A stretch of DNA of 64,000 bases from Acidimicrobiales bacterium (lineage in GTDB: Bacteria > Actinomycetota > Acidimicrobiia > Acidimicrobiales > Bog-793): the NCBI GenBank assembly GCA_050010115.1, contig JBEKLQ010000002.1:46741-110740 (forward strand), in the 5' to 3' direction. The notes under the pieces are model-generated. The model had not been told where the DNA came from. It made no database searches and saw nothing but the letters and a program-made list of their open reading frames with translations. Every line of letters begins with the position of its first letter. Positions within the stretch are counted from its first letter, which is position 1. Shown one piece after another: positions 1 through 64,000 of this stretch. The position numbers and the translations under genes are program-made.

Positions 1-158
1 GGTTGTTGCCATCGATCCTCCTCGTGAACCTGTGCCCGGAGGTTACCTCCGGCAGTTGGAGCCTGGTCCGCATCTGGTGACTCACCTGGCGCGGCCTCTG
101 ACGCCCGCCTGCGCACCGGCCCGCGATTACGCTCGTCCTGGCAGACGCTATGGCTCCT

Positions 159-240
159 GCGGGCGTGGCGAAATTGGCAGACGCGCCAGGTTTAGGTCCT
201 GGTCCCTCCGGGGGTGGAGGTTCGAATCCTCTCGCCCGCA
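159..240 (+). tRNA. tRNA-Leu, anticodon TAG (reads CUA), class II with long variable arm
   Basis: Cloverleaf read by eye. Acceptor GCGGGCG (159-165) pairs with CGCCCGC (233-239), discriminator A240. Anticodon stem CCAGG/CCTGG with loop TTTAGGT (anticodon TAG, G37). T arm GGAGG-TTCGAAT-CCTCT. No encoded CCA. Confidence 0.9.
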
Positions 241-356
241 CAAGCAAGTCCCCTCTCACCCACGATTCGACGTGGGGGAGTCCGTCGTCGCATACGCTGA
301 GGACGTACGGCGTGAAGCAGCTTCCGTCAGACGGACGACCGACGACCGGGGGAGTC

Positions 357-1199
357 TTGAGCGCGAGCAAACTCTTCGCGATCAGTGATCTGCACGTTGG
401 CTACTCCGAGAATCGGGCTGTCGTCGAAGGTCTGCGGCCAGAGTCCGACGACGATTGGCTGATCGTGGCTGGGGACGTAGGAGCGGTGTTCGACGACGTC
501 CGGTGGGCCCTGACCTTGCTGAGCCGTCGCTTTTCCAAAGTGGTGTGGACACCGGGGAATCATGAGCTCTGGACGCTGCCGGCGGACCCCGTTCAGCTTC
601 GCGGTGAACAGCGGTACCGCGGTCTCGTGGAGATGTGCCGCGAATTGCGGGTCCTGACCCCGGAGGACGACTACGCCGTATGGGAAGGGTGCGGCGGGCC
701 GGTCACGATCGCTCCGCTGTTCGTGCTGTACGACTATTCCTTCAGGGTTGCCGGAACCTCGAAGCAGGAGTCGCTGCAGCGAGCTTTCGACGTCGGAGTG
801 GTTTGCGCAGATGAGAAGTCGCTCTTTCCGGACCCGTATCCGAGCCGCGAGGCGTGGTGCTGGGCGAGGGTCGAGTTGAGTGAGAAGCGCCTCGCCGCCT
901 GCGACCCAGACCTCGGAACCGTGCTTGTGAATCATTTCCCTTTGGTTCGCGAGCGGACCGCCATCTTGCGCCATCCGGAGTTTGCCCAGTGGTGCGGTAC
1001 GGAGAGGACGGCCGACTGGCACATTCGGTTCCGCGCTGCCGTCGTCGTCTTCGGTCATTTGCACATCCCGGGTACCACCTGGAACCACGGCGTCCGCTTT
1101 GAAGAGGTTTCACTCGGATACCCCCGCAGTTGGGGACCTCGAACCGCGTGCCGTCGCGTACTCCAACCCGTGTTCGCCGATCCGGATCCGGCGAGGTGA
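357..1199 (+). CDS. Calcineurin-like metallophosphoesterase
   Basis: Motifs ISDLHVG (DxH), VAGDVG (GD), PGNHELW (GNHE) and FGHLHIPG (GHxH). The ORF-track start at 150 overlaps the tRNA, so I moved the start to the in-frame TTG at 357. The start is uncertain. Confidence 0.75.
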   Translation: MSASKLFAISDLHVGYSENRAVVEGLRPESDDDWLIVAGDVGAVFDDVRWALTLLSRRFSKVVWTPGNHELWTLPADPVQLRGEQRYRGLVEMCRELRVLTPEDDYAVWEGCGGPVTIAPLFVLYDYSFRVAGTSKQESLQRAFDVGVVCADEKSLFPDPYPSREAWCWARVELSEKRLAACDPDLGTVLVNHFPLVRERTAILRHPEFAQWCGTERTADWHIRFRAAVVVFGHLHIPGTTWNHGVRFEEVSLGYPRSWGPRTACRRVLQPVFADPDPAR

Positions 1200-1277
1200 T
1201 CAGTAGAAGCCGATCAGGTCACGTTGCCGTCCGATCGTCCCCGCAGTGAGCGATCGGAGCTGTGCCGGCCGAGGCGG

Positions 1278-1931
1278 TCAGCCGCCGACGAGCTCCCGGA
1301 TGTAGCCGGTGTCGGCCGCCACGAACGATGCCAAGATCCGTGTCGCCCACCTGATGAACGGATCGCGGTCTGGAGCGTCGGACTCCGCAGCCAGGGCCGA
1401 AGTCCAGGCGAGATGATGGTCGAGGAACTCGAACTGTGCGCGCCGGTAGGAACGGCGCAGCCGATCGGATGACACCGCGGCCTCTCTGAACGTGAGGTAC
1501 TGCATGTAGTCGCATTCGCTCACGAGGTGATCGGGCAGCAGGCCGGCGTCCGACGCCGTGAGCCCGAAGTACTCGTAGGCCCTGCGGATGTCGTCGACCG
1601 CACGCTCGCGGTCGCCGCCGTAGGCGCCTCCGAGCACCCTCCCGCCAAGTCCCGCGAAGGCCTCTTCGTACGACTGCTGGTCGATGTCTGCGGGAAGCTC
1701 AGCATGCGGGACGTCGAACGTGTACGGGAGCCCCCCCGCCGCGATTGCCAGCTCTTTTGCCCACCTGCCGTCACGCGCCCGCTCGAAGTGGTCGACGTCG
1801 GGTGCCGTGAAGATCCGGCCGAGCGACTGATAGACGGCGCTTCGCGCCGTCGTCTCGTTCTCCTCGACCTCTACGGGCCCGCCGGCGTCGTCAGCCGCAA
1901 GCGCGAGACCGCTCAACGAGTAAACAAACAC
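1278..1931 (-). CDS. TorD/NarJ-family redox-enzyme maturation chaperone (delta subunit of the Mo-enzyme operon)
   Basis: About 217 aa and acidic, with TorD/DmsD/NarJ-like features (…YQSLGRIF…, …ECDYMQYLTFREA…). It is the last gene of the alpha-gamma-beta-delta operon. GTG start at 1931 with GGAGG 4 nt upstream. Confidence 0.7.
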   Translation of the reverse strand: MFVYSLSGLALAADDAGGPVEVEENETTARSAVYQSLGRIFTAPDVDHFERARDGRWAKELAIAAGGLPYTFDVPHAELPADIDQQSYEEAFAGLGGRVLGGAYGGDRERAVDDIRRAYEYFGLTASDAGLLPDHLVSECDYMQYLTFREAAVSSDRLRRSYRRAQFEFLDHHLAWTSALAAESDAPDRDPFIRWATRILASFVAADTGYIRELVGG

Positions 1932-1942
1932 GAGGCCTCCAG

Positions 1943-3025
1943 TCAGGTGGGTTTCGTCGTGAGAGCGACCGGCACGGCATTGCCGTCGAGCTCACCCGGA
2001 TCAACGGTGAACGGGCCGAACAGGCTCTGCCACTTGTAGGCGATGAGGGTGTCGAGGATCTCCGACGTCCCTCCTTGGCGGACGGTGTCCAGCTCCTGCT
2101 TCAACGTCGCGAGCGCCGCATGCACGTTCGGCCCGAAGAGCGACTCGAGGTAGGCGGGCGGGATGCGCGGCGTCTCGTAGTCGATCGTCATGTCCTCGTG
2201 CAGGCGGTACGGGGACAGCGGCGGGACGTAGAAGATGTTCGGCCCTGTCCCGTACTCGGCGTGCAGAGGCAGCGCGACCCGCCATTCGTGCACGAGCCGG
2301 TGGATGGGACCCTCCTGATCCTCGAGCATACCGACGAACGCGAGACGCCCAGGGCACTGCCGGGCACAGGCGGGTGCCACGCCTCGCTCGAGGCGCGGGA
2401 AGCAGAAGATGCAGTGCTGGGCAACGTTGCGGGCGTAGTTGAAGTAGATCTTCTTGTAAGGGCAGGCCTCCATGCAGAAGCGGAACCCCATGCACATGTC
2501 CTCGTCCCGTAAGACGATGCCGTCCTCCCGGCGCTTGTACATCGAGCCGTTGGGGCACGCTTCGGCGCAGACCGGCCTCGTGCAGTGGTTGCACAGACGT
2601 GGCAGGTAGAAGTAGAAGGAGTTCGGCCACTCTCCACCGCCTTGGTCCTCGTCCCAGTTCATACCCCAACTGGTCGCACCGTTCTCCTCTGGGCGGAGGT
2701 GGACGGAACTGCCCTTTCCCCCGTAGAAGACCTCCTGGTAGTTGAAGTCCCAGCCGCCGCCGAAGTCTGCCCGTGTCGGCTGGTGGCCGGGCAGCGGCTT
2801 GCCACCGCGCTCAACGCCGCCCCCCATCGTCTCCCAGTCCTTCGGCGTCCCGGAGCCGGGTTGGGTGTTCACCGTCATCCACCATTGGTGCTTCTCACCC
2901 TCCTCCCGTGTCCACAGGACCTTGCAGGCGACAGAGCACGTCTGACACCCCATGCACTTGTTGAGGTCGAAGACCATGGCTACCTGGCCGCGGGATCCTT
3001 CCTCGGGTCGAAGCACACTCGTCAT
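1943..3025 (-). CDS. 4Fe-4S ferredoxin-type beta subunit of a type II DMSO-reductase-family enzyme (NarH/EbdB-like)
   Basis: Four Cys clusters: CMGCQTCSVACK, CNHCTRPVCAEACP, CMGFRFCMEACP and CIFCFPR…CARQCP. About 360 aa. SD GAGGAGGG lies upstream of the ATG at 3025. Confidence 0.9.
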   Translation of the reverse strand: MTSVLRPEEGSRGQVAMVFDLNKCMGCQTCSVACKVLWTREEGEKHQWWMTVNTQPGSGTPKDWETMGGGVERGGKPLPGHQPTRADFGGGWDFNYQEVFYGGKGSSVHLRPEENGATSWGMNWDEDQGGGEWPNSFYFYLPRLCNHCTRPVCAEACPNGSMYKRREDGIVLRDEDMCMGFRFCMEACPYKKIYFNYARNVAQHCIFCFPRLERGVAPACARQCPGRLAFVGMLEDQEGPIHRLVHEWRVALPLHAEYGTGPNIFYVPPLSPYRLHEDMTIDYETPRIPPAYLESLFGPNVHAALATLKQELDTVRQGGTSEILDTLIAYKWQSLFGPFTVDPGELDGNAVPVALTTKPT

Positions 3026-3041
3026 CGGTACCCTCCTCGGA

Positions 3042-3650
3042 TCAATCGGGAAGCTCGACGGGGACCCACGCTGCTGTCACGGCTGCGAGCCCAGCGCGCT
3101 CTTCGTTCGTGCCGTTCCACACGACGACACCGAGTTTGCGAGCTGGCTCGAGCAGTGACAAAGGGCCATTGAACACGACTGACCACCGACCGCCGGAGAG
3201 CGCCGAGACGACACCCACGCTCGTCGCGCCGGTCACAGCGACGGGGCGGAACACCCCCGGTCCAGACGCCTCCACCACTTGCGCGGCCGAATTGGTGGAT
3301 CGCCAGTACCACAGGGTCACGGGATGCCCGTCGGCGCCGATGGTGTGCGCCGGTGCATCGGTGTCGGCCGGGAAGAACACCGCCGCAGCATCCCCGAACT
3401 CGCCCTCCTCGGCTGCGGGATCCTCCCACTCGAGCCGGACGTGGAACCTCCCGTCGTCGCATGTCGCAGCCACGCGCACCTCCTGGACTGTGCCGTAGGC
3501 CCGGTCCGCCCACGTCGTCCTGATGTAGGCGTTCGGTTGCGCCTCGAGCGGCACCGGTGTCAACGAGAGCTGCGCAGGCTGTGCCGCGGCCCACTCCGTC
3601 GCCGGCAAGTCCTTGGCGTCGCTCGCCGTCCTCACCGCGTGGATCGTCAT
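3042..3650 (-). CDS. EB_dh-domain gamma subunit (ethylbenzene dehydrogenase gamma-like), no signal peptide
   Basis: Matches the EB_dh pattern (…VRVAATCDDGRFHVRLEWED…DAAAVFFP…PVTLWYWRS…GGRWSVVF…VVVWNGTNEER…W). The internal ATG at 3650 overlaps the alpha stop (ATGA, 3647-3650). The upstream part of the 288-aa track ORF is Arg-rich and lies inside alpha. Confidence 0.8.
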   Translation of the reverse strand: MTIHAVRTASDAKDLPATEWAAAQPAQLSLTPVPLEAQPNAYIRTTWADRAYGTVQEVRVAATCDDGRFHVRLEWEDPAAEEGEFGDAAAVFFPADTDAPAHTIGADGHPVTLWYWRSTNSAAQVVEASGPGVFRPVAVTGATSVGVVSALSGGRWSVVFNGPLSLLEPARKLGVVVWNGTNEERAGLAAVTAAWVPVELPD

Positions 3651-6466
3651 CGCGTCGCCTCCACCTTCTCGAAGTTGCAGGGCACCGCCCGGTCCGACGG
3701 GATCGGCTGCCACTCGGCGGGTGTGTATTGGATGTGCCCGTAGCCGCCAGCGAACCCGATCCACTTGACCATTCCGGCCTCGAGCTCGTTGGCGCCCTTC
3801 CAATCGCGGTACTGGTGGCCGTCCCAGCCGTTGTAGGAGATGACCTGTCCGGGTTTCACCCCCGGCGAGACCTTCGCCCGGACGCACATGGACGCGATGT
3901 CGTTCCACACTCGCACGAGGTCGTCGTCGGCTACGCCCCGCTCGGCCGCGTCCTCGACGGACACCTCGACGAGCGGCTCACCGCGATGCGTCTGGAGCAT
4001 CACCGGGTTGAGCTGGTTCATGGAGTGGATGCTCCATCGGTTGTGTCCGGAGGTCATCCGGAGCGGGTGATCTCCCCCCGCCTTCGGGTTCGGCTTGTGC
4101 ACGGGGAGTGCCTCGCTCGCCTCGAGCCACCAGGGATGGTCGATGTAGAACTGCGCCCGGCGGGCGTAGGTCGGGAACGGCTGCCCGAACTCGAGGTGGC
4201 TGCGGAACGGGACGTGGGTCCGGCTCGTCTCGAAGGGCGACGCCTGCGCCAGCGCCATGGGGCTCATACCCCAACCCGTGAAACGGACCTGGCCGTCCTC
4301 GCGCAGCGTCTTGATGGTGGTGCCGTCCGGAAGCGTCTCGGCGTAGGCGCAGTCCCGGACGATCTCGTCGGCGAGCTTCTCCTCGTCGGCGAGATAGCCG
4401 TTCATCGTGTAGCGGTCCCACAGCGTCGCCGGGATGAAGCGGTTGTGTCGGGCGTTGCGGTACTCCTCGATTCCGCGGGCTGCAGCGCGCTCCGTCATGG
4501 CCCGGAGGATGACCTGGAAGATCTGCCACTCGGACTTAGCCTCTCCGGCCGGGTCGGCCGCACGATCGGAGAACGTGAGGTGCATCACGTGCGGTGTGGG
4601 AATGTGGAACCCGACCTTCTCGTAGTGCTGGGCGGCCGGCAGCACGATGTCGGAGTGGAGCCCGGTGAAGTTGAGCCGGAAGTCGATCGAGACGATCAGG
4701 TCGAACTTCGGCCACAGCTCATCGATGAGCGCTGTCTTGCCGCCGCGGGTGCGCCGCAACATGTTGCCGCCGCACTCGATCAGCACCTTCGGCGGCGTGT
4801 CCGGCCTGGGACTGTCGACACCCGCCCACCAGCCCTTCTCGAGGGCTTCGCTCACGTACTCGTCGAACGTCCGAGGCAGCGAGTCGTCGCCCCAGCCGGG
4901 CGTGTTCCAACGGTCCCGGTACCCCGCCTGCCAGTACCACCACAAGGCCATCGGCGATGCGGTCGCCGAGCCCTCGGCTTCGTCGTTGCTCAGCTGCGAG
5001 GCCTCGATCATCAGGCGGTTCAACTCGCGAACCGCGAGCTCGTCCGACATAGTCGGGTCCTCGGCTTTGAGCGACTGGATCATCGAGTCGCGCATCTCCA
5101 GGATGGCCTCGGTGCCCTCGATGCCCGGCACCGGCTTGGCGGTCGCAAGTCCCTGGCCGTCGAACATGCCGGCGCTCCATGAACGGATGCCGGTGCCGGC
5201 CTTGCCCCAGTTGCCGGTGACGGCGAGCAGCAGGCACATCGCCCGCTCGATCAGGTCGCCGTGGTAGTACTTGCACGAATTCCAGCCGAGCATGATGTTC
5301 GTCCGCCGCGCGGCGGCCTTCCGGGCGAGCATCCGCACGACGTCCGGGTGGACACCGGTGACGGGCTGCTGGTGATCGGGCGTGTAGTTGGCGTCGAGGT
5401 GCCGACGGAGCGCCTGCATGACAGGCTCCACTTCGACCGTTGAACCATCGGCGAGGGTGACCGCGTACGTGCCCTCGAGCGCCACAGGGCACCCATCGAG
5501 CAGGAGATGGCCCCGGTCGGCCTTGACGAGCCCGCGCTCCGGGTCCCAGTGGTACAGCTGGTCCTCACGCCCGGACGCGCCCTCCACGTCGGTCTCCCGG
5601 AGATACCGGCGGGTATCGGTTCGCATCAGCATCGGCAGGTCCGTCTGCTCGCGGATGAACGTCCGGTCCTCCAGGCCCTCGTCGAGGATCACCTGGACCA
5701 TCGCGAGCCCGAGCGCCGCGTCCGCAGCGGGCTCCACCGGGACGTGGTAGTCGGCGTGTATGTGCGAGGCGTTGAGGTCCGGGGAGATTGAGACGATTTC
5801 CGCCCCGTGGTAACGCGCCTCGAGCATGAAGTGGTACAGCGGGATGCGCGTGAACGCAGGGTTCATGTGCCAGACGAGGATCAGCTCCGAGTGGAACCAG
5901 TCATCGGCCGACGACACAGGACAGAACTTGCCGAACGTCTCGTGCAGCCCGATGGAGAAGTCGTTGAACGACCCGTGTAGATCGAGGATCCGGCCGCCGA
6001 TCGTGTTGAAGAAGCGATAGGTCGGTACGACAGTCGCGATCTCGGGCGTGCCTTCGTGGACGATCGTCTCAGGACCACCGGTCTCGATCGCGTCGAGCAT
6101 CGCGTCAGCGATCGTCGTCGCCGCCTCGTCCCAGCTGATGCGCTCCCATTTGCCGCTCCCCCGCTCGCCGACACGGCGGATCGGGTGCAGCAGGCGGTCC
6201 CCGTCATAGAGCTGCTGACTCCACGACGCCCCCTTGTTGCAGCCCATCGGGTTGAAGTCCGGCACACCGTCCTCAACGACGGCGTGGCGAGCGGCGGCCT
6301 CCTCCCGGACGACCCTGCCGTCTCTGACGAAGACCCGGTACAGACAGTTGCCCGGGTAGCAGTCGACGCAATGGGTCCCCCAAGCGACGCGGTCCCAGGT
6401 CCACCTTGCGCGGTAAGAATCCTCGCCTGAGCGGAACTTCTCCAGCGATCGAGCGGCGATCGGCAT
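3647..6466 (-). CDS. Molybdopterin (Mo-bisPGD) oxidoreductase catalytic alpha subunit, NarG/EbdA-type, no Tat signal
   Basis: N-terminal FS0-type motif WGTHCVDCYPGNC…NPMGC. The C-terminal molybdopterin-binding region includes RRAQFYIDHPWWLE. Start chosen at 6466, preceded by GGGGGAGGG. In-frame ATG alternatives are at 6490 and 6529. Confidence 0.9.
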   Translation of the reverse strand: MPIAARSLEKFRSGEDSYRARWTWDRVAWGTHCVDCYPGNCLYRVFVRDGRVVREEAAARHAVVEDGVPDFNPMGCNKGASWSQQLYDGDRLLHPIRRVGERGSGKWERISWDEAATTIADAMLDAIETGGPETIVHEGTPEIATVVPTYRFFNTIGGRILDLHGSFNDFSIGLHETFGKFCPVSSADDWFHSELILVWHMNPAFTRIPLYHFMLEARYHGAEIVSISPDLNASHIHADYHVPVEPAADAALGLAMVQVILDEGLEDRTFIREQTDLPMLMRTDTRRYLRETDVEGASGREDQLYHWDPERGLVKADRGHLLLDGCPVALEGTYAVTLADGSTVEVEPVMQALRRHLDANYTPDHQQPVTGVHPDVVRMLARKAAARRTNIMLGWNSCKYYHGDLIERAMCLLLAVTGNWGKAGTGIRSWSAGMFDGQGLATAKPVPGIEGTEAILEMRDSMIQSLKAEDPTMSDELAVRELNRLMIEASQLSNDEAEGSATASPMALWWYWQAGYRDRWNTPGWGDDSLPRTFDEYVSEALEKGWWAGVDSPRPDTPPKVLIECGGNMLRRTRGGKTALIDELWPKFDLIVSIDFRLNFTGLHSDIVLPAAQHYEKVGFHIPTPHVMHLTFSDRAADPAGEAKSEWQIFQVILRAMTERAAARGIEEYRNARHNRFIPATLWDRYTMNGYLADEEKLADEIVRDCAYAETLPDGTTIKTLREDGQVRFTGWGMSPMALAQASPFETSRTHVPFRSHLEFGQPFPTYARRAQFYIDHPWWLEASEALPVHKPNPKAGGDHPLRMTSGHNRWSIHSMNQLNPVMLQTHRGEPLVEVSVEDAAERGVADDDLVRVWNDIASMCVRAKVSPGVKPGQVISYNGWDGHQYRDWKGANELEAGMVKWIGFAGGYGHIQYTPAEWQPIPSDRAVPCNFEKVEATR

Positions 6467-6494
6467 CGACCCTCCCCCCAACTCCGACATATTT

Positions 6495-6511
6495 CTCGTT
6501 ACCCTAGCGAG
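6495..6511. promoter_or_regulatory. 17-bp imperfect palindrome CTCGTTACCCTAGCGAG (candidate Rrf2 operator, site A)
   Basis: Arms CTCG.TA / TA.CGAG. It matches 14 of 17 positions of the palindrome at 22230-22246. It overlaps the predicted -10 of the alpha-subunit promoter. Confidence 0.5.
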
Positions 6512-6954
6512 TAATTCCCTGTTTGACAAGAGCCTCGTGCTTCTCCCCCCGCGAGCGCGTCAGCCAGTGACATCTGGGCAAGAGCGTCTACAGCCGCATC
6601 CCGCCCGGCCAGCCACACGGCGTGGACCGCGCAGAACGGGCCGTCGCCGTCATGGCGCCGCCGGGAGTCGAGGATGCAGTTCGGCGTCGTGAGCGGGCCT
6701 CCGAGCGCTCCGACGATCTCGAGGATCGAGATCTGCTCGGGTGAGCGAGCGAGCTTGCACCCGCCTGACCGACCACGCGTGCTGGCTATGAGCCCGGCCC
6801 GGGCTAGCGCGCTCACGACCCCGGGGATGTTGCCGGCCGACACGCCCGAGCGAGCCGCCAGCTCGGCCGCGGTGAGGAGCTTGTCAGGCTGATCGGCGAG
6901 TGTGAGGAGGACGCGGATCCCGTACTGCGTTCGCCGGGCCAAGGTGAGTCTCAT
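6499..6954 (-). CDS. Rrf2-family transcriptional regulator (paralog 1, only two of the three cluster-type Cys)
   Basis: N-terminal wHTH MRLTLARRTQYGIRVLL…AAELAARSGVSAGNIPGVVSALARAGLI…GRSGGCKLAR. The Cys region reads C-x14-C-x2-H. Confidence 0.9.
   Translation of the reverse strand: MRLTLARRTQYGIRVLLTLADQPDKLLTAAELAARSGVSAGNIPGVVSALARAGLIASTRGRSGGCKLARSPEQISILEIVGALGGPLTTPNCILDSRRRHDGDGPFCAVHAVWLAGRDAAVDALAQMSLADALAGGEARGSCQTGNYSLG
6501..6529 (-). promoter_or_regulatory. Sigma-A-like promoter for the Mo-enzyme operon: -35 TTGTCA (6524-6529), 17-nt spacer, -10 TAGGGT (6501-6506)
   Basis: Read on the minus strand: TTGTCA-aacagggaattactcgc-TAGGGT. It sits within or just after the 3' end of the Rrf2 gene (stop 6499-6501) and about 35 nt upstream of the SD-preceded ATG at 6466. 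Confidence 0.5.
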
Positions 6955-6999
6955 CGTCGAATCTCAGTAGGATTTGCTCGCCGTGATTACTATGTCTAA

Positions 7000-7644
7000 A
7001 TGAAGCTCGTGTCGAGCTCTGCTTCTGCTCCTCCAGGACACCTCGCCCTCTACCGACCGCAGCAGACCTTGCTCACGATCGACGAGCGCCGGGAGATCGT
7101 GGAAGTCTTCTTCCTCTCGCACCCTGGATCCGGGCGCCACGGCCTTGGGCTCGGCCGGGCGGTCGCGGACTTCGTCGAGTGGGAGGCGTCGAGTGGGCGG
7201 CTCGACGAGGCAAGCGGCTCGCCGTGGTGGCGCGCCGTGAACGAGTCGTTCGTGCTCGACCTTCGGGCAGCGCTCGCCGCCTCCGATCCCGCCGGGGTAC
7301 GCCCGGAGGCGTCGGCGGCATGGGCCGCCTACACGACAGCCACCCACGACCTGCAACAGGCCCACTGGACCGCGCACCAGGTGTCGTTGACGAGCGCGGT
7401 GGAAGCCGCCGCGCCCCTCCTCGAGCGCGAACCGGTGGAGGAGCGGGCGTTCGCCGGCATCGTGCTCGCCCTCGTCGCCCGAGCGGCTGCGGAGAACTCG
7501 CCGACGGACACGACCGACCTCGCCCGGTCCACTCGCCGCCTCTACCCGCCCTACTACCCGATCTCGCCGCCACAGCTCCAACAGCTCACGTCGAGGCTGG
7601 GCCGGGCAGGGGTCAACGCCGCCGGTCACGACGGCACCAGGTAG
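7000..7644 (+). CDS. Hypothetical protein
   Basis: ATG start, high GC3, non-degenerate composition (214 aa). I recognised no motif. It converges on and overlaps the next gene by 19 nt. Confidence 0.5.
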   Translation: MKLVSSSASAPPGHLALYRPQQTLLTIDERREIVEVFFLSHPGSGRHGLGLGRAVADFVEWEASSGRLDEASGSPWWRAVNESFVLDLRAALAASDPAGVRPEASAAWAAYTTATHDLQQAHWTAHQVSLTSAVEAAAPLLEREPVEERAFAGIVLALVARAAAENSPTDTTDLARSTRRLYPPYYPISPPQLQQLTSRLGRAGVNAAGHDGTR

Positions 7645-8783
7645 ATCATCCCGTTCGGGTCCGACGAGGCGACCACGCCCGTCGCGAGGCGCCCGTCTGC
7701 GAGCCAGCGGAGGGGCATGTCCGCGCCGACACACAGCGACGGGCCGGCGACAGTCACCATCGCCGACTCGACGAGTTCCCACAGCGTGGAGAGCGGTGTC
7801 CCCGTCCGGGGATCGGCCGGCACCACGTGCGCGTTGGTGACCGGGATGCCCACGGACTCGTCGATGTACCAGCTGGGGTGCGATGCGAAGATTGGACCCG
7901 TCTCCGGGAGGCCGAAGACGGTCAGCGCAGGACACTCGAGCGTCCTTCCCACGCGTCGCCGGTGCTCGGAGTCGAACGGTCCGCCGACCGTCAGCACCGA
8001 TGCGCCCAAGTTTCCACGAAGTGCCTTCACTTCGCGCTTTGCCTCGTGCGTCCACGCCAGCGCGTCTGCGAGATCCGCGTACAACCAGGACGCTGACTCT
8101 CGCCGTGCGGATTCGAGCGAGCCGGGACCGGGCTCGGTCACGACCAGCGAGAGCCCGGCAAGGAGTGGCACAACGACGCCGTAGATCCCCTGCCAGGTCG
8201 AGAGCGGGAGGGCGGTGACGAAGGCACCTCCCCCGGCGGCCTGCAGCCCGAGGAAGGAACCAAGCGATATGCCGCCCGCGACGAGCGAGCGCTGGGAGAG
8301 CCACACCGTGCCGGTTGCTCCCGGTACTGCGACCGCAGCCCGGGTCAGCGCGCCGCCGCCGTTCAGTTGCTCGCCTCCGCCTCCGCCTCCGCCGTTGCCG
8401 GCCGCGTCGCTCGGCGCCGGCCGTTCAGCGCCGGCACCTCCGACCCGGACCGGCACCCCGGCAGCGAGACCCACGAGGAGCTCTACGGCCCCCTCCTCCG
8501 ATGTCGCCGCCCCGAGATCGACCCGGCCCCGCTCGCGGGCTGCGCCGGTCCGGGAGATCACCTCTGCCGACAGGGCACGCCAGGTCCAGCGCGACGCTCC
8601 GCAGACAAGCGCCACCGAGTCAGGAGTCCGCCTCGCCCACCGTGCGACCGTCAGCTCGTCGACGCGAAATGGCGGCACGCCGACGACACGGGGAACGCCC
8701 GCGGGCCAGTACCAAGACGGCGTGATCGCTATCGTCTTCGCCACGGGCTGGTACCCCCTTGGACGTCCGTCACAACAAGCCAC
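7626..8783 (-). CDS. Truncated or degenerate adenylate-forming (AMP-binding) domain protein
   Basis: Layout resembles the acyl-CoA ligase N-domain (…WTWRALSAEV…, …FGLPETGPIF…, …DGRLATGVVASSDPNGMIYLVPS*). The TSGTTG P-loop is replaced by VPGATGTVW, there is a G7 insertion, and the ORF ends where the C-terminal subdomain should begin. An alternative GTG start is at 8744. Confidence 0.55.
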   Translation of the reverse strand: MACCDGRPRGYQPVAKTIAITPSWYWPAGVPRVVGVPPFRVDELTVARWARRTPDSVALVCGASRWTWRALSAEVISRTGAARERGRVDLGAATSEEGAVELLVGLAAGVPVRVGGAGAERPAPSDAAGNGGGGGGGEQLNGGGALTRAAVAVPGATGTVWLSQRSLVAGGISLGSFLGLQAAGGGAFVTALPLSTWQGIYGVVVPLLAGLSLVVTEPGPGSLESARRESASWLYADLADALAWTHEAKREVKALRGNLGASVLTVGGPFDSEHRRRVGRTLECPALTVFGLPETGPIFASHPSWYIDESVGIPVTNAHVVPADPRTGTPLSTLWELVESAMVTVAGPSLCVGADMPLRWLADGRLATGVVASSDPNGMIYLVPS

Positions 8784-9261
8784 CTGACGGCAGCGACACA
8801 GTCAGCAACACCGCCACCAGCGCGACGGCGATGTCGGCTCTCAGCAGCACGTCCATCCGCCGGATCGCACGGCGCGTCCGTTGGCGGGCGGCCGCCAGCT
8901 CCGCGCCGGAGAGACTCGCGTCGTGACGCAGGTGCAACGCCGGGTGGGCGAGCCACGCCATCGTCATGACACCGAGGGCGAGCAAGGCCCAGCAAGCGGC
9001 ACAAGCCCAGGCAGTGCGACCGTAGGCGGACGAGAGCGTGAAGCGTGACCGGGGTAGCACCAGAGCCGACGCCCCACCGGCCACAGCCAACGACGCGAGC
9101 GCGATCCACCGGTACCGCCGCCCCATTCTCTGGCACACGACGTTCACTTGCCCGGGAGGGAGGTAGCGCTGCACGGGACGCCAAACGAGCTCCATCGCCA
9201 CACTGCCCCCGAGGTAGAGAGCCCAGGCCAGCATGAAGGCGAAGCCGAGGACGACGCGCAT
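8770..9261 (-). CDS. 4-TM membrane protein, paralog B (unknown function)
   Basis: Internal ATG at 9261 (MRVVLGFAFMLAWALYLGGSVAMELVWRP…). It is a paralog of the upstream ORF, sharing the motif Y(L/V)GGSVAME(L/F)V(W/L)RP. A 1-nt TGATG junction links it to that ORF. Confidence 0.7.
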   Translation of the reverse strand: MRVVLGFAFMLAWALYLGGSVAMELVWRPVQRYLPPGQVNVVCQRMGRRYRWIALASLAVAGGASALVLPRSRFTLSSAYGRTAWACAACWALLALGVMTMAWLAHPALHLRHDASLSGAELAAARQRTRRAIRRMDVLLRADIAVALVAVLLTVSLPSGGLL

Positions 9262-9794
9262 CAAAGAAGCCCCCCGCCGTAAGCCAAGGACGCCCCGAGC
9301 AGCACGATGAACACCGCGATGACGAGATCGACCCTGGTAATGAGCGACACCCGGTTTGCCGCCGCCCGCATGACCTCGAGCCGCTCGGCCACGCCAGCTC
9401 CTCCTGCGGGGGCGCTCGCCCGTCGAGCGAGCCGCGGCCGCAGGACGAACGTGATGATGGCGCCGTTCACCACGAGCACGGCCCACAGGACGATCATGCC
9501 GAGGAGGGTTTGCCCGTAGCTGGTGGTGAGGAACTTCATGCCGCGCAAGCTGTCCTGATCCGACAAGGAGAAGAACAGGAGCAGCCCGCTGATCGGGAAC
9601 AGCGCCAGCGCTCCCCACACCAGGACCAGGAAGCGGTCGGCGGAGCGTTGGCCGATGACTTGCGCTTGGGAGGGGGGAACGTAGGACTGGGCCGGCCGGA
9701 GTACGAATTCCATGGCAACCGACCCTCCCACGTACACGGCGACGGCGAGGAGATGGAGGTACGAGGCGAAGATCTGCATAGCGCTCGAGGTCAT
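9261..9794 (-). CDS. 4-TM membrane protein, paralog A (unknown function)
   Basis: 177 aa with four hydrophobic helices. ATGA overlap (9791-9794) with the upstream gene. Confidence 0.75.
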   Translation of the reverse strand: MTSSAMQIFASYLHLLAVAVYVGGSVAMEFVLRPAQSYVPPSQAQVIGQRSADRFLVLVWGALALFPISGLLLFFSLSDQDSLRGMKFLTTSYGQTLLGMIVLWAVLVVNGAIITFVLRPRLARRASAPAGGAGVAERLEVMRAAANRVSLITRVDLVIAVFIVLLGASLAYGGGLL

Positions 9795-11254
9795 CGTGCG
9801 GCCTCCGTGGGATCGGGCTCTCCGGGATGCCAGACGGGGAAGTGGGCGTCGATCGCCGGCGTGATCGGATAGGCGCCGCCGTCAGTTGCGTAGAACTGTC
9901 GGTAGTAAGCGGGATCGGCGTGGTGGACCTGAGCCGAGAACTTGGCGCGGACCGGGCTCACGTACGCCGGGCAGCAGCCGTATCGATCGACGATGTACTC
10001 GACCGTGCGGATCGCCGCCGCCTCGGTGCGGTCGGAGATGTACGAACGCGGGTTCTCGAGGAGCTCCCGACGGGTCGCCTCATTGAAAGGGCCGGCAGCC
10101 CCGTCGCCCCGGCTGAGCGGGGCACCGGGCTGGTAGCGGAGCTCCTTCACATACCCGATCGCGTCGGCCGCCGTCGGGAACCGGGGGGACGGGACGACGA
10201 CCGGCTCCAGGATCCCAGGGAGGCCGAGGCAAGTGACGGTGCGGGAGGGGTTACGGGTGGGATCCCGCTCGAGGAAGGCAAAACCTAAGCCGCTCGCGAC
10301 CTCCGGGTAGGCGCCGAGGAGGAGGTCATCGGCGTACGAGCCGACCGGCCAAGCCCCGAGCCCGAGCGCCTCGGCAGCGAGGCGCACGTTCTGGACGACG
10401 CAGCCGACCTGTCCGGCGTGGAGGAGCACGGCGAGCTCGTCGAACACTGGGATCGGGAAGCCGGCTTCGAGAAACCCCGGCCCGATGAACTCTTCGCACC
10501 CCGCCGGCTTCTCCGCGTCCATCAGGTAGAAGCCTGACCACTCATACGACGTGAGCAACAGGTTGAACCACTCGAGTCCGACGTCTCCGACGGGGAGGAA
10601 CCACGTACTCCCCGGCCGGTTCAGGTTGTACTGCCCTGGACCGAGCGGGTTGACGTTGTGAGTCCCCTCGGGCGCGCTGAACCACCCGACGTCCGGACGG
10701 TGTTCGCTGAGCCGCGTCCGGCCGCGACGGTACCAGTCGAGGATCTTCCAGTAGTCGCCGGTGCCGGCGATCTCGACGGGCACCGGGCTCTCCCGTACCG
10801 GCCGGTAGAGCCAGGTACCGCCGTCGTTGATCAGGAAGAGGTCAACCGAGCGATCGTTGGAGGAAGACGGAATCGTCCGGCCCGCCGACGACAGCAAGCT
10901 GGATAGGGCGCCGTGGACGGGGATGTCCGCCAGCACGATGCCATTCGGGCCGAGAGCGGCCCAGGCCACGAGCGCCTCTTCCACCTCCGACAGCGGAACC
11001 GGCAGGGACTGGGAGGCGTATGCGAGCGGGCCCTCCGGCTGGACGACACTGCGCCCGCTCGACCATTCGAATGTCTCAGCCATCCCGGTCTCCGAGCGGT
11101 AGCCGAGCCCCATGCGCCGTGTCCGCAGCGTTGAGAGCACGCTGAACAGCGGCGGCGTGGCCTCGAAAGCTCGGGCGATCTGCGCCTGCTCGGCGGCCGT
11201 GATGCCCGCGACACCTCGTTGGTCGGCGGCGGGTGGCTGATACGTGTCGGTCAT
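9791..11254 (-). CDS. Large nitroreductase-superfamily-like protein (possibly SagB/ThcOx-like), partner of the orphan Mo subunit
   Basis: 487 aa. The segment …LLHAGQVGCVVQNVRLAAEALGLGAWPVGSYADDLL… resembles the conserved nitroreductase-fold helix-strand motif, and the N-terminus has …LRTRRMGLGY…. ATGA overlap with the alpha2 stop (11251-11254). The family assignment is tentative. Confidence 0.55.
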   Translation of the reverse strand: MTDTYQPPAADQRGVAGITAAEQAQIARAFEATPPLFSVLSTLRTRRMGLGYRSETGMAETFEWSSGRSVVQPEGPLAYASQSLPVPLSEVEEALVAWAALGPNGIVLADIPVHGALSSLLSSAGRTIPSSSNDRSVDLFLINDGGTWLYRPVRESPVPVEIAGTGDYWKILDWYRRGRTRLSEHRPDVGWFSAPEGTHNVNPLGPGQYNLNRPGSTWFLPVGDVGLEWFNLLLTSYEWSGFYLMDAEKPAGCEEFIGPGFLEAGFPIPVFDELAVLLHAGQVGCVVQNVRLAAEALGLGAWPVGSYADDLLLGAYPEVASGLGFAFLERDPTRNPSRTVTCLGLPGILEPVVVPSPRFPTAADAIGYVKELRYQPGAPLSRGDGAAGPFNEATRRELLENPRSYISDRTEAAAIRTVEYIVDRYGCCPAYVSPVRAKFSAQVHHADPAYYRQFYATDGGAYPITPAIDAHFPVWHPGEPDPTEAAR

Positions 11255-14034
11255 CTGCGCCTCCGCTCGACATCGACGAGGACGGCTCGATCACTCGGGA
11301 CGGGCTGCCAGCCGAAGGGCAGATACCGCAGGTGCCCGTACCGCCCGACGAGGTGCAGCCACTTGACGAGCCCTGGCTCGATTTCGTTCGACCCACGCCA
11401 TCCGGCGAACATGTGGGGTTCGAACCCGTTGTAGGAGATCACCTGGCCGGGCCTGACGCGTCCGGCCAGCCGCGCCATCGCCCGGAATTCGCCGTGATCG
11501 TTGAAGACGCGGATCTCGTCGCCGTCGGCGATCCCCCGCCGGCCGGCGTCGGCAAGGTTGAGGATCACGAGGGGCTGGCCTCGGTGCGTCTCGAGCAGGG
11601 CCCGATTACCCATGCTCACTGAATGGATCGTCCAGCGCGAGTGGCCACTCGTGAATACGAGGGGGTAGTCACCGCCCGCTTTCGGCGGCTCCTTGTGCCG
11701 CGGAAGCGCCTCGTCCGCCTCGAGGAACCATGGGTGGTCGATGTAGAACTGGGCCCGGCGGGTCAGCGTAGGGAACGGCACGCCCCGCTCGGCGTGCCAC
11801 TGGTACGCCGTGAGCACCTTCGAGGGCGAGACGTCGGTCGCGACCGACAGACCCGGCGCGAACGCCCCGAGCCCGGTGCTGCGGACGGTACCGGTCGCCT
11901 TCAAGGTGTCCACGGTGGTACCGGGCGGGAGGGTGCCTGCCTCGACGGAGTCGCGCACCCACTCGTCGACGACCGCTTCCTCCTCGACGAACGCCCCTGC
12001 CGCCGTGTACGCATCCGCCAACCGGTCGAGCCGGCGGGTCTGGCGGCGGCCGTCCAGATACTCTGTCTGGCCCCGCTCGGCGGCGAGGCGCTCCACCCGC
12101 TCGCTGAGACGCCGGAAGATCTCCCACTCCGATTTGGACTCGCCTCTCGGCGGGACGGCGGCGTCGGAGAACCCGATGTGGAACGTGTGGGTTATGGCGT
12201 ACTGCAGGTTCGTGCGCTCGTACTGCATCACCGCGGGCAGCACGAGATCCGCATGGAGCGCGGTCGAGGACATTCGCGAGTCGATCACGATCACCTTGTC
12301 GAGCTTCGGCCACAGCTCGCGCAGCAGCGTGGAGCTGCCACCCCGGGTCCGGCGGATCGGGTTCGAACCGACAGCGAAGAACACCTGCGGCTCGACGGAG
12401 GACCCTGGCCGCGTCAGACCTCCCCACCAGCCGCGCTGCACGGCCTCGGTGAGGTACTCGTCGAAGGTGCGCCGCATCGTCGGCTCGGCCCACTCGGCCC
12501 GGTTCCACGCTTCCCGGTAGCCCCCGTGGTGGTAGTTGAAGAAGACCGGAGGAGTCGAGGTGCCACTCGCTACAGCCATCTGTAGGAGTTGGTTCCCCGC
12601 GATCTCGTCGGTGGCGTCCGGATCCCTATCCTTCACCGACGCGACGGCAGCCTCGATACCGTCGAGGAGCCTGGCCGTCTCTTCGATCCCTCCCTTGGAC
12701 TTCATGCCGAAGAGGAGGTAGCCGTCGAGTCCGGCGAGGGCGAGCCCTTGGATGCCGGTACCGGGACGGCCCCAGTTCCCCGAGAGCGCGAGGAGCAGGC
12801 ACATCGCCCGCTCCATCAGGTCGCCGTGGAAGTACTTCGGGGTATTGAAGCCTTCGAGGATCTTCGTCGGCCGGGATGCGACCAACCGGGCGACATGGCG
12901 GATCGTGTCTGGGGCGACGCCGCAGACCTCAGCCGCGCGTTCGGGCGTGTACTCCTCGAGCCTCCGGGCCAGGAGCTCGAAGACCGTCGTGACCTCGGCT
13001 TCGGAGCCGTCGACGAGCGTGACAGTCCAGGTACCGCGCAACTCCGGGCTCTGATCGATCGCCAGGCTGTCGCGGCGCGCCGGCACGAGCCCGGCACCGT
13101 CCAAGTAGTGGTAGAAGCGGTCCTCACGCTCGTCGGCGACGACGTCGTTCCCGCGGAGGAACCGCCCGGTGGCCGTCTGCACGAGCAGCGGTAGGTCGGT
13201 CTGGCTCACGACAAAACGCTCGTCCATCAGTCCCTCGTCGACGATCGTCTTGCACATCGCAAGGGCGAGAGCGGCGTCAGTGCCCGGGCGGACCGGGACG
13301 TACAGGTCCGAGAACACCGCCGAGGCGTTGACGTCCGGGGCGATCGCGACCACAGTGGCGCCGTGGTAGCGGGCCTCGCTCACGTAGTGGAAGTAAGGGA
13401 TCGACGTATAGGCGGGGTTCGAGTGCCAGAGCAGGAGCAGGCCGGCGTGGAATGTGTCGTCGACAGTGCTGGCGCACGAGAACTTTCCGAACGTGATGTG
13501 CTGACCGGTGGGCAGATCGTTGACGAGGCCGTTGGCATCGAGTGTGACGGCACCGATCAAGCCCGCGAACCGCATGAACGCTGCCTGCGTCATGAGGCCG
13601 CCCTCGACGGTCTCCTCGAAGATGATCGACTCCGGCCCTTCGAAGTCGATCGCGTCGAGCAACGCCTCAGCCACCTCCGTGAGCGCCTCGTCCCACGAGA
13701 TGATCTCCCAGGACCCGCTGCCCCGCTCGCCGACTCGCCGGAGCGGCTGCAGAACGCGGTCCTCGCCGGTCAGCTGGAGTGAGTAGGCGCTGCCCTTCTG
13801 GCACCCGAGCGGGTTCAGGTCGGGCACGCCCTGCTCGATGATGTCGAACACCCCACCCTGCTCCTCGAACAGCACGTCGCCGTCGCGGACGAAGACACGG
13901 TACGGGCAGGCAGCAAGACAGTTCAGGCAGTGCGTCCCCCAGGCCACGCGGTCCCAGGTCCAGCGTCGGCGGTAGCCGTCCTCTGTCGACGTCGCTTTGG
14001 GTGTCGCAGTCGCAGTCGCTGTCCCTATACCCAT
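11251..14034 (-). CDS. Molybdopterin (Mo-bisPGD) oxidoreductase alpha-subunit paralog (alpha2), orphan, no Tat signal
   Basis: Clear paralog of 3647-6466, sharing RWTWDRVAWGTHC, YRVFVRDG, RRVGERGSG, ISWDEA, RRAQFYIDHPW and PGQVISYNG. FS0 motif HCLNCLAAC…NPLGC. No adjacent beta, gamma or delta genes. Confidence 0.9.
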   Translation of the reverse strand: MGIGTATATATPKATSTEDGYRRRWTWDRVAWGTHCLNCLAACPYRVFVRDGDVLFEEQGGVFDIIEQGVPDLNPLGCQKGSAYSLQLTGEDRVLQPLRRVGERGSGSWEIISWDEALTEVAEALLDAIDFEGPESIIFEETVEGGLMTQAAFMRFAGLIGAVTLDANGLVNDLPTGQHITFGKFSCASTVDDTFHAGLLLLWHSNPAYTSIPYFHYVSEARYHGATVVAIAPDVNASAVFSDLYVPVRPGTDAALALAMCKTIVDEGLMDERFVVSQTDLPLLVQTATGRFLRGNDVVADEREDRFYHYLDGAGLVPARRDSLAIDQSPELRGTWTVTLVDGSEAEVTTVFELLARRLEEYTPERAAEVCGVAPDTIRHVARLVASRPTKILEGFNTPKYFHGDLMERAMCLLLALSGNWGRPGTGIQGLALAGLDGYLLFGMKSKGGIEETARLLDGIEAAVASVKDRDPDATDEIAGNQLLQMAVASGTSTPPVFFNYHHGGYREAWNRAEWAEPTMRRTFDEYLTEAVQRGWWGGLTRPGSSVEPQVFFAVGSNPIRRTRGGSSTLLRELWPKLDKVIVIDSRMSSTALHADLVLPAVMQYERTNLQYAITHTFHIGFSDAAVPPRGESKSEWEIFRRLSERVERLAAERGQTEYLDGRRQTRRLDRLADAYTAAGAFVEEEAVVDEWVRDSVEAGTLPPGTTVDTLKATGTVRSTGLGAFAPGLSVATDVSPSKVLTAYQWHAERGVPFPTLTRRAQFYIDHPWFLEADEALPRHKEPPKAGGDYPLVFTSGHSRWTIHSVSMGNRALLETHRGQPLVILNLADAGRRGIADGDEIRVFNDHGEFRAMARLAGRVRPGQVISYNGFEPHMFAGWRGSNEIEPGLVKWLHLVGRYGHLRYLPFGWQPVPSDRAVLVDVERRRR

Positions 14035-14068
14035 GGCTCCCCCTGCTGGGCGACGTGCCAGGTAAAAA

Positions 14069-14097
14069 ATCCTAGTTATTCATGCGAGAGTTGTAAA
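14069..14097 (-). promoter_or_regulatory. Candidate internal promoter in an AT-rich island: -35 TTTACA (14092-14097), 17-nt spacer, -10 TAGGAT (14069-14074)
   Basis: Minus strand reads TTTACA-actctcgcatgaataac-TAGGAT, about 35 nt upstream of the alpha2 ATG (14034). It overlaps the last codons and stop (14072-14074) of the upstream ORF. It is a conspicuously AT-rich patch in GC-rich DNA. Confidence 0.45.
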
Positions 14098-14680
14098 TAA
14101 ATAGCTCGAGCGGGCGACGGGGCATCCGGGAAGACCATGCTCGGGCAGAGCACGCCGCTGCAACAAGGCCTGTCGTGAGCAAGGCGACGAGCATGACTCG
14201 CTGTCGGCGGCGGGCGGCGTCCTCCCCGACCGCCGGCGCCGTGAGGAGGAAGCCAGCGGCCGCGAGCCGCCCCGGATGCCCGTGCGGCTCGATGCTCACG
14301 CCACCCGCCCGCCATGAAGCGAGCGGCGACTGCTGCCCGCTGCACACGTGAGCGAGCTCGAGCCACTCCCCGGCCATGCCGGGAACGGCCGCACCGGGCT
14401 CATCGTCCTCCCCGCCAGCACGGTCAGCACCGCCAGCGCGGTCAGCACCGCCAGCGCGGTCGGCGACCTTGAGCGAACGGCCGAGGAACGAGACCGTCAC
14501 CGACAAGTCATGATCGGATGCGGTCAGGCCCACGTCGCCCCTGGTCCTGGACGCGACCATGGCCCGGGCCTTCGAGTCGGCGAGGTTCTGCCGCAGGAGA
14601 TCCGCGACCATGGCGGCGAGCCCGGACGCCTGTTCGCCTCCCTCGACGGTGACCGCCGGCGTCAGATGCGGCGCCACCAC
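14072..14680 (-). CDS. SCP2-like sterol/lipid-carrier domain protein with internal (ADRAGG)3 repeat and C-terminal hydrophobic tail
   Basis: SCP2-like pattern: …GLAAMVADLLRQNLADSKARAMV…GDVGLTASDHDLSVTVSFLGRSLKVAD…GMAGEWLELAHVCSGQQSPLASWRAGGVSIE. The C-terminus carries VMLVALLTTGLVAAACSA. The start is uncertain (GTG at 14680 or ATG at 14611). The rest of the 501-aa track ORF is an antisense shadow of the next gene. Confidence 0.5.
   Translation of the reverse strand: MVAPHLTPAVTVEGGEQASGLAAMVADLLRQNLADSKARAMVASRTRGDVGLTASDHDLSVTVSFLGRSLKVADRAGGADRAGGADRAGGEDDEPGAAVPGMAGEWLELAHVCSGQQSPLASWRAGGVSIEPHGHPGRLAAAGFLLTAPAVGEDAARRRQRVMLVALLTTGLVAAACSARAWSSRMPRRPLELFIYNSRMNN
14415..14468. repeat. 18-bp tandem repeat, about 3 copies (ccagc[a/g]cggtcagcaccg)
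   Basis: Direct reading: units at 14415-14432, 14433-14450 and 14451-14468 (the third is diverged). It encodes ADRAGG x3 on the minus strand. Confidence 0.85.
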
Positions 14681-16257
14681 GGCTTCAGGCCGAGGTCGTC
14701 GGCGATCACCTGCAACGCGTTGTAGGCCGGGCCGAACGTGATGAACCCATGTGGGTGCTGGGTGGACCCTGCCAGGTAAAGAGCGTCGATCGGGGTCCGG
14801 TACTGGGAGAGCTCGGGCAGCGGCCGCTGGTCGAGCAAGTTGTCGAGGCTGATCTCGCCCATCATCCAGTCGCCCCCGACCATGTTGACCATCTTCCGGG
14901 CGATCTCGAGCGGGGTGTAGGGCGCCCAGTCCAAGATGACATCGTCGGTGATGTTCGGCGCGTACCGCCGCCATGCCCTGATGCAGCGCTCCCCGTACCA
15001 GCGGGCGATCGAGTCCCACTCCCCCTCCCCGCCGTCGGCCAGGGCAAAGGGTGCGAACTGGCGCAGCAGGCCGGTGAAGTGCCCGGCTGGCGCGTCGGTC
15101 GGATCGTAGAGCGTGTTCACCGCGGCGTTCGGGCGGGGGTCCGGGAGTAGGCCGCTTCGCACCAGCCTCCAGTCTTCGTCGAGATCCGCCGGCGACCCGT
15201 AGCCCAGGTTCACCACCCACGCCCGGTCGACGTCGGGGTCGAAGGAGGCCGCTTCGTAGGCGGGCGGAGCGGTCATCGCCAGATGCACGGAGAACAACGT
15301 CCAGTCCTTGTGCTTGACCGCCGTCTTCACGCGCTCGGCCAACTCGGGTGGCACGTCGCCGGGGTTCAGGAAGCGGAGAAAGGTCTGTTCGACGTCGACG
15401 GTCGACGCGACGAGCTTTCGCGCCACGAGCTCGGTGCCGTCCGAGAGCCGCACGCCGACCGCCCGATTCCCGTCGACCACGATGTGGTCGACCTCGGCGT
15501 CGCTGATCATGGTCCCGCCGTGCTGAGCGAGATCCCGCCACAAGGCGTGGGCGATGCGGTGCGACCCGCCGACGCAAAGGTGCCAGTTGTCGATCTTGCC
15601 GACGAGGAGCGGGAAGCCGATCGCAAGGCCTTTGACGTCGGTCGTGTAGCCGCAGATGGCGGCGTGGAAAGCAAGGTGCGCCTTGATCTTCGGGTGCTTG
15701 AAGTGCTGGTCGAGGAACTCGTCGATCGACTCTCGGCGGAGCTTCACCGACAGGAACTCGGAGCGCTCGTCGACGCCGAAGCTCGCGAGTGCCTTCGTCA
15801 GCTCCTTCACCGACATCGGAGGCTGGTACATGAGCGTGCCGAGCAGGAGATCGACGTAGCCGTGCGCCTCGAGGTGGAGACGGCGGAACGTCTCGGCGTC
15901 CTCCTCGTCGAAGCGGGCCATCGACTCCACGGTCCGCTCCAAATCGGCGTGCACGGTGAGCGCCGTCCCGTCGTCGAAGACCGAGGCCATCTGCACCTCC
16001 GGGCGGACGTACTCGGCGCCGTGGCGGCGAATCTCGAGGTCGCGCACCGGCGGGGCGAGATCGACGAAGGTGTGGTAGTTGGCATGCACGTTGTGGAGGA
16101 AGCCCGAGAGCGTGAGCTCCTCGGTGGAAAGCCCCCCACCCTCTTCATGACGGCGTTCCAGGACGACGGTGTCGAGCCCGCTCCGGGCGAGATAGGCGCC
16201 GAGCGTCAGTCCGTTGTGGCCCGCACCGACGATGATCGCGTCGTAGGTCTCACGCAT
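14662..16257 (-). CDS. CrtI/phytoene-desaturase-family FAD-dependent oxidoreductase, paralog 1
   Basis: YDAIIVGAGHNGLTLGAYLARSGLDTVVLERRHEEGGG (Rossmann GxGxxG plus acidic end). C-terminal …IDALYLAGSTQHPHG…. ATG at 16257 (MRETYD…). 8-nt overlap with the upstream SCP2 gene. Confidence 0.85.
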   Translation of the reverse strand: MRETYDAIIVGAGHNGLTLGAYLARSGLDTVVLERRHEEGGGLSTEELTLSGFLHNVHANYHTFVDLAPPVRDLEIRRHGAEYVRPEVQMASVFDDGTALTVHADLERTVESMARFDEEDAETFRRLHLEAHGYVDLLLGTLMYQPPMSVKELTKALASFGVDERSEFLSVKLRRESIDEFLDQHFKHPKIKAHLAFHAAICGYTTDVKGLAIGFPLLVGKIDNWHLCVGGSHRIAHALWRDLAQHGGTMISDAEVDHIVVDGNRAVGVRLSDGTELVARKLVASTVDVEQTFLRFLNPGDVPPELAERVKTAVKHKDWTLFSVHLAMTAPPAYEAASFDPDVDRAWVVNLGYGSPADLDEDWRLVRSGLLPDPRPNAAVNTLYDPTDAPAGHFTGLLRQFAPFALADGGEGEWDSIARWYGERCIRAWRRYAPNITDDVILDWAPYTPLEIARKMVNMVGGDWMMGEISLDNLLDQRPLPELSQYRTPIDALYLAGSTQHPHGFITFGPAYNALQVIADDLGLKPWWRRI

Positions 16258-16714
16258 TGGCTGTCTCGCACCCGAGCACGTACGGGGGGGCACCTCGTGG
16301 CCAGGTCGTCTCGATGGTTCGGTATGCCTCGAGGAGCGCCTTCACGTGGTCGGCCTGGCGCATGAGGAAGCGCATGTCTCCCCGGACCCGGATGGTCCCC
16401 TTGAGGGCGGCGTCGATCGGGTCCAACAGCCCGGCGGCGACCTCGTCAAAAGCGGCCGCCGGTCCGAGGAACCTGAAGCTCAGCTCCTGCGTCTCGTCCG
16501 GCTCGCCTTCGCGGTACCACGAGCACTGACCGTCGTCGATCTGGACGAGGAAGTGGCGCTCCCCGCCCGCTTCCACGTACGGGGACACGGCGTCGCCGAC
16601 GATGTCGACCGCGATCAGTATGGAGCCCTTCGGCACTTCTCGAAGGTTCGCCACCCTGACGTTGATCGCGGCGCGCACCGCTTCGAACCACTCCTCGGTG
16701 TAGACGTCGGCCAT
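16250..16714 (-). CDS. SCP2 sterol-binding-domain protein
   Basis: 154 aa: MADVYTEEWFEAVRAAIN…ILIAVDIVGD…HFLVQIDDGQ…FRFLGPAAAFDEVAAGLLDPIDAALKGTIRVRGDMRFLM. This is a typical SCP2 pattern. The TGATG junction at 16714 links it to the upstream gene. Confidence 0.8.
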   Translation of the reverse strand: MADVYTEEWFEAVRAAINVRVANLREVPKGSILIAVDIVGDAVSPYVEAGGERHFLVQIDDGQCSWYREGEPDETQELSFRFLGPAAAFDEVAAGLLDPIDAALKGTIRVRGDMRFLMRQADHVKALLEAYRTIETTWPRGAPPYVLGCETANA

Positions 16715-18336
16715 CAGTACGACCTCCCCTCCGCGACCGGGCTCGGCAAGCCGAGGTCTTCGGCGATGACCTTGTAGGCGTTGTAACCACAGGCCGAGTG
16801 CACGCCTCCACCCGGGTGGGACGAGGGCCCGCAGAAGTACAGGCCTCCGATCTCCGCCCGATAGCTCGAAGCCTCCGGGAACGGACGGTTCACCCCGAGC
16901 TGATCGGGGGCGAACTCTCCATTGGAGAAGTCGCCCTCCCGCATCAGGTTCTTGCGTTCGATCTGATCCGGTGTGTACAGCTTGTGAGCCATGACGTTGG
17001 CGGGGGTCATGTTCGGAGCGGACTCGCGCCAGGTAGCGAGGAACCTGTCGTTGTAACTCGCGCGAACTTCTGCCCACTCGTCGGCGGAGAGCGCGCTGGC
17101 AGGCGGAAGGAAGTACCACCCGGTCGCCGCGTGGTAGTTCGGCGGCGCCTGGGCCGCGTCCCAGATCGAGTTGACCCACGTTGCCGCTTTCGGCTCGGGG
17201 AGCTTGCCGCTGTAGGCGTCGCGAATGTAGGCGAGCATGTCCGCCGCGCTGTCGTAGCCCACGAGCGTGTAGAAACACCGGTCGATGTCGGGGTTCCAGG
17301 CGGCCGACTTGTAGGCTGGCGCCTCGTGGATGCAGAACATCGGGGTGCCGAGCACGTGGCTCGGGCCATAGCGGAACGCCTTCGCCCTCCGGACCCAACG
17401 GTCGCTCAGGTGTTCCTCACCCACCAACTCGAGCAGCGTCTGGCGGATGTCGGCATTGGACGCGACGAGCCGCTCTGCCCGGATTTCCCGGCCACCTCGC
17501 ACCCGCACCCCGACGGCGCGCTCATCCTCGACGAGGATTCGTTCCACCGCCGTGTTCTCGATGAGGTCGACCCCTTCGCGGTAGCAGACCTGTGTCATCG
17601 CCTTGGCGAGCGTGTGGGTCCCTCCCCGGCACAGCTTCCAGTTGCCGAGCGTCCACATCACATAGGTGAGGAAGCCGATCCCCAGCCCTTCCGTATCGAT
17701 CGGTAAGCCCCACTCGACGGAGCAACGGTAGAGCAGCGCCCGGACCTCCGGCGTCTCGAACAGCTCGTCGATGACGACCTTGGGGGACTTGACGGCGAAA
17801 TGGGCTCCGACACCGAGGTCACCCCAACCGAGCTCGAGGGTGGCTCCTTCGCTGTTGCGGTCGATCGGCTTCGGTGGGTTGTAGAGATCCGTCGCGACAA
17901 GTTCCTCCACCTCCACCGCCCGGCGCTTCAACTCGACGAACGTATCCGCGTCCACCTTCGAGTACGCGGCGATGCTCTCGCGTGTCCGCTCGAGGAGGTC
18001 CGGTCGGTACACGATGATCGGCGGCCGCCCGTCCGCGAACGCGATCCCGGCCTGCGCTTCGGGCATGACCGTCCGCAGTCCGACCTCCTCCAGACCGAAG
18101 TCCCGGATCATCGGCATGATGTCGAAGAACTCCATGTACTGGGCGTGCATGTTGTGCCGGAAGCCTGGCAGCACGGGCTCCTCGGTGTTCACGCCACCGC
18201 CTTCTTCGTGACGACGTTCGATGACCACTGTGGAGAGGCCCGCTCGCTGTAGGTACGCGGCAAGGCAGAGCCCGTTGTGCCCGGCCCCGATGACGACGGC
18301 GTCGTAGGTCGTCGTGATCGAAGTGGTGTCGCTCAT
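16714..18336 (-). CDS. CrtI/phytoene-desaturase-family FAD-dependent oxidoreductase, paralog 2
   Basis: YDAVVIGAGHNGLCLAAYLQRAGLSTVVIERRHEEGGG. C-terminal …IGGLYFCGPSSHPGGG…. ATG at 18336 preceded by GAAGGGA. Confidence 0.85.
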   Translation of the reverse strand: MSDTTSITTTYDAVVIGAGHNGLCLAAYLQRAGLSTVVIERRHEEGGGVNTEEPVLPGFRHNMHAQYMEFFDIMPMIRDFGLEEVGLRTVMPEAQAGIAFADGRPPIIVYRPDLLERTRESIAAYSKVDADTFVELKRRAVEVEELVATDLYNPPKPIDRNSEGATLELGWGDLGVGAHFAVKSPKVVIDELFETPEVRALLYRCSVEWGLPIDTEGLGIGFLTYVMWTLGNWKLCRGGTHTLAKAMTQVCYREGVDLIENTAVERILVEDERAVGVRVRGGREIRAERLVASNADIRQTLLELVGEEHLSDRWVRRAKAFRYGPSHVLGTPMFCIHEAPAYKSAAWNPDIDRCFYTLVGYDSAADMLAYIRDAYSGKLPEPKAATWVNSIWDAAQAPPNYHAATGWYFLPPASALSADEWAEVRASYNDRFLATWRESAPNMTPANVMAHKLYTPDQIERKNLMREGDFSNGEFAPDQLGVNRPFPEASSYRAEIGGLYFCGPSSHPGGGVHSACGYNAYKVIAEDLGLPSPVAEGRSY

Positions 18337-18347
18337 CGCACGTCCCT

Positions 18348-18752
18348 TCAACCGGCCCGGAGACCGCCGCCGAAGCCGCCGGCGGCTCGTGACCCAACGG
18401 CGGGCTTGCCGTCGCTGGCGGAACCGAACTTCTCGGCCGTTTCGAGCTTCTCGGCCCTCTCTCGGCGCCCTGTCTTCTCGGCCTTGTCGACCTTCCCATC
18501 CCCCAGCGTCTCGGACGGATGGGCCTTGCGGTGGAAGATCCAGCGGGCGCCGAGCCCGAGCGTGTGGCGGTTGACGCCGACACGGAGCATCCCGGGGATG
18601 TCACCTGGCGCGATGCGGATCGAGAAGTCCCAGGTCACCGGTTCATGAATCGTGCCCTCGATGACCACTTCGTTGCCATCCCGCTTGATCTCGTACTCGC
18701 GGAAGTCCATGACGAGCTCTCTGCGGCCAAGGCCGCGTGAACGAAGTTTCAT
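18348..18752 (-). CDS. Small hypothetical protein (compact N-domain plus K/E-rich and G-rich tail)
   Basis: ATG at 18752 overlaps the stop of the upstream flavoprotein (ATGA, 18749-18752). Sequence: …MDFREYEIKRDGNEVVIEGTIHEPVTWDFSIRIAPGDIPG…KVDKAEKTGRRERAEKLETAEKF…GGFGGG. No family recognised. Confidence 0.55.
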   Translation of the reverse strand: MKLRSRGLGRRELVMDFREYEIKRDGNEVVIEGTIHEPVTWDFSIRIAPGDIPGMLRVGVNRHTLGLGARWIFHRKAHPSETLGDGKVDKAEKTGRRERAEKLETAEKFGSASDGKPAVGSRAAGGFGGGLRAG

Positions 18753-20407
18753 GCGAGGTAGGCCTCCTGGTATCGCTGAACGAATCGGGGCATCTGCCAC
18801 CATCGGTTGGCCGCGAGGTCGTCCACGACCGAGCCGGCGGCGATGTAGCCGGGCCCGCCGATCACGAGCCCGCCCGGGTACGAGGAGGCACCGCAAAGAT
18901 AGAGGCCTTCGATCGGCGCCCGTCCGCCGATGCAGCTGTCATGGGGCCGGAACACGCCCATCTGGAGCGGGTCGTAGTGCCCGTGCTTGATCGACCCGCG
19001 AACCATGTTGGGCAAGCGGGTCTCGATGTCGAGAGGGCTCTCTGCGTTCATCATCACGACGTTCTCCGCCGTGAGGTTCGGGGCGTACTCGCCCCACCGC
19101 TCGAGCAGCGACGCCGCCAGGTCCTGGCGACGGGCTTCCCAGCCACCGGTGACGTCATAGGGGGCGTGAATCTGCAGGAACCCCACGTGATGGCCGGGCA
19201 CTCGCGGCAGCGTCGGGTCGTACCTCGTCTCGATGGTGGCGTGACCTCCGGGCGCCTGGTCGAGATTTCCTGCCGCGACCGCCCTCCATTGGTCGAGCAG
19301 CTCGTCCGTCGAATCGAAACCCAGCACCGTCATGAACGCATCGTCCACCCATGGATCGTCGGAGCGGTACGAGGGAGCCTGCTTGCAGGCGACCGTGAGG
19401 GTGAAGAACGACCAGCGGTCCCACTCCCACCGCTCCGCTGTCCGGCGCAACTCGGCAGGGACCCACTCCTCTTCGATCAGCTCGCCGAAGGTCTGCGGAG
19501 GCGGGAGGCTCGAGAGCACGGCCTTCGCCCGGATGACATGACCGTCGAACAGTTCGACGCCGGTCACGTGGCCCTCCGTCACCAGGATCTGTGTCACCTC
19601 GGCGTTGTCGATCACCACTCCGCCCGCCCGGTGGATCTCTCTCGACAACGCGCCGGCGAGCTTGTGCGACCCGCCGTAGCAGACGGCCTTGTTCATGGCA
19701 CGGTCGACCAGCATCGGCACCATGAACCCCAGCCCGCTGTCTTCCGGGTCGAGCCCCCACATGCAGGCCACGTAGAGGAGGAGCATCTTCAGGCGGTCGT
19801 CCTCGAAGAGCTCGTCGATGATCTCGACGGGCGACATCTCGGTCAGCCGCAACGCCTCTTTCCCCACCTCCGTGCGCTCGAGAGCCTCGATCATGTCGAT
19901 CGGGTGCAAGGGCGGCAGGTACGTCCCCGGCGCGACCACCTCCTCGACGATCCGTCGCCACGTCCGCATCACACGTCCGAAGGCGCGGGCGTCGGTTGGG
20001 GAGCGCTTCGCGATCGAGTCCTTCGTGTCCTCGATCTGGTGGCACAGGAGGAGGCTCGTCCCGTCCCGGAAGACCGCCGCGGTCTGCGCGTTCGGCTTGA
20101 CGAACGTGAGTCCGTGCTGGGAAAGGTCGAAGTCCCGGAGCACGGGCATGTAGTCGGTCATCATGTGGTAGACGGCGTGGGTGTTCGTATAGAAACCCGG
20201 GAAGAGCGTCTCCTCGGTCGCGAGGCCTCCCCCGATCTCGTGGCGCCGTTCGACCAGCACGGTTCGCAGGCCGGCCCGCGCGAGGTAGGCGGCTGCGATG
20301 AGCCCGTTCGGGCCGCCGCCGACGACGCACACGTCGGCGTCGTACTCGTGGGGGAACTCCTCGAGGATCTTCTCAGTTGGCTCGATGCCGTAGCTCCGGC
20401 GGGTCAT
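18749..20407 (-). CDS. CrtI/phytoene-desaturase-family FAD-dependent oxidoreductase, paralog 3
   Basis: Internal ATG at 20407 (MTRRSYGIEPTEK…). ADVCVVGGGPNGLIAAAYLARAGLRTVLVERRHEIGGG. C-terminal …IEGLYLCGASSYPGG…. ATGA overlap with paralog 4 (20404-20407). Confidence 0.85.
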   Translation of the reverse strand: MTRRSYGIEPTEKILEEFPHEYDADVCVVGGGPNGLIAAAYLARAGLRTVLVERRHEIGGGLATEETLFPGFYTNTHAVYHMMTDYMPVLRDFDLSQHGLTFVKPNAQTAAVFRDGTSLLLCHQIEDTKDSIAKRSPTDARAFGRVMRTWRRIVEEVVAPGTYLPPLHPIDMIEALERTEVGKEALRLTEMSPVEIIDELFEDDRLKMLLLYVACMWGLDPEDSGLGFMVPMLVDRAMNKAVCYGGSHKLAGALSREIHRAGGVVIDNAEVTQILVTEGHVTGVELFDGHVIRAKAVLSSLPPPQTFGELIEEEWVPAELRRTAERWEWDRWSFFTLTVACKQAPSYRSDDPWVDDAFMTVLGFDSTDELLDQWRAVAAGNLDQAPGGHATIETRYDPTLPRVPGHHVGFLQIHAPYDVTGGWEARRQDLAASLLERWGEYAPNLTAENVVMMNAESPLDIETRLPNMVRGSIKHGHYDPLQMGVFRPHDSCIGGRAPIEGLYLCGASSYPGGLVIGGPGYIAAGSVVDDLAANRWWQMPRFVQRYQEAYLA

Positions 20408-22152
20408 GACACCCCTCCGGCGACCGACGCCAGCTTCGCGTCCGTGCCCGACTCGGACCGCGAGCCCGGCTTGGCAGCGTCGGAGATGTACCACTCCGAC
20501 GGGTACCACCAGCTCGCCGGTTCCACGATGCCGTCGTCGATGAGGATGTGCATGAGGTTGTACGGGACCGCCATCAAGCAGAGCCCACCCGGATGCGACG
20601 TCTGGTTGCACAGGTAGAGACCGTCGATGGGCGTCCGGTAACGCGACAGCTCGGGCAGCGGCCGGCTCGAGAACCACTGGTCCTCCGACTGCCGGATCGC
20701 ATACCAGTTCCCTCCGCTCATGCCCGCGTTCCGGAACTCCGAGTCATACGGCGTGTTCACGAAGACATCGACGATGTTGTCCGAACCCATGTTCGGGGCC
20801 ATTCGTTCGAGGAGCGCGAGCGCAGCCTTCGTGATCTCGTCCTTGTGGCGGTTGATGCCCTCCGGCCCGGTCACGTCGTACTGAGGGGGCGGCACCTCCA
20901 GATACACCGGTGAGAGCAGGTGGTAACCGTCAGGGGTGCGGGTCTCGTCGTAGGGGTCGTGGGTGACGATCATCATCGTGAGGTGCTCGGGCGAGAGTTC
21001 CGGGCTCCGCCGGAGCGAGTAGGCGTCACGCGTCTGGGCGTGGAAGAACTCCATCGAGTCAGCTGGCGCCATCACACACGAGGGGTACACGTCCTCGGGG
21101 AAGGCGTCGGGCCGGCCGTGGTACTTCGGCAGCTCACGGCAGAGCACGTGCATGACGAACAGGCTGCCGCCCTTGAGCGAGATGTCCTTGACGCGCTGGG
21201 TGAAGCCGACGTCGAGGTGCTGCCGGCCGATGAGGTTCAGGAACGTCGTCTTCACGTCCACGCCCGAGACAACGGCCTTGTCGGCCCAGATCGTCTTCTC
21301 GGGGAAGGCCGCCTCGTCCGAGAGGCGGACGCCCACGGCCCGGCCGTTCTGCACGATGATCTCGCCCACCGGTGCATTCGCGAGGATGCGCGCACCGTGT
21401 GCCAGCGCGCAGCGGATGATGGAGTGTGCGTAGGCGTGCATGCCGCCGCGGGGCGACCCCGACGCGTAACCGACCAGCATCCCGCCGCCCATGGACGGCA
21501 GGAGCATCCCGTCCCAGTCGGGATGCGCTCCGCAGTACCAGGCAGCGAAGGCTGCGGCCACCCGCGCCGGCTCCCACGGCACGAACTCGTCGAGGAAGTC
21601 GGTGTAGCTCATATCGAGCAGTCGCGGGCTGTAGAGCCCGGGCAGGTGCTTTCGGAAGACGTTCCACCACGGCAGGTCCCCGGCCTCGACCTCGAGCTCG
21701 GGTGGGTGCGGCGGCGTCCAGAACAGGGCTCTCAGCAGCTCACGCAGCGATGGCTCGTCGAGGGCCTCCATCGGGCTGAAGGCGCCTTCGCTGGTCCCGG
21801 CGTACCGTCGGCGCGACTCCTCGCCAATGTCAGGCCGCCAGCGGCTCCCCATGTTGGCGGCGACCCCGTCGAGAGTGACGATGCCCGACAGCGACTGGTA
21901 GTAGACCATCCGGAACCCGTACTTCCACAGCTCGAGCTGATCGAAGCCCGGAGCCGCCCCGCCGTACAGGTAGGTCGCGTGCGGGTCGATCCGGAAGCCC
22001 GGCCTCGGCTCGGTGTTCTCCTGGCCACCGCCGCACTCGGGTCTCGCTTCCAGGACGCACACGCTGAGTCCTGACTTCGCGAGGTAGGCGGCAAGTGTGC
22101 TGCCGTTGTGCCCACCTCCGACGATGACGACGTCGAAGCGCGCATCCTGCAT
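20404..22152 (-). CDS. CrtI/phytoene-desaturase-family FAD-dependent oxidoreductase, paralog 4
   Basis: ATG at 22152 (MQDARFDVVIVGGGHNGSTLAAYLAKSGLSVCVLEARPECGGG) preceded by a GGGGGGA SD. C-terminal …IDGLYLCNQTSHPGG…. Confidence 0.85.
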   Translation of the reverse strand: MQDARFDVVIVGGGHNGSTLAAYLAKSGLSVCVLEARPECGGGQENTEPRPGFRIDPHATYLYGGAAPGFDQLELWKYGFRMVYYQSLSGIVTLDGVAANMGSRWRPDIGEESRRRYAGTSEGAFSPMEALDEPSLRELLRALFWTPPHPPELEVEAGDLPWWNVFRKHLPGLYSPRLLDMSYTDFLDEFVPWEPARVAAAFAAWYCGAHPDWDGMLLPSMGGGMLVGYASGSPRGGMHAYAHSIIRCALAHGARILANAPVGEIIVQNGRAVGVRLSDEAAFPEKTIWADKAVVSGVDVKTTFLNLIGRQHLDVGFTQRVKDISLKGGSLFVMHVLCRELPKYHGRPDAFPEDVYPSCVMAPADSMEFFHAQTRDAYSLRRSPELSPEHLTMMIVTHDPYDETRTPDGYHLLSPVYLEVPPPQYDVTGPEGINRHKDEITKAALALLERMAPNMGSDNIVDVFVNTPYDSEFRNAGMSGGNWYAIRQSEDQWFSSRPLPELSRYRTPIDGLYLCNQTSHPGGLCLMAVPYNLMHILIDDGIVEPASWWYPSEWYISDAAKPGSRSESGTDAKLASVAGGVS

Positions 22153-22229
22153 CGCATCCCCCCAGTCCACGTCGAGCAAGGCCGGCTGGCACGCTTAGGT
22201 TGCCGTCTGCCTCGCGCTTCCGTTATTTC

Positions 22230-22246
22230 CTCGCAAGCCTAGCGAG
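22230..22246. promoter_or_regulatory. 17-bp palindrome CTCGCAAGCCTAGCGAG (candidate Rrf2 operator, site B)
   Basis: 14 of 17 positions are self-complementary. It matches site A (6495-6511) at 14 of 17 positions. It lies in the 212-bp gap between the Rrf2 gene and flavoprotein paralog 4, and contains a minus-strand -10-like TAGGCT (22236-22241). Confidence 0.5.
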
Positions 22247-22364
22247 CTTTTATCGCGGAGGGAAGCCCTGTGGCTCGGCTTCGAAATGGCCCGGAGGATC
22301 CTGGCCGGGCAGGTCGGCCGCAGTGCGGGCGGATGACCGGCGTCCAAGCGGTCGCCTGCTCGGC

Positions 22365-22856
22365 TCAGCTGGCCGTGGGGGCGCGGCCGGCGCGGCGGGC
22401 GGCGGCGGCGGCTTCGCGGCGGGCGGCGAGCTTGGCGATCTCCCGCTCGCGACGCAACGTGTCGGAGAGGCTCGTATGGTCGAGTGCGTTGATGGCCGCC
22501 GAGCGGCCGTGGCTCCACGCAGCGTGGAGGGCGCACTCAGGACGGTGATCGTTGCACCGACGGGAGTCGAGGAGGCAGTGGGAGATCTCCAGGCGGCCCT
22601 CCAGGGACTCGATGATCTCCAGCATGGAGATGTCCTCGGGGTTCCGCGCCAAGGTGCAGCCCCCGTTCCTACCCGGCAAGCAGAGCAGCAAGCCCGAGCG
22701 CGAGAGCAGGTTCATGATCGTCGGCACGTTCCCGGACGAGATCTCGCAAGCCCGAGCCAGGTCCGCGGCGGTCACCCGCTCGCCTCTCGAAAGAGAGGCC
22801 ATGTACAGCATGAGGCGGATGCCGTACTCGCTTCTCTTCGTGAGGGACAGATGCAT
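22365..22856 (-). CDS. Rrf2-family transcriptional regulator (paralog 2, three-Cys Fe-S-type)
   Basis: MHLSLTKRSEYGIRLMLYMA…AADLARACEISSGNVPTIMNLLSRSGLL…GRNGGCTLAR. Cys region C-x6-C-x6-C-x2-H (HCLLDSRRCNDHRPECALH). Start taken at the ATG at 22856; the track start at 22868 is an alternative. Confidence 0.9.
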   Translation of the reverse strand: MHLSLTKRSEYGIRLMLYMASLSRGERVTAADLARACEISSGNVPTIMNLLSRSGLLLCLPGRNGGCTLARNPEDISMLEIIESLEGRLEISHCLLDSRRCNDHRPECALHAAWSHGRSAAINALDHTSLSDTLRREREIAKLAARREAAAAARRAGRAPTAS

Positions 22857-23043
22857 ACCTCGAAACATTAGGTCGGATCGCGAGGATTCCAGTGCCCAGG
22901 CACTTCGCGATCGATGCGACCAGAGAAATTAGCCATTTACACGCTAGAGTTAGAGGCTTCATTGCCCTGCGACCTGTGAGGGAGCAGGAGCATTAGGGGC
23001 AACAGGGGAGGCCAGGCGTGCACGACACGCAGGGGGCAAGCTG

Positions 23044-24234
23044 ATGGCGATCGTTGACATCGAGCCGGGGCTGCAGGACATCGAAGAGGAGGTCAGGGAC
23101 ACCGCCCATCGCTTCGCTGAGGAGGTGATGCGCCCGGCAGGAGCGACGCTCGACAGGCTGGCCGACCCCGCCGACGTGATCGCGTCCGGGTCAGTGCTCT
23201 GGTCGGTCTTCGAGAAGTACCGTGGCCTTGGGCTGCAGGCGATCGAGGAGGACCCGACTGTCGAGCCCGCCACGCGTGCTCGCATCCAGGCCATCGTCGC
23301 AGAGGAGCTTGGATGGGGAGACTCGGGCCTTGCGGTCAGCTTGGGTGTCGCCGCGTTCCCGAGGTTGCTCGCGACGATGTCGGGCAATCAGTCACTGGTG
23401 GACCGCTTCGACGACGCCATCGGCTGCTGGGCAGTCACCGAGCCTGACCACGGCAGCGACGTCCTCGCCTTCACCGAGCGCCCCTTCCGCGATCCGTCCC
23501 TGAAGCCGAACTGCGTCGCGCGCGTGACTGGCGACGAGCTCGAGATCAGAGGACAGAAGTCGGCCTGGGTGTCGAACGGCTCCGTCGCCACGGCGGCGGC
23601 ACTGTTCTGCACCCTCGACGCAGGCCAAGGCTTCGCCGGTGGGTGCGTGGTACTCGTCCCGCTCGACCTACCCGGTGTGAGCAGGGGCCAACCGCTCGAC
23701 AAGCTGGGACAGCGGGCGCTCAACCAAGGCGAGATCTTCTTCGACGGAGTACGAGTCCCTCTCGACCATCTCGTGGTCCCGCCCGAGCTCTACCCCATGA
23801 CGGTGGAGCTCGTGCTCAGTGTCGCCAACGCCGGCATGGGAACGATCTTCGTCGGCGTCGCCCGTGCGGCCCTCGAGCACGCCACCGCCTACGCCCATTC
23901 CAGGGTTCAGGGAGGCGTCCCCATCTTCGAGCACCAGAGCGTGAGGTCGCGTCTGTTCAAGATGTTCATGAAGGTCGAGGCGGCAAGAGCGCTCGCGCGG
24001 CGGGTGGCCGTCTTCAACGCCTTGAACCCGCCGCTCATCCAGTACTCAATAGCGTCGAAGGTGTTCTCGACGACGACGGCGTTCGAGGTCGCGAGCGAAG
24101 CGGTCCAGATCTTCGGTGGCAACGGGCTCAGCCGCACGTACCCCGTCGAGAAGCTCCTTCGCGACGCGAGAGCGTCGATGATCGAGGACGGCTGCAACGA
24201 GGTCCTCGGCCTCGTCGGCGCGTCCCGCCTGTGA
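23044..24234 (+). CDS. Acyl-CoA dehydrogenase family protein
   Basis: 396 aa. …WAVTEPDHGSD…, …IFGGNGLSRTYPVEKLLRDARASMIEDG… is the typical ACAD layout. Confidence 0.85.
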   Translation: MAIVDIEPGLQDIEEEVRDTAHRFAEEVMRPAGATLDRLADPADVIASGSVLWSVFEKYRGLGLQAIEEDPTVEPATRARIQAIVAEELGWGDSGLAVSLGVAAFPRLLATMSGNQSLVDRFDDAIGCWAVTEPDHGSDVLAFTERPFRDPSLKPNCVARVTGDELEIRGQKSAWVSNGSVATAAALFCTLDAGQGFAGGCVVLVPLDLPGVSRGQPLDKLGQRALNQGEIFFDGVRVPLDHLVVPPELYPMTVELVLSVANAGMGTIFVGVARAALEHATAYAHSRVQGGVPIFEHQSVRSRLFKMFMKVEAARALARRVAVFNALNPPLIQYSIASKVFSTTTAFEVASEAVQIFGGNGLSRTYPVEKLLRDARASMIEDGCNEVLGLVGASRL

Positions 24235-24246
24235 GTAGGTGAGACG

Positions 24247-25035
24247 ATGCAGCTGCGAGAGGTGATCGGCAGGCGCCGATCGATCCGCTTCCACATGCCC
24301 CACAAGCCGGTGGAGCTCGAGAAGGTCCAGCGCATGCTCGAGGCGGCCCGGCTTGCTTCGCACTGGGGCAACGTCCAGAGCCTACGGGCTGTCGTCGTCG
24401 TCCGCGACGAGGTCAGCCCCGATGTCGCGGAAGCGCTGTGGGCGCCGGTCGCAGGGTTCCAGATCAAGCTCGCTCCAGTCGTGATCGTCTGGTACCTCGA
24501 CACCGCCGCCGTCGACGAACAGGCCAACCGGCTGCGCGAGCTCCTGGACGCCGGGGCGCTCGGCTTCGGCCCGGACAAGAAGGAGGCGCTCGAGGACAAG
24601 CTGATCCCGTTTTTCGAGCAGATCCGCGAGGTGCTGAAGCAGCCCGGGCTCGGTGAGGTGGACTGCGGCCAGGGCATCGCACAGGCGACCTTGATGGCGT
24701 TCGAGCAGGGGCTCGGGACGTGCTGCCTGGCGACCCCGAAGGCACAGGAGCTGCGCGAGAGCCTCGGACTTCCCGAGACGGCACGGGTCCTTCTCCTCCA
24801 GACCGTCGGCTACCCGGCGGAGTCCCCGGAGGCAGGTGGGCAGCGACCACGACAGCCCTTCGAGAAGCTCTTCCACCTGAACCGGTACGGAGAGCCCTTC
24901 CCACGGTCAGCCGAGGTCGTGGAGGAGCTCAGGCGGGACGGGATGTTCACTGCTCCTGCACCGCTTCCCTACCGCGAGGCGGAGCTCGAGTACCTAAAGC
25001 ACGCCCTTGGCCTGAAGGGCCACGGGCTCTTCTGA
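24247..25035 (+). CDS. Nitroreductase-family protein
   Basis: MQLREVIGRRRSIRFH… (RRS.R motif) and …GQGIAQATLMAFEQGLGTCCL…. Confidence 0.7.
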   Translation: MQLREVIGRRRSIRFHMPHKPVELEKVQRMLEAARLASHWGNVQSLRAVVVVRDEVSPDVAEALWAPVAGFQIKLAPVVIVWYLDTAAVDEQANRLRELLDAGALGFGPDKKEALEDKLIPFFEQIREVLKQPGLGEVDCGQGIAQATLMAFEQGLGTCCLATPKAQELRESLGLPETARVLLLQTVGYPAESPEAGGQRPRQPFEKLFHLNRYGEPFPRSAEVVEELRRDGMFTAPAPLPYREAELEYLKHALGLKGHGLF

Positions 25036-25046
25036 GAGGAGCGCGC

Positions 25047-26279
25047 ATGCGACAAGAAGCCGTCGTCGCCGGCGTCGGCATGACGACGTTCGGCAAGCAC
25101 CTCGAGCGTGGGCTCAAGTCGCTCGGCGTCGAAGCGGTCCAGTCGGCATTCGCCGACGCCGGCCTCGACCCTGCTAGCTGTCAGGCCGCCTACGTCGGGA
25201 ACGCCGCAGCGGGACTGATTACCGGGCAGGAGTGCATCCGGGGCCAGGTCGTGCTCCGCGCCATGGGCCTCGGCCGCCTCCCCGTCGTCAACGTCGAGAA
25301 CGCCTGTGCGAGCGCGTCGACCGCGCTCCATCAGGCAGCGGCGATGGTGACCGGCGGGCTTTACGACGTCGTGCTCGCCCTCGGTGTCGAGAAGATGTAC
25401 GACCTCGACAAGCGCAAGTCGTACGCCGCCTTCGCCGGGGCGGTCGACGTGGAGGCGCTCCAGGAGATCCTGAAGGTCTTGAAGGAGAGGGCGACCGGCG
25501 CCGGTGCCGGCGCCGCTTCCGAAGGCGCCGGCACACAAAGGTCGATGTTCATGGACATCTACGCGGCAGTCGCGCGCTCCCACATGGAGCGGTACGGCAC
25601 GACGGTGGAGCAGTTCGCAGCGGTCTCGGCGAAGAACTCGCGCCACGGAAGCCTCAATCCACGGGCGCAGTTCCGGGAGATGCTCTCGGTGGAGGATGTC
25701 CTCAACGCTCCGATGGTCGCCGAGCCCCTCACGAGACCGATGTGCTCGCCGATCGGCGATGGCGCCGCGGCGGTGATCCTCGTGAGCAAGCAGAAGGCCC
25801 GCCAGCTCGGCATCACGAAGCCAGTGCGCATCGCCGCCTCCGTGCTCCGCTCGGGGTGGGACCACGGTGCCGACGAACCCGGGCTCGCAGACGTCTGCGC
25901 GAGCGAGGCCTACGAGGATGCGGCCATCGGCCCGGGTGACCTCGACGTCGTCGAGTGCCACGACGCCTCAGCGCCCGCCGAGGTCGTCGCGTACGAGGCG
26001 CTCGGACTCTGCGCCGTGGGCGACGGCGGGAAGCTCGCCGAGTCCGGCGACACCGCGCTCGGCGGCCGCATCCCTGTGAACACATCCGGGGGCCTGCTCC
26101 GCAAGGGGCACCCGATCGGCGCGACGGGCATCGCCCAGATCGTGGAGCTCACGGAGCAGTTGCAGGAACGCTCAGGACCGCGCCAGGTCGAGGGTGCCCG
26201 CGTGGCGCTCGCACACAACGGCGGCGGCGCTCTCGGCAACGACGCGGCCGCCATGTGCGTCACGATCCTCACCATCTAG
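25047..26279 (+). CDS. Thiolase-like protein, SCP-x / lipid-transfer (Ltp) type
   Basis: ATG at 25047 after GAGAGGAG. NVENACASASTAL (active-site Cys), ECHDASAPAE, NTSGGLLRKGHPIGATG. Confidence 0.85.
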   Translation: MRQEAVVAGVGMTTFGKHLERGLKSLGVEAVQSAFADAGLDPASCQAAYVGNAAAGLITGQECIRGQVVLRAMGLGRLPVVNVENACASASTALHQAAAMVTGGLYDVVLALGVEKMYDLDKRKSYAAFAGAVDVEALQEILKVLKERATGAGAGAASEGAGTQRSMFMDIYAAVARSHMERYGTTVEQFAAVSAKNSRHGSLNPRAQFREMLSVEDVLNAPMVAEPLTRPMCSPIGDGAAAVILVSKQKARQLGITKPVRIAASVLRSGWDHGADEPGLADVCASEAYEDAAIGPGDLDVVECHDASAPAEVVAYEALGLCAVGDGGKLAESGDTALGGRIPVNTSGGLLRKGHPIGATGIAQIVELTEQLQERSGPRQVEGARVALAHNGGGALGNDAAAMCVTILTI

Positions 26280-26298
26280 CCGGCTCGGGGAGGCGGCG

Positions 26299-27987
26299 AT
26301 GCGAGAGACCAATGAGGGCGTGCTCGCCGATCTCGTGCGTTCGCGCGCCGAACGTCAGGCCGACTTCGACGTCTTGACGTTCGAGCAGCTCAGCTCGACT
26401 GCCAGCGGCGGTTCGGCCGGCGCTTCCCACCCGCCGCCGGCCGGGGCCGAGGTGCGCACGTACGCCGACCTCGCTTCGAACGCCAACATGCTGGCGGCGG
26501 CGTTCATCGCCCGCGGTCTGGAGCCGGGCGACCACGTCGCTATCGCCATGCAGAACCATCCCGAATTCGTGGAGGCGATGATCGCCGCCTCGATCACTGG
26601 GGTGGTGCTGGTGCCGATCGATCCGAGGACCCGGGGCGAGAAGCTCTCCTTCCTGCTACGTGACGCGCGCTGCAAGGGAGTGCTGTGCGGCGACTACTCG
26701 GCGCAGGCCGTCGACGCCGCCCGCCGGGAGGCTCCGGAGGTGCGCTGGCTGCTCGTCCTCGAAAACGGCGGGGTGGAGGCGAGCGCCTTCAAGGACGCGA
26801 CCCCGATGGCCGAGGCGTTCGCACAAGCCGCCGACACGGTCGACGTTCGCCTTCCGGGCCCCGCGCACCCTTTGGAGATCATCTACACGTCCGGGACTAC
26901 CGGCGATCCAAAGGGCGTCGTGTGGCCGAACGACCGCTTCGCCAGCTTCGGCCTCCTCGGATATCTCGTCGGCTATACGACAGACGACCGCCCGTACACC
27001 GGTCTGTCGCTCGCGCACGGGAACGCCCAGGCGGTGACGCTCGGCCCGTCGCTCGCGATGGGCCTCCGGGCGGTCTTCAGTCGCTCGTTCACGAAATCTC
27101 GGCTGTGGGACATCTGCCGCGCTTATGGCTGCACCACGTTCTCGTTGCTCGGAGGAATGGCCACGGCCATCTACAGCGAGCCGCCGCGGCCCGACGACGC
27201 GGACAACCCCGTCCGTCTGGCCGTGAGCGCCGGGATGCAGGCGGCGATCTGGCGGGCGTTCGAGGAACGTTTCGGACTGGTCGTATTCGAGTGGTACGGG
27301 GCCGTTGAGGGAGGCCTCGCGTTCAATCCCGTCGGCGTCGGCCCGATCGGCTCGTTCGGGAAGCCGATCCCTGGACTGGAGATGAAGATCCTCGACTACG
27401 ACGACAAGGAGTGCCCGCCTTACGTGATGGGCGAGATCTGTTCACGTCCCGCCTCGGGCGACCGGGCGACCGTCGAGTACTACGGCGATCCCGAGGCGTC
27501 GCTGGAGAAGACGAGAGCCGGGTGGCTCAGGAGCGGCGACATGGGCCACCGCGACGACGAGGGCTGGCTCTACTTCGACTACCGCAGAGGAGGAGGGCTC
27601 AGGCGCAACGGCGACTTCGTGCACGCTGGATTCGTCGAGAAGGTCGTCGCCGAACAGGCCTGGGTTTCGGACGTCTGTGTGTACGGGGTCCCAGCGGCGT
27701 CGCAGGCTCCCGGCGAGTCCGACGTCGTGGCAGCCGTTCAGTTGGAGCCGGCCTCGGAGAGCTCTGGCTCCGACGGCTCCGGCCGTTCGGGCGAGACCGA
27801 ACCCGGCCGTGCGGACGCTCTGTTCGCCGCGTGCCGGCGCGAGCTGGAGCCGAACTTCGTGCCGAGCTACATCCAGTTCGTCGGCGAGATCCCGAAGACG
27901 CTCTCGGAGAAGACGATCACCCGGTACCTAATTGAGCAGTTTGATCCGGCGGCACCGAACGTCTATTCGGAGGGCCCCCGGACCTAA
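26299..27987 (+). CDS. Acyl-CoA synthetase (AMP-forming, long-chain/FATP-like)
   Basis: IIYTSGTTGDPKGVVW P-loop. …GWLRSGDMGHRDDEGWLYFDYRRG…. C-terminal …IPKTLSEK…. Confidence 0.85.
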   Translation: MRETNEGVLADLVRSRAERQADFDVLTFEQLSSTASGGSAGASHPPPAGAEVRTYADLASNANMLAAAFIARGLEPGDHVAIAMQNHPEFVEAMIAASITGVVLVPIDPRTRGEKLSFLLRDARCKGVLCGDYSAQAVDAARREAPEVRWLLVLENGGVEASAFKDATPMAEAFAQAADTVDVRLPGPAHPLEIIYTSGTTGDPKGVVWPNDRFASFGLLGYLVGYTTDDRPYTGLSLAHGNAQAVTLGPSLAMGLRAVFSRSFTKSRLWDICRAYGCTTFSLLGGMATAIYSEPPRPDDADNPVRLAVSAGMQAAIWRAFEERFGLVVFEWYGAVEGGLAFNPVGVGPIGSFGKPIPGLEMKILDYDDKECPPYVMGEICSRPASGDRATVEYYGDPEASLEKTRAGWLRSGDMGHRDDEGWLYFDYRRGGGLRRNGDFVHAGFVEKVVAEQAWVSDVCVYGVPAASQAPGESDVVAAVQLEPASESSGSDGSGRSGETEPGRADALFAACRRELEPNFVPSYIQFVGEIPKTLSEKTITRYLIEQFDPAAPNVYSEGPRT

Positions 27988-28187
27988 GGGAACAGACCCG
28001 GGAGACAAGGTCGCCGAGCGGCAGCGCACGCGGACACGTCCACAGGAAGTCACCCGTGGTCCGCTGCCTGGAGAACCCTCTGCGCGATAGGCACCAACCG
28101 TAAGGACATCAACGCCGGCGGGCTGCCCGGATCAACCTGCTCACCGATATGGCCCTTTGGCCCTAGTGGACTGCGCACATTCCGACG

Positions 28188-28829
28188 ATGATCAGCACGC
28201 GGGGAAGCGGAGGGGACTTGGAGGGGAAAGCAAAGGAGTCGTCGAGTCAGGTCTGGTATCAGGCCCACCCCGCGCGCGCCCTCATCGCGGCTTCGTGCCT
28301 TTTCGTCGTGGTCACGGGGCTACAGCTACTCGCCGACAGCAGCGGCGAGGCGATGAGCGTCCTCTACACGCTTCCGATTGCTCTGCTCGCCGTCGCGTTC
28401 GGCCGAAGGGGTGGATGGATCGGAGCCACGCTGGGCTTCGCTCTGTTCGCGGTGTTCGCGGTGTTCCACAGCACCGGCGATCTTGACGCGACCGGATGGA
28501 TGACCCGGGGGACCGCGATGTTCCTCCTCGGCGGTTTGCTCGGTCATGCCACCGACCGGACACTCGCGAGTGAACGGCGCGCGCTTTTGGACCAGCGGCG
28601 GCGCACGGAGCTCGAGGCAGCCGACCGTCGCGAGCACGAGGCGATGGAGCTGAACGACTCGATCATCCAGGGCATGGCGGCAGCCAAATGGATGGTAGAG
28701 CAGGGCCGGACCGAGGAGGCGATCGACGCACTCACGGCGACTATCGACAGGGGTCAACATTTCGTGGCGGCGCTACTGCCCCGCAGCATCGGTGATCCTG
28801 GGACGTCACCCAACGTGTCTAATGCGTAA
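28188..28829 (+). CDS. Membrane protein with a degenerate HisKA_3-like dimerisation domain (no phospho-His, no ATPase domain)
   Basis: Four predicted TM helices, then a coiled segment …REHEAMELNDSIIQGMAAAKWM…. This resembles the HisKA_3 H-box (ELHD..xQ.L) with Asn in place of His. The ORF ends about 50 aa later. Confidence 0.55.
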   Translation: MISTRGSGGDLEGKAKESSSQVWYQAHPARALIAASCLFVVVTGLQLLADSSGEAMSVLYTLPIALLAVAFGRRGGWIGATLGFALFAVFAVFHSTGDLDATGWMTRGTAMFLLGGLLGHATDRTLASERRALLDQRRRTELEAADRREHEAMELNDSIIQGMAAAKWMVEQGRTEEAIDALTATIDRGQHFVAALLPRSIGDPGTSPNVSNA

Positions 28830-28869
28830 TGCGCGTCGGACGGTCGGAACCTCGCCGGATCAGCGAGCT

Positions 28870-29200
28870 ACAGCCTCTCAGGGTCGCGTCCCCCTCACGT
28901 TGGACGATGTCATCAGGAAAGGCTGAGCACAGCCTCGCCGCACTGACGAACTGACGACGTCCACGCTCAACCGGGCGCAGGCCGATCGCATCGGAAGCGG
29001 TGTTCCCCTGCCCGGCTCCCGCCACGCCAGACCCAGCAGGGCAGCGAGGGCCTCGGTCGCGTAGCCGCGTCCTTGCCTCGAGGGCACGATGCCGTAGCCA
29101 ACCTCGATCTCCCCGCCTTCGGGGGGGGTTCAGGAATCCGATCCCTCCGACCACCTCACCGGCCGCCAGTTCACCAGAGGCGGCAGCGCCCCGGTAGCGG
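28870..29200 (-). pseudogene. GNAT (RimJ/RimL-like) acetyltransferase remnant with frame disruptions
   Basis: GNAT core is split across two frames. …GELAAGEVVGGIGFLNPP is in one frame. EIEVGYGIVPSRQGRGYATEALAALLGLAW is in another. …NTASDAIGL… returns to the first frame. The first shift coincides with a G8 run (29121-29128). The N-terminal part is absent. Confidence 0.45.
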
Positions 29201-29240
29201 CCCCCTTGGAGCCGCGCCGGGGCGCACCGCCAGTGAGACC

Positions 29241-29801
29241 TCAGCTGTTGAGGACTGCCTCGACCTCGAATTTCAGACCGATCTTGTCCGATACCACCAC
29301 GCCGCCGGTCTCGAGCACGGCGTTGAAGTCCACGCCGAAGTCGCTGCGCTTGATCTCACCCGTCGCCGTGAACCCGGCACGCACGCCACCGTAGGGGTCG
29401 GGCCCGAAGCCACCGATCTCGAGGGTCAACGGCACCGACTTGGTCACACCCTTCAGGGTGAAATTGCCGTCGAGCACGAACTCGCCACCCTCGTAGCGAA
29501 GCCCCGTCGACTCGTAGGTCATGGTGGGGTACTTCTCGACCTCGAGGAAGTCAGCCGACCGGATGTGCGCGTCCCGGTCGGAGTTGCCGGTGTCGATCGA
29601 TGCCAACTCGATGGTCGCCTTGACGCTGGAGCCGAGCACGTCTTCGCCGGTCACGATCTCACCGCTGAACTTCGTGAACCTGCCCCGCACCTTGCTCACC
29701 ATCATGTGCCGCGCCGAGAAACCCACCTCGGTGTGCACCGGATCGATACTCCACGTGCCCGCAACGTACCCGGGGATCGTGCTGGAAAGGGTCTGCGTCA
29801 T
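29241..29801 (-). CDS. YceI-family polyisoprenoid-binding protein
   Basis: Internal ATG at 29801. …WSIDPVHTEVGFSARHMMVSKVRGRF…SIDTGNSDRDAHIRSADFL…KYP… is the classic YceI pattern. Confidence 0.85.
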   Translation of the reverse strand: MTQTLSSTIPGYVAGTWSIDPVHTEVGFSARHMMVSKVRGRFTKFSGEIVTGEDVLGSSVKATIELASIDTGNSDRDAHIRSADFLEVEKYPTMTYESTGLRYEGGEFVLDGNFTLKGVTKSVPLTLEIGGFGPDPYGGVRAGFTATGEIKRSDFGVDFNAVLETGGVVVSDKIGLKFEVEAVLNS

Positions 29802-29965
29802 GATCTCGTCTTCCTTTTGGCGTCCCGACCGGAGGCGTGTCCTCCGATATCTGTCGGTTGATGCATCAACCTTAGCGGGAAACCACGGTGACGTGTCAAC
29901 TATTCCCAGAGGGAGGCTCGGCTCAGTCAGTGCGGCTGGTCCGCATGAGCGGCTGCGAAGCGGCG

Positions 29966-30847
29966 CTACTTCGTTCGGATGACGACGCTGCCGACGACCT
30001 TGTCGTGCAGCGTCTGTTTCCGAGGGTCCCAGAGCGGGAACAGCATGTCCACGATCCACGGAATGAAGATCACCACCACCATCAGGTACTCGAAGGCCGC
30101 CCTGCCGAGGGCTTTGGCATAGCCAACGCTGTCGCCGGTCGCGCCGGACACACACCGGAGTCCCAGAGCCTTCATTCCGATCGTCTGGCCCGCTTTCGAG
30201 CCGCAGAACAACGTGCCGTAGGCGAGCGCCAGGACGATGTTGAGGATCGTGCCGCCGGCTGTGACGTGAGGCGAGCTCTGATACCGCCCGTTCACCAGGG
30301 CGTTCTGGGTCCTGTAGAGGTGAAGCGGGATCGCGATGACCACGTCGACGACGACGACGAGCAAGAAATCGATCAACCAGGCGCCGACGCGACTACCCCA
30401 ACTTGCGAAAGCCGGTCCTCCCGCGCCGCTATAGCCGACGTTCCCGTACGGACCCGTCTGACCGTAGCTCGGAGGAGGGGCATAGCCCGGAGGCCCGTAG
30501 CCGGGCGGCCCGTAACCCGGGGGCGGATAAGTGGGTTGGCCGGCTCCGGGTGGCTGGGGCGGCTGTCCGTAACTGCCTTGGCCGTAGCCAGGCTGCGCCG
30601 GTTGGCCGTAGCCAGGCTGCGCCGGTTGGCCGTAGCCAGGCTGCGCCGGTTGGCCGTAGCCAGGCTGCGCCGGTTGGCCGTAGCCAGGCTGCGCCGGTTG
30701 GCCGTAGCCGCCTTGGTCGTAGCCAGGCTCGCCACTTGAGGGAGGGTTTGGTGGCACGTTCCAAGGCGGAGCAGGCTTATCGCCCTCCTTGTCGGAGGGC
30801 TCGCCCGAGTTCGGCGAATCCCAGCTTCCTGTCGGAGTGTCGGCCAT
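29966..30847 (-). CDS. RDD-family membrane protein with an N-terminal P/G/Y/Q-rich repeat region
   Basis: C-terminal RDD domain (…[14 protein letters not shown]…[12 protein letters not shown]…[11 protein letters not shown]). N-terminus has (GYGQPAQP)x5. ATG at 30847. Confidence 0.8.
30581..30709. repeat. Perfect 24-bp tandem repeat x5 (gccgtagccaggctgcgccggttg) plus a partial sixth unit
   Basis: Units at 30581, 30605, 30629, 30653 and 30677 are identical. They encode GYGQPAQP repeats on the minus strand. Confidence 0.95.
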
Positions 30848-30927
30848 GCTCGCTCCTCGCCGAATCATCGTGACGGTGACAACACTACGTGACTGAGGGC
30901 GCGAACAGGCGGACGAGCCGGCCCAGG

Positions 30928-31341
30928 TCAGCGCTGTGAGGTCTCCTCTTGGGAGTAGACGGGAACGCAGTCTGAGCCGCAGCCGTCGCCCGCGGCGCCC
31001 GGCTCTCCCGCTGCCGGCCGATGCAACACCGCATTGGTGGGCCGGAGCACGACGCGGTTGTCGCCACTACCAGAGCCCGTGGCGTCGACAACGTCGGCGT
31101 CGACGATCAAGCTGTAACCACCTAGAGCCGCCGGCGGCCACAGGAGCGCCACGAGTGGTCGCGCCGCGGCGTTGGCGAGCGTCGAGTTACCTGGCGCAGC
31201 GACGAGCAACTCACGCTCCCACCCGAGAGCGACGGCCACGCTGTGGGGACGGCCGTCGGCTCCGACCGTCAAAAGGTACCCCTCCGTCCCTTGGGCCTTG
31301 ATGGCCTCGTCAAGCTCGGACAGTTCGACTGGAACGGTCAT
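30928..31341 (-). CDS. Small hypothetical protein, possibly of the pyridoxamine-5'-phosphate-oxidase-like (split-barrel) fold
   Basis: ATG at 31341. …[19 protein letters not shown]…[24 protein letters not shown]… gives only a weak family resemblance. Confidence 0.4.
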
Positions 31342-31431
31342 GACGCCAAGCCTACGGCGACGAGATGGACCTGCGTCGGTGGATCGTGAACGTGGCACAC
31401 GCCGCAAGTCGGGCAGTTCACAGGTGAGCCC

Positions 31432-32034
31432 TCACCAGCTGCCGCGATGGACGAGCTCCTCCGACGGCCGCTTTCTCGAACGCAAGTCGCGTAGCGGCGC
31501 TGCGGGATCCTCGTGACCGATCGCCACGCAGCCAACCGGGTCGTAACTGTCGGGCACACCGAATGCCGCCCGGAAGGCCGGGATGTCGTCAGGGATCAGC
31601 CCGAACAGCAGCGCACCGAGGCCGAGATCGACGCTCGCCAACAGCATCAGCAGAGCAAGGAACCCGGCATCCACGTACCAGTACGGCACGGGCCACCGAG
31701 ACTCGTCACGATCGGTCCAGCCCTTGTCGGGTTGGGCATAGCGATTGAGATAGACGTCCTTCGACGCAAGGACTGCCACCACAACCGGAGCCCGCATGAT
31801 CGCCGCCCGCAGCGCGGGATCCCAGGCACCCTGCTCGGTGGGCGGCTGGGTCGCCCAGAACTTGGTCCGGTCCTCGGGCCTGCTGAGGACGAGCAACGCG
31901 TAGCCCTGGCTGTACCCGGCCGACGGGGCGCGCAACGCAGCCGCCAGTATGGCCTCGAGGATCTCATCGGCGACCGGTTCGTCCGTGAAATGACGGACCA
32001 TCCGGCGGTGCCGCAGCACGTCTTGGAATTCCAC
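31432..32034 (-). CDS. Nitroreductase-family protein
   Basis: GTG at 32034 (VEFQDVLRHRRMVRHF…). …LRAPSAGYSQGYALLVL…, …DAGFLALLMLLASVDLGLGALLFG…. The upstream part of the track ORF is Arg-rich shadow. Confidence 0.7.
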   Translation of the reverse strand: MEFQDVLRHRRMVRHFTDEPVADEILEAILAAALRAPSAGYSQGYALLVLSRPEDRTKFWATQPPTEQGAWDPALRAAIMRAPVVVAVLASKDVYLNRYAQPDKGWTDRDESRWPVPYWYVDAGFLALLMLLASVDLGLGALLFGLIPDDIPAFRAAFGVPDSYDPVGCVAIGHEDPAAPLRDLRSRKRPSEELVHRGSW

Positions 32035-32054
32035 CGTCTGGCCGGCCGGTTCGA

Positions 32055-33188
32055 TCAGGAAGTGGCGGCGGCAAAGGCCGCAAGTGCCACGCCGGCACCT
32101 CGCACGTCGCCGACCAGCCCGGACTCCATCTTGTTCATGACGTACGTGACCACGAGATTCAGGTCGTAATCGGCGATGATCAACGAGCCTCCCCAGCCGC
32201 CCCAGAAGCACGCCCGAGGCCCGATCGGGAGCAACTCCCCACTCAGCCCGTACCCGACGCCGAACCGCAGTGGAACGCCGAGGACGAGGTCCGTTCCGTT
32301 GGCCTGCTCTTCGAACACGGCCTCGCAGCCCTTCTCCGACAGCAGCCGTACGCCGCCCACCTCTCCACCGCACGCGAGCACGCTTTGGATCACGCCGACC
32401 GACCGTGCGTTGCCGTGGCCGTTCGCTGCCGGGATCTCGGCCCGCCGCCACGGAATCTCGAACGAGACGCTCGCGTCGAGGACAGGGTTGCTGAATGTGC
32501 GGGCGGCGACACTGTCCGGGTCGATCGCACCGAGCTGGTCGGCCAGCGACGGCGGTGGGACCACGGGCGCTACTCGGTCGTCGCACTCGCTGGGCGTCCC
32601 GATATGGAAGTCGGCTCCGAGGGGACCGGCCACCTCGTTCGCGAAGAAGGTGCCGAGCGTCTGACCGGTGACGCGGCGTACGACCTCTCCGACGAGGTAC
32701 CCCTGCGTGACCGCGTGGTACCCCGACGCCGTGCCGGGTGACCACCACGGCTCCTGGACGGCCAGCAACGACGTCGCCTTCTCCCAGTCATACAGGTCCT
32801 CGATGCTGACCGGTTCGGCCCAGCCGGACAGGCCGGCGGTGTGAGCGAGGAGGTGACGGACCTCGACCCGTTCCTTGGAGGCCGCTGCGAACTCCGGCCA
32901 GTAGCGAGCGACCGGCGCATGGAGATCGAGCTCGCCACGGTCCGCCAGGATCAGGCTGCAGAGGGCGGCCATCGTCTTGGTCGTCGACCACACGTTGATG
33001 ATCGTGTCCTGCTCCCAGGGTCGAGTCTTGGCCTCGTCGACGTACCCGCCCCAGATATCCACAACGGGCTCGCCACGGAGGAACACCGCCACCGAGGCCC
33101 CGAGGTCGAGCCCCGCGTCGAGATTCGCTGCCAGCACGTCACGAACCTGGGCGAAGCGCTCGTCATATGTCCCATGAATGTCAGCCAT
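32055..33188 (-). CDS. Serine hydrolase / beta-lactamase-family protein (class C / esterase-like)
   Basis: SxxK motif (WSTTKTMAAL). …LLAHTAGLSGW…. 377 aa. Confidence 0.8.
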   Translation of the reverse strand: MADIHGTYDERFAQVRDVLAANLDAGLDLGASVAVFLRGEPVVDIWGGYVDEAKTRPWEQDTIINVWSTTKTMAALCSLILADRGELDLHAPVARYWPEFAAASKERVEVRHLLAHTAGLSGWAEPVSIEDLYDWEKATSLLAVQEPWWSPGTASGYHAVTQGYLVGEVVRRVTGQTLGTFFANEVAGPLGADFHIGTPSECDDRVAPVVPPPSLADQLGAIDPDSVAARTFSNPVLDASVSFEIPWRRAEIPAANGHGNARSVGVIQSVLACGGEVGGVRLLSEKGCEAVFEEQANGTDLVLGVPLRFGVGYGLSGELLPIGPRACFWGGWGGSLIIADYDLNLVVTYVMNKMESGLVGDVRGAGVALAAFAAATS

Positions 33189-33212
33189 GACGGTGCAGCC
33201 TACCGAGCAGCA

Positions 33213-34370
33213 TCAAGCCGTGAATTGCTCGACAGCGGCCACGAACTGCGATGGATCCTCGAACATCGACCCATAGCCGGCACTCGGGAGCACGGCCGCC
33301 TTCGCCCCAGCGATCGCACGCACCAGCAGCGCCCCGTCCGGGACCGGGCACACGGTGTCTTCGCTTCCGTAGACCACGAGCGTCGGCACGGTCACAGCCG
33401 AGAGCCCCCCGGCGAACGCCGGCCCCGACCAGATGTACCGCTCGAGTGCGGCTTCCTCGGCGATACCGGCCTGGGTCACGTTGTCGGGCACCCCGGACGA
33501 GAGCGCGGACAGCCACGCTGACCCGGCTGTGGTCGATCCGGTGAACAGGCTCGGAGCGAGCGATGAAGGAGTCGCCCAGCGCGACGAGAAGAGCGCCGAC
33601 GTGGACGGGGCCGGAGCCCTGGCAGCAGAGCCCCCCGCGGAAGTGTCCACAAGGACCAGTGCACCCACGCTTGCCGGGTGACGCTCGGCTAGGGCCAGCG
33701 CGATGTCGCCGCCGAGCCCCCAGCCGAGAACGGTCGGGTGCGAAAGCGAGAGCGCTTGGACGAGACCAGCTGTCTCGTCGGCAAGCCAGTCGAGCGTGAC
33801 CGGCTCGGTCGCCGGCTGTGAGTAACCGATCCCGGGCAGGTCGAACATGGTCACCCGGTAATGCTGCGCCAGCAGCGCGACCAAGCTCGGCTGCCACCAG
33901 GCCATCGAGCCATCCTGGCCCATGATCAGCAGTAGGTCCGGACCCGACCCGAAGCGTCGGAATGCGACGTGCTCAAGGCGCACGTACCCGGGCGCGCCGG
34001 GGACTGGCACCGGAGCCGTCAAGCGCCCATCGGGGATGGCGACGATCGGAACTCGCTTCGCCAGGCCGAGAAACGAGTCGCTCCCGCCGGCCAACGTCCC
34101 ACCCACCGGCACTGGCGTGGGGAGCGCGACGGTGGTCGTCGTAGTCGACCCGTTCGGTGCCGTCGTTGACGCTGACGGCTGGGTCGATGACCGGCCGGGA
34201 CCGGAGCCGTGATGCGGAGCGGCGCTTGCCGTGCACGAGCTGAGGCCGGCGGCGGCAAGGACGATCACGCCCAGCAGGAGCGGCGACGACGCCCGTCTCG
34301 TGGCGCCCGCCTTGGCTGTGGCATCGTGTCGGCGGCGCCGGGCACTCCAGCCCGAATGAGCGCCGGTCAC
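33213..34370 (-). CDS. Alpha/beta-hydrolase-fold lipoprotein lacking the nucleophile serine
   Basis: GTG at 34370. Signal and lipobox …LLLGVIVLAAAGLSSC. Hydrolase fold …LLLIMGQDGS…MFDLPGIGYS…. The nucleophile elbow reads GWGLGG instead of G-x-S-x-G. Only the C-terminal 385 codons of the 712-aa track ORF look real. Confidence 0.65.
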   Translation of the reverse strand: MTGAHSGWSARRRRHDATAKAGATRRASSPLLLGVIVLAAAGLSSCTASAAPHHGSGPGRSSTQPSASTTAPNGSTTTTTVALPTPVPVGGTLAGGSDSFLGLAKRVPIVAIPDGRLTAPVPVPGAPGYVRLEHVAFRRFGSGPDLLLIMGQDGSMAWWQPSLVALLAQHYRVTMFDLPGIGYSQPATEPVTLDWLADETAGLVQALSLSHPTVLGWGLGGDIALALAERHPASVGALVLVDTSAGGSAARAPAPSTSALFSSRWATPSSLAPSLFTGSTTAGSAWLSALSSGVPDNVTQAGIAEEAALERYIWSGPAFAGGLSAVTVPTLVVYGSEDTVCPVPDGALLVRAIAGAKAAVLPSAGYGSMFEDPSQFVAAVEQFTA

Positions 34371-34397
34371 ACCGTTCGACGAGATAGGGGCATTCGA

Positions 34398-35303
34398 GTG
34401 GGCAGCTTGGACGGCAAGGTCGCGATCGTCACCGGAGCGGCCCGTGGGATCGGGAAGGCAGAGGCACTCACACTGGCGGGCGAAGGGGCTGCCGTCGTCG
34501 TGAACGACCTCGGTGCTGACCTCGCCGGCAAGGCGCAGGAGCAGTCCGGAGCGGCCGAGGTTGTGGCCCTCATCGTCGAGGCCGGGGGACGGGCGGTCAC
34601 CAATGGCGATGACGTCGCGAGCTACGCCGGCGCCGAGCGCATCGTGGCCGGCGCCCTCGACAACTTCGGACGCCTGGACATCCTCGTCAACAACGCCGGG
34701 ATCCTCCGGGACCGCATGTCCTTCAACATGCCGGAAGAGGATTTCGATGACGTGGTACGCGTCCATTTGAAGGGGCACTTCTCCATGGCGCGCACCGCCG
34801 GCGCCTACTGGCGCCAGCGGCACAAGGCCGGCGAAGAAGTAGCCGGAAGGATCGTGAACACCACGAGCGAGGCCGGACTGTTCGGGAGCGCCGGCCAAGC
34901 CAATTACGCGGCGGCCAAAGGCGCCATCGCCACGCTCACGATCACGCTGGCGAGGGAGTACGAGCGCTTCGGTGTCACCGTGAACGCGATCGCGCCACGG
35001 GCCAGGACCCGGATGACGACGTCGGCTCTCGGATCGCTCGAGGCGGAACCAGGGACGTTTGACTCGTGGGCTCCGGAGAATGTCGCCCCCATCGTGGCGT
35101 GGCTCGCGGGCGACGCCGCCGCTTCGATCAGCGGCCAGTTCTTCGTCGTGTGGGGAGGCGCGGTTCACCTGGTTGCCCCCTACCAGCCGGTGAGCAGCCT
35201 CAGCCGTGATCGGGCCTGGACCGTCGCTGAGCTCACCGAACATCAGGGCGAGCTGTTCGGGGACCGGTCCAGTTGGGTGCCCACCTTCCCATTTGGTGCC
35301 TGA
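34398..35303 (+). CDS. Short-chain dehydrogenase/reductase (SDR)
   Basis: GKVAIVTGAARGIGKA (TGxxxGxG), NNAG, YAAAKGA (YxxxK). GTG at 34398 after AGGGG. An alternative ATG is at 34356. Confidence 0.8.
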   Translation: MGSLDGKVAIVTGAARGIGKAEALTLAGEGAAVVVNDLGADLAGKAQEQSGAAEVVALIVEAGGRAVTNGDDVASYAGAERIVAGALDNFGRLDILVNNAGILRDRMSFNMPEEDFDDVVRVHLKGHFSMARTAGAYWRQRHKAGEEVAGRIVNTTSEAGLFGSAGQANYAAAKGAIATLTITLAREYERFGVTVNAIAPRARTRMTTSALGSLEAEPGTFDSWAPENVAPIVAWLAGDAAASISGQFFVVWGGAVHLVAPYQPVSSLSRDRAWTVAELTEHQGELFGDRSSWVPTFPFGA

Positions 35304-35347
35304 GCCCCAGCCGGCTGCGGCCCCGACAACGCCTCTGGTGGGTCGGC

Positions 35348-36448
35348 TCACGGCGCTGAGGTGGGCTCAGGGTGCTTCCAGCGGATCCTCGCCAACCGCT
35401 TCGGGGATACGAAGCCGTTGTCCGCGAACCATCGCGCGGACCGCACGAGCGCCTCGCGGGCCGGTCGCGAGCGGTACCCGAGCTCGCTCCTCGCGCGGTC
35501 GTCGGAGTAGATCATCCGCGTCGTCGCCATACGGGTACCCTCGAGCGGGACCGACGGCGGGCGGCGGGCCACACGTCCCTCGATGAGCTCGGAGGCATAG
35601 GCTGCGCCCAGCGCCAGGCCTGCGGGGACCCGGACAACTGGGCCGGGCAAACCAGTCTCCGCGGCCAAAGTGCCCAGGATCGCCCGGAAATGCATGTTCT
35701 CGCCGCCGAGCACGTAACTCCTGCCCTGCTGCCCCCGCTCGAGCGCAGCGATGTGACCGACGGCGAGGTCGTCGGCGTCAACGACGTTGAGCGACGTCTC
35801 GAACCAACCGGGGATCCGGCCGTTCAGGAAGTCGAGCACGATCCGCCCGGTGGGTGTCGGGGCCCGGTCACGGGGTCCGACCGGCAACGTCGGCTGCACG
35901 AGCACGACCGGCAGTCCTTCGGCTGCAGCCCGCAACACCTCGTGCTCCGCGACGTACTTGGAGCGTTTGTAGCTGCCGAACAGGTGCTCGATGCGTGCCC
36001 AGCTGCGCTCGTCCGCGAGGGCTCCGTCCGTCGTGCCATCGAGCCCGATCGTCCCGACGGTGCTCGTGTACACGACGCGTTCGCAGCCCGACACCCGCGC
36101 AGCGTCCAGGACATTGAGTGTCCCTCCCACGTTCACGTCATAGAACTCGTTCGGGTCCGACGACCAGAACCGATAGAGCGCGGCGATGTGGAACACGACC
36201 CTCGCGCCGTCGATGGCCTCCCGCACGGCCGGAGCGTCGCGCACGTCGGCGTTGACGCGTTCCACTGGCAGGCCGTCCACGCTCGTCTGGTCGGCGCCGG
36301 GCTGCAACACGGTCACGACGTGCACCCCGCGCTCGAGCAAGGCTCTCGTGACAGCTGACCCGACAAAACCAGCCGCCCCTGTCACCACGACTCGGTCCCC
36401 CGCCTGCAGCGAGAGGTGTCGCGGCTGTTCGCCCTCCACAGCTGTCAC
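35348..36448 (-). CDS. NAD-dependent epimerase/dehydratase-family reductase (dihydroflavonol-reductase/HpnA-like)
   Basis: VVVTGAAGFVGSAV Rossmann motif, YKRSK (YxxxK), …PTPTGRIVLDFLNGRIPG…. Confidence 0.8.
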   Translation of the reverse strand: MTAVEGEQPRHLSLQAGDRVVVTGAAGFVGSAVTRALLERGVHVVTVLQPGADQTSVDGLPVERVNADVRDAPAVREAIDGARVVFHIAALYRFWSSDPNEFYDVNVGGTLNVLDAARVSGCERVVYTSTVGTIGLDGTTDGALADERSWARIEHLFGSYKRSKYVAEHEVLRAAAEGLPVVLVQPTLPVGPRDRAPTPTGRIVLDFLNGRIPGWFETSLNVVDADDLAVGHIAALERGQQGRSYVLGGENMHFRAILGTLAAETGLPGPVVRVPAGLALGAAYASELIEGRVARRPPSVPLEGTRMATTRMIYSDDRARSELGYRSRPAREALVRSARWFADNGFVSPKRLARIRWKHPEPTSAP

Positions 36449-36453
36449 GGCGC

Positions 36454-37842
36454 TCAGGCGCGCTCTCGCTGCAGCGCGCTCTTGGCGAGGGTCTTACCGA
36501 ACTCGAACAGCAGCGAGGAGTTCCGGTGAGCGTCACCGAGCACGTCGTCCAGAGCAGCGACGAAGTAGTCGACCTCCTCCTGGCCGCAGATGAGCGGCGG
36601 CAGGATCTTCACGATGTTGACGTTGTCGGCAGCGACTTGGGTGAGGATCCGGTGGCGCTGGAACAACGGCCCGACGATGAGCTGGGAGAAGAGCCCCTTG
36701 CGGGCGGTCTCGAGCATCTTCCAGCGGGACTTGAGCCGCAGCGACGCCGGTTCGCCGAACTCCAAGCCGATCATCAACCCTTTGCCCCTCACCTCCTTGA
36801 ACAGCTCGTAGCGGTCGACGAGCGGGGCGAGTGAGTGCTCGAAGGCTTCTCCGGTCGCTTGGGCTCGCTCGACGATCTTCTCATCGTCGAGCGTCTGCAA
36901 CGTGGCGAGCCCGGCCACCATCGCCAGCTGGTTGCGACCGAACGTCGTCGAGTGGACGACCGCCCGTTCCATCTTCGAGTACACCTTGTCGAAGACCTGG
37001 GCTGAGCACAGCGTTGCCCCGACCGGCACGTAGCCGCCGGACAGCGCCTTGGACACGGTGATCATGTCCGGAGCGAGCCCATAGTGCTCGTACGCCCACA
37101 TCTTCCCAGTTCGCCCGAGCCCGGTCTGGACCTCGTCGGCGACGAAGAGCGTGCCGTACCGGTGACAGAGCGACTGGACACCGGACCAGTACGCGCCGTC
37201 GGCGAGATAGACGCCCTTGCCCTGGATCAGCTCGACGACGAAGGCCGCGACGTCGCCCCGGCGGAGCTCACGCTCGAGCTGATGCAAGTCGCCGAACGGC
37301 ACCGAGTCGCATCCCGGCAGCAACGGTCCGAAACCCTCCCGGAACTCCGCCCCACCGTTCAACGACAGGGCGCCGTTCGTGAGCCCGTGGAACGAGTGTT
37401 CGGCGTGCAGCACCCGCGGGCGGCGCGTGGCGTACTTCGAGAACTTGATGGCACACTCCACCGCTTCGGCACCGGAGTTCGAGAAGAAGCACCGTTCCAG
37501 CCCATCATGGGTCCTCGCGACCAGAGCCTCGGCAAGCAGGCCCGGCAGCAGCGCGCAGTCGAGCTGGGCGAGGTTCGGGAGGTCGAGGTCGATCGCGTCG
37601 GTGAGCGCCTTCTTGATCACCGGGTGGGCGCGGCCCAGGGCGAACACACCAAAGCCGGCAAGGAAGTCGAGGTATCGCTCTCCCGAACGGTCATAGAGGT
37701 AGCAACCCTCGCCGCGCTCGTAGAAGCGGTCCATGCCAAGGGTTTTCAAGACCTTCGCTAGCTGGGGGTTCAAGAATTCCGTGTGGAGACGGAAGTTCTC
37801 GCCCCGGCGCGTGGCGATCAATTCGTGCAACTCGAAGCTCAT
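36454..37842 (-). CDS. Class III pyridoxal-phosphate aminotransferase
   Basis: …SNSGAEAVECAIK…, ADEVQTGLGRTG, TVSKALSGG (PLP-Lys). 462 aa. Confidence 0.85.
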   Translation of the reverse strand: MSFELHELIATRRGENFRLHTEFLNPQLAKVLKTLGMDRFYERGEGCYLYDRSGERYLDFLAGFGVFALGRAHPVIKKALTDAIDLDLPNLAQLDCALLPGLLAEALVARTHDGLERCFFSNSGAEAVECAIKFSKYATRRPRVLHAEHSFHGLTNGALSLNGGAEFREGFGPLLPGCDSVPFGDLHQLERELRRGDVAAFVVELIQGKGVYLADGAYWSGVQSLCHRYGTLFVADEVQTGLGRTGKMWAYEHYGLAPDMITVSKALSGGYVPVGATLCSAQVFDKVYSKMERAVVHSTTFGRNQLAMVAGLATLQTLDDEKIVERAQATGEAFEHSLAPLVDRYELFKEVRGKGLMIGLEFGEPASLRLKSRWKMLETARKGLFSQLIVGPLFQRHRILTQVAADNVNIVKILPPLICGQEEVDYFVAALDDVLGDAHRNSSLLFEFGKTLAKSALQRERA

Positions 37843-37914
37843 CTGGCCTCCGGTTCGGTGCTGGCACGAGCGTACCGGTCAAGGCCGTGGGATCCAGGAC
37901 GGTAGGCTGTCGGC

Positions 37915-39318
37915 ATGTCAGCTCCCCTCCGACAAGGAGGTCGGGAGGGCCTGGACACCGGCATCGGTTCGCAAGCACGTGCCGGCCACGGCGGGCACAC
38001 CGCCGCCGCTGACGTCCATGAGGTCCTCAGCCGCCACCTGCTCCTCGACGGCTTCCCGATCGTCCTCGATACTGCCAAGAGCCACGGCTCCTGGCTGGTT
38101 GACGCCCGCGATGGCACCGAGTACCTGGATTTCTACACGTTCTTCGCGTCGTCACCACTCGGGCTGAACGCTCCGGGGCTTGCTGACGACGCCGAATTCA
38201 TGCGGGATCTCGCCCAGGTAGCGGCGAACAAGCCCGCCAACTCGGACTTCCAGACGACGTTCTTGGCCGACTTCGTCGAGACGTTCTCCCGCGTGCTCGG
38301 TGACCCGGCACTGCCGCACCTCTTCTTCATCGAGGGCGGTGCGCTCGCCGTCGAGAACGCCCTCAAGGTCGCGTTCGACTGGAAGTCCCGGCAGAACGAG
38401 GCGGCCGGGCGATCTCCGGAGCTGGGCACGCGGGTGATGCACCTGCAACATGCATTCCACGGCCGGAGTGGTTACACGATGTCGCTGACGAACACGGACC
38501 CGGTGAAGGTCGACCGCTTTCCGAGATTCGACTGGCCGCGCCTCACCTCGCCGGCGATCACGTTCCCGCTCGAGGACAACCTGGCCGAGGTTGAGCGGCT
38601 GGAGGCCGCCGCGCTCTTGGAGGCGACCGCCGCGTTCGAGGCGTACCCGCACGATGTGGCCTGCTTCATCGCCGAGCCCATCCAGTCCGAGGGCGGGGAC
38701 CGGCACCTGCGGGCCGAGTTCCTTCAGGCGATGCAGGATCTGTGTCACCGCTACGAGGCGCTGTTCGTCCTCGACGAGGTGCAGACCGGTGTTGGCGTCA
38801 CGGGCACGCCGTGGTGCTACCAGCAGCTCGGCCTCGAACCAGATGTCGTGGCGTTCGCCAAGAAAGTACAAGTCGGCGGTATCATGGCCGGGCGCGGCGT
38901 CGACTCCGAACCGCTCAACGTGTTCAAGGTCCCGAGCCGGATCAACTCCACGTGGGGCGGCAACCTTACCGACATGGTGCGGTCGACGCGCCTGCTCCAG
39001 CTGATCGAGTCGACCGGTGCCATCTCCAATGCCGCCGCCGCCGGAGCACATCTGCAGGACCGCCTGACCGAGATTGCTGAGACCATTCCGGCGATCGTCT
39101 CCAACCCACGCGGCCGGGGCCTCCTCGCCGCGATCGACCTCCCATCGAGCGCCGTTCGCGATGAGGCGCTGACGGCGCTCCGGACGAGCGGGCACGTGAT
39201 CGCGTTGTCATGTGGGCCACGCTCGCTGCGATTCCGCCCGGCGCTGTCCGTCACGGCTGAGGAGATCGACCTCGGTTGTGACGCGCTTGCTCGCGTGCTG
39301 CAGAAGCTGGGGGTTTGA
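37915..39318 (+). CDS. lat: L-lysine 6-(epsilon)-aminotransferase
   Basis: …VHEVLSRHLLLDGFPIVLDTAKSHGSWLVDARDG…YLDFYTFFASSPLG… is the characteristic Lat N-terminus. The class III aminotransferase core follows (LDEVQTGVG…). Confidence 0.8.
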   Translation: MSAPLRQGGREGLDTGIGSQARAGHGGHTAAADVHEVLSRHLLLDGFPIVLDTAKSHGSWLVDARDGTEYLDFYTFFASSPLGLNAPGLADDAEFMRDLAQVAANKPANSDFQTTFLADFVETFSRVLGDPALPHLFFIEGGALAVENALKVAFDWKSRQNEAAGRSPELGTRVMHLQHAFHGRSGYTMSLTNTDPVKVDRFPRFDWPRLTSPAITFPLEDNLAEVERLEAAALLEATAAFEAYPHDVACFIAEPIQSEGGDRHLRAEFLQAMQDLCHRYEALFVLDEVQTGVGVTGTPWCYQQLGLEPDVVAFAKKVQVGGIMAGRGVDSEPLNVFKVPSRINSTWGGNLTDMVRSTRLLQLIESTGAISNAAAAGAHLQDRLTEIAETIPAIVSNPRGRGLLAAIDLPSSAVRDEALTALRTSGHVIALSCGPRSLRFRPALSVTAEEIDLGCDALARVLQKLGV

Positions 39319-39320
39319 GC

Positions 39321-40880
39321 ATGAGCCGGACCTGTTCCTCGGTCATCGCAGGCAAGGTCTCCGATGACGACCGCGGTGGGCGCCTTCAATCCACCAACCC
39401 CGCCCTGTTGACCGATGTCGTCGCGGATGTCGCCCTCGGTGATTCGGCGACCTTCGTCGAGGCGTGCCGGACGGCCAAAGCGGCGCAGCCCTCGTGGGCA
39501 GAAGTACCGGCGCCGATCCGCGGCAGGGTCATCGCCGAGATCGGTCGCCTCGTCGAGGCAAACTCCGAGGCGCTGGCGCGGCTGGTCACGCGCGAGGTCG
39601 GCAAGCCTTACGCGGAGTCGCTCGGCGAAGTCCAGGAGATCATCGACACCTGTGACTTCTTTCTCGGCGAGGGCCGTCGGCTCTATGGCGAGACCGTGCC
39701 GTCGGAGATGCACGACAAGGCGCTGTTCACCTTCCGCGTCCCAGTGGGAGCACTCGCCGTGGTGACCGCCGGCAACTTCCCGGTTGCAGTGCCGTCGTGG
39801 TACCTCGTACCGGGGCTCTTGTGCGGCAACACCGCCGTCTGGAAGCCGGCCGAGTACTCAGCAGCGGTCGCCACCGCCCTCTACGAACTGTTCGTGGCAG
39901 GTGGACTGCCGGAAGGCACGCTCAACCTGGTGCTCGCCGATGGACCTGCGACGTTCTCGGGAATCGAGGCAGCGCTCTCGGAGCACGTGATCGACAAGGT
40001 CGGCTTTACCGGTTCGTCGCACGTCGGCTCGCTCATCGGCGAGCTGTGCGGGCGCCACGTCCAGTCGCCGTGCCTCGAGTTGGGCGGCAAGAACCCGATG
40101 GTGGTCATGGCCGACGCGAATCTCGATCTCGCCGTCGACGGTGCCCTCTTCTCGGGATTCGGTACCGCCGGTCAGCGATGCACCTCCCTCGGCACCGCCA
40201 TCGTTCACGAGTCGATCCACGACGACTTCGTCTCCCGTCTCGTCGAGCGGCTGGAGTCGGCTGCCATCGGCGACCCTTTCGAGCAAGTGCTGTACGGCCC
40301 GATGCTCGACGAGCGGTTCGCTGACCGCTTTGACGAGTACCTGCAGGATCTGATCGCGCCGCACCATGTCCTGCTCGGCAGCTCCGCCACCGGCCGGATC
40401 ACCTCGGGGAACCCGCGCCCGGGTTTCGTCGGCGATCCTGACGCAGGCGTGTTCTGCCACCCGACGATCGTCGACGGTGTCCGCCTCGGCGACGAGATCG
40501 CGAGGCACGAGACGTTCGGCCCGATGGTCGGCATCGCAGCATTCTCGGACTTCGGCGAAGCGATGGCGATCGCCAACTGCTCCGGCTACGGCCTGTCGTC
40601 CTCGATCTACACCTCGTCGCCCCAGGCGGTCTTCAAGTTCCGCCAGCGCATCTCCGCCGGGATGGTGAGCGTCAACAACTCGACCTCGGGCGCAGAGGCA
40701 CACTTGCCCTTCGGCGGTAACGGGCGATCGGGCAACGGCAGCCGGCAGAGCGGCAAGTGGGTCCTCGACCAGATGACCCGCTGGCAGTCGATGAACTGGG
40801 ACTTCTCCGGGCACCTGCAAAAGGCCCAGATGGACACCGATGTTGTGAAGGCCGATCGGGGTTTCCGGCTCGAGAACTGA
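39321..40880 (+). CDS. Aldehyde dehydrogenase (piperideine-6-carboxylate / aminoadipate-semialdehyde dehydrogenase-like)
   Basis: ELGGKNP and GQRCTS (catalytic Cys). Immediately downstream of lat. ATG at 39321; the track's TTG at 39315 is an alternative. The specific substrate is inferred from context. Confidence 0.8.
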   Translation: MSRTCSSVIAGKVSDDDRGGRLQSTNPALLTDVVADVALGDSATFVEACRTAKAAQPSWAEVPAPIRGRVIAEIGRLVEANSEALARLVTREVGKPYAESLGEVQEIIDTCDFFLGEGRRLYGETVPSEMHDKALFTFRVPVGALAVVTAGNFPVAVPSWYLVPGLLCGNTAVWKPAEYSAAVATALYELFVAGGLPEGTLNLVLADGPATFSGIEAALSEHVIDKVGFTGSSHVGSLIGELCGRHVQSPCLELGGKNPMVVMADANLDLAVDGALFSGFGTAGQRCTSLGTAIVHESIHDDFVSRLVERLESAAIGDPFEQVLYGPMLDERFADRFDEYLQDLIAPHHVLLGSSATGRITSGNPRPGFVGDPDAGVFCHPTIVDGVRLGDEIARHETFGPMVGIAAFSDFGEAMAIANCSGYGLSSSIYTSSPQAVFKFRQRISAGMVSVNNSTSGAEAHLPFGGNGRSGNGSRQSGKWVLDQMTRWQSMNWDFSGHLQKAQMDTDVVKADRGFRLEN

Positions 40881-40951
40881 GTTCTCGGCCGGGGTACTCG
40901 GCTCTTTGCACCCGGAACACCTCCCTCAGGCTTGATGAGGGCCGAGCCTCC

Positions 40952-42664
40952 TCAGGCGCGCGTGGCGCCTTCCGGCGGCCGGGAAGTGCCGGTGTAGGGC
41001 CGGGACATCGGTCCGATGGCGTTCAGGTCGACCTCGATCAGGTACGGCTTGGCGGCCGACAACGCGGAGCGAAGCGCCTTGCCGAAGTCGAGCGCCGTCG
41101 TGACACGCTCAGCCTCGACGCCGAGCGCCTTCGCAGCCGCGACGAAATCCGGCGACCCGAGCTCTACCCCGATCCGGCCCGCCTCCTCGCCGTACTGCTT
41201 GTCCTGGATGTTCCGAAGAATGCCGTACCCGCCGTCACAGAACACGATGACCACCACCGGAAGCTGCTCAGCCGCGAGCGTCGCCAGCTCGGGCAGCGTG
41301 AGCATCACACCGCCGTCGCCCGCCATCAGGATCACCGGCTCTGCTCGGTCATCGCCTCTCGCAAGCAGCGCGGCCGCCGCGCCAGCTCCGAGTGCGTGAG
41401 CAAGGCCGAGGCCGATGGCAAAGCCGTTCGGGCTGATCGCAGTGCGCGAACGCGCCACCGGCAGCAGCCGGTTGCCCCACGTGTAGGCCGGGATCGTCGC
41501 GTCCTTCACGACGACGGTTCCGGGAGCAATCGCGGCTGCCACCTCGTCGAGGAGGCCCTCCTGCGCTCCGATCACGTGCCGCAGCCGTGATCGGGCGGAC
41601 GCAGTCGCCTCGGCGACCCGCGCGGGCCAGCCCTCCTCCGCGCCTGCCGAAGGCCTGCTGTCCAGCGCCGCGAGGATCGCCGCCACGGCCTCCCTCGCGT
41701 CCCCGCGGAGCGGGACCCGGGCCTCGTAGCTACGACCCGGCCGATCGGGGTTCACGTCGATCTGGACGATCGTCTCGGGCAGTTGCATCTTCCAGTTCTC
41801 GGTGTTCGGCCCTTGGTAGCGGGTCCCGATGGCGATGAGCAGGTCGGCATCTCTGCACAGCGCTCGCACGTCCGGGTCCCACGAGAGATTGCCGATCACG
41901 GCGGGGTCGTCCTCGGGCAACACTCCCCGGCCGTTGGGGCTCATGATGACGCCGGCACCGATTCGCCGCGCGAGCTCTTGGATCTCGGCCTCGGCCCCGG
42001 CCGACACCGCTCCGCCGCCGGCCCAGAGCAGCGGGCGGCGGCTTGCCCGAACGACGTCCACCGCGCGGTCCAGTTCCCTGGGATCAGGCGCTGCCACCGC
42101 TACCGGCGACATGAGCGCAGTGAGCGTCTCACTCGGCACGAGTGCGGCGTCGGCGTATTGGAGGTCGATCGGCAGTTCGACGCAGACCGGGCCGCGGGGC
42201 GCCGAAAGGGCTTGCGAGATGGCGCCCGCGAGCACGGAGGCGATCTGGTCGGCGGACTGGGCGCGGTGGACAGCCTTCGACAACGAGCCGAGCATGGCGG
42301 GCTGATCGGGGACCTCATGGATGAAGCCGCGATCCTGGTCCAGATACGTCGTCTCCACCTGCCCGGTGATGTGGAGGACCGGTGAGCCCGACACGAAGGC
42401 CTCCAGCAGCCCGCCCATCGCGTTCGCCGCACCGGGGCCCGTCGAGGTCATGAACACGCCCAGCTTGCCGGTCACCCGGGCGTACGCGTCGGCTGCACCG
42501 GCGGCACCCTGCTCGTGGCGGACCGTGATGGCGCGAATGCGACCGCGCCGCCGCAGCGCGTCGTAGATCGGCAAGCTGTGCACGCTCGGGATGCCGAAGA
42601 CGACTTCGACGCCAGCCTGCTCGAGAACGTCGACGACGGCATCGCCGCCGGTGTGTTGATCCAT
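40952..42664 (-). CDS. Thiamine-diphosphate-dependent enzyme (acetolactate-synthase-large-subunit-like)
   Basis: ATG at 42664 (MDQHTGGDAVVDVLEQAGVEVVFGIPS…). …TSTGPGAANA…. TPP motif …MAGDGGVMLT…. Confidence 0.85.
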   Translation of the reverse strand: MDQHTGGDAVVDVLEQAGVEVVFGIPSVHSLPIYDALRRRGRIRAITVRHEQGAAGAADAYARVTGKLGVFMTSTGPGAANAMGGLLEAFVSGSPVLHITGQVETTYLDQDRGFIHEVPDQPAMLGSLSKAVHRAQSADQIASVLAGAISQALSAPRGPVCVELPIDLQYADAALVPSETLTALMSPVAVAAPDPRELDRAVDVVRASRRPLLWAGGGAVSAGAEAEIQELARRIGAGVIMSPNGRGVLPEDDPAVIGNLSWDPDVRALCRDADLLIAIGTRYQGPNTENWKMQLPETIVQIDVNPDRPGRSYEARVPLRGDAREAVAAILAALDSRPSAGAEEGWPARVAEATASARSRLRHVIGAQEGLLDEVAAAIAPGTVVVKDATIPAYTWGNRLLPVARSRTAISPNGFAIGLGLAHALGAGAAAALLARGDDRAEPVILMAGDGGVMLTLPELATLAAEQLPVVVIVFCDGGYGILRNIQDKQYGEEAGRIGVELGSPDFVAAAKALGVEAERVTTALDFGKALRSALSAAKPYLIEVDLNAIGPMSRPYTGTSRPPEGATRA

Positions 42665-42760
42665 GGGTGTACCTCTCCTCGTGCTCGGCGCCACCGTAGC
42701 CAGGGCGGCGAGGCCCGAGCATCCCTGGGTTTGACACACCCTCGTCGTATCGTGATCTTC

Positions 42761-44116
42761 ATGGCGTCATCGACCGGCTCGCGGAGCAGCTTCTGCTTCG
42801 TCCATGCCGCTGACCTGCACCTCGACACGCCATTCAAGGGAATCGGGAAGACAGCGGCCCCGGTAGCGGCGGCATTGCGCGAGGCGTCCCTCGAGGCGTT
42901 CGATGACCTCGTATCGCTGTGCCTGGAACGGCGTGCCGCGTTCCTCGTGGTCGCCGGCGACGTCTACGACGGGGCAGAGCGCGGCATCCGCGCACAGCTC
43001 CGGTTCCGGGACGGCCTGGCTCGCCTCTCTGACGCCGGCATCGCCACGTTCGTCGTGCATGGGAATCACGACCCGATCGAGTCGGGCTGGCCTGCCGTTG
43101 GTACGTGGCCGTCGGGCGTGACCGTGTTCGGGGCGGAGTCGGTCGAGGCGGTCCCGGTCGTGCGCGACGGACAGCAGATCGCCGTGGTCCACGGCATCTC
43201 CTACGGGCGACGGGAGGTCCGGGAGAACCTGGCGTTGCGTTTCTCCCGGGGAGCTGGGCCGGGCCTCCAAATCGGGGCGCTCCACTGCAACGTCGGTGGC
43301 GCTGCGGAAGGACACGAGGACTACAGCCCGTGCTCGCTCGATGACCTGCATCGCGTCGGCCTGGACTACTGGGCCCTCGGTCATATCCACACCACACTGG
43401 TGCTCAGCGGGCGGCCTCATGGCGACGAGCCGTGGGTCGTGTATCCCGGGAACCTGCAGGCACGCAGCCCGAAGCCGAGCGAGCGCGGCGCCAAGGGAGC
43501 GGTCGTCGTGGAGGTACGAGACTCGCGGGTCGCCAGCGTCGAATTCGTCGCGTGCGACAGGGTCCGCTACACAGGGCTGGACCTCGACGTCAGCTCACTG
43601 ACTTCCGTCGAGGCGGTGCGGGATCTCCTCGTCGACGAAGCTCAGAGCGAGCTGGACCGGGCGGGCGGGCGGTGCCTGGTGCTGCGGGCCCGGCTGACGG
43701 GCAGGAGCGAGGCGCACGCGTCGCTGCAACGGCCCAGGACGATCGATCAGCTTCTGGAGTCGGTACGCGACGACCGTGAGCTGCGGCGTCCGTGGTGTTG
43801 GTGGGACCGCATCGAGGACGCGAGCGCGCCACTCATCGATGTCAGCGAGCTGAGGGGCGGCTCCGATTTCGCGGCGGATCTCATCGGGACGTTCGATCTG
43901 TTGGTTGCCCAGGTCGCCGCCAGCGGTACCGGGGCCGGGCTGGACACGGACCTGGCGGCCGATCTCGCCGAGGAGATCACGGCGACGCTTCCAAAGGTGC
44001 TCCGTGCACGGGCGCTCAGCTCCGGATTCGATGCTGCCGATCTGCTGGCAGCCGGCCTCATGACGGCGCTCGACGAGCTGGGAGCCGGCGAGACCTTCGC
44101 TCGCACGGGGTACTGA
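42761..44116 (+). CDS. DNA-repair exonuclease, SbcD/Mre11-like metallophosphoesterase
   Basis: FVHAADLHLD, AGDVYD, HGNHDP, LGHIH motifs. ATG at 42761. Confidence 0.8.
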   Translation: MASSTGSRSSFCFVHAADLHLDTPFKGIGKTAAPVAAALREASLEAFDDLVSLCLERRAAFLVVAGDVYDGAERGIRAQLRFRDGLARLSDAGIATFVVHGNHDPIESGWPAVGTWPSGVTVFGAESVEAVPVVRDGQQIAVVHGISYGRREVRENLALRFSRGAGPGLQIGALHCNVGGAAEGHEDYSPCSLDDLHRVGLDYWALGHIHTTLVLSGRPHGDEPWVVYPGNLQARSPKPSERGAKGAVVVEVRDSRVASVEFVACDRVRYTGLDLDVSSLTSVEAVRDLLVDEAQSELDRAGGRCLVLRARLTGRSEAHASLQRPRTIDQLLESVRDDRELRRPWCWWDRIEDASAPLIDVSELRGGSDFAADLIGTFDLLVAQVAASGTGAGLDTDLAADLAEEITATLPKVLRARALSSGFDAADLLAAGLMTALDELGAGETFARTGY

Positions 44117-44181
44117 CGTGGCTCGGTGCCAGCGGGTTGGACTTATGGCCTCGTGGCCGCGCCTGAGAGAAGGTGGCTGAG

Positions 44182-47082
44182 ATGCGGTTGTCCTCGTTCC
44201 ACATCGACGGTTTCGGAGCGCTCAACGACTTCGGGCTCGACGAGATGGCGCCCGGGCTCGTGGTCCTGCTCGGGCCGAACGAGGCCGGTAAGTCGACGTT
44301 GTTCGATTTTCTCGCCGGCGTCCTGTTCGGTTTCCCCACGAGGAGGGACAACCCACGCTTCCACGCGCCGGTTCGCGGGGGACGTCATGGCGGGCGCGTG
44401 AACTTCCTCGACGAGGCGGGAGGCACCTGGACCGTCGAGCGGTACGCCGGCACGCAGCGGAGCCTCCGGGTTCGGCTTCCCGACGGCTCAGAGGGAGACG
44501 AGCGCAGCTTGACTCGGGCCCTCGCAGGCGCGAGCAGCAGTCTCTTCCGCGCCGTGTTCGCTGTCGGGCTCGACGATCTGGGGCAGATGGACAACCTGGA
44601 GAGCGACGAAGTCCGCGAGCTCTTGTTCGCGGCGAGCATCTTCGGTCAGCGGCACTCGGCTACGAAGGCTATGAAGCACTTGCTCGATGCCCGCGACGAT
44701 CTCGCCCGGCCACGGCGTGACGATGCGGTCGCGAACCGCCTCGGACGGGAGCTGGAAGGCGTTCGATCAGACCTCTTGGCCGCTCGGCATGAATCAGCCG
44801 GCTACGAACAGTTGCAGCACCAAGCCGAGCGGATCGACGGGGAGGTGCGAGCGATCCGATCCGGCCTGCTCGAGCTGCGCAACCGGGAGCGCGAGCTCCA
44901 ACTGCTCGAACGGTGCTGGCATCCCTACCGCAAGGGCAACGCGGCACGAGGCGAATTGGCGACCTTGCCCGAGGCAGGACTCGCCTCGGCGCTGCTCGAA
45001 CGGGGACCCGAGGTCCGCTCCCTCGCTGCCGGGCACTCTGGCCACCTCGAGCGGGTGGAGAAGCTTGCCGAGCTCCACCTGTCGGCAGAGAGGCTCAACG
45101 AGTCGATCGAGGGAGCGTTGTCGTCGCTTGGCACAGGCTGGACGAGGGAGCGAGCCCGCTCGATCGTCGCTCCACAGCTGCTCGCCGACACGGCGCGTGC
45201 CACCTTCGCCCGGCTGGGCGAGCTGAGAACCGACCTCGCCTCTGCCGATGCCGTGCTCGCGCAAGTCGAGGCGCTGCTCGCCACATCGGAAGCGGCCCAG
45301 CATGCGGGGGACATCGTGCCCGGTGGACAGGTTCCGACATGCTCGGAGCTCGAGCAGCGAGCGGAGGCGCTGGACGAGCTGAAGCAGCGCTTGGCCGAGG
45401 TGGAACACTGGGAGCTCGCGCGACTTGCCGAAGAGCGGGACGCCAAGACGGACGTCCCAGTCACGACCACGCCGGAACGCTCCACGCGCCTGGCCGCCAT
45501 CGCGCTCGCCGCAGCTGGAGTCGTCGTCGCCGGCCTCGGCGCCGCTTTGTTAGGTCATGGGCTTCTGGCGATCGCGTCAGTGACGCTGCTCCTCGGCATC
45601 GTTCTCGTCGTGTGCGGTGGGCTGCTGCTCGTGGCGTTGTCCCGGCGATCTGCCTCGTCGAGAGCCGGCAAGAGCGCGGAGACCGGCGATACAGGAGAGG
45701 CTGCCGGGGCATCCAGACAGGCTGCGGCTGGCCGGGCCGCCCTCCTCGATCGCGGCCGGGCTCGTGTGGACGCGCTCGCCGGCACGCTCGGGCTCGACAC
45801 ACCGGCGTCGCGGGTCGACGTCGAGCGCTGCGCTGCAGCCCTGCAGCGACAGCGCGACGAGCGGCGCAAGCTCGACGACCGGGCGGCGGCGCGATCCGAG
45901 GCCGAGGACCGGGTCGCGGGCGCACGTGACGCCCGGGAGCTGGCACTCGGCGCCCTCGGCGCCGAGTGCCAGGCTCACGGGGCCTGGTGCGCCCGCCACG
46001 GTCTGGCCGCAGGCGGCGAGCACGAGACACTCGAGGCGGTCGCGGCGCTGATCGACATCCACGGGAAGCTCGACGCCCTGGATCGGGTCTCGAAGGCGAC
46101 GGCGGAGATCGAACCGTCCGTGAGGGCCTTTGCCCGGCGATGCCAGGAGCTGCTCGACTCGATCGGCGCTGAGGGTGTCGCGAATGCCGCCTCGGAGCGC
46201 GCTGCCGACGACGCCGACGCTCTCGGCGCCCAGGTGACGCGACAGCTTCGCCGGCTGGATGACGCCGTGGCGGTGGAGGCTCGACGGGCCGAGCTACAGC
46301 GCGACGCGGCCGTTGCTGCCGCAGAGCTGGAGGACGCGCTGGGTGCTGGGGACGACGGCAATCGCCTTCGGCGCGAGCTCGCTACCGGCAGTCTGCTCAA
46401 ATGGGCCACCGAACGCGAGGAGCTGCAACCGTCGATCGAGGACCTGCAGCGAGCCGAAGAGGCCGCGGTCCGCCAGCACCAGTCGACTGCCGAAGCCATG
46501 GCCCAGATCGCCGGCTCGGATCGTATCGCCGAGCTCGAGCAGCGCGAAGCCGAGCTCACCGTAGAGCTGGATGGGGTGCTGCACGAGTACCTCGTCCTCG
46601 GAACCGCGCGGTCTCTCCTGCAGCGGACTCTCGCTCGGCACGAGCGCGAGCGCCAGCCAGCGGTTATCGCCAAGGCTGCCGCACATTTCCAGCGAGTCAG
46701 CGGCGGCCGGTATGTGGGCCTTTGGGCCGACGCCGGATTCGACGGCAAGCAGGCGATCCGCGTCGTGTCGACCAAAGGCGAGCCCATCGATGCGGCCAGT
46801 CTCAGCCGGGGCACGATCGAACAGCTCTACCTGTGCCTGCGCCTCGGCTTGGCTGACTGCTTCGCCGAGCGGTCCGTTTCGCTGCCTGTCGTGCTCGACG
46901 ACGTGCTCGTCAACTTCGACCCGGAACGAGCGCGCGCGGTGGCCACCGAGCTCGCCGCCAGCGCCCGTACCCACCAGATCGTCTTCATGACCTGTCACCC
47001 TCACCTTGCCGAGCTGGCGCTGCGTGCGAGCAGCGAAGGGCCGACGCGGTCTCAACTGATCGAGCTCGGGCGGGTCGCGTAG
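44182..47082 (+). CDS. SbcC/Rad50/YhaN-like AAA ATPase with long coiled coils and a central two-TM hairpin
   Basis: Walker A LLGPNEAGKST. C-terminal signature and Walker B: LSRGTIEQLYL…LPVVLDDVLVNFD. Long E/A/L/R-rich coiled-coil regions. Hydrophobic segment at 45490-45639. ATG at 44182. Confidence 0.8.
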   Translation: MRLSSFHIDGFGALNDFGLDEMAPGLVVLLGPNEAGKSTLFDFLAGVLFGFPTRRDNPRFHAPVRGGRHGGRVNFLDEAGGTWTVERYAGTQRSLRVRLPDGSEGDERSLTRALAGASSSLFRAVFAVGLDDLGQMDNLESDEVRELLFAASIFGQRHSATKAMKHLLDARDDLARPRRDDAVANRLGRELEGVRSDLLAARHESAGYEQLQHQAERIDGEVRAIRSGLLELRNRERELQLLERCWHPYRKGNAARGELATLPEAGLASALLERGPEVRSLAAGHSGHLERVEKLAELHLSAERLNESIEGALSSLGTGWTRERARSIVAPQLLADTARATFARLGELRTDLASADAVLAQVEALLATSEAAQHAGDIVPGGQVPTCSELEQRAEALDELKQRLAEVEHWELARLAEERDAKTDVPVTTTPERSTRLAAIALAAAGVVVAGLGAALLGHGLLAIASVTLLLGIVLVVCGGLLLVALSRRSASSRAGKSAETGDTGEAAGASRQAAAGRAALLDRGRARVDALAGTLGLDTPASRVDVERCAAALQRQRDERRKLDDRAAARSEAEDRVAGARDARELALGALGAECQAHGAWCARHGLAAGGEHETLEAVAALIDIHGKLDALDRVSKATAEIEPSVRAFARRCQELLDSIGAEGVANAASERAADDADALGAQVTRQLRRLDDAVAVEARRAELQRDAAVAAAELEDALGAGDDGNRLRRELATGSLLKWATEREELQPSIEDLQRAEEAAVRQHQSTAEAMAQIAGSDRIAELEQREAELTVELDGVLHEYLVLGTARSLLQRTLARHERERQPAVIAKAAAHFQRVSGGRYVGLWADAGFDGKQAIRVVSTKGEPIDAASLSRGTIEQLYLCLRLGLADCFAERSVSLPVVLDDVLVNFDPERARAVATELAASARTHQIVFMTCHPHLAELALRASSEGPTRSQLIELGRVA

Positions 47083-47210
47083 GAGCGAGTACGCCTGGCT
47101 CATCAGATGGCGCCCGAGAGCGGGCCGACGAGTCCCGGATCGTGCGGCTTGGCTCGATCGACGGACCACTTAGGCTCACCGGCCAGCCCCCGGCGACCAG
47201 GAAGCGCCGC

Positions 47211-48476
47211 TCAGAACGGAGTCGTGCAGTACGGCGGGCGGTCGTTGGCAAACATGCGAGCCGCCAATTTCGCCGCGCCCGCTGAACGTTGCCGGATGCG
47301 CCCGACCTCGGCGAGTGGCAACGGCGACACGCCGCCCAAGTAGATGCTCGCCAGCGTGGAGGCATCGAGCTCGACGTCCGGCTCGGCCCCAGTCCGCTCG
47401 ACCTCGGCACTACCCCACTCCTCGGCAACGACCATGCGATAGCTGCCTGAGTTCCAAGAGCAGAACGGATCGGAGACACCGATCACAAGGTCGCCTGGGA
47501 CCGCGTAACGGCGAGCGCCGAGGCAGAGTCCGACGTCGACAAGCCGTACCCATGACCGGTCGTTGGTCTGGACGCAGCGCAGCTGACGCGGCTCGGCGAG
47601 CAACCACTTGATGGGCTCGTCAATAGGACGCCCGGGAGCGCGAAGCTCGACGGTGAGATCGACCCCTAGCAGGAAGCCCCAAGTCGCCACGTACGCAGCA
47701 GGAGTCAACGCGCACAACTCGTGCACGACGAGCCGGCGCGGGTTGTGCGCAGGACGCTCGATGAGGACCACCTCGTAGGCGACATACCCGTCGAGGCGTC
47801 CGTCCTCCTCGTACACGGCATAGAAGCGCCGGGCGAGGTCGTCCCCGCCGGCTTCGCCGAGAGCTGTGGTGTAGTCGATCTCGTGGCGGTCGAGCTCCCC
47901 CGCCCGAGTGGCGGCGTAGTCGGAGTACACGGCGGGAAACGCCTCGGCGGCTTGGTCTCGCCGGAGCAGTCGCATCCGCCCTGGCGCGAATTCCTCGGCC
48001 GACCTCGCCAAGCGGCCGACTCGCTTGTCGACCAGGTACGTGGAGCCGAACGTCGACTGGCCGTAGCCGAAGCGCCCGTAGATCCCGCCCTCGCTGGCGT
48101 ACAGCGCGGCGGCGATCTCTCCTCGACCGCGGATGTCTTCCAGCTGGTAGCGCATGAGCGAGCGCAGGCGACCCTGGCGCCGGTGCGAAGGCAGCACTGC
48201 GACGGCGACCACCATCGCAGTCGGCACACGGTGCAGGCCTGGGACCGTCATCATCGTGTGCTCCGAAGCGGCCGTTCCAACGACCTGGCCCTCGTCACGG
48301 GAGACAGCGACCCGATCCCGGTCCATGCCCGCGACCACGAGGTCGAGGAACCCCTGTGACATCCGAGCGCCGAAGGCCGCCGCGTCGGTGTCGACGAACG
48401 CGTCGACCTCGTCTTCGCGCAACGAGCTGATGGGGAACGAAGGATCGTCGGAGCGGCTCACGTCGTCGGGGGCCAT
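47211..48476 (-). CDS. Eis-like GNAT N-acetyltransferase (GNAT plus C-terminal SCP2-like domain architecture)
   Basis: 421 aa. …VAVLPSHRRQGRLRSLM… (acetyl-CoA motif). Overall layout matches the enhanced-intracellular-survival family. Confidence 0.7.
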   Translation of the reverse strand: MAPDDVSRSDDPSFPISSLREDEVDAFVDTDAAAFGARMSQGFLDLVVAGMDRDRVAVSRDEGQVVGTAASEHTMMTVPGLHRVPTAMVVAVAVLPSHRRQGRLRSLMRYQLEDIRGRGEIAAALYASEGGIYGRFGYGQSTFGSTYLVDKRVGRLARSAEEFAPGRMRLLRRDQAAEAFPAVYSDYAATRAGELDRHEIDYTTALGEAGGDDLARRFYAVYEEDGRLDGYVAYEVVLIERPAHNPRRLVVHELCALTPAAYVATWGFLLGVDLTVELRAPGRPIDEPIKWLLAEPRQLRCVQTNDRSWVRLVDVGLCLGARRYAVPGDLVIGVSDPFCSWNSGSYRMVVAEEWGSAEVERTGAEPDVELDASTLASIYLGGVSPLPLAEVGRIRQRSAGAAKLAARMFANDRPPYCTTPF

Positions 48477-48633
48477 GGCAGCGAGTCTGTCACGGTGTTA
48501 CAGCGACATCGGTCACGATCCGGGCAACCCGGCACCTCGGGACCCCCTCAGGTCAGATGTGGGCTGGGTCTCAAGAACAGGAGGCCTCGTGCCGTCGCTG
48601 ACGCCATTGTTCGGTGGGTCAACCCCCCGGCCA

Positions 48634-48663
48634 GTCCTGAGCCCGACGTAGGCGGCTCAGGAC
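48634..48663 (-). terminator. GC-rich hairpin just downstream of ispG (candidate factor-independent terminator without a U-tract)
   Basis: Perfect 10-bp stem gtcctgagcc (48634-48643) / ggctcaggac (48654-48663) with a 10-nt loop, 6 nt after the ispG stop. No T-run follows, so function is uncertain. Confidence 0.3.
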
Positions 48664-48669
48664 GGCCGG

Positions 48670-49929
48670 TCAGTTATCAGCAGGTGGATGGGTCTCGCGT
48701 TCGTGCTCGATGGTCTTGCGAATGAGCTCGACACGCGCCTCGCTCGCGTTCACGTCATCACCCTGCGCTTCGACCAGAGCGCGGCGGTCGGCTTCGGCCT
48801 CGGCGGCCGCGCCGGCGTCAGCCGCCGCCAGCCGAGCCTCGATGCCTTCGGCTACGAGCTTCTCCGCCTCGGCCACAAGGGCTTCGACCATCTCGTCCTC
48901 CGGGACGACCCGGACGATCTGCCCCTTGATGAACAGGTGCCCGCGCTTGCGGCCTGCCGCGATGCCGAGGTCGGCCTCTCGCGCCTCTCCGGGGCCGTTC
49001 ACGACGCATCCCATAATGGCGATCTGCAGCGGAAGGTCCCGCTCCTCGAGCAAGGCCTGCGCCCGCTTCGCCACACCGATCACGTCGATCTCAGCGCGGC
49101 CGCATGAGGGGCAGGCGATGAGGTCCACGCCCTTCCGCTCGCGGAGGCCGAGCGCCTCGAGCAACTGCCGCCCGGCGCGCGCCTCCTCAACCGGATCGGC
49201 CGTCAACGAGTACCTGATCGTGTCGCCGATCCCTTCAGCCAGCAACGTGGCGATACCCGCCGTCGCTTTCAACAGGCCGGCCGGAGGTGGCCCGGCTTCG
49301 GTGACCCCGAGGTGGAGCGGATGATCGAACGTGTCGGCAGCCAAGCGGTACGCCTCGATCATGAGCGGGACGTTCGAAGCCTTGACCGAGATCTTCACGT
49401 CGTGGAAGTTGACCTCCTCGAAGTACGCCAGCTCCATGCGAGCCGATTCGACCAGCGCCTCGGGGGTGGCCCCGCCGAAGCGCTTGTACAGCTCAGGGTG
49501 CAACGATCCGGCATTGACCCCGATACGGATAGGGACGCCGCGGTCGCGTGCCTCGGCTGCGATCTGCTTGATCTCTTCAGGCTTGCGCAAGTTGCCGGGG
49601 TTGAGCCTCAGGCCATGCACGCCGGCATCGAGTGCTGCGAGCGCCATCTCGTGATGAAAATGCACGTCGGCCACGATCGGGACCGGTGACCTCGGCACGA
49701 TACGAGCCAGGCCTTCCGCCGCCGCCTGCTCGTTGCAGGTGCACCGCACGATGTCGGCGCCGGCGGCCGCGAGCGCGTACACCTGGGCAAGCGTGCCCTC
49801 GACATCCGCTGTCTTCGTGACGGTCATCGACTGCACGCTGATCGGGGCGCCTCCGCCGACCGCGACGTTGCCGACCTTGATCTGGCGCGTCATGCGCCGT
49901 TGTGTCGTCGCCACCGCTGGTCGTGCCAT
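48670..49929 (-). CDS. ispG: 4-hydroxy-3-methylbut-2-en-1-yl diphosphate synthase
   Basis: …RRMTRQIKVGNVAVGGGAPISVQSMT…, …IACPSCGR…, …MGCVVNGPGE…. Start taken at the ATG at 49929. An Ala/Glu-rich C-terminal extension is present. Confidence 0.9.
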   Translation of the reverse strand: MARPAVATTQRRMTRQIKVGNVAVGGGAPISVQSMTVTKTADVEGTLAQVYALAAAGADIVRCTCNEQAAAEGLARIVPRSPVPIVADVHFHHEMALAALDAGVHGLRLNPGNLRKPEEIKQIAAEARDRGVPIRIGVNAGSLHPELYKRFGGATPEALVESARMELAYFEEVNFHDVKISVKASNVPLMIEAYRLAADTFDHPLHLGVTEAGPPPAGLLKATAGIATLLAEGIGDTIRYSLTADPVEEARAGRQLLEALGLRERKGVDLIACPSCGRAEIDVIGVAKRAQALLEERDLPLQIAIMGCVVNGPGEAREADLGIAAGRKRGHLFIKGQIVRVVPEDEMVEALVAEAEKLVAEGIEARLAAADAGAAAEAEADRRALVEAQGDDVNASEARVELIRKTIEHERETHPPADN

Positions 49930-50054
49930 ACCTTCGAGACTAGGACTCGTCAGCCGTGACGATCGCGCGGGAGCGGCCACGCGCGGGCCGGCGGAGCGGG
50001 GGCGGTGGCGGCGCGTGCCGCGAAAAAGTCGCAGGAGAGCAGGCCGGCGGCTTC

Positions 50055-51479
50055 TCAGCCGCCCGGCAGGTGAACGGGCTGGACGATATTCGCGTACAGG
50101 GCGCCCAGGCCGATGATGACGATGAAGGCCAGGAAGAGGTAGGCGAACGGCAGCAGCTTGGTGATGTCGGCGTGGTACGCCCGGCCTTTGCGCGAGCGGA
50201 GGCGCTCGTAGACGGCGATGGCAACGTGGCCCCCGTCGAGCGGCAGCATCGGCACCATGTTGACCACCCCGACGAACAAGTTGATGGCCGCCAGCAGCAA
50301 CAGCAGGTTAGAGATCCCGTAACCGATCACCTCGGAGCCAAGCTCGATCGCTCCGAGGAACGAGAGGATCTGGCCGTTCGACGACGAGCCACCGCCACCG
50401 GCCGTGCCGGCCGATCCGCTGCAAGGACTGCCACCGCCGCCCTTGCTGCCGCCGCTCCCGGGGCTTGTCGTGCTCGGATGGTTGCCGGCGGTGGCGACCT
50501 GATGACCGAATTCTTGCAGGCCGTGGAGTGAGAACACCTCGGCCAGCCCGGAGAAGGTCCCGCCTACGAGGCTCCCGAACTGAGACGTCGTCTTCGAGAT
50601 GGACGCGAGCGGGCCGTAGGTGACCTGCCGGGTGGTGCCTAGCTCGACGCCGATCTCTGCCTTCTCGTGATGCTGGGTACGGCCGTTCGAGCAGACCGCC
50701 ACCTGGCGATTGACCGGCGTCACGACGAGGTGCACGGCGTGACCGCCTCGGCGGACGACCACGTGAAGACGCTTCCCGGCACTCTTCGAGATGACGGCGG
50801 TCAGGGCCGAGTACGTCGGCGTGGCGTGCCCGTCAACGGAGACGAACACGTCGCCGGCCCGGAAGCCTGCGAGCCGGGCCGGCGCCGGCTTGCCGCCGAA
50901 TTGCAAGAGACTGTCCACTGTCGGCGCGCTCGACGTCGCCACGCCAGCCAGGGCGAACGCGCTCCACACGAGCACGAACGCAAGGATGAAATGCGAGATC
51001 GACCCGGCACTGGCGACGAGGACGCGCCGAGGGAAACCGGCCTGGCGATAGCTCCGGGTCTCGTCGGCGGGGTCGACCTCCTCGAGCATCGTCATGCCGA
51101 CGATCTTCACGTAGCCGCCCGCCGGCAGCGCCTTCACGCCGTAGGTCGTCTCACCGCGCCGCACGGACCACAGCTTGGGTCCGAAGCCGAAGAAGTACTC
51201 CGTGACCTTCATGCCGCTCCACTTTGCGGTCGCGAAGTGAGCCAACTCGTGCACCATGACCATGACGACGAGCGCGAGCACGACGACGAGCACGCCGACA
51301 CCGTGGAGGATGATGGCGGCCCCGACGAACGCGAGCACGACGAGAGCCAGCTTGGCCAAGGCCGCGCCGAGGCTGGAGGACCCCTCGCTCTCCTTTCCAC
51401 CTTCCCCGCCCGATCGCGCGGGTTGGGGGTCGCCAGAGGCAACCGATCGAATGTCGCCTGTCGAGGAGCCGACGCTCAA
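50055..51479 (-). CDS. Site-2 (RIP) zinc metalloprotease, M50 family (RseP/Rip1-like)
   Basis: HELAHF (HExxH), PDZ-like middle, NMVPMLPLDGGH. Gly/Ser-rich insertion. The start is a TTG at 51479 overlapping the dxr stop, and is uncertain. Confidence 0.85.
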   Translation of the reverse strand: MSVGSSTGDIRSVASGDPQPARSGGEGGKESEGSSSLGAALAKLALVVLAFVGAAIILHGVGVLVVVLALVVMVMVHELAHFATAKWSGMKVTEYFFGFGPKLWSVRRGETTYGVKALPAGGYVKIVGMTMLEEVDPADETRSYRQAGFPRRVLVASAGSISHFILAFVLVWSAFALAGVATSSAPTVDSLLQFGGKPAPARLAGFRAGDVFVSVDGHATPTYSALTAVISKSAGKRLHVVVRRGGHAVHLVVTPVNRQVAVCSNGRTQHHEKAEIGVELGTTRQVTYGPLASISKTTSQFGSLVGGTFSGLAEVFSLHGLQEFGHQVATAGNHPSTTSPGSGGSKGGGGSPCSGSAGTAGGGGSSSNGQILSFLGAIELGSEVIGYGISNLLLLLAAINLFVGVVNMVPMLPLDGGHVAIAVYERLRSRKGRAYHADITKLLPFAYLFLAFIVIIGLGALYANIVQPVHLPGG

Positions 51480-52645
51480 GCAGCCTGCTCTCGACGGTCG
51501 ACTGCCCGCGCAGCGAGCAACCTTGCCTCCGCATCGACTGCGAGCACGTCGTCCACGGTTGCCAGTCTCGTCAGTTCGTGCACAGAAAGGGCGTCACCAA
51601 CGACTTCAGCGATCCCGCTCCACGTCAGCCGGCCTTCGAGGAACGCCGCCACCGCCACTTCGTTGGCGGCGTTCATGCAGGCCGGAGCGCTGTTGCCTGC
51701 ACGACCAGCGGCGAACGCCAAGGTCAGGCACTTGAACGTCTCCAGATCGGGCGGCTCGAACTCGAGTTGGCTGGCCTTCGTCCAGTCCAGCGCCCCGTAC
51801 GCGACCTCGAGGCGTGTGGGGTAGGCCAACGCGTAGCCGATCGGCAACCGCATGTCCGGGTTAGACAGCTGGGCGAGCGTCGCGCCGTCACGGAACTCCA
51901 CCATCGAGTGCACGATCGACTGGGGGTGGATCACGACGTCGATGCAGTCGTAGGACAGGCCGAACAGCTCGTGGGCCTCCAGCACCTCAAGGCCCTTGTT
52001 CATCAGCGTCGAGGAATCCACGGTGATCTTCGGGCCCATCTTCCAGGTCGGGTGGTCGAGCGCCTCGTTCACCGTGACCGAAGCGAGCTCGTTGAGCCGC
52101 CGTCCGCGGAACGGCCCTCCACTCGCTGTGAGCACGAGGCGAGCCACGCCGTCGGTGGTCCCGCCGAGGCACTGATGGATCGCGCAGTGCTCCGAGTCGA
52201 CGGGAACGAGCTCCGCCCCGTCCGTAGCCCGAGCGGCCTGCACGATCGGCGCGCCGGCTACGAGCGATTCTTTGTTGGCGAGTGCCAGGCGCTTGCCCGC
52301 CGCCAGTGCAGCCACAGTCACGTCGAGCCCGGCAAACCCCACGACCGCGTTCAGCACCACGTCCCCGCAGTCGACAAGCGAGGCGAGGGACCCCGGGCCG
52401 GCTCGCACCTCGGTTCCCGCTGGGACGAGAGCTTCGAGCTCGTCGGCCGACGATGTCTCAGCGATCGCGACGACGGCCGGCCGGAACCTACAGGCCTGGG
52501 CGGCGAGAGCGGCGACCGAGGATCCCGCACCGAGGGCGGCGACCTCGAAACGTTCCGGTGCGGCGGCGACAACGTCGAGCGCCTGCGTGCCGATCGAGCC
52601 GGTCGATCCAGCGATGACGATCTTGCGAGGCGCGCTCAACAACAA
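51476..52645 (-). CDS. dxr: 1-deoxy-D-xylulose-5-phosphate reductoisomerase
   Basis: KIVIAGSTGSIGTQALDV…, …LANKESLV…, …HPTWKMG…. TTG start. Confidence 0.9.
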   Translation of the reverse strand: MLLSAPRKIVIAGSTGSIGTQALDVVAAAPERFEVAALGAGSSVAALAAQACRFRPAVVAIAETSSADELEALVPAGTEVRAGPGSLASLVDCGDVVLNAVVGFAGLDVTVAALAAGKRLALANKESLVAGAPIVQAARATDGAELVPVDSEHCAIHQCLGGTTDGVARLVLTASGGPFRGRRLNELASVTVNEALDHPTWKMGPKITVDSSTLMNKGLEVLEAHELFGLSYDCIDVVIHPQSIVHSMVEFRDGATLAQLSNPDMRLPIGYALAYPTRLEVAYGALDWTKASQLEFEPPDLETFKCLTLAFAAGRAGNSAPACMNAANEVAVAAFLEGRLTWSGIAEVVGDALSVHELTRLATVDDVLAVDAEARLLAARAVDRREQAA

Positions 52646-52651
52646 TGCCCG

Positions 52652-54415
52652 TCAGCCGTGGAAGAGTCGGATGAGGCAATACGTCGCCGGCAGGACGAAT
52701 AGCAGGGCGTCGATCCGGTCGAGCAGGCCACCGTGGGCGGGTAGCACACTGCCCATGTCCTTGACCCCGAGCTCGCGCTTGATCATGGACTCGGCGAGAT
52801 CGCCGAGCGGCGCGAACACCGCCACGACGACGCCGAGCTCGGCAGCATGCGCAATGGTCCAAGGCGCCATCTGGCTCGTCACGCCGATGGCCACAGCGAT
52901 GGCAGCGAAGCAGCCGCCGAACAAGCCCTCCCACGTCTTGTTCGGGCTGATGGCCGGAGCGAGACGGTGCTTGCCGATCCAGCTACCGAACGCATACCCG
53001 CCGACGTCATAGGCAACGGTCGCCTCGATGGCCCCGAGCAGGTAGGCGACGCCATGGCGATGACCGAACAGGGTCGGATCGAGCAGCAACCCGGCGAAAC
53101 CCCCCATCCCGATCCACGCCCAACCCATCACCGTCGCCGAGAGGTTGGCGATCCGCGACTTGCGGGTGAGCCCGAGCAGGTACCAGCCCATCGTCGCCAT
53201 CACGAAGAAGGCACCGACCACAGGGAATGCCTGTGGGCCCTTCAGGTACGCGCCAATGGCGAGCGCCGGCACGCCGAGCAGCCCGAGCAGCACCGCCGGG
53301 CGATAGCGTGCCCGGCGCAGCGCCTGGTAGCACTCGGCGATCGACACGATCAGCACGAGCGACACGAGCGCGAGGGCCAGGGGCGGCCCGGCAAGAAAGC
53401 ACAGCAACGCCACGACCCCGACCCCGAGCCCGGTGACGGTGGCGATGATGGGGTCGCGCTTGCCTCCCGACTGAGTCGCCGGCGCCCCTACCGCGTCCGC
53501 CGTACCGGGGGCGCCCGACGCTGGCGCCGGCGCGGTCTCCGAGTCGTTGCCCGAGGTCGTCTGTCGCTTACGCCCGGCAAAGGTGACTTTCACCCGGTGA
53601 GCCGGCTTTCCGCGGTCTCGCGCCGAAGGTTCGGTCGTGGCAAGCCCGGACCTACCGCCGCCATCGGCCGAGCTCCGCCCGGCCTCGGTCTCCTCCCACG
53701 GATCGCCTTCGTCGTTCTCGCCGGCCCAAGCCGCAGCGTTCTCGCCGGCTCGATCGTCATATCCCGCGTCAAACTCGTTGACACCCGCTGTCGGATGGAA
53801 CGAGCCAGCCGTGGTCGAGCCACTGCTCGCTGGATCAACGACGAAATCGAACGCGAACGGGTCGGGCTCATCCGGGCTCAGCGTGTGCTCGGCGACGGAG
53901 GTACCCTCGTTGACGAGGTCCGCGAACGTCAAATCGTCGTGGGCCCAATCGCTCTCGACTTCACGCCACACCGGCCCCGGAACGGTCGGGGTGCGATCGG
54001 CCAGCGGATGCTCGAGCAGAACCCGCGGGATCTCTCGCGTCGGGGGGTCTCGCCAGTCCGGCAACGGAGCCGCCTCGGACGCCGGCGCGAACGTGTCCGC
54101 CGGAAGGTGGTCCTCATCGGCCTGATCGGGAGCGCCTGCGACGGGCGGGGCCGGTACAAGGCCGGCGGCAACGCCCGCCTCGATGCCCTCGATGCGCGCC
54201 CGCATGTGCGGCGACCGCCGGGACGGGGGCGCTGACGCCTCGGTCGCAGAGTCGCCCTCGCCCGCGATGGCTCGGGTCCCGGCCACGTCGCCTTCGGCGA
54301 TCTCCCCACCAAGTCCCAGCTCACCGACGTCACTCACGTCGTTGCCTTCGGTGACGGGATCGATGGTATAGGCCTCCGGGCGCTCGTCTCGATCTTCCAA
54401 TGTGGACTCCCTCAC
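52652..54415 (-). CDS. cdsA: Phosphatidate cytidylyltransferase with a long acidic N-terminal extension
   Basis: The C-terminal ~290 aa are a multi-TM CdsA core (…SPNKTWEG…, …GDLAESMIKRELGVKD…GHGGLLDRID…). The N-terminal ~300 aa are D/E/P/A-rich and keep coding-like GC3. The true start could be internal. Confidence 0.75.
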   Translation of the reverse strand: MRESTLEDRDERPEAYTIDPVTEGNDVSDVGELGLGGEIAEGDVAGTRAIAGEGDSATEASAPPSRRSPHMRARIEGIEAGVAAGLVPAPPVAGAPDQADEDHLPADTFAPASEAAPLPDWRDPPTREIPRVLLEHPLADRTPTVPGPVWREVESDWAHDDLTFADLVNEGTSVAEHTLSPDEPDPFAFDFVVDPASSGSTTAGSFHPTAGVNEFDAGYDDRAGENAAAWAGENDEGDPWEETEAGRSSADGGGRSGLATTEPSARDRGKPAHRVKVTFAGRKRQTTSGNDSETAPAPASGAPGTADAVGAPATQSGGKRDPIIATVTGLGVGVVALLCFLAGPPLALALVSLVLIVSIAECYQALRRARYRPAVLLGLLGVPALAIGAYLKGPQAFPVVGAFFVMATMGWYLLGLTRKSRIANLSATVMGWAWIGMGGFAGLLLDPTLFGHRHGVAYLLGAIEATVAYDVGGYAFGSWIGKHRLAPAISPNKTWEGLFGGCFAAIAVAIGVTSQMAPWTIAHAAELGVVVAVFAPLGDLAESMIKRELGVKDMGSVLPAHGGLLDRIDALLFVLPATYCLIRLFHG

Positions 54416-54437
54416 GACGCAGAGCCGCTGTCAGCGC

Positions 54438-55016
54438 TCAGAGTTCGAGCAATTCCTTCTCCTTGGCCGCCAGCTGGTGCTCGACCTGAGCGATCAACTC
54501 GTGGGTCAGCTTCTCAAGTTCCTTCTCGGCGCGCTCCAACTCGTCGGATGAGATCTCACCGTCCTTCTCGAGTGCCTCCAGCTCGTGGCGAGTGGCGCGG
54601 CGCACATTGCGGACGGCCACGCGACCGTCCTCGGCCCGGTGCCGGACGACCTTCACGAGCTCCTTGCGTCGCTCGGTCGTCAGCTCAGGAAAGACCAGCC
54701 GGATCACCGTGCCGTCATTGGACGGATTAATACCCAGATCAGACGACGAGATTGCTTTCTCGATAGCTTTCAGCGCTCCCTTGTCGTACGGCGATACGAC
54801 GAGCACCCTCGGTTCGGGCACGCTGAAGCCCGCCACCTGCTGCATCGGCACCTCGGTGCCGTAGTAGTCAACCCGGAGCTTCTCGATCAGCACCGGCGAC
54901 GCCCGCCCAGTCCGGACCGAGGCGAAGTCGGCTTTGGCGTGATCGACCGCCTTGTGCATCCGCTCACGGCACTCCTCGAGGGCCGCCTGGATGAGCTCGG
55001 AGCCCTCGGTCGTCAC
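54438..55016 (-). CDS. frr: Ribosome recycling factor
   Basis: 192 aa. …VRTGRASPVLIEKLRVDYYG…, …IRLVFPELTTERRKELVK…. Confidence 0.92.
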   Translation of the reverse strand: MTTEGSELIQAALEECRERMHKAVDHAKADFASVRTGRASPVLIEKLRVDYYGTEVPMQQVAGFSVPEPRVLVVSPYDKGALKAIEKAISSSDLGINPSNDGTVIRLVFPELTTERRKELVKVVRHRAEDGRVAVRNVRRATRHELEALEKDGEISSDELERAEKELEKLTHELIAQVEHQLAAKEKELLEL

Positions 55017-55774
55017 GAGATCAGCGTACCGATCCGCTCGCCCGCGAGGGCGGCTCGGATGTTGCCGGGCTGCATGATGTCGAATATCAGGATCGGGATG
55101 GAGTTGTCGCGGCAGAACGTGATCGCGGTGAGGTCCATGACGCGCAGATCGCGCGATACGACATCCATGAAGCCAATCTCCTCGTACCGGACGGCATCGG
55201 TATCGAGCCGGGGATCAGCGCTGTACACACCGTCCACGCCTGAATGCGTGCCTTTCATGATGGCGTCTGCCTCGATCTCGGCTGCGCGCAGAGCGGCAGG
55301 CGTATCGGTCGTAAAGTACGGGCTGCCCATCCCCGCTGCGAGGATTACCACTCGCCCCTTCTCGAGGTGGCGGATCGCCCGCCGCCGGATGTACGGCTCG
55401 CAGACCTCGGCCATCTGGATGGCCGACAGCACGCGTGTGGGCTGGCCCTCCCGCTCGATGGCGTCTTGTAGCGCCAGAGCGTTGATCACGGTTGCGAGCA
55501 TGCCCATGGTGTCCGAGGTGGCGCGGTCCATCCCTTCGCCGGCGCCGATCGTGCCACGCCAGATGTTGCCGCCACCGACGACGACCGCCATCTCCACCCC
55601 GAACTCGGAGCGTGCCGCGCTGATCTCGCGGGCCAGCCGCCCGACGGTGGCGGCGTCGATCGTCTCGTCGGAGGCCGCGCTCGCGAGCGCCTCGCCGGAC
55701 AGCTTCAGTACGACGCGTCCCCACCGGGGCAACGCCACCGCTCCAGTGGCGACAAGAGCCGGCCCGTCGGGCAT
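55013..55774 (-). CDS. pyrH: UMP kinase
   Basis: …RVVLKLSGEAL…, …VVVGGGNIWRG…, …GMGSPYFTTDT…. ATGA-type overlap with frr. Confidence 0.92.
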   Translation of the reverse strand: MPDGPALVATGAVALPRWGRVVLKLSGEALASAASDETIDAATVGRLAREISAARSEFGVEMAVVVGGGNIWRGTIGAGEGMDRATSDTMGMLATVINALALQDAIEREGQPTRVLSAIQMAEVCEPYIRRRAIRHLEKGRVVILAAGMGSPYFTTDTPAALRAAEIEADAIMKGTHSGVDGVYSADPRLDTDAVRYEEIGFMDVVSRDLRVMDLTAITFCRDNSIPILIFDIMQPGNIRAALAGERIGTLIS

Positions 55775-55775
55775 C

Positions 55776-56579
55776 TCAAGACCCGACGACGACCTGGGCG
55801 AACCGGAGCAGATCGGCGCCGCCGTGGGAGGCCAAGAGGCCAGCGATCGCCTGCTTCTCGTCTCGCACGTACGGCTGCTCGAGGAGACACCGTTCCTTGA
55901 ACCAGCCGTTCAAGCGACCCTCGATGATCTTCGGCAGTGCTGCCTCGGGCTTGCCCTCGTTGCGCGAGATCGTCTCGATCGTCTGGCGCTCGGCGGCGAC
56001 GGCATTTTCGGGGACATCCTCCCGGCGCAGGTATTCGGGCCGGGAGAATGCGACGTGAACAGCGATGTCGTGGGCAAGCTCCTGGCTACCGCCGGCGAGC
56101 TCGACGAGGACGGCATTGACGCCCCGGGCGTTCTGGATGTGCAGATAGCTGCCGATGACCGATCCCTCAGCTGCTTCGAAGCGCCGAGTCTGGCCGATGG
56201 CGATGTTCTCTTTCAAGGTCACGGCGAGCTTCTCGACGCGCTCGCGCTGTGCCTCGAGCGCGGTCTCGCCGCCCGCAGCCAGCTCGGCTGCGAGCTCGTC
56301 GACGAGCTGTACGAAGTCCGCCGACTTGGCGACGAAGTCCGTCTCACACTCGAGGGCCACGATCGCGCCGACGTGGCCGTCGACGACGACCGCGACGGCA
56401 CCCTCGGAGCGGTCACGGTCGGCTCGCTTGCCGGCGCTCACCTTGCCCTGCTCGCGCAGCCACTGCGCCGCCTTTTCGAGATCGCCGTCATTCTTGAGCA
56501 GCGCCTCCCGGCAGTCCAAGATGCCCGCGCCGGTGAGCTTGCGCAGCGCGGCGATGTCCTTGGCTGTGAACTCTGCCAT
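55776..56579 (-). CDS. tsf: Translation elongation factor Ts
   Basis: MAEFTAKDIAALRKLTGAGILDCREALLKNDGDLEKA… (UBA-like N-terminus). 267 aa. Confidence 0.92.
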   Translation of the reverse strand: MAEFTAKDIAALRKLTGAGILDCREALLKNDGDLEKAAQWLREQGKVSAGKRADRDRSEGAVAVVVDGHVGAIVALECETDFVAKSADFVQLVDELAAELAAGGETALEAQRERVEKLAVTLKENIAIGQTRRFEAAEGSVIGSYLHIQNARGVNAVLVELAGGSQELAHDIAVHVAFSRPEYLRREDVPENAVAAERQTIETISRNEGKPEAALPKIIEGRLNGWFKERCLLEQPYVRDEKQAIAGLLASHGGADLLRFAQVVVGS

Positions 56580-56584
56580 CTACT

Positions 56585-57748
<1,164 letters not shown>

Positions 57749-57932
57749 AGTTGACTTCCTCCCGGCGGTTGAGCTGATCCGGGCACGGCGCCTGCACGGC
57801 GACCGCGGGTGTACCCGGACGAGACTGTGAACAAGGTGCAAGGCCCGATCGGACCTCGGCGAAGATCGTAGCCGCTGCAATGACCGACTCTGCCAGCACC
57901 AGGCAGACGAGCGTGGAAGGCTTGTGGGGTCC

Positions 57933-58709
57933 TCAGCCCATCTCGTCGCGCAAGCGGTGCCGGAGCTGGTGGACCGCCTTCGTGTGAATCTGGCAGGCCC
58001 GGCTCTCGGTCACGCCCAGGATGTCCCCGATCTCGGACAGGTTCAACCGCTCGTAGTAGTACAGCGTGAGCACGGTGCGCTCACGCTCGGCCAGGCTGGC
58101 GATGGCCCCGGCGACGAGGCGCCGGGTCTCTTGGATTTCGAGTCGCGCGGCGGGCCCGTCTTCACTGTCGGCGATCGTGTCCCCGAGCGTCCGGAACCCC
58201 TGACCTCCCGTGAACAGCACTTCGTCGAGCTGCAGAACGCTCGCCCGCGTCGTCTGGCTCAGCATCGAGTCCAGCTCGGCGGCGGAGATGCCGAGCTCCG
58301 CTGCCAGCTCGTCATCGGTAGGTGAGCGTTGCAGGCGGTTCTCGAGCTTCGTGTAGGCCGCATCGGCAGCCCGCGCCTTGGCTCGGACCGATCGGGGCAC
58401 CCAGTCGATCGATCGCAGCTCGTCCAGGATCGCGCCGCGGATTCGCGGCACTGCGTACGTCTCGAACTTGAAGCCCCGATCAGGATCGAATTTCTCGATC
58501 GCATCGATCAAGCCGATGATCCCGTAGCTCACGAGGTCGGCGCCGTCGAGGGAACTGGGAAGGCGCGACAGCACCCGGCTGGCCACGAACTTCACCAGCG
58601 GCGAGTAGTGCAGGATCAAGCGATCCCGTGCCGACCGCCCGCCGCCGGCTTTGAACTCCGCCCAGAGCTCCTCGACGGTCTCGATGCGCTTCACGCTCAT
58701 GGTGGTCAT
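57933..58709 (-). CDS. FliA/WhiG-family (sigma-28-type) RNA polymerase sigma factor
   Basis: ATG at 58709 ([10 protein letters not shown]…). Region 2: …[18 protein letters not shown]…[19 protein letters not shown]. Region 4: …[29 protein letters not shown] overlap with xerC. Confidence 0.85.
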
Positions 58710-59647
58710 GCCCTCGGGTGCGCGTTCCGGTACGCACCCACGAGCCGCTCCGTGGAGACGTGTGTGTACACCTCGGTCGTGCGAAGACTGGCATGACCGA
58801 GCAGTTCCTGTACGACCCGCAAGTCCGCGCCGCCATCGAGCAGGTGCGTGGCGTAGGTGTGGCGGAGCGCGTGCGGGTGCGTCGGTACCGGCGATCGGCG
58901 ATCGAGGACGCGCCTTACATCTCGCGGCGTAATCCGCCGGCGCCGGGCATTCAAGAACACTGCTGGCGTGGCGTCGGCAGGATCGAGCAAGTGAGTGCGT
59001 CCGCGGGTCAGGTACGCCGATACGGCTTCCACGCTGGGCTCGCTGAGCGGCACCCGCCGCTGCTTGGACCCCTTCCCCCAGACGGTGACGGCGCGGGCCG
59101 TCAGGTCGAGATCCGCCAAGTCGAGCCCGCACAGCTCGCCCACACGGAGCCCACTGCCGTACAGGAGCTCGAGGATGGCGTCGTCCCGCAGCCGACGAGC
59201 CGGATCCTCAGCCTCGTCGGCCGCCCGCACACCGTCGAGCAGCTCGTCCAGCTCACTCGGCGCCAGCACCCGGGGTAGGCGCGCCTCGCCCGCCGGCGCT
59301 ATCAATCGCCTGGCCGGATCGGAGTCGATGACGCCCGTGCGCCGGAGCCAAGCGAAGTAACTCCGGAGTGCGGAGGCCTTGCGGGCGATGGAACGGCGGG
59401 CGTAGCGGCGGGTGGCCAGGTACGCGAGATATCGACGCAGCACCAGGCGATCAACGCTGCCTGGATCCTCCACGCCAGAGCGTTCGAGCCACTCGAGAAA
59501 CCCAACGACATCTCCCTCATAAGCCCTACGGGTGGCGGGCGACTGCCCGGCTAGCGAGCGCACGAAGCCATCAACCTCGAACCCCACAGCGAAACGGTAC
59601 CTGAGCACGACGCCTGACCGCGGCTCCGTCACCCATCGGGTCCTCAA
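58706..59647 (-). CDS. xerC: Tyrosine recombinase XerC-type
   Basis: …LLYGSGLRVGEL…, …HALRHTYATHLLDGGADLRVVQELLGHASLRTTEVYTHV (R…HxxR…Y). Housekeeping context next to rpsB/tsf. The start is uncertain. Confidence 0.8.
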   Translation of the reverse strand: MRTRWVTEPRSGVVLRYRFAVGFEVDGFVRSLAGQSPATRRAYEGDVVGFLEWLERSGVEDPGSVDRLVLRRYLAYLATRRYARRSIARKASALRSYFAWLRRTGVIDSDPARRLIAPAGEARLPRVLAPSELDELLDGVRAADEAEDPARRLRDDAILELLYGSGLRVGELCGLDLADLDLTARAVTVWGKGSKQRRVPLSEPSVEAVSAYLTRGRTHLLDPADATPAVFLNARRRRITPRDVRRVLDRRSPVPTHPHALRHTYATHLLDGGADLRVVQELLGHASLRTTEVYTHVSTERLVGAYRNAHPRA

Positions 59648-59666
59648 GTAGGGGAAGATGTTGCAT

Positions 59667-60359
59667 ATGACCAGCCGAATCCTCCTCGTCGAAGACGACG
59701 AACGTATCCGAGCCTCGATGCGGTTGTCGCTCGAGGACGAGGGGTACGACGTCGAGGAAGCAGGCAGCGGCGAGGAGGCACTGGAGGCTCATGCCCGTTC
59801 GCTCGTCGGCGGGGGCTTCGATCTGTTGGTCATCGACATCATGCTGCCGGGGATGGACGGCTTCGAGTGCTGCCGGGAGCTCCGCAAGGTGTCCACCGTG
59901 CCGATCATCATGGTGACGGCGCTCACCGACACGGCTCACGTGGTGACGGGTCTCGAAGCTGGGGCCGACGACTATGTCACCAAGCCCTTTGAACCGAAGG
60001 AGCTGGCAGCGCGGATCCGCGCCCTGCTCCGCCGAGCCAGGGCCACCGATGGCGGCCCTGTCTCGCTCGTCTTCGGGGACCTCGAGATCCTCCGGGAAGC
60101 CGGCGTCGTCCGCAGCCGGGGCGAGGAGGTGCACCTCACTAGGACGGAGTTCCTGCTGCTGTGCGAGCTTGCCGCCAACAGCGGCAAGGTGCTCTCCCGT
60201 GAGCAACTGCTGGAGCGGGTCTGGAGCTATGACTACTTCGGCGATGGCCGGTTGGTCGACGTTCACGTTCGCCGCCTGCGCACCAAGATCGAGAGCGACC
60301 CCAGCGAACCGCAGCACGTGATCACCGTCCGCGGCCTCGGTTACAAGCTGGCTCCGTGA
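59667..60359 (+). CDS. mtrA: OmpR-family response regulator (MtrA-like)
   Basis: …ILLVEDDE…, …DLLVIDIMLPGMDG…. wHTH …VITVRGLGYKL. ATG at 59667 is placed 9 nt after GGGGAAG. ATG at 59658 is an alternative. Confidence 0.8.
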   Translation: MTSRILLVEDDERIRASMRLSLEDEGYDVEEAGSGEEALEAHARSLVGGGFDLLVIDIMLPGMDGFECCRELRKVSTVPIIMVTALTDTAHVVTGLEAGADDYVTKPFEPKELAARIRALLRRARATDGGPVSLVFGDLEILREAGVVRSRGEEVHLTRTEFLLLCELAANSGKVLSREQLLERVWSYDYFGDGRLVDVHVRRLRTKIESDPSEPQHVITVRGLGYKLAP

Positions 60360-61879
60360 CGCAGGCGGGGACTCAGCCGGGCACCGTGTCTGGCACGGTT
60401 GCTGAGTTCGCTCGTGACCCGGCGCGGACGGTCACCCCGGGTCGGGGGCACCACTCCGGCACGCCCCGCGGCGGCCGGCAAAATACCGGCCGGCCACGCC
60501 GTCACCTGGGTCTCCGGGCAAGGGTGACGACGACGTTCGCTCTCGGGGCCCTCATCCTGTCCGGTGCTCTCGCGTCGATCACCTACTTCTCAGTCCGCTC
60601 GTCGGTGGTCAACCAGGAAGAATCCTCCCTCACGCACGAGGCGATCGCGAGCGCCGAGTCGTTGAAGGGGGCGATTCAGGTCCCGAACGCCGACTACCCG
60701 AATGCCCTCGCGTCACTGGACACTGCCCGGGGCTCGCAGTCCCTTCTCGAGAGCAGTGGACAGTGGTACCCATCGTCGCCGTCGCTGCAGCGCAACGTGC
60801 TCCCACAATCGCTGCGCTCCCTCGTGCGGCACGGCCGCTTGGCAGAGTTGATCGTCACGATCGGCGGGACACCGGAGCTAATCGTCGGTGTGCCGCTTGA
60901 GACCGACAATGGACTGGCGAGCTACTTTCAGCTGTTCAACTTGAGCGAGGTCCAGGGCACGCTGCGCACCCTGCTCGGGTCGCTCGTGCTCGCTGCCATC
61001 GTGACGACGCTCGGGGGTGCGGTGGTTGGCAGTTGGGGTGCTAGCCGAGCGCTGCGGCCGTTGCACCAGACTGCACAGGCTGCGCTGTCCATCGCCAAAG
61101 GGCGGCTCGACACCCGGCTGGAGAGTGACGCCTACGCGGATCTCGCGGTGTTGACGTCTGCCTTCAACGAGATGGCGGACGGGCTGCAAGAGCGCATCGC
61201 GCGGGAGATCCGGTTCACATCGGATGTCAATCACGAGTTGCGGTCGCCCCTGACGACCGTCGCTACTGCGCTCTCAGTGCTGGAATCTCGCCGAGACGAA
61301 CTACCCGAACGTGCCCGCCAAGCCCTCGACCTCCTCGGGGCCGAGGTTCGCCGCTTCCGTCGCCTCGTCGACGACCTGCTCGAGATCTCCCGCCTCGACG
61401 CCGGCCTGGGAGACATGAACGCTCAGGAGGTCTCACTCGGGCCCCTCGTCCGGCATTCCGTGGCGGCCACACGGAGACCGGTCCTGCTCGACATCCCCGG
61501 GACCGTCGGTGACCGGCGGGTGTTGGTCGACAAGGTTCGCTTCGAACGGGTCATGGCGAACCTGATCGAGAACGCCGACCGCTACGCCGGCGGCGCCACG
61601 CGAGTGGTGGTCGTGGCCGACGCGAAGTGGGGCCGCATCGCCGTGGAGGACCGCGGACCTGGCATCCCGGCCGAGGAACGGGAACGCATCTTCGATCGTT
61701 TCTCGCGCGGCTCGAGCGGTCGCCGCCGTGGCATGGGCGACGGCACGGGGCTCGGCCTGGCCATCGCCGCCGAGCACGCCCGGGTGCTGGGGGGCCGCGT
61801 CTGGGTGGAGCCGAACGGATCGAGGGGTTCCCGCTTCGTCGTCGAGATGCCGGTACTGCCGCCGTCGGAGGAGCACTGA
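60356..61879 (+). CDS. mtrB: Sensor histidine kinase (MtrB-like)
   Basis: Two TM segments plus HAMP. H-box SDVNHELRSPLTT. N box …LIENADRY. G2 GTGLGLAIA. GTGA overlap with the regulator gene. Confidence 0.8.
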   Translation: MTQAGTQPGTVSGTVAEFARDPARTVTPGRGHHSGTPRGGRQNTGRPRRHLGLRARVTTTFALGALILSGALASITYFSVRSSVVNQEESSLTHEAIASAESLKGAIQVPNADYPNALASLDTARGSQSLLESSGQWYPSSPSLQRNVLPQSLRSLVRHGRLAELIVTIGGTPELIVGVPLETDNGLASYFQLFNLSEVQGTLRTLLGSLVLAAIVTTLGGAVVGSWGASRALRPLHQTAQAALSIAKGRLDTRLESDAYADLAVLTSAFNEMADGLQERIAREIRFTSDVNHELRSPLTTVATALSVLESRRDELPERARQALDLLGAEVRRFRRLVDDLLEISRLDAGLGDMNAQEVSLGPLVRHSVAATRRPVLLDIPGTVGDRRVLVDKVRFERVMANLIENADRYAGGATRVVVVADAKWGRIAVEDRGPGIPAEERERIFDRFSRGSSGRRRGMGDGTGLGLAIAAEHARVLGGRVWVEPNGSRGSRFVVEMPVLPPSEEH

Positions 61880-62487
61880 TGCGACGACGACTGCTCCAAG
61901 GAGCGGCCACGTTCAGCTTCGTGTGTGTCATCGGCGTCGTGACAAGCGCCTGCGGCGTACCAATCGGATCGAGCCCGCAGGCCTTGCCCCAATCCGAGCT
62001 TCCCCAAGCATTGATGCAGCACGCTCCGAAACCGGTGCCGCCAGCCACGAACGGCGTCCAGGTCCCGATCTACTTCCTCTTCGACTCCCATCTGCTGCAG
62101 CAGGAGGCGTTCGTACACGGGCCGCCGACGCTGCAGGAGTTGCTGGACACGCTGGAAGTTGGCCCCTCCATCGGCCAGTACGGCAAGGGGATCAGCACGG
62201 CGCTGCAAGGGACGTCGAACCTCATAGCCATCGGAGTGGTGCGCGGCGTCGCCGAGGTCGGCCTCGACCAGGCGTACTACCAGCTGAGCGAGCCGCAGGC
62301 GGTCCTCGAACTGGGCCAGATCGTGTACACCGTGAGCGACCTGGCAAGCGTCAAGTCCGTGCTGTTCTATTTCGACGGCGAGCCGACAGATGTCGAGACC
62401 GAAAGTGGCAACACCGTGTCGGGTGCGGTGACGTCGGCAGACTACTGCCACGAGTCCTCCGCAGGCTGCCCGCACTCAGGGCACTAG
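61879..62487 (+). CDS. Short lipoprotein with a GerMN-like domain (LpqB-position gene)
   Basis: ATG at 61879 shares one nt with the kinase stop (TGATG). Signal and lipobox …FVCVIGVVTSAC. …VPIYFLFDSHLL…ELLDTLEVGPS…VAEVGLDQAY…QIVYTVSDL… is GerMN-like. Confidence 0.65.
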   Translation: MRRRLLQGAATFSFVCVIGVVTSACGVPIGSSPQALPQSELPQALMQHAPKPVPPATNGVQVPIYFLFDSHLLQQEAFVHGPPTLQELLDTLEVGPSIGQYGKGISTALQGTSNLIAIGVVRGVAEVGLDQAYYQLSEPQAVLELGQIVYTVSDLASVKSVLFYFDGEPTDVETESGNTVSGAVTSADYCHESSAGCPHSGH

Positions 62488-62497
62488 CGCTCCGCAG

Positions 62498-62869
62498 TCA
62501 GGCTTCCGCCCGGTCCAGCCCCAGGCTCCAGTTGAGTCGTGGCGCGTCCGACCACAGCCGTTCGAGGTTGTAGAACGACCGGGCCTCGTCACTGAAGACG
62601 TGGACGACGAAGTCTCCGAAATCCATGAGCACCCAGCGGGCGTCGTCGAGCCCTTCGACCGCCCGGGGCGACACCCCGCGGCCTTTCACCTGGCGCTCCA
62701 CTTCCTCAGCGATCGCCCGCACCTGGCGGTCGTTGTTGCCGCTCGAGATCACGAAGTAGTCAGTGATGGCGATCAGATCACCTACCTCGATGACCACTGT
62801 CGGCTCCGCTGTCTTGGCAGAAGCAGCACCGGCGGCAACGGTGACAAGATCGGTGGTCAAGTGGGCCAC
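62498..62869 (-). CDS. rsfS: Ribosome silencing factor RsfS (iojap family)
   Basis: …DYFVISSGNNDRQVRAIAEEVERQVK…WVLMDFGDFVVHVF…YNLERLW. Confidence 0.9.
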   Translation of the reverse strand: MAHLTTDLVTVAAGAASAKTAEPTVVIEVGDLIAITDYFVISSGNNDRQVRAIAEEVERQVKGRGVSPRAVEGLDDARWVLMDFGDFVVHVFSDEARSFYNLERLWSDAPRLNWSLGLDRAEA

Positions 62870-62912
62870 TCACCTCCCCGACATGGGCGTGCGCCCGAGC
62901 TACCCGAGATCG

Positions 62913-63605
62913 TCATCTCTCGACAACATACAGGGAGCGTTCGCGGATCACGCGGATGGCCTCCGACGGGACGAGAAAGTCGAGCGGGCGGCCGGTGGCG
63001 GCCCGGTCCCTCAAGTCGGAGCTGGAGATCTCGAGCGCGGGGATCTCGACGATGCTGACGTCCCAGCCGGCCAGTAGACCGGCGTCGACGCTCGCTGTGC
63101 CGGGCCGGTTGACGACGACTAGGCGCACCCGCGCCCGCACCTCGTCGATCCGCTCCCAGGTGCCGAGCATACCGGCCACGTCAGCCCCGATGACGAGGTA
63201 CAGCTCGGCCCCGGGGTTGGCGGCCTCGAGCTCGTCGAGGGTGTCGGCCGTGTACGACACACCGCCACGATCGATCTCCATCGACGACGCCTCGAGCCCA
63301 TCGCAGCCGCTCACAGCCGCTTCCACCAGGGCGAGGCGATGCCGGGCAGGAGTTACTGGGCGAGCGCCCACCTTCTGCCAGGGCTCGTTCGCGACGACGA
63401 GCAGCAGGCGGTCGAGCGACAGCTCGTAGTGGACGTTCACGGCTGCCACGAGGTGTCCGACATGCACTGGGTCGAACGTGCCGCCCAGGATCCCGATCCG
63501 GGTGGGGCCGCGCCCCGGGTCAGGGACGGGCAAAGGGGGCGCGGGAACGGTTAGATGCACGCAGGACGGCCGGCCGGGGCAGGTGACCGCCGGCCGCGCC
63601 ATCAC
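62913..63605 (-). CDS. nadD: Nicotinate-nucleotide adenylyltransferase
   Basis: …RIGILGGTFDPVHVGHL…, …ISSSDLR…. The N-terminal ~30 codons of the ORF may not be translated. Confidence 0.85.
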   Translation of the reverse strand: MMARPAVTCPGRPSCVHLTVPAPPLPVPDPGRGPTRIGILGGTFDPVHVGHLVAAVNVHYELSLDRLLLVVANEPWQKVGARPVTPARHRLALVEAAVSGCDGLEASSMEIDRGGVSYTADTLDELEAANPGAELYLVIGADVAGMLGTWERIDEVRARVRLVVVNRPGTASVDAGLLAGWDVSIVEIPALEISSSDLRDRAATGRPLDFLVPSEAIRVIRERSLYVVER

Positions 63606-63711
63606 GGTCGCGAGCGCATGGATACGGCCTCCGCACTCCGAATCGGAACGGGCGCATCGGATGAGGTTAGACGGTGCTTTGGCTCAGCACGGCGCCCTCT
63701 AACCTTGTGAG

Positions 63712-64000
63712 ATGGCAAGCAGTACCGGCTCCACCGAAAGCACGACGCAGGACGCGCCTGGGACGTGGTACCCGGGTTCCTGGCGGGACCACGAGGCGAC
63801 GCAGCTCCCCGTGTGGCCGGACCCGGCGGTAGCCGACGAGGTCCGTGCTCAACTGCGCAGGCTGCCGCCGCTCGTGTTCGCTGGCGAGGCGAGACGCTTG
63901 ACCCGAGCGCTCGCCCAAGTCGGCGCCGGCAAGGCGTTCGTCCTGCAGGCGGGCGACTGCGCCGAGTCGTTCGACGACTTCTCAGCCGATGCCATCCGGG
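63712..64000 (+). CDS. Class II 3-deoxy-7-phosphoheptulonate (DAHP) synthase, 5' partial (runs off the window)
   Basis: My own translation from the ATG at 63712: MASSTGSTESTTQDAPGTWYPGSWRDHEATQLPVWPDPAVADEVRAQLRRLPPLVFAGEARRLTRALAQVGAGKAFVLQAGDCAESFDDF…. This is the hallmark class II N-terminus. It is missing from the ORF track because there is no stop inside the window. Confidence 0.85.
   Translation, partial: MASSTGSTESTTQDAPGTWYPGSWRDHEATQLPVWPDPAVADEVRAQLRRLPPLVFAGEARRLTRALAQVGAGKAFVLQAGDCAESFDDFSADAIR

Follow-up and report, generated by a model that had tools for sequence, protein, structure and literature searches.

The window, a 64,000-nucleotide stretch of DNA from an uncultured Acidimicrobiales bacterium, contains a co-directional train of 13 genes, a probable operon, that joins CtmAB-type flavoenzymes to an EBDH-type molybdenum enzyme and to uncharacterised partner proteins. 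On balance, we favour reading roughly 1278-27987 as a catabolic cluster that oxidises an unactivated C-H bond of a hydrophobic substrate with water, not O2, the substrate most likely being an isoprenoid- or sterol-type side chain and less likely a plain alkyl chain. The gene train is a composite of module 1 (14072-22152), which holds the flavoenzymes, and module 2 (7626-14034), made up of the Mo subunit alpha1, NTRL, two CopD-like 4-TM proteins and AMPf.

Table. Genes of the train and of the operons on either side of it, in window coordinates.
Feature	Description	Coordinates	Strand	Evidence
delta	NarJ-type assembly chaperone	1278..1931	-	Pfam Nitrate_red_del
beta	four-cluster ferredoxin subunit	1943..3025	-	Pfam Fer4_11; Cys motifs in translation
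gamma	EB_dh haem-b-type subunit, without signal peptide	3042..3650	-	Pfam EB_dh, E 1.2e-10
alpha2	second EBDH-type catalytic subunit	3647..6466	-	49% identical to alpha1
Rrf2b	second Rrf2 regulator, heading the Mo operon	6499..6954	-	Pfam Rrf2, 99.7 bits
	conserved hypothetical gene	7000..7644	+	converges on and overlaps the AMPf end
AMPf	adenylation-domain core (N-terminal ANL domain)	7626..8744	-	Pfam AMP-binding, 42.5 bits
TM2	4-TM paralogue of TM1	8770..9261	-	34% identical to TM1
TM1	CopD-like 4-TM protein	9261..9794	-	Pfam CopD, 37.2 bits (cut-off 32.1)
NTRL	487-aa nitroreductase-fold (SagB/ThcOx/BmdC-like) protein	9791..11254	-	AF2 and Foldseek
alpha1	EBDH-type Mo-bisPGD catalytic subunit	11251..14034	-	PDB 2ivf_A match
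p202	divergent SCP2-like protein, 202 aa	14072..14680	-	transitive family evidence
FlvD	beta-like CtmAB-family flavoprotein	14662..16257	-	motif GFLHNVHA
SCP2	SCP2-domain protein	16250..16714	-	Pfam SCP2, E 6.9e-5, 23.6 bits (cut-off 21.3)
FlvC	beta-like CtmAB-family flavoprotein	16714..18336	-	motif GFRHNMHA
sm134	conserved small protein, unknown fold	18348..18752	-	197 homologues
FlvB	beta-like subunit	18749..20407	-	motif GFYTNTHA
FlvA	alpha-like subunit, CtmAB/Δ24-SD-type flavoenzyme	20404..22152	-	motif GFRIDPHA
Rrf2a	Rrf2-family regulator heading the train	22365..22856	-	Pfam Rrf2, 103 bits
ACAD	acyl-CoA dehydrogenase, first gene of the operon divergent from Rrf2a	23044..24234	+
NTR	classical nitroreductase-family protein, ACAD partner	24247..25035	+	Pfam Nitroreductase, E 4e-18
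	thiolase-like protein, Thiolase_C_1 domain	25047..26279	+
	complete acyl-CoA synthetase (AMP-binding and C-terminal domain)	26299..27987	+

All 13 minus-strand ORFs that the original prediction had placed at 7626-22856 were recovered at those coordinates, each with a GC3 above 0.8 and a family match or homologues. Its junctions could largely be read from the sequence as well: ATGA overlaps at 20404-20407, 18749-18752, 11251-11254 and 9791-9794, 1-base TGATG overlaps at 16714 and 9261, an 8-base overlap at 16250-16257 and a single gap of more than 40 bp (22153-22364). The exception is the overlap proposed at 8770-8783. Independent gene calls give AMPf, the last gene, a length of 372 aa, and its N-terminus, (M)PKTIAITPSWYWP, is almost invariant among homologues and starts at GTG 8744. 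The AMPf start is most likely this GTG rather than 8783, and because of this the TM2/AMPf junction is probably a 25-bp gap.

Sequence features place the four flavoproteins in the limonene dehydrogenase CtmAB/Δ24-steroid desaturase family, which upholds the CtmAB side of the predicted CrtI/CtmAB-type assignment. All four carry the motif G-F-x-x-[ND]-x-H-A, in which the His is the site of covalent FMN attachment in Δ24-SD and CtmAB (PMC11061730), while CrtI (PDB 4dgk) has no His at this position. FlvA and FlvB are 26% identical; the corresponding values are 26% for the Δ24-SD subunits and 27% for CtmA/B (PMC11061730, PMC4109377). Scores against the NCBIfam CrtI, CrtO and CrtD models fall far below the cut-offs, the best being 139-227 bits for the CrtO ketolase model, whose cut-off is 1000, and on these scores and the covalent-FMN motif we rejected a carotenoid desaturase identity. 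The allylic positions of isoprenoids are where CtmAB/Δ24-SD-type flavoenzymes act (PMC11061730), and we infer allylic desaturation or hydroxylation as the chemistry of module 1.

The units of this module (FlvA-FlvB-sm134, FlvC-SCP2 and FlvD-p202) each end with a small protein. The FlvA-FlvB pair is kept in loci L088 and L089, and the A-B-small-protein order, which mirrors ctmABCD, recurs in L023 and the Dehalococcoidia locus L089. sm134 adjoins flavoprotein pairs in L023, L089 and L090, and may be a third subunit alongside FlvA and FlvB. Its homologues are all annotated hypothetical and none has a Pfam match; the AF2 model has a core at residues 20-74 (pLDDT 85-94) for which Foldseek returned no match in the PDB. 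L081 keeps the FlvC-SCP2-FlvD-p202 block, and its orthologue of the SCP2 protein, a probable lipid carrier, is 56% identical. Two SCP2 proteins had been predicted, of which the one at 16250-16714 matches Pfam directly but p202 itself has no Pfam match; p202 can be called SCP2-like by transitive evidence only, in that 6 of 46 family members match Pfam SCP2 and its best PDB profile matches are TT1886 and SCP2 (E 0.1). In the alignment, its (DRAGGA)x3 insertion and C-terminal hydrophobic helix are both restricted to this window.

The Mo subunit alpha1 matches EbdA (PDB 2ivf_A) over its full length (E 4e-209, 700 bits), ahead of PcrA (441 bits) and NarG (207 bits), as expected of the predicted EBDH-type enzyme. 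It keeps the FS0 motif H-x3-C-x3-C...C, the Mo-ligand Asp and a conserved Lys; Asp223 and Lys450 are 100% conserved across the alpha1, alpha2 and alpha3 clades, and EbdA His192 is not conserved. Neither alpha1 nor alpha2 reaches the NCBIfam cut-off of the EbdA model or that of the model for type II DMSO reductase alpha subunits. The enzymes containing these subunits are probably cytoplasmic, because a Tat leader is absent from all 125 alpha subunits examined, alpha1 and alpha2 included. alpha1 comes without dedicated beta and gamma genes, and the description of it as an orphan is true within 7626-22856, but we rejected it for the locus, since Rrf2b and a complete EBDH-like alpha-gamma-beta-delta operon lie directly downstream of the train (1278-6954).

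The proteins encoded after alpha1 correspond to the predicted nitroreductase-fold partner, twin 4-TM proteins and truncated adenylate-forming domain. NTRL scores below the Pfam cut-off, and its AF2 model (pLDDT 79, pTM 0.85) retrieves FMN nitroreductases from the PDB with Foldseek (E 5e-6, probability 1.0); its homologues, 59-90% identical, are all annotated hypothetical. On this modelling NTRL is probably an FMN protein of an uncharacterised family. TM1 has an invariant His14 and a GG..ME..RP motif. AMPf matches NRPS A domains and MenE in PDB profile searches, and alignments show that it lacks the P-loop, the A7 Asp and the C-terminal subdomain; it is probably a non-catalytic scaffold. The two chains of PDB 7ly5, a crystal structure of the complex between the nitroreductase-fold oxidase BmdC and the bacillamide NRPS BmdB, turn up separately, one among the NTRL hits and one among the AMPf hits.

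The cassette alpha1-NTRL-TM1-TM2-AMPf occurs in 78 species-level MAGs of Actinomycetota, Chloroflexota and Alpha- and Gammaproteobacteria; no cultured isolate is among these 78 loci, and they and every homologue with a named source come from MAGs or metagenomes. NTRL is immediately preceded by an alpha gene in 64 of 64 loci, TM2 is present in 58 of 59, and TM1, TM2 and AMPf are all present in 57 of 59. Only these last five genes of the train are widely conserved, and the whole train is not the single conserved unit that had been proposed. Modules 1 and 2 are separable, because flavoproteins accompany the cassette in just 8 of the 78 loci; the expected linkage of flavoproteins to Mo genes does recur in other lineages (L014, L023, L069, L081 and the Binatia locus L090), but rearranged and not in the intact train order. 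In most relatives the cassette comes with the alpha-gamma-beta-delta operon, a beta subunit being no more than 10 kb away in 29 of 36 loci, and the operon's Rrf2b-headed arrangement is also found in L011, L012, L013, L017 and L066.

Rrf2a and Rrf2b are 47% identical, and the translation of Rrf2a contains C-x6-C-x6-C-x2-H, a candidate Fe-S site. The gene at 7000-7644, which gave no match in a Pfam search, has counterparts alongside the cassette at about 20 actinobacterial loci. The ACAD-NTR pair recurs beside the cassette at 60-74% identity, and the divergent ACAD/thiolase/CoA-ligase operon fits catabolism. The window showed no 25-hydroxysteroid-kinase-type phosphotransferase, no sterol ring-degradation genes and neither a ferredoxin nor an ETF to serve the flavoenzymes.

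Under the catabolic reading, the CtmAB-family flavoenzymes would desaturate or hydroxylate carbons adjoining a C=C bond, with the SCP2-like partners probably passing lipid substrate to them. The cassette and the Rrf2b-alpha2-gamma-beta-delta operon together would supply two cytoplasmic EBDH/S25DH-type hydroxylases, alpha1 probably borrowing the beta, gamma and delta encoded beside alpha2, and the pair may differ in regiospecificity, by analogy with tertiary (S25DH) and allylic (S26DH) hydroxylation. NTRL, as an FMN nitroreductase-fold dehydrogenase, would probably dock on the catalytically dead AMPf, and TM1/TM2 may either deliver to the membrane the electrons released by the cytoplasmic enzyme or add a further dehydrogenation step. 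The products would be oxidised to an acid, which the CoA ligase would activate for breakdown via the divergent ACAD/thiolase genes, with Rrf2a and Rrf2b gating expression.

Another way to view the cassette is as a complex of its own, in which alpha1 dispenses with beta and gamma and joins NTRL (FMN), AMPf (scaffold) and TM1/TM2 (anchor), giving either a flavoprotein-wired, membrane-bound Mo-bisPGD hydroxylase or a fused desaturase-hydroxylase in which NTRL makes a C=C bond and alpha1 hydroxylates the allylic carbon. alpha1 forms a separate clade of 59 sequences with NTRL next in all of them, and its gene overlaps that of NTRL by ATGA; the five-gene cassette holds together in different phyla, including at loci with no beta inside 10 kb (L016, L036, L071, L075), gamma is absent from some proteobacterial loci (L053, L054, L085), and the SagB/ThcOx/BmdC/AlbA-type relatives of NTRL are dehydrogenases. 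alpha1 also retains FS0, and therefore electrons must leave toward a partner. However, 29 of 45 loci have a beta-delta block immediately upstream of the cassette, often as part of a single co-directional run of nine genes; alpha1 and alpha2 are 49% identical over their full length, so the beta interface is likely kept in alpha1; and NTRL has just one invariant Cys, hence no obvious Fe-S relay. We regard such a complex as possible, though doubtful.

It is unlikely, in our view, that the Mo enzymes are AhyA-type anaerobic n-alkane (C2-methylene) hydroxylases acting on plain alkanes or alkyl chains and not on isoprenoids or sterols. Metagenome surveys do label EBDH-like genes, several per Chloroflexota MAG, as putative alkane hydroxylase ahyA (PMC13170169), record titles trace related loci to groundwater, cold-seep, hadal and other marine MAGs, and thiolase, CoA-ligase, ACAD and SDR genes lie close by. 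Yet AhyA function is itself biochemically unproven, the window yielded no acetone-carboxylase-type gene that could carry out the proposed ketone carboxylation, and both the allylic isoprenoid chemistry of CtmAB/Δ24-SD-type flavoenzymes (PMC11061730) and the S25DH-like subunit order (PMC6016249) point away from it. NarGHJI-like reductases of an oxyanion or an S- or N-oxide, cytoplasmic and membrane-anchored with TM1/TM2 as NarI and the flavoprotein genes as unrelated neighbours, would account for the missing Tat leader, the NarJ-like delta and the alpha-beta-delta...TM1-TM2 layout of gamma-less loci, which is reminiscent of narGHJI; chlorate, perchlorate and selenate reductases are, moreover, type II DMSO reductases. 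This is very improbable given that alpha1 is far nearer EbdA than PcrA or NarG, that EB_dh gamma is retained in most loci, that ACAD, thiolase, CoA-ligase and CtmAB-type flavoprotein genes are recurrently linked, and that TM1/TM2 have a single invariant His against four in di-haem NarI. We give hardly any credence to a biosynthetic role, in which flavoproteins and Mo enzymes would act on a lipid made by the cell (carotenoid, quinone or hopanoid-like) to modify it and would not degrade an external one: CrtO is the flavoproteins' best NCBIfam model and the MEP-pathway genes dxr and ispG are within the window, but the CrtO scores are far under the cut-off, dxr and ispG belong to a housekeeping block lying over 25 kb away, the closest neighbours are beta-oxidation-type genes and searches of the window revealed no phytoene synthase, squalene synthase or cyclase.

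Comparison with known systems returns us to the catabolic reading. The genes of ethylbenzene dehydrogenase run ebdABC, unlike the alpha-gamma-beta order here. This order agrees with the gamma3-beta3 order implied for S25DH (PMC6016249). Orphan alpha subunits that use beta and gamma encoded elsewhere have precedent (PMC6016249): Sterolibacterium S25DH alpha1-3 share beta3/gamma3, and alpha1 here probably uses the alpha2-neighbouring subunits likewise. Paired Mo hydroxylases have precedent too (PMC7411048). EBDH, S25DH, S26DH and every other characterised hydroxylase of the clade have a Tat leader, whereas the enzymes here lack one, and their electron-acceptor logic must therefore differ. The claim that the combination was undescribed is outdated: a flavoenzyme and a Mo hydroxylase were described together in 2024 for anaerobic stigmasterol degradation, in Sterolibacterium denitrificans, as a CtmAB-type Δ24-desaturase and the Mo-dependent C26 hydroxylase S26DH2 (PMC11061730). 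Thus, the kind of system is already known, and what is new is the variant at this locus.

The 13 minus-strand genes of the train, from the Rrf2-family gene at its head (Rrf2a) to the adenylation-domain core at its downstream end (AMPf), are all present as ORFs of coding type (GC3 >0.8, in a window of ~68% G+C), and independent gene calls are available from metagenome contigs of identical sequence (JGI 3300039309, Logan SRR13621567). Direct reading of the sequence bore out the close packing described in the original prediction, with ATGA overlaps at 20404-20407, 18749-18752, 11251-11254 and 9791-9794, one-base TGATG overlaps at 16714 and 9261, an eight-base overlap at 16250-16257, and one large gap only, at 22153-22364. 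The start of AMPf had been placed at 8783, but GTG 8744 is likelier, since the conserved N-terminus begins there. Searches with Pfam and NCBIfam profiles assigned the genes largely to the families first proposed: Rrf2, four CrtI-like flavoproteins (FlvA to FlvD), one SCP2 protein, a Mo-bisPGD alpha subunit (alpha1), a weak nitroreductase match (NTRL), a CopD-like membrane protein (TM1) and an AMP-binding fragment (AMPf). Rrf2a and Rrf2b, the latter heading the neighbouring molybdenum operon, score 103.2 and 99.7 bits against Pfam PF02082 (cut-off 30), and Rrf2a contains C-x6-C-x6-C-x2-H as a candidate cluster site. The remaining window holds housekeeping genes (ispG, rseP, dxr, cdsA, frr, pyrH, rpsB and a sigma factor), together with a TPP enzyme, a 3beta-HSD/epimerase-type protein, two aminotransferases and an aldehyde dehydrogenase. 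One long ORF shares its 5' part with a tRNA gene (55.5 bits in Rfam), and the metallophosphoesterase gene there must therefore start further downstream.

Positions of features in the window and of related genes in comparison loci
Feature	Position	Strand	Remark
tRNA gene	159-240	+
Long ORF overlapped by the tRNA gene	150-1199
Complete operon next to the train	1278-6954	-	alpha2-gamma-beta-delta with Rrf2b
delta	1278-1931	-	NarJ-type
beta	1943-3025	-	four-cluster
gamma	3042-3650	-	EB_dh domain
alpha2	3647-6466	-
Rrf2b	6499-6954	-	second Rrf2 gene
Conserved opposite-strand gene	7000-7644	+	converges on the train
Promoter-like site	14069-14097	-	TTTACA-17-TAGGAT
Threefold repeat in p202	14405-14458	-	in frame
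Divergent operon	23044-27987	+	upstream of Rrf2a; ACAD, classical nitroreductase, thiolase-like, complete acyl-CoA synthetase
ACAD and classical nitroreductase pair	23044-25035	+
TPP enzyme / 3beta-HSD/epimerase-type protein	40952-42766; 35348-36493	-	L085 1-2288; L087 14824-16521
Genes upstream of the cassette in L086	2378-5756		ferrochelatase, HemN-like, CtaA, MobB

The molybdenum subunit of the train had been called an orphan, a description that does not hold, as a complete alpha2-gamma-beta-delta operon lies directly downstream. This operon provides beta (Fe-S), gamma (EB_dh haem b) and delta (NarJ-like) partners for alpha2, while alpha1 has none of its own. Both alphas match the Pfam Molybdopterin and Molydop_binding families. 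The best solved-structure match of alpha1 is EbdA (PDB 2ivf), over residues 8-924 with E 4e-209 and 700 bits, compared with 441 bits for PcrA and 207 bits for NarG. Its NCBIfam scores lie below both cut-offs (825 bits vs 984.75 for DMSO_red_II_alp, 717 vs 2000 for the EbdA equivalog); it is a relative, not an equivalog. We clustered 121 alpha sequences from the comparison loci with the two window alphas and EbdA. EbdA fell outside three clades: an alpha1 clade (n=59) in which every gene is followed by NTRL, an alpha2 clade (n=41) followed by gamma or beta, and an alpha3 clade (n=15) belonging to a third, divergently oriented operon in 15 mostly Chloroflexota loci. All three clades keep Asp223, the Mo ligand, and Lys450 without exception (59/59 for alpha1 and 41/41 for alpha2), and His192 of EbdA is conserved in none. 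The FS0 motif reads H-x3-C-x3-C...C in alpha1 and H-x3-C-x4-C in alpha2.

When alpha ORFs were extended to the upstream stop codon, a Tat-like leader was found in none of 60 alpha1-like, 35 alpha2-like and 30 other sequences, by a rule checked against one twin-arginine N-terminus only, that of a Binatia alpha (locus L090), which it flags. The gamma subunit has no signal peptide, and none of the proteins encoded at 1278-6954 has an export signal. Because the alphas lack Tat-like leaders and gamma a signal peptide, the window-type alpha enzymes are probably cytoplasmic, unlike EBDH, S25DH and S26DH (PMC7411048, PMC6016249). As to the partners of alpha1, synteny and the precedent of S25DH, whose alpha1-3 subunits were made in active form with beta3/gamma3 (PMC6016249), lead us to infer that it shares the beta, gamma and delta subunits of the alpha2 operon. 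An alpha without a beta and gamma of its own is not unusual in this family (PMC6016249).

The flavoproteins are of CtmAB type, as the original prediction had it: all four have the N-terminal His motif and all score below the CrtI, CrtO and CrtD cut-offs. In both subunits of the Δ24-steroid desaturase (Δ24-SD) of Sterolibacterium denitrificans, the His of G-F-[LR]-x-[NS]-[TL]-H-A binds FMN covalently, and CtmAB shares the motif (PMC11061730). The corresponding stretches are GFRIDPHA in FlvA, GFYTNTHA in FlvB, GFRHNMHA in FlvC and GFLHNVHA in FlvD, with His-Ala invariant and one or two other positions off the consensus; Dehalococcoidia, Thermodesulfobacteriota and Binatia relatives retain the H-A pair as well. 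CrtI (4dgk) has GFTFDAGP at the motif, where the His is absent. As members of this family, FlvA-D would bind FMN covalently and act on allylic carbons without O2. A reading of them as carotenoid desaturases was rejected on the profile scores, ketolase model included (crtI_fam 47-90 bits vs 238, CrtO 139-227 vs 1000, CrtD 51-69 vs 580), and on the lack of the motif His in CrtI. Scans of ORFs across the window found none of the carotenoid pathway neighbours crtB, crtE or a cyclase, in agreement with the earlier statement that the window has no carotenoid synthase or cyclase.

FlvA and FlvB are 26.5% identical, and the adjacent pair is kept in three comparison loci (L088, L089 and L090). FlvB, FlvC and FlvD are mutually 36-38% identical; FlvC and FlvD are both beta-like and do not form an alpha/beta pair as FlvA-FlvB does. 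The best 120 matches in a homologue search with FlvA are all metagenomic, and the Δ24-SD/CtmAB reference proteins (WP_067170564, WP_067170561, CDM25289 and CDM25290) are absent from these 120.

A small protein follows each flavoprotein unit. The family of sm134, encoded with FlvA-FlvB, comprises at least 197 unannotated proteins and is found beside flavoprotein pairs in three phyla. Its predicted model has a confident core of three strands and two helices, for which Foldseek found no PDB match (best E 0.33). Two SCP2 proteins had been proposed, and one of them, of 154 aa, is an SCP2 protein by Pfam (PF02036, 23.6 bits vs a gathering score of 21.3). The second, p202 (202 aa), is SCP2-like by transitive evidence only: 6 of 46 members of its family match SCP2, and a PDB profile search matched TT1886 and SCP2 at E 0.1 only. 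p202 itself gave no Pfam match at E up to 10, no PDB match with a three-sequence profile, and no significant hhalign alignment with the 154-aa protein. The window protein contains a threefold repeat, DRAGGA-DRAGGA-DRAGG, and a C-terminal hydrophobic helix, both missing from the homologues in loci L070 and L081. Two relatives of p202 (P0380 and P0395) are fused to a COX15/CtaA haem-A-synthase domain.

Downstream of alpha1 lie the remaining genes of the five-gene cassette (alpha1-NTRL-TM1-TM2-AMPf). The nitroreductase fold proposed for NTRL is supported by its predicted model (pLDDT 79, pTM 0.85), which Foldseek matched to 3hoi, 8cqs and 3hj9 in the PDB (E 5e-6, probability 1.0), with ThcOx, BmdC, AlbA and McbC next. 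Its sequence-family scores are below cut-off (19.4 vs 23.5 for Pfam PF00881, 18.8 vs 78.4 for TIGR03605), and its profile matched nothing among PDB sequences below E 0.05. The stretches R-T-R-R, T-x-P-x-x-S and G-x-G-x-W are invariant, and by eye we take them to correspond to FMN-binding elements of SagB-type enzymes. AMPf is a truncated adenylate-forming domain, as predicted, matching Pfam PF00501 at 42.5 bits (cut-off 29.9) and ending at the hinge, without the C-terminal subdomain (A8-A10), in 21/21 aligned members. The closest PDB matches of its profile are NRPS A domains and MenE, down to 1e-16. The N-terminal KTIAITPSWYWP stretch is nearly invariant, the P-loop (A3) region is variable and gapped, and the Asp of the TGD motif (A7) is replaced. 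With the P-loop and the A7 Asp lost and the protein ending at the hinge, AMPf is, judging from these motifs, unlikely to adenylate any substrate. TM1 and TM2, described as twin 4-TM proteins, do each have four hydrophobic helices. TM1 matches Pfam PF05425 (CopD) at 37.2 bits vs 32.1 and TM2 at 10 bits only; the two are 34% identical, have a GG..ME..RP motif in common and one invariant His (His14 of TM1). Chains of a single crystal structure, 7ly5, occur in both match lists, BmdB in that of AMPf and BmdC in that of NTRL. This we regard as a structural precedent for an NTRL-AMPf complex and not as evidence that such a complex forms.

We used one genome per GTDB species to examine how these genes travel together, which gave 78 loci, all from MAGs, and mapped all window proteins onto these loci by tblastn; the synteny counts derive from that mapping. 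An alpha gene is directly upstream of NTRL in 64/64 loci, and TM1, TM2 and AMPf are downstream in 57 of 59. A beta and delta block is directly upstream in 29 of 45 loci (27 with gamma, two without), and a beta subunit lies within 10 kb in 29 of 36. In most related loci the alpha1 cassette goes with this EBDH-like alpha-gamma-beta-delta operon. Flavoproteins occur within 10 kb of the cassette in 8 of the 78 loci, all Actinomycetota. FlvA-FlvB-sm134 and FlvC-SCP2-FlvD-p202 are conserved sub-blocks, permuted relative to the molybdenum module. In L023, alpha2-gamma-beta-delta-alpha1-NTRL-TM1-TM2-AMPf is followed by FlvA-FlvB-sm134-FlvC, and L014 has the order FlvA-FlvB-alpha1...AMPf-alpha2-gamma-beta-delta-ACAD, where ACAD is an acyl-CoA dehydrogenase. 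The FlvC-SCP2-FlvD-p202 block is present in L081, and the Binatia MAG (L090) has sm134-Flv-Flv-Mo alpha as a single run, its alpha with a twin-arginine (Tat-type) N-terminus. Conservation of the neighbourhood applies to the cassette and the sub-blocks but not to the train as a whole, which is not obligate. As the modules are permuted and separable across loci, we conclude that the train consists of two modules, linked repeatedly but not obligately.

By record titles, the cassette lineages are Acidimicrobiia/Microthrixaceae, Thermoleophilia, Dehalococcoidia, Anaerolineaceae, Thermoflexaceae, Tepidiformaceae and Alpha- and Gammaproteobacteria. Well over 100 NTRL homologues were found (59-90% identity), all unnamed or 'hypothetical' and all metagenomic; the one at 88% identity bears the name Acidimicrobiales, which places the window in that lineage. 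Several further associations were seen in these loci. An alpha-/gammaproteobacterial version of the nine-gene unit (L053, L054 and L085) lacks the gamma (EB_dh) gene and has the order alpha2-beta-delta-alpha1-NTRL-TM1-TM2-AMPf. The ACAD gene of the divergent operon and its neighbour for a classical 262-aa nitroreductase form a tight conserved pair, 60-74% identical across phyla (L029, L032, L033, L037, L044, L046, L050, L066, L076, L078, L080 and L083); in Chloroflexota loci the pair adjoins the third, divergent EBDH-like operon, whose alpha is ~38% identical. The conserved opposite-strand gene is a 214-aa ORF without a family match, in convergent overlap with the 3' end of AMPf, and its homologues (39-50% identity) adjoin AMPf in ~20 actinobacterial loci, on either strand. 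The TPP-dependent enzyme recurs close to the cassette in one gammaproteobacterial and one Acidimicrobiia locus, accompanied in the window and the gammaproteobacterial locus by the 3beta-HSD/epimerase-type protein; it is conceivable that it is a 2-hydroxyacyl-CoA-lyase-type enzyme for branched chains. In a Microthrixaceae locus (L086), ferrochelatase, HemN-like, CtaA and MobB genes lie just upstream of the cassette.

A common Rrf2 operator was not found in the large gap downstream of Rrf2a, the Rrf2a/ACAD intergenic region or the region upstream of Rrf2b; these contain short unrelated palindromes only, and no common 14-mer at up to two mismatches. A promoter and terminator scan of 6400-23200 gave counts at chance level. 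The sole sigma-70-like hexamer pair in that interval lies at the boundary between p202 and alpha1, and so between the flavoprotein and molybdenum modules, in an unusually A+T-rich stretch; as a candidate promoter at the module boundary it is suggestive but not significant, such pairs being no more frequent than chance across the genome. An Rfam scan found no Moco or other riboswitch, the tRNA being its sole match.

The catalytic function that we infer for the locus is as follows. SCP2-like proteins would deliver a lipid substrate, and covalent-FMN enzymes would desaturate or hydroxylate its allylic positions. The alpha2-gamma-beta enzyme, and alpha1 on borrowed beta, gamma and delta subunits, would hydroxylate tertiary or allylic carbons with water, with the Fe-S chain and haem b carrying electrons off to the membrane, perhaps by way of TM1/TM2 and NTRL. 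The oxidised chain end would become a carboxylate, to be CoA-activated and beta-oxidised by the divergent operon, and the Rrf2 regulators would gate expression. An ATP-dependent route of the S25DH-kinase-lyase-S26DH kind was considered and set aside, as a 25-hydroxysteroid-kinase-type phosphotransferase is not in the window and AMPf lacks canonical ATP binding. The substrate might instead be an alkane and the molybdenum enzymes of AhyA type, and such Chloroflexota genes are indeed labelled putative alkane hydroxylase ahyA in metagenome papers (PMC13170169); however, isoprenoid or sterol side chains fit better with the flavoenzyme family and with the order alpha-gamma-beta of the genes.

For the cassette, the main alternative to shared subunits is that alpha1 forms a complex of its own with NTRL, AMPf and TM1/TM2. 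Taken further, the cassette would be an undescribed molybdenum-enzyme architecture, in which a cytoplasmic alpha1 works with a SagB-like FMN dehydrogenase seated on a dead AMPf and with a CopD-like tie to the membrane, a proposal that we consider rather doubtful. In one version of it, the accessory proteins could be an electron exit that replaces the periplasmic cytochrome c acceptor; in another, the cassette could couple a desaturase to a hydroxylase and activate saturated chain ends with neither ATP nor O2. On this proposal, transfer may have spread the cassette over at least Actinomycetota, Chloroflexota and Alpha- and Gammaproteobacteria. Its habitats are sludge, groundwater, permafrost and deep sea, so far in MAGs and metagenome contigs only.

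To our knowledge, water-dependent hydroxylation of unactivated C-H bonds is confined to very few cultured denitrifiers (Aromatoleum, Sterolibacterium and Castellaniella), and we know of none among those with such hydroxylation whose molybdenum enzymes are not periplasmic. The cassette carries four conserved partner proteins without a curated family assignment or informative annotation in the searches run, and is present in 78 or more MAGs, each of a separate species, from lineages that are abundant but uncultured, among them Microthrixaceae and further Acidimicrobiia, Dehalococcoidia, Anaerolineae and marine Gamma- and Alphaproteobacteria. If the proposed function is correct, then sterols, isoprenoids or alkanes would be broken down without O2 far more widely than cultured organisms indicate, and metagenome labels such as 'ahyA', 'CrtO-type ketolase' and 'phytoene dehydrogenase-like' would need re-reading. 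S25DH is used to produce 25-hydroxyvitamin D3 by selective hydroxylation; the cassette would be a defined partner set for co-expression and could aid the making of such enzymes.

Systems of this kind are known, in which flavin- and molybdenum-dependent enzymes oxidise C-H bonds of isoprenoid chains without O2 (PMC11061730, PMC7411048, PMC4109377). The new elements are the missing Tat leaders, which imply a location in the cytoplasm, the five-gene cassette and its three protein families without annotation, the family of the small protein sm134, and the distribution across uncultured phyla. A literature search found no published description of the cassette. The pairing of AMPf with NTRL resembles that of BmdB and BmdC (PDB 7ly5 and 7ly7), a bacillamide NRPS crystallised with a nitroreductase-fold FMN oxidase, although the likeness is generic, since many A domains are similar to AMPf, as are many nitroreductases to NTRL. 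Unlike BmdB, AMPf has lost its ATP motifs and has no peptide-synthesis context at the window, and an AMPf-NTRL complex would be a matter of analogy. Like EbdABC (2ivf), alpha1 keeps the FS0 His/Cys motif, Asp223 and Lys450, but it has no Tat leader, His192 is replaced, and the window gene order is alpha-gamma-beta-delta.

The steroid C25/C26 dehydrogenases S25DH1-4 and S26DH1-3 (PMC6016249, PMC7411048) likewise have a type II DMSO-reductase alpha with beta (Fe-S), gamma (haem b) and a delta chaperone. Their genomes, as here, hold several paralogous alphas; some of these use beta and gamma encoded elsewhere, as is proposed for alpha1, and S25DH/S26DH pairs act in sequence on one side chain (PMC6016249, PMC7411048). 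The steroid enzymes have Tat leaders and have been placed in the periplasm, whereas the window alphas lack leaders, and neither paper describes a partner of nitroreductase fold, CopD-like type or adenylation-core type for the steroid enzymes (PMC6016249, PMC7411048). In Castellaniella defragrans, limonene dehydrogenase CtmAB, which needs no O2 to hydroxylate an allylic methyl group, is encoded by adjacent genes ~27% identical, followed by the small hypothetical ctmC and ctmD (PMC4109377). FlvA-FlvB are similarly adjacent and of low mutual identity, with the His motif in both as in CtmAB (PMC11061730), and by gene order FlvA-FlvB-sm134 mirrors ctmA-ctmB-ctmC-ctmD (PMC4109377). Unlike ctmABCDEFG, the window has no CtmE ferredoxin and no CtmF reductase, and C. 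defragrans has no linked molybdenum enzyme.

A close parallel is found in Sterolibacterium denitrificans, where Δ24-SD supplies substrate to steroid C26 dehydrogenase 2 (S26DH2), a Mo-dependent C26 hydroxylase (Zhan et al. 2024, PMC11061730). This organism already pairs a CtmAB-family flavoenzyme with an EBDH-type molybdenum hydroxylase (PMC11061730), and the combination in the window is therefore not undescribed, as had been supposed; in that system the pair functionalises an isoprenoid chain end without O2. The window differs in having four flavoprotein genes instead of the two subunit genes of Δ24-SD, in flavoprotein units that each end in a small SCP2-like or unfamiliar protein, in molybdenum enzymes without Tat leaders, and in the extra conserved NTRL, TM1, TM2 and AMPf set. 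Between the two Δ24-SD subunits identity is 26%, against 34% and 38% in comparison with CtmA and CtmB, and uncharacterised Acidimicrobiales proteins are among the closest relatives of Δ24-SD (PMC11061730).

Follow-up and report, generated by a model that had tools for sequence, protein, structure and literature searches.

We identified a conserved five-gene cassette in which the gene for a Mo-bisPGD catalytic subunit (alpha2) is followed by those for a 487-aa protein, two CopD-like membrane proteins (TM_A and TM_B) and an ANL N-domain protein. Its gene order is unchanged across about 80 uncultured species from the Acidimicrobiia, Chloroflexota, Thermoleophilia, Alpha- and Gammaproteobacteria. 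We found no published description of it in the literature, and it may be a new route for electrons to the membrane. The DNA analysed here (the window) is a 64,000-nucleotide stretch of an Acidimicrobiales genome with a G+C content of about 68%. All of the cassette genes lie on the minus strand, the four given in an earlier note on this DNA at the coordinates stated there, and they are listed below with the neighboring features.

1278..1931, minus strand: delta, NarJ/EbdD-type maturation chaperone (PF02613, TIGR03482)
1943..3025, minus strand: beta, four-cluster Fe-S subunit, EbdB-like (TIGR03478, 461 bits; Fer4_11)
3042..3650, minus strand: gamma, EB_dh-fold subunit (PF09459, 42 bits; TIGR03477)
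3647..6529, minus strand: alpha1, paralogous catalytic subunit (PF00384 and PF01568; TIGR03479, 845 bits)
6499..6954, minus strand: Rrf2-family regulator, between the cassette and the alpha1 operon (PF02082, E 1.8e-28)
7626..8744, minus strand: ANL N-terminal-core-only protein, about 372 aa (PF00501, 42.5 bits)
8770..9261, minus strand: TM_B, 163-aa CopD-like four-helix paralog of TM_A (similarity to TM_A)
9261..9794, minus strand: TM_A, 177-aa CopD-like four-helix membrane protein (PF05425, 37.2 bits, above the cut-off of 32.1)
9791..11254, minus strand: 487-aa divergent nitroreductase-superfamily protein, putative FMN protein (AlphaFold2 with Foldseek, motifs)
11251..14034, minus strand: alpha2, Mo-bisPGD catalytic subunit, 927 aa (PF00384 and PF01568)
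14035..14110, minus strand: AT-rich intergenic stretch upstream of alpha2 (sequence read)

Among 80 genome loci, the order alpha2-487-TM_A-(TM_B)-ANL was seen in each that holds enough DNA, a degree of gene-block conservation far above chance; the synteny across genomes on which the earlier note had hung its proposal is thus strong. TM_B is absent from the Solirubrobacterales loci. The alpha2 and 487-aa genes are kept together in all 68 loci, from at least four phyla, unlike the other pathway genes, which reshuffle freely around the cassette. The ATGA coupling described previously is correct for the alpha2/487 and 487/TM_A junctions, each a 4-nt overlap in the window, but not for TM_A/TM_B, where the junction is TGATG with a 1-nt overlap and TM_B starts at ATG 9261. 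Overlap was seen between alpha2 and 487 in 51 of 68 loci and between 487 and TM_A in 49 of 78. Four-base overlaps are frequent in high-GC operons and are no proof of complex formation. The cassette forms its own transcription unit, apart from alpha1-gamma-beta-delta, in the window and its closest relatives, and the AT-rich stretch at 14035..14110 is probably its promoter or operator in this genome. The position of the Rrf2 gene is kept in those relatives (L009, L010, L011, L015 and L078).

[quoted passage not shown] As proposed earlier, alpha2 is a true Mo-bisPGD paralog of alpha1, with 49% identity over the full length; it matches EbdA (PDB 2ivf_A) with 700 bits and scores 825 bits with TIGR03479, under the cut-off of 985. 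The FS0 ligands His35, Cys39, Cys43 and Cys78 show no variation in 67-68 orthologs, and neither does the Mo ligand Asp173, the counterpart of EbdA D223; the FS0 ligands and Asp190 of alpha1 (which starts at TTG 6529 or ATG 6466) are likewise invariant in 39-41. The residue pattern of alpha2 is that of an intact Mo/FS0 catalytic subunit, and because its FS0 ligands are kept, an Fe-S partner is still required.

The earlier note had presented alpha2 as an orphan, coupled to the downstream proteins in place of Fe-S, heme and chaperone subunits, and this is not supported: alpha2 homologs elsewhere adjoin canonical beta and delta genes. Of 39 well-flanked loci, 34 have both within 10 kb of alpha2, and 28 of these have them immediately upstream on the same strand; in five of the 39, four or five of them from Acidimicrobiia, beta is missing from that range. 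In most other genomes delta immediately precedes alpha2, with a median gap of 16 nt across loci. In locus L074 the order is beta-TM_B-delta-alpha2-487-TM_A-ANL, with the TM_B ORF overlapping beta and neither a second alpha nor a gamma in the operon, so that beta and delta are dedicated to alpha2. Three loci (L003, L060 and L061) have alpha1-beta-delta-alpha2-cassette without gamma, and many in Chloroflexota and Gammaproteobacteria have three alphas for one gamma-beta-delta set. Beta is likely the electron wire for both alpha1 and alpha2. A beta/gamma pair common to several alpha paralogs is already known from Sterolibacterium S25DH (PMC6016249, PMC7411048); S. denitrificans has eight alpha paralogs, and its alpha1 is expressed together with beta3/gamma3 (PMC6016249). 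The other possibility that the earlier note had raised, the borrowing of beta, gamma and delta from the neighboring operon, is accordingly the better reading.

In the alignment with 2ivf_C, the window gamma has I104 and A189 at the positions of the heme-b ligands M108 and K201 of EbdC, an assignment made from pairwise alignments and not from a structure. Forty-four of the 50 co-linear gammas no longer have the Lys ligand. Those that keep it are from five Solirubrobacterales loci (four with K/K), which are also loci without TM_B, and from L020, where an M/K gamma is part of a second same-strand alpha-gamma-beta set. The gamma of a second, divergent operon retains M/K in 12 of 16 cases, and some loci are missing gamma altogether. 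The co-linear gamma looks, from its residues, to be without heme. There is no signal peptide on the window gamma, no twin-arginine motif at the alpha2 N-terminus, no Tat motif in alpha1, and no Tat or Sec signal on any alpha or gamma ortholog; the Mo-hydroxylase system is predicted to be cytoplasmic. Most of the hosts are monoderm and lack the periplasm that a classical Tat-exported enzyme would need. Given the loss of the gamma heme ligands and the predicted location, electrons probably leave by a non-canonical exit, for which the cassette is the obvious candidate. The "unusual electron-transfer architecture" suggested earlier survives to this extent, but not in its replacement of beta and delta.

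The sequence matches of the 487-aa protein to nitroreductase profiles stay below their cut-offs (PF00881, 19.4 bits with 23.5 required; TIGR03605, 18.8 with 78.4). Its AlphaFold2 model (pLDDT 77, pTM 0.82) had top Foldseek matches in the PDB that all belong to the nitroreductase superfamily, the best being 3hoi (E 3e-5); 8cqs and 3hj9 came next (E 2e-4 to 9e-4), and ThcOx, McbC, BmdC and NfrA matched more weakly (E 0.01-0.06). The predicted structure thus shows the nitroreductase fold that had been suspected from a motif. The motifs L-R44-T-R-R47-x-G-L-G, GRTxPSxxN and QNxRLAAEALGLGA are invariant, and the first has the counterpart RRSRRxGLG in sister families. This RRSxR-type motif is of the flavin-phosphate type, in support of the flavoprotein reading in the earlier note.

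TM_A has weak DUF2214 and DUF2269 matches, and its AlphaFold2 model (pLDDT 84) has four long helices. It is 36% identical to TM_B (E 2e-18), and both carry YxGGSVAMExVxRP, as had been reported; TM_B orthologs match PF05425 with 37 bits (L001) or DUF2269 (L074). In TM_A, H14, Y21, G23, G24, M28, Q43, W60, R119, P120 and D156 are invariant and E29 nearly so (at least 90% to 1.00 in 77 sequences), and TM_B conserves G16, G17, M21, E22, Q36, C41, W89, H104, P105 and M134. Lys and Arg residues number 10 in loops 1 and 3 of TM_A versus 2 elsewhere, and 13 versus 3 in TM_B. By positive-inside topology, the conserved loops of both proteins are predicted to face the cytoplasm, with the TM_A N-terminus outside. 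The earlier note was right that no histidines are conserved between the paralogs, but each protein keeps one of its own: His14 is invariant in TM_A (77 sequences) and His104 is 93% conserved in TM_B. His14 is the only invariant intramembrane residue of TM_A with obvious ligand potential, and we saw no invariant intramembrane ligand candidates in TM_B. Comparison of the TM_A model with known respiratory anchors gave no significant Foldseek match (best E 0.2, to generic helical bundles). The earlier view that the pair is not NarI-like is supported.

The fifth gene, at 7626-8744, was missed in the earlier note. Its product resembles the N-terminal domain of ANL (adenylate-forming) enzymes. Nearly all loci have the gene downstream of TM_B, and it probably starts at GTG 8744 (VAKTIAITPSWYWP, RBS AAGGGGG) rather than at 8783, the start given by the ORF tool. 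The profile matches of its product are to NRPS A-domains and MenE. The protein stops at the hinge, without the C-terminal subdomain; its invariants include an N-terminal MPKTIAITPSWYWP and the FGxPETG (A5) motif, and the A3 P-loop is degenerate and lies outside them. It looks catalytically degenerate, and an ATP-dependent step is unlikely since both the P-loop and the C-terminal domain are lacking.

Our tentative best explanation, which we hold as somewhat short of probable, is that the cassette is part of a cytoplasmic multi-isoenzyme Mo-hydroxylase system of the ethylbenzene dehydrogenase / steroid-C25/C26-dehydrogenase type, with TM_A/TM_B replacing the heme-b gamma as the electron exit. 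A common beta would pair with alpha2, alpha1 and further alpha paralogs. Substrate would be hydroxylated with water (R-H + H2O -> R-OH + 2e- + 2H+), and electrons taken from it would pass from Mo to FS0 and then to FS1-FS4. The docking site for alpha2-beta, perhaps together with the 487-aa flavoprotein, would be the CopD-like pair. As a heterodimer, TM_A and TM_B would make up a CopD-like unit of eight helices split over two proteins, which could serve as membrane anchor and quinone- or redox-site, in contrast to the classical path from heme-b gamma to cytochrome c. In S. denitrificans, the S25DH electron acceptor is a periplasmic cytochrome c (PMC6016249, PMC7411048). The 487-aa flavoprotein and the degenerate ANL-like protein may be peripheral subunits on the cytoplasmic face that relay electrons or handle substrate, or do both. 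In the cell the system could carry out the oxygen-independent oxidation of sterol/isoprenoid-type side chains. Counting against this explanation are the failure of TM_A to match respiratory anchors in structure, the scarcity of invariant intramembrane ligand candidates, the five loci without a nearby beta and the absence of TM_B from Solirubrobacterales.

A doubtful but substantial alternative is that alpha2 uses the common beta and delta while the four downstream genes do not encode Mo-enzyme subunits and are co-operonic through a shared pathway. The 487-aa protein would then be an independent enzyme, flavin-dependent or of lyase type, that converts the substrate or product of alpha2, for instance by a desaturation or dehydration between two hydroxylations; uptake or presentation of the hydrophobic substrate would fall to the CopD-like pair, and the ANL-like protein would be a pseudo-enzyme with a binding role. 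The 487-like superfamily comprises 553 representative clusters, and its sister families (at least 1500 proteins of about 420 aa) stand alone, with no Mo enzyme or CopD genes as neighbors, which suggests an autonomous enzyme over an electron-transfer subunit and counts against our preferred explanation. They usually adjoin an ADC-like gene (PF06314 in three of four informative contexts), and one 487-like gene has ChsH2/thiolase/CoA-transferase neighbors of the kind typically used to degrade steroid side chains. A C-terminal HHxD...H...WH motif, invariant across the whole superfamily, suggests an active site of its own, and a distant member of it carries a fused MpaB/Lcp oxygenase domain. Between the two Mo-dependent hydroxylations of S. 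denitrificans come steps by a kinase and an as yet unidentified lyase (PMC8449060). Arguments against this reading are the inseparability and mostly overlapping arrangement of alpha2 and 487 while other pathway genes shuffle, the position of TM_B between beta and delta in L074, the improbability of an ATP-dependent step for the ANL-like protein, and the loss of gamma or its heme ligands, after which the Mo system would have no known way out for electrons except through the cassette.

The model of the earlier note, in which an orphan alpha2 dispenses with beta, gamma and delta and passes electrons from FS0 to the 487 flavin and on to the four-helix pair, is improbable. The tight translational coupling from alpha2 through 487 to TM_A, the separate transcription unit in the window and its closest relatives, and the Acidimicrobiia loci with no nearby beta would all fit it, but the adjacency of beta and delta in most loci and their dedication to alpha2 in L074 would not. 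We know of no solved type II enzyme (NarGH, EbdAB, PcrAB) that sends FS0 electrons anywhere but to FS1 of beta, and Moco insertion in this enzyme family depends on the delta chaperone (PMC6016249). It is highly improbable that the CopD-like pair is a metal importer, with the 487-aa and ANL-like proteins as alpha2-specific assembly factors. CopD proteins are annotated as copper transporters, TM_A belongs to that family, Met, Glu and His residues are conserved in TM_A and TM_B, and the ANL-like protein looks non-catalytic; but CopC or another periplasmic metal-binding partner is absent, the NCBIfam CopD equivalog score is 30 against a cut-off of 195, and a delta chaperone is already there. To our knowledge, EBDH-type enzymes have no copper requirement and the nitroreductase fold has no chaperone role.

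The neighborhood contains four CrtI-like flavoproteins, SCP2 and an ACAD/thiolase/acyl-CoA synthetase set, and CrtI-like genes and an ACAD-nitroreductase-thiolase trio adjoin the cassette in other phyla too. A CtmAB-like delta24-desaturase is known to feed a Mo-dependent C26 hydroxylase, and its closest uncharacterised homologs are in Acidimicrobiales, among other taxa (PMC11061730). From this context we infer an island for oxygen-independent sterol/isoprenoid side-chain degradation. The two further nitroreductase ORFs proposed in the window, 24247-25035 (PF00881, E 4e-18) and 31432-~32130 (E 2.5e-22), are bona fide.

The cassette described here comprises the genes for alpha2, the 487-aa protein, TM_A, TM_B and an ANL-like protein, the last of which was absent from the earlier note. 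The G+C content of the window is about 68%, and every gene of the finding lies on the minus strand. The cassette genes, and the gamma gene of the neighbouring Mo-enzyme operon (alpha1, gamma, beta and delta), are as follows.

11251-14034, minus strand: alpha2, 927 aa, with Mo-bisPGD-binding domains (molybdopterin oxidoreductase PF00384, E 1.6e-38; dinucleotide-binding PF01568, E 2.8e-16)
9791-11254, minus strand: the 487-aa protein, its start overlapped by the alpha2 stop (4 bases)
9261-9794, minus strand: TM_A, 177 aa, its start overlapped by the stop of the 487-aa protein
From the ATG at 9261, minus strand: TM_B, with a TGATG overlap with TM_A
7626-8744, minus strand: ANL-like protein, a truncated AMP-binding (ANL) protein; conserved fifth cassette gene
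3042-3650, minus strand: gamma, EB_dh fold (PF09459, 42.3 bits against a cut-off of 33.3)

The ATGA couplings proposed in the earlier note are present between alpha2 and the 487-aa gene and between the latter and TM_A, while the junction of TM_A and TM_B is TGATG instead.

Alpha2 is 49% identical over its full length to alpha1 (3647-6529). Its nearest solved relative is EbdA of ethylbenzene dehydrogenase (EBDH; PDB 2ivf, 700 bits), and the EbdABCD complex of Aromatoleum aromaticum is the closest solved relative of alpha2, gamma and beta. The ligands of Fe-S cluster FS0, His35, Cys39, Cys43 and Cys78 (H-x3-C-x3-C...C), do not vary among 67-68 alpha2 orthologs, and neither does Asp173, the counterpart in the alignment of EbdA Asp223, a Mo ligand. 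The FS0 ligands and the Asp are likewise invariant in the alpha1 orthologs. The FS0 motif and the Asp ligand are common to alpha2 and EBDH, whereas His192 of EbdA is Thr in both alpha1 and alpha2. Alpha2 scored below the curated NCBIfam cut-offs (TIGR03479, 825 against 985 bits; NF042978, the EbdA equivalog, 717 against 2000 bits). [quoted passage not shown]

In the window, beta (four-cluster Fe-S), the candidate for that partner, and delta (NarJ-like) are encoded about 5 kb downstream of alpha2. Scanning a single genome for each species yielded 80 loci, onto which the window proteins were mapped; all are from MAGs, in Acidimicrobiia/Microthrixaceae, Dehalococcoidia/Anaerolineae, Thermoleophilia/Solirubrobacterales, and the Alpha- and Gammaproteobacteria. 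Soils, groundwater, sludge and sediments of the deep sea are the sources of these approximately 80 uncultured species, most of which belong to the Acidimicrobiia, Chloroflexota and Thermoleophilia. The cassette is syntenic among them: wherever a locus holds enough DNA, the genes are ordered alpha2-487-TM_A-TM_B-ANL, except that the Solirubrobacterales have no TM_B. Stop/start overlaps join alpha2 to the 487-aa gene in 51 of 68 loci and the 487-aa gene to TM_A in 49 of 78. Beta and delta were present in 34 of the 39 loci flanked by 9 kb or more on each side, and in 28 of the 39 they lie directly upstream of alpha2 on the same strand (alpha1-gamma-beta-delta-alpha2-...), with a median gap of 16 nt between delta and alpha2. 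The description of alpha2 in the earlier note as an orphan is contradicted by these canonical subunits. Its alternative, that alpha2 borrows beta, gamma and delta, has a precedent in the shared subunits of Sterolibacterium denitrificans (PMC6016249), which has eight alpha paralogs, fewer beta and gamma subunits and one delta chaperone (PMC6016249, PMC7411048), and whose alpha1 has been produced with beta3, gamma3 and SdhD (PMC6016249). Since the alpha paralogs of that organism use fewer beta and gamma subunits, an alpha gene without adjacent beta and gamma genes is normal for this clade.

The arrangement in the window, in which the cassette is followed by a gene for an Rrf2 regulator and then by alpha1-gamma-beta-delta, is confined to the closest relatives within the Acidimicrobiia. 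Many Chloroflexota and gammaproteobacterial loci have an extra alpha directly before alpha1 (L001, 1-1972; the first ~2 kb of L027, L029, L034, L041, L050, L052, L057, L063, L065 and L069), giving three alphas per gamma-beta-delta set; the extra alpha is 44-47% identical to alpha1 in the Chloroflexota and 59-61% in the Gammaproteobacteria. Locus L003 and the alphaproteobacterial L060 and L061 have no gamma and are organized as alpha1-beta-delta-alpha2-cassette. The gammaproteobacterial L074 has neither alpha1 nor gamma; there, a divergent TetR gene is followed by an operon of beta, TM_B (which overlaps beta), delta, alpha2, the 487-aa gene, TM_A and the ANL-like gene. L074 thereby provides alpha2 with a beta and a delta of its own, and by gene content it is a complete minimal unit. 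In the Solirubrobacterales, the place of TM_B is taken by a gene for a 647-aa PaaK-like AMP-binding ligase (L072, 12038-16308). In L072 the ANL-like gene is followed by one of the peptidase-U32 family, to which the O2-independent hydroxylases UbiU and UbiV belong.

Neither alpha1 nor alpha2, nor any ortholog examined, has a twin-arginine (Tat) RR motif ahead of the conserved YRxRWxWD, and no Sec or Tat signal was found on any alpha1, alpha2 or gamma ortholog examined. A Tat signal peptide is a feature of the periplasmic members of the family (Ebd, S25DH, Ser, Ddh, Clr, Pcr). The coding regions begin a few residues ahead of YRxRWxWD, and in the NCBIfam search the alpha2 match begins at model position 41. 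This absence of export signals points to a cytoplasmic location for the system. A second, divergent EBDH-like operon in the Chloroflexota was considered as a periplasmic contrast and rejected, its alpha and gamma also being without signals.

The nearest solved relative of the window gamma is EbdC (2ivf, 60 bits). In the alignment, Ile104 and Ala189 of gamma replace the EbdC heme ligands Met108 and Lys201. The Lys ligand is absent in 44 of the 50 co-linear gammas (loci L001-L082). Five of the exceptions are Solirubrobacterales loci (four of them K/K), the same ones that lack TM_B, and the other is an M/K gamma in L020 that is part of a second same-strand alpha-gamma-beta set. The gamma of the divergent Chloroflexota operon keeps Met/Lys in 12 of 16 cases. 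These patterns suggest that the cassette-linked gamma is heme-free. Given the loss of heme ligands in the alignments, or of gamma altogether, in cassette-bearing loci, it is in just this system that the usual way out for electrons seems to be degenerate or absent.

The two membrane proteins TM_A and TM_B are 36% identical and have in common the motif YxGGSVAMExVxRP. Their HMM matches are to CopD, DUF2214, DUF2269 and DUF4149. The CopD family PF05425 matches TM_A with 37.2 bits (cut-off 32.1) and the window TM_B with only 9.8 bits, TM_B orthologs reaching up to 37.3 bits (L001); from these matches we place both proteins in the CopD-like superfamily. They differ from CopD itself in being two separate four-helix genes rather than a longer single chain. 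The CopD equivalog NF033808 scored far under its cut-off (30 against 195 bits), and TM_A covers only positions 145-290 of the 295 in the NCBIfam CopD profile. Each protein has four long helices. Lys and Arg are concentrated in loops 1 and 3 (10 against 2 elsewhere in TM_A, 13 against 3 in TM_B), so that by the positive-inside rule the N-terminus is outside and these loops, which hold most of the invariant residues, are cytoplasmic. His14 in helix 1 of TM_A, within the motif H-x6-[YW]-x-G-G, is the sole invariant intramembrane His of the pair; TM_B has none, its His104 lying at the cytoplasmic end of helix 3. The two pairs of conserved intramembrane His of a NarI-like anchor are absent, in agreement with the earlier note. 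A model of TM_A built from database homologs had no significant Foldseek match in the PDB (best E 0.2; FdnI, E 0.37), a result that argues neither for nor against a cytochrome-b-like anchor, and a sequence search of the PDB with the TM_A profile gave no matches. An analogy with HemJ, a CopD-like protein of four helices that binds heme b and has a His in the first of them, was dropped as evidence; UPF0093 was not among the hmmscan matches of TM_A or TM_B (E <= 10).

The 487-aa protein is a highly divergent member of its fold. PF00881 scored 19.4 bits against a gathering score of 23.5, with only residues 280-310 matching, and a profile search of the PDB by sequence gave weak nitroreductase matches (E 0.07-2). 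An AlphaFold2 model made from 26 homologs (pLDDT 77, pTM 0.82) had top Foldseek matches in the PDB exclusively to the nitroreductase superfamily, the best being 3hoi (E 3e-5, probability 1.0, target TM 0.53), followed by BT_0217 (8cqs) and Reut_A1228 (3hj9) with E 2e-4 to 9e-4, and more weakly by ThcOx, McbC, BmdC and NfrA (E 0.01-0.06). A tandem of nitroreductase domains, as in the ThcOx-like duplication, was rejected (hhalign probability of 0.1% between the N- and C-terminal halves); the protein is one domain with large insertions. The family is invariant in L-R44-T45-R46-R47-x-G-L-G, where sister families read RRSRRFGLG, and this segment corresponds to the RRSxR-type flavin-phosphate motif of nitroreductases. 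A GRTxPSxxN segment and a central QNxRLAAEALGLGA helix are also invariant, as is a C-terminal HHxD...H...WH throughout the 487-like superfamily. The nitroreductase-like fold anticipated in the earlier note is thus recovered, together with conserved residues at a predicted flavin site. The SagB-type assignment is not: TIGR03605 scored 18.8 bits against a cut-off of 78.4, and no YcaO-type gene was found among the window ORFs or the called genes of related loci.

The ANL-like protein matches PF00501 (42.5 bits against 29.9). Its single sequence had no matches in the PDB, whereas its profile matched A-domains and MenE down to E 1e-17. The protein stops at the A8 hinge (...DANGMIYL) and has neither a PF13193 domain nor a C-terminal subdomain with the A10 Lys. 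The A3 P-loop (T/S)SG(T/S)TGxPKG is not conserved, the consensus being ...GxxGxVxHSHRSL without PKG, while the A5 motif FGxPETG is kept and the N-terminus has a unique invariant sequence, MPKTIAITPSWYWP. We read the protein as an adenylation-domain core ending at the hinge. Its profile matches the A-domain core of BmdB and the 487 model matches BmdC, as well as McbC and ThcOx; a nitroreductase-fold protein and an A-core are a known physical pairing in BmdC-BmdB (PDB 7ly4/7ly7), so that such a pairing has a physical precedent. Unlike the SagB/McbC/ThcOx azoline oxidase systems, the cassette has no YcaO/cyclodehydratase, carrier protein or peptide precursor, and its two proteins are highly divergent, the ANL-like protein lacking catalytic loops.

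We propose that alpha2, alpha1 and further paralogs alternately bind a shared beta. Electrons from water-dependent hydroxylation would pass from Mo to FS0 and FS1-FS4, and would then exit to the membrane via TM_A/TM_B. This pair would act as a CopD-like unit of eight helices split over two chains, with beta docking on its conserved cytoplasmic loops, while the 487-aa putative flavoprotein and the ANL-like protein would sit at the periphery. As a whole this mechanism is tentative, and we think it slightly more apt to be wrong than right. The system resembles NarGHI in that its alpha is cytoplasmic, has no functional Tat signal and comes with a delta chaperone (NarGHJ). In NarGHI, DmsABC and PsrABC, beta docks on an integral membrane partner, and the TM_B gene of L074 adjoins and overlaps the beta gene. 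Heme-free anchors of the DmsC/NrfD type exist in DmsABC and PsrABC, showing that heme is dispensable in such anchors. TM_A and TM_B, two four-helix CopD-like proteins, are unrelated to either NarI or NrfD and have no paired His for two hemes. A broader claim, which we hold to be doubtful, is that TM_A/TM_B, perhaps acting with the 487-aa putative flavoprotein and an ANL-like scaffold, form a membrane anchor of a new type through which electrons leave a complex iron-sulfur molybdoenzyme; that they replaced the heme-b gamma when an EBDH/S25DH-type hydroxylase of the periplasm was relocated to the cytoplasm in monoderms; and that anaerobic C-H hydroxylation of sterol or isoprenoid lipids is thereby coupled directly to the quinone pool.

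The main rival to this electron-exit proposal, which we regard as rather unlikely, is that the four genes accompanying alpha2 encode pathway enzymes and substrate-handling proteins and not subunits of the Mo enzyme. It is favoured by the stand-alone occurrence of the wider 487-like superfamily (553 representative clusters), including a sister family of at least 1500 proteins of ~420-460 aa, and by gene neighbourhoods. The sister family repeatedly adjoins a PF06314 acetoacetate-decarboxylase-like gene (L084, 8001-10436; L085, 8001-10143; L089, 7107-9383), the two forming an uncharacterised pair that has no relation to Mo enzymes, and one superfamily member was found among ChsH2, thiolase and CoA-transferase genes. 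Also on this side is P0336 (863 aa), from the representative search, a fusion of a distant 487-like domain with a catalytic domain of the MpaB/Lcp (rubber oxygenase) type, hinting that the superfamily may act on isoprenoid-type substrates. All members of the sister family are annotated as hypothetical, as are the 176 database matches of the 487-aa family itself (identity 55-90%). The conserved gene order with alpha2 and the degenerate gamma heme site stand on the side of an electron exit. A model in which alpha2 works without beta, as in the earlier note, is improbable, with beta and delta so often beside it. Very improbable is a role for the cassette in metal supply or maturation: CopD kinship would be in its favour, but the context is a redox enzyme and not copper homeostasis, and no CopC gene was found in the window or in related loci.

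The steroid dehydrogenases S25DH1-4 and S26DH1/2 of S. denitrificans are likewise type II DMSO-reductase hydroxylases using water. The Sterolibacterium enzymes have a Tat signal, a periplasmic location and a heme-b gamma, whereas the window system has no Tat signal and its gamma has lost the heme ligands; two defining features of the characterised EBDH and S25DH enzymes are thus predicted to be missing here. EBDH is soluble as well as periplasmic. To our knowledge, the water-dependent Mo hydroxylases (EBDH, S25DH, S26DH) represent the only O2-free hydroxylation of unactivated C-H bonds, and all of those characterised that we know of are Tat-exported, proteobacterial and reduce cytochrome c. 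The periplasmic location and the cytochrome c acceptor are described for EBDH and S25DH/S26DH (PMC7411048). Accessory genes like the cassette are not mentioned in the work on S. denitrificans (PMC6016249, PMC7411048, PMC8449060, PMC11061730), and literature searches gave no published description of the cassette. The cassette would mark a cytoplasmic Mo-hydroxylase lineage in about 80 uncultured species. If it is the electron outlet, it would add a type of anchor that is new to the complex iron-sulfur molybdoenzyme family, give the poorly understood CopD-like superfamily a redox role and supply a role for a large branch of the nitroreductase superfamily that is so far an orphan. The L074-type seven-gene unit would be a defined set for heterologous expression of O2-independent sterol/isoprenoid hydroxylases, relatives of which are of interest for 25-hydroxyvitamin D3 synthesis (PMC6016249).

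The putative substrate class comes from the genes beyond alpha2.

14662-22179, minus strand: four CrtI/amine-oxidase-like flavoprotein paralogs (~545-590 aa), directly upstream of alpha2
16250-16720, minus strand: SCP2-like gene within the flavoprotein stretch
23044-26279, plus strand: acyl-CoA dehydrogenase (ACAD), 262-aa classical nitroreductase and SCPx-type thiolase

An acyl-CoA synthetase gene also lies in the direction of this trio. The CrtI-like flavoproteins resemble the class of the limonene dehydrogenase CtmAB and the delta24-steroid desaturase (PMC11061730). A 2024 study of anaerobic stigmasterol degradation showed a flavin delta24-desaturase of the CtmAB-like kind to act just ahead of, and to feed, a Mo-dependent C26 hydroxylase, a pairing with S25DH/S26DH-type enzymes that has its likeness in the CrtI-like genes flanking the window cassette; the closest uncharacterised homologs of the desaturase are in Acidimicrobiales, Pseudomonadales and other taxa (PMC11061730). 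From this precedent and the flavoprotein, SCP2, ACAD and thiolase genes, we read positions 1-42 kb as a putative island for oxidizing sterol/isoprenoid side chains without oxygen. In 42-64 kb, which holds housekeeping genes only, a search for a phosphotransferase of the 25-hydroxysteroid-kinase type and for further sterol genes found none. The ACAD-nitroreductase-thiolase trio accompanies the cassette in other phyla with 60-76% identity (L001, 19248-21455, and other Chloroflexota loci), and this conservation suggests horizontal transfer of a larger island.

Just upstream of alpha2, the intergenic stretch 14035-14110 is AT-rich (…CTATTTATTTACAACTCTCGCATGAATAACTAGGATTTTTTACC…) in a genome of 68% G+C; it is likely to serve as promoter or operator, and the nearby Rrf2 regulator may act on it. 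Three tandem copies of an 18-nt unit encoding (D)RAGGA (~14405-14465, minus strand) lie within a small ORF that separates alpha2 from the last flavoprotein gene. At 29966-30868 (minus strand), a Pro/Gly/Gln-rich N-terminal half with six tandem GYGQPAQP repeats precedes a hydrophobic C-terminal region; the LAVARLRR repeat ORF opposite it is probably spurious.

Follow-up and report, generated by a model that had tools for sequence, protein, structure and literature searches.

Two members of the CtmAB / delta-24-SD family (SD, steroid desaturase) have been characterised, and in both the flavin is bound covalently to an N-terminal His and allylic C-H bonds of isoprenoid chains are oxidised without O2. 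The covalent FMN of the Sterolibacterium delta-24-SD is carried by His57 and His58, within the motif G-F-L/R-X-N/S-T/L-H-A (PMC11061730), and in the published stigmasterol route a flavin desaturase is followed by a molybdenum C26 hydroxylase. Limonene dehydrogenase CtmAB of Castellaniella defragrans (CDM25290 / CDM25289; PMC4109377), compared here by its published description, is likewise a heteromeric pair of phytoene-dehydrogenase-like flavoproteins (CtmA and CtmB 27% mutually identical), and its oxidation of an allylic methyl group needs no O2. The carotenoid enzymes CrtI, CrtD and CrtO (TIGR02734, NF045689; PDB 4dgk, 4rep) have the superfamily fold, FAD-binding motifs at both ends and a chemistry beside existing isoprenoid double bonds in common with these systems, but their action involves no paralogous partner, SCP2 genes or molybdenum hydroxylases, and in CrtI-type enzymes the FAD is bound non-covalently (PMC11061730).

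The window analysed here, a 64,000-nucleotide stretch of DNA, differs from the published delta-24-SD system in its host, an uncultured actinobacterium from peat-type metagenomes. On its minus strand, between 14662 and 22152, lie four paralogous flavoprotein genes (P1 to P4, Table 1), which a sequence-only reading had described as tandem CrtI-family paralogs; every motif quoted there was found again. P4 is transcribed first, followed by P3, a small ORF, P2, an SCP2 gene, P1 and an SCP2-like gene, and the "paralogs 1 and 2" of that reading are therefore the final two flavoprotein genes. The P4 start at 22152 is backed by orthologs, and the P4/P3 junction is an ATGA overlap (GTCATGACC), as had been claimed. 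The small ORF noted after P3 is real, with its true start at 18752, and is ATGA-coupled to P3 as well. SCP2a overlaps P2 by TGATG and P1 by 8 nt, and altogether ATGA or other overlaps join a series of 12 genes that begins with P4 and ends with the AMP-binding-like gene.

Table 1 Features of the locus, with coordinates in the window
Feature	Coordinates	Strand	Description
Beta-oxidation set	23044..27987	plus	Divergent; acyl-CoA dehydrogenase, nitroreductase-family protein, SCPx-type thiolase, acyl-CoA synthetase
Rrf2-family regulator	22365..22868	minus	PF02082 E 1.7e-29; 212 nt upstream of P4
P4	20404-22152	minus	582 aa, 64 kDa; N-terminal IVGGGHNG...EARPECGGG; C-terminal LYLCNQTSHPGG
P3	18749-20407	minus	552 aa; N-terminal VVGGGPNG...ERRHEIGGG; C-terminal LYLCGASSYPGG
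Conserved 134-aa protein	18348..18752	minus	78-residue conserved N-domain and variable disordered tail
P2	16714-18336	minus	540 aa; N-terminal VIGAGHNG...ERRHEEGGG; C-terminal LYFCGPSSHPGG
SCP2a, soluble SCP2-type lipid-carrier protein	16250..16714	minus	154 aa; after P2; PF02036
P1	14662-16257	minus	531 aa; N-terminal IVGAGHNG...ERRHEEGGG; C-terminal LYLAGSTQHPHG
X202, divergent SCP2-type	14072..14680	minus	202 aa; after P1; inserted DRAGGA repeat
MoA1, EBDH-type (EBDH, ethylbenzene dehydrogenase) molybdopterin alpha subunit	11251..14034	minus	927 aa; 37 nt downstream of X202
Y487 (no family), two CopD-like 4-TM proteins, AMP-binding-like protein	7626..11254	minus	Four translationally coupled genes extending the operon
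Second, complete EBDH-type set	1278..6529	minus	MoA2 alpha 3647-6529; gamma 3042-3650; beta FeS 1943-3025; delta chaperone 1278-1931

The pairwise comparison and the tree that the sequence-only reading had proposed as checks were both run. The four proteins are 26.5-37.9% identical over their full length (BLASTP, E 3e-34 to 1e-108), a paralogy far above chance. In a neighbour-joining tree with the Sterolibacterium delta-24-SD subunits as the sole characterised members of the family and CrtO-like proteins as the outgroup, P1-P4 clustered with the delta-24-SD subunits and apart from the outgroup at 94% bootstrap. The motif G-F-x-x-N/D-x-H-A was present in all four proteins, its putative flavinylation His being His58 in P1 (GFLHNVHA), His64 in P2 (GFRHNMHA), His77 in P3 (GFYTNTHA) and His58 in P4 (GFRIDPHA). 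It was conserved in all orthologs with a recovered N-terminus and missing from the CrtO-like relatives sampled, and CtmAB displays the same motif in the published comparison. Judged by sequence, P1-P4 are thus assigned to the CtmAB / delta-24-SD branch of the CrtI superfamily and not to the carotenoid enzymes, in agreement with the earlier suggestion of a CtmAB-like set, which the occurrence of each pair alone in other phyla also supports. The Rossmann motif of P1-P4 would suit FAD, while the characterised enzyme is reported with FMN.

Database scores alone could be taken to mean that P1-P4 are ordinary carotenoid desaturases or ketolases of the CrtI/CrtD/CrtO type acting as independent monomers, since the top NCBIfam model for all four was the CrtO beta-carotene ketolase (E 2e-40 to 3e-67) and the nearest PDB sequences were CrtD (4rep) and CrtI (4dgk). 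However, the CrtO scores of 139-227 bits fall far below the cut-off of 1000, as do those against crtI_fam (47-90 bits, cut-off 238), and the PDB matches were limited to the N-terminal half (E 2e-8). No crtB, crtE or crtY family was matched among the window ORFs scanned. Together with the His that CrtO-like relatives lack and the split in the tree, this makes a carotenoid function highly improbable.

P4 and P3 (pair A) can be assigned, from alignment and tree, as a canonical alpha/beta pair. P3 was 39.9% identical to the Sterolibacterium delta-24-SD beta subunit (E 4e-125) and fell in the beta clade at 79% bootstrap. P4, with its GxGxxG at residue 12, was 27.7% identical to the alpha subunit and grouped with the alpha clade at just 54% bootstrap, in a separate sub-clade that it shares with Chloroflexota, but three of its features recur in the alpha clade alone: an insertion of 5 residues, the loss of the Gly in LYLCG, and a WW..W tail at the C-terminus. 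The published enzyme resembles the pair further in being built of adjacent paralogs, two subunits of 57-63 kDa with about 26-27% mutual identity, its N-terminal Rossmann motif and the position of the flavinylation His (residues 57/58, in G-F-x-x-N-x-H-A). It differs in the third gene coupled here, which was not found beside the closest delta-24-SD orthologs (L014, L105). In the ctm cluster the gene order is similar, A and B being followed by small hypothetical genes (ctmC, ctmD). The 134-aa protein has 197 homologs and matched no Pfam family, and by family HMM it was seen only beside alpha/beta-type pairs, including those of L010, L013 and L108. Its AF2 model (pLDDT of about 80 in the core, 60 overall) gave no significant Foldseek match. 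It is a candidate for a third subunit, or for an assembly factor, of pair A, which is a previously unrecorded addition to the already known CtmAB / delta-24-SD family.

P2 and P1 (pair B) have no counterpart in the published delta-24-SD. Each forms its own clade in the tree, and the two are separate, old lineages with beta-like architecture. Orthologs of P1 that are 60-92% identical were found in Actinomycetota, Acidimicrobiia and Myxococcota MAGs. The SCP2-type ORFs that had been noted after both genes were recovered as such. SCP2a matched PF02036 with 23.6 bits (gathering score 21.3, E 6.9e-5), its orthologs matched this family too, and it has a conserved C-terminal motif, T-x-W-P-x-G-x-P-P-Y. 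X202 itself gave no Pfam match because an 18-nt tandem repeat at 14412-14461 interrupts the ORF; since 6 of its 23 orthologs matched PF02036 (best E 1.5e-8) and no rival family competed for that domain, the label "SCP2-type" stands at family level. X202 has one predicted C-terminal TM segment or membrane anchor (residues 161-181), and its AF2 model (pLDDT 47) was too poor for use. SCP2 partners are absent from the ctm cluster as described, and pair B, which comes with lipid-carrier proteins of its own, is a four-gene type not described before.

The two gene sets also occur separately. P4/P3-type pairs without pair B were found in Chloroflexota (L008, L009), and further alpha/beta pairs in loci from archaea and from unclassified bacteria (L010, L013, L015), the small ORF being present in the first two of these. 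P1, P2 and SCP2a, on the other hand, were together in 25 of the 25 loci with enough flanking sequence, none of which had P1 without P2 or P2 without P1, and the X-type SCP2 family was detected by HMM in at least 39 of 51 P1+P2 modules. As each set is found alone in other phyla, the two are best seen as distinct enzymes. The P2-SCP2a-P1 module does adjoin alpha/beta-type genes in L105 and L108, and those of L105 include true delta-24-SD orthologs (57-63% identical), a link to sterol-type chemistry. The earlier proposal of two heteromeric enzymes is thus supported, with the refinement that the two pairs are not equivalent.

We consider it reasonably likely that the locus specifies two flavoenzymes of the CtmAB / delta-24-SD family, separate from each other and each of several subunits, for the O2-independent oxidation of allylic C-H bonds in isoprenoid chains. 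One would consist of P4, P3 and the 134-aa protein, and the other of P2, P1 and two proteins of SCP2 type, the soluble SCP2a and the tail-anchored membrane protein X202, with synteny suggesting hetero-oligomeric assembly within each set. A water-insoluble isoprenoid substrate may be held by the SCP2 proteins and delivered at the membrane, and each flavoprotein pair could remove two hydrogens from an allylic position, yielding either a conjugated alkene or, upon addition of water, an allylic alcohol. In this organism the activated chain might then be hydroxylated with water by the EBDH-type molybdenum enzymes encoded downstream, after which a CoA ligase, an acyl-CoA dehydrogenase and a thiolase, all encoded upstream, would shorten it. 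As substrates, sterol side chains or other long isoprenoids are the most likely, and the electrons probably exit to a membrane acceptor, either a quinone or a b-type haem protein. The ctm cluster, in contrast, brings a 2Fe-2S ferredoxin and a reductase of its own (ctmE, ctmF), whereas the scan of the window ORFs recovered no counterpart of these nor, as had been stated before, any stand-alone ferredoxin or ETF gene.

Pair B admits two other interpretations. P1 and P2 could be independent homo-oligomeric enzymes, each with its own carrier (P2 with SCP2a, P1 with X202), which corresponds to the duplicated flavoprotein-plus-carrier module of the sequence-only reading. An SCP2-type gene indeed stands directly 3' of each flavoprotein gene in the window, L019 and L087, and in the delta-24-SD paper alpha2 or beta2 homodimers are proposed as the catalytic unit within the a4b4 complex. 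This adjacency is, however, broken in other genomes, where the orders SCP2a-P1-P2, P1-P2-SCP2a, P2-P1-X-SCP2a and X-SCP2a-P1-P2 occur, and the P1 and P2 clades, inseparable in the loci counted above, are too old and separate to reflect a recent duplication. Because the order is permuted and the four genes nevertheless stay together, one four-gene module is preferred, and independent enzymes seem quite unlikely.

It is also possible, if unlikely, that the P2/P1/SCP2 module alters an isoprenoid lipid of the cell itself (a quinone side chain, a carotenoid, a hopanoid or the like) and does not degrade an external substrate, its placement in a catabolic operon here being secondary. Accessory proteins of the SCP2 kind are known to take part in ubiquinone biosynthesis without O2, and a YceI-like polyisoprenoid-binding-family protein is encoded nearby. 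The module is very strongly conserved, at about 60-90% identity between phyla, and it appears autonomous: among 14 well-flanked P1/P2 modules, molybdenum genes were adjacent to 3 and alpha/beta pairs to another 3, but neither was found in the flanks of 8, and in the three of these 8 that were sampled the neighbours were mostly housekeeping genes (fumarase, BamA, ABC transporter, kinase). On the other hand, acyl-CoA synthetase, ACAD and SCPx-type thiolase genes, or molybdenum hydroxylases, accompany the module in the window, L018, L154 and L126-134; the same beta-oxidation set adjoins it in L018 and L154, and the thiolase/ACS/ACAD trio lies repeatedly near it across loci. The Rrf2 regulator directly upstream in the window is as in an inducible operon, and no isoprenoid-lipid biosynthesis genes lie inside the cluster, ispG and dxr (48.7-52.6 kb) belonging to a housekeeping stretch.

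With regard to the two enzymes as favoured above, the EBDH-type molybdenum and beta-oxidation genes flanking the four flavoprotein genes appear, by analogy, to echo the known stigmasterol pathway, in which a molybdenum-dependent hydroxylase of the EBDH family likewise takes part. MoA1 aligned over its whole length with the alpha subunit of EBDH (PDB 2IVF_A, E 3.8e-209), which together with the steroid C25 and C26 dehydrogenases belongs to the type II DMSO-reductase family, and scored 825 bits against TIGR03479, under the 985-bit cut-off. It is 48.6% identical to MoA2, which as in EBDH is accompanied by gamma (EB_dh), beta (four FeS clusters) and a delta chaperone, whereas MoA1 has no beta or gamma of its own. 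In the Sterolibacterium work, several alpha paralogs reportedly use one beta/gamma set. Unlike in the published systems, a twin-arginine signal is absent from both MoA1 and MoA2, so the enzymes would be cytoplasmic. The molybdenum proteins had been put forward as a possible electron route, but since they are EBDH-type substrate hydroxylases, a role as partners in the pathway is more likely for them than one as electron acceptors; they adjoin few of the well-flanked modules.

EBDH-type molybdenum alpha genes adjoin P1/P2 modules in loci from several phyla (L024, L087, L126, L132, L134, L166, L169), while in the close relatives L094, L115 and L122 transposases, not molybdenum genes, follow the last SCP2 gene. 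No window gene matched the steroid-ring degradation families, the only related finding being a generic 3-beta-HSD/epimerase-family protein (35348-36448). Y487, one CopD-like gene and the AMP-binding-like gene were found again in L126 and L134. The Rrf2-family protein is the likely regulator of the operon, and L094 and L130 have kept it upstream, either of P4 or of P2.

The four tandem CrtI-family paralogs described in the sequence-only reading were all recovered as long ORFs carrying every quoted motif, and P4, P3, P2 and P1 are called as the same genes in the public annotation of identical metagenome contigs. Full-length pairwise identities were significant throughout and ranged from 26.5 to 37.9% (E 3e-34 to 1e-108), with P4 and P3 (pair A) being 26.5% identical and the adjacent P2 and P1 (pair B), both with a beta-like architecture, 38%. 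The junction sequences likewise agreed with the proposed ATGA coupling of P4 to P3 and with a small ORF following the two, and equally tight packing extends over five further genes beyond X202, the ORF that follows P1. The G+C content of the window is approximately 68%.

Features of the window discussed in the text, with the junction to the gene that follows where it was read
Feature	Positions	Strand	Length	Motif	Putative flavinylation residue	Junction to next gene	Description
YceI-like protein	29241-30155						just past the acyl-CoA synthetase gene
Beta-oxidation set							upstream, divergent; acyl-CoA dehydrogenase, nitroreductase-family protein, SCPx-type thiolase, acyl-CoA synthetase
Rrf2-family regulator	22365-22868						ahead of the flavoprotein genes
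P4	20404-22152	minus	582 aa	GFRIDPHA	H58	ATGA overlap	pair A, alpha-type
P3	18749-20407	minus	552 aa	GFYTNTHA	H77	ATGA overlap	pair A, beta-type
134-aa ORF	18348-18752		134 aa			11 nt gap	after P3
P2	16714-18336	minus	540 aa	GFRHNMHA	H64	TGATG overlap	pair B
SCP2a	16250-16714		154 aa			8-nt overlap	after P2
P1	14662-16257	minus	531 aa	GFLHNVHA	H58	19-nt overlap	pair B
X202	14072-14680		202 aa				after P1
Tandem repeat in X202	14412-14461						18 nt, 2.8 copies, 96% matches
MoA1	11251-14034						downstream of X202; EBDH-type molybdopterin alpha subunit
Four translationally coupled genes	7626-11254						after MoA1; Y487, two CopD-like 4-TM proteins, AMP-binding-like protein
Rrf2-family regulator	6499-6954						ahead of the second EBDH-type set
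Second EBDH-type set	1278-6529						MoA2 alpha, gamma PF09459 (EB_dh), beta Fer4_11 (FeS), delta Nitrate_red_del chaperone

Pfam matches of P1-P4 were confined to generic FAD/NAD-binding and amine-oxidase domains. The best NCBIfam match of all four was the CrtO ketolase (NF045689), at 138.8-227.3 bits against a cut-off of 1000, while scores for the CrtI family (TIGR02734) reached 46.9-89.8 bits against a cut-off of 238.1, and the closest solved structures, CrtD and CrtI, were matched over the N-terminal half only (E 2e-8 and 2e-6). The delta-24-steroid desaturase of Sterolibacterium denitrificans (delta-24-SD) consists of two paralogous subunits, 26% identical and related to CtmA/CtmB of limonene dehydrogenase, each of which carries FMN covalently on the histidine of a G-F-L/R-X-N/S-T/L-H-A motif (His57 and His58), and acts immediately ahead of a Mo-dependent C26 hydroxylase (Zhan et al. 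2024, PMC11061730). Both subunit sequences were taken from Table S2 of that paper for comparison. The His-Ala of the motif is present in all four window proteins, with departures from the consensus at some positions other than the histidine (Y in P3, D and P in P4). The histidine is also kept in all orthologs with a recovered N-terminus (47 to 58 for P1, 35 for P2, 11 for P3 and 12 for P4), and the motif is missing from the CrtO-like relatives sampled. Identity to delta-24-SD is 39.9% for P3 with the beta subunit (E 4e-125) and 27.7% for P4 with the alpha subunit.

In a neighbour-joining tree built from related loci (49 sequences of the family and its outgroups, 510 columns; delta-24-SD as the characterised member), proteins of the CtmAB/delta-24-SD type and CrtO-like proteins were split at 94% bootstrap. 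P3 fell into the beta clade (79%) and P4 into the alpha clade (54%), and P1 and P2 formed one separate clade each. The weak alpha-clade bootstrap of P4 is backed by three rare changes shared by P4 and its orthologs with the alpha subunit of delta-24-SD and its relatives: a 5-residue insertion otherwise found only in that group (GVRLSDEAAFPEKTI versus GV.L.DG-----), loss of the glycine of LYLCG, which was seen in no other clade or outgroup, and a C-terminal WW..W extension confined to these proteins. P4/P3 form a new sub-clade of a known family, with an extra conserved small partner. It is very unlikely that P1-P4 are ordinary carotenoid enzymes of the kind their best curated match would indicate; this role was rejected on scores far under the CrtI and CrtO cut-offs, on the histidine motif missing from CrtO-like relatives and on the 94% split. 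The initial view of a CtmAB-like group rather than a carotenoid desaturase set is therefore upheld at the sequence level.

Alpha/beta-type pairs were also seen in two Nitrososphaerales archaeon MAGs (L013 and L015), the former with the small conserved ORF of the 134-aa family between the two genes, and the flavoprotein family is therefore not restricted to bacteria. A further pair type occurs in a Chloroflexota locus (L011) and in a Thermodesulfobacteriota locus from a tar biofilm (L012), the latter with five family members on a single contig. In the first members of these pairs the Rossmann motif takes a variant form (GGGNK/GGGSN), and GF..N.HA is replaced, as far as that region was read, by GFIANHCS or GFVGNTCS.

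The 134-aa protein behind P3 has 197 homologs, in which a 78-residue N-domain is almost invariant and the tail variable. It matched no Pfam family, and a search of its moderate AlphaFold2 model (pLDDT 60) against the PDB with Foldseek returned nothing below E 0.18. Matches to an HMM of the family, which came from several phyla and from one archaeon, all lay beside pairs of the alpha/beta type, and this makes the protein a promising candidate for an assembly factor or third subunit of pair A. The ctm cluster similarly has small hypothetical genes behind ctmB.

The proposed SCP2-type ORF after P2 proved sound, since SCP2a scored 23.6 bits against PF02036 (gathering score 21.3; orthologs 21.5-23.6 bits). 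For the ORF after P1 the corresponding label is more tentative and comes from its family: X202 itself had no Pfam match, while 6 of 23 orthologs matched SCP2 (E <= 0.01, best E 1.5e-8), one of them above the PF02036 cut-off at 27.6 bits, and it is on these ortholog matches that the label is based. Alignment of X202 with the SCP2a family by hhalign was weak (E 0.028), and the AlphaFold2 model of X202 (7 sequences, pLDDT 47) was too poor for a fold search. A tandem repeat encoding DRAGGA units, missing from orthologs, conceals the SCP2 match in the window copy and looks like a recent in-frame loop expansion. X202 ends in a single predicted C-terminal membrane helix. In five related loci (L103, L109, L113, L117 and L130) the X202-type protein runs on into a multi-pass membrane domain of approximately 300 aa, which in the two copies scanned, from two lineages (L113 and L130), matches the COX15/CtaA haem-protein family (E 2.8e-30). 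This fusion may be a clue to the destination of the flavoenzyme electrons.

The distribution of the genes agrees with the notion of two enzymes rather than one set, as each gene set was found without the other. A genome-collection scan with a generic Rossmann pattern matched at least 80 loci; of the 80 listed, most were distant CrtO-like and approximately 16 informative. Among these matches, Dehalococcoidia and Chloroflexota had P4/P3-type pairs without P1/P2 (L008, L009), an unclassified bacterium and Nitrososphaerales archaea had other alpha/beta pairs (L010, L013, L015), and a Binatia locus had a pair truly orthologous to delta-24-SD (L014). Binataceae, Desulfobacteraceae and Dehalococcoidia had P1/P2 with SCP2 and without alpha/beta genes (L019, L021, L024). 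A Myxococcota MAG (L087) was added through a P1 ortholog look-up. Bacteria with the set of P2, P1, SCP2a and a membrane-anchored SCP2 protein include Actinomycetota, Myxococcota, Chloroflexota, Binatia and Desulfobacterota.

With the SCP2a family as seed, a scan of metagenomes gave 80 loci. In each of the 25 loci where SCP2a had flanks of at least 3.4 kb on both sides, it was accompanied by a P1-type and a P2-type gene. Of 51 P1+P2 modules, at least 39 also held an X202-family gene by HMM, and several of the others were truncated contigs. Gene order varied (P2-SCP2a-P1-X, X-SCP2a-P1-P2, P1-X-P2-SCP2a and P2-P1-X-SCP2a, X being the X202-type gene), yet the four genes stayed grouped, which favours a single four-component unit over two independent units of flavoprotein plus carrier. 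The earlier idea of a duplicated flavoprotein-plus-carrier module fits less well. No paper describing this module was found in the literature searched; as far as that search shows, it is undescribed, and it is widespread in uncultured bacteria.

Fourteen complete modules had flanks of 4 kb or more on each side; three of them had alpha/beta genes, three a Mo alpha subunit and eight neither, and the combination in the window is therefore composite. Contigs that share 98-100% identity with the window are the only ones in which it recurs in full, while the seven-gene flavoprotein block is found in approximately 11 related loci (including L018, L094, L100, L112, L114-L116, L120 and L122) with flavoproteins 70-92% identical. 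Richer clusters than that of the window were also observed. In L105 the P2-SCP2a-P1 module adjoins true orthologs of delta-24-SD alpha and beta (57-63% identical) and more alpha-like paralogs, and in L108 its neighbours are a gene resembling P3 (49% identical), some weakly alpha-like genes and the small ORF of the 134-aa family. In the close relatives L094 (10051-11172), L115 (9569-10903) and L122 (15532-16257), the last SCP2 gene is followed within approximately 3 kb downstream by transposase-like genes, in L094 directly, at the site occupied in the window by MoA1. Mobile elements may have brought the flavoprotein block together with the Mo genes, or split the two.

MoA1 aligned with the ethylbenzene dehydrogenase (EBDH)-type structure 2IVF_A over residues 8-924 (E 3.8e-209) and scored 825 bits against TIGR03479, under the cut-off of 984.75. 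It is 48.6% identical to MoA2, the alpha subunit of the second set, and lacks beta and gamma subunits of its own, while MoA2 is followed by gamma, beta and the delta chaperone. A Tat (twin-arginine) signal was sought in both alpha subunits and found in neither, which suggests that they are cytoplasmic, perhaps with one common beta/gamma set. As the initial reading had noted, no stand-alone ferredoxin or ETF gene was present among the window ORFs scanned.

The best-supported interpretation is that the block encodes two distinct hetero-oligomeric covalent-flavin enzymes for O2-independent allylic oxidation of hydrophobic isoprenoid chains, the putative oxidation being suggested by gene context (EBDH-type Mo hydroxylases and beta-oxidation genes nearby). 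Heteromer formation, covalent flavinylation, desaturation as against hydroxylation and the electron acceptor are all points that we infer from homology and gene context. In this organism the flavoenzymes belong to a regulated operon that also takes in water-dependent Mo hydroxylases and enzymes of beta-oxidation, the logic being that of the published stigmasterol route (flavoenzyme, then Mo hydroxylase). The position of the module beside true delta-24-SD orthologs in L105, and with other alpha/beta-type genes in L108, strengthens the link to sterol-type side chains as a candidate substrate.

A bolder and still doubtful possibility is that P2, P1, SCP2a and the anchored SCP2 protein make up one four-component enzyme, which passes electrons to a membrane haem protein as part of an anaerobic isoprenoid-chain route. 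The substrate of such an enzyme, a hydrophobic isoprenoid, would be drawn out of the membrane and oxidised by two covalent flavins in the absence of O2, with direct electron transfer to the haem protein, as hinted by the COX15/CtaA fusion of the anchored SCP2 in some lineages. Combined with the alpha/beta enzyme and with cytoplasmic EBDH-type Mo hydroxylases, the four-component enzyme would give bacteria of peat and sediment an ATP-independent means of degrading sterol or other isoprenoid chains anaerobically, by a route differing from the Sterolibacterium pathway. One main rival is that P1 and P2 act as separate homo-oligomers, against which stands the constant company of the four genes despite their permuted order. 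Another is that the P1/P2 module modifies an endogenous lipid, as suggested by housekeeping neighbours in distant genomes; the neighbours in L144, L152 and L154 are mostly of this kind, except for a thiolase/acyl-CoA synthetase/acyl-CoA dehydrogenase trio in L154.

Sterols and other isoprenoids are long-lasting in anoxic soils and sediments. To our knowledge, limonene dehydrogenase and delta-24-SD, both from cultured Betaproteobacteria, are the only characterised enzymes of the family, and outside Sterolibacterium we know of little on the organisms and means of anoxic isoprenoid attack. With the window locus and approximately 100 related loci, the family gains at least two more conserved subunit clades, P1 and P2, accompanied by two SCP2 carriers, common in uncultured peat, soil and sediment bacteria and sometimes located beside EBDH-type molybdenum hydroxylases. 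These gene sets are concrete enough for expression and assay, and could serve as metagenomic markers for oxygen-independent isoprenoid degradation.

The host is an uncultured actinobacterium whose closest named relatives are Acidimicrobiales and other Actinomycetota MAGs from peat-type samples. From approximately 47 kb on, the window is mostly housekeeping (ispG, dxr, rseP, cdsA, frr, pyrH, tsf, rpsB). Y487, the 487-aa protein after MoA1, gave no informative PDB or family match, with faint nitroreductase/SagB similarity; its gene is again found as a group with one CopD-like gene and the AMP-binding-like gene, close to Mo and P1/P2 genes, in L126 and L134. The beta-oxidation set also lies beside the module in L018 and L154. 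The YceI-like gene is present at the matching position in L001 and L002, and its family is known for polyisoprenoid binding.
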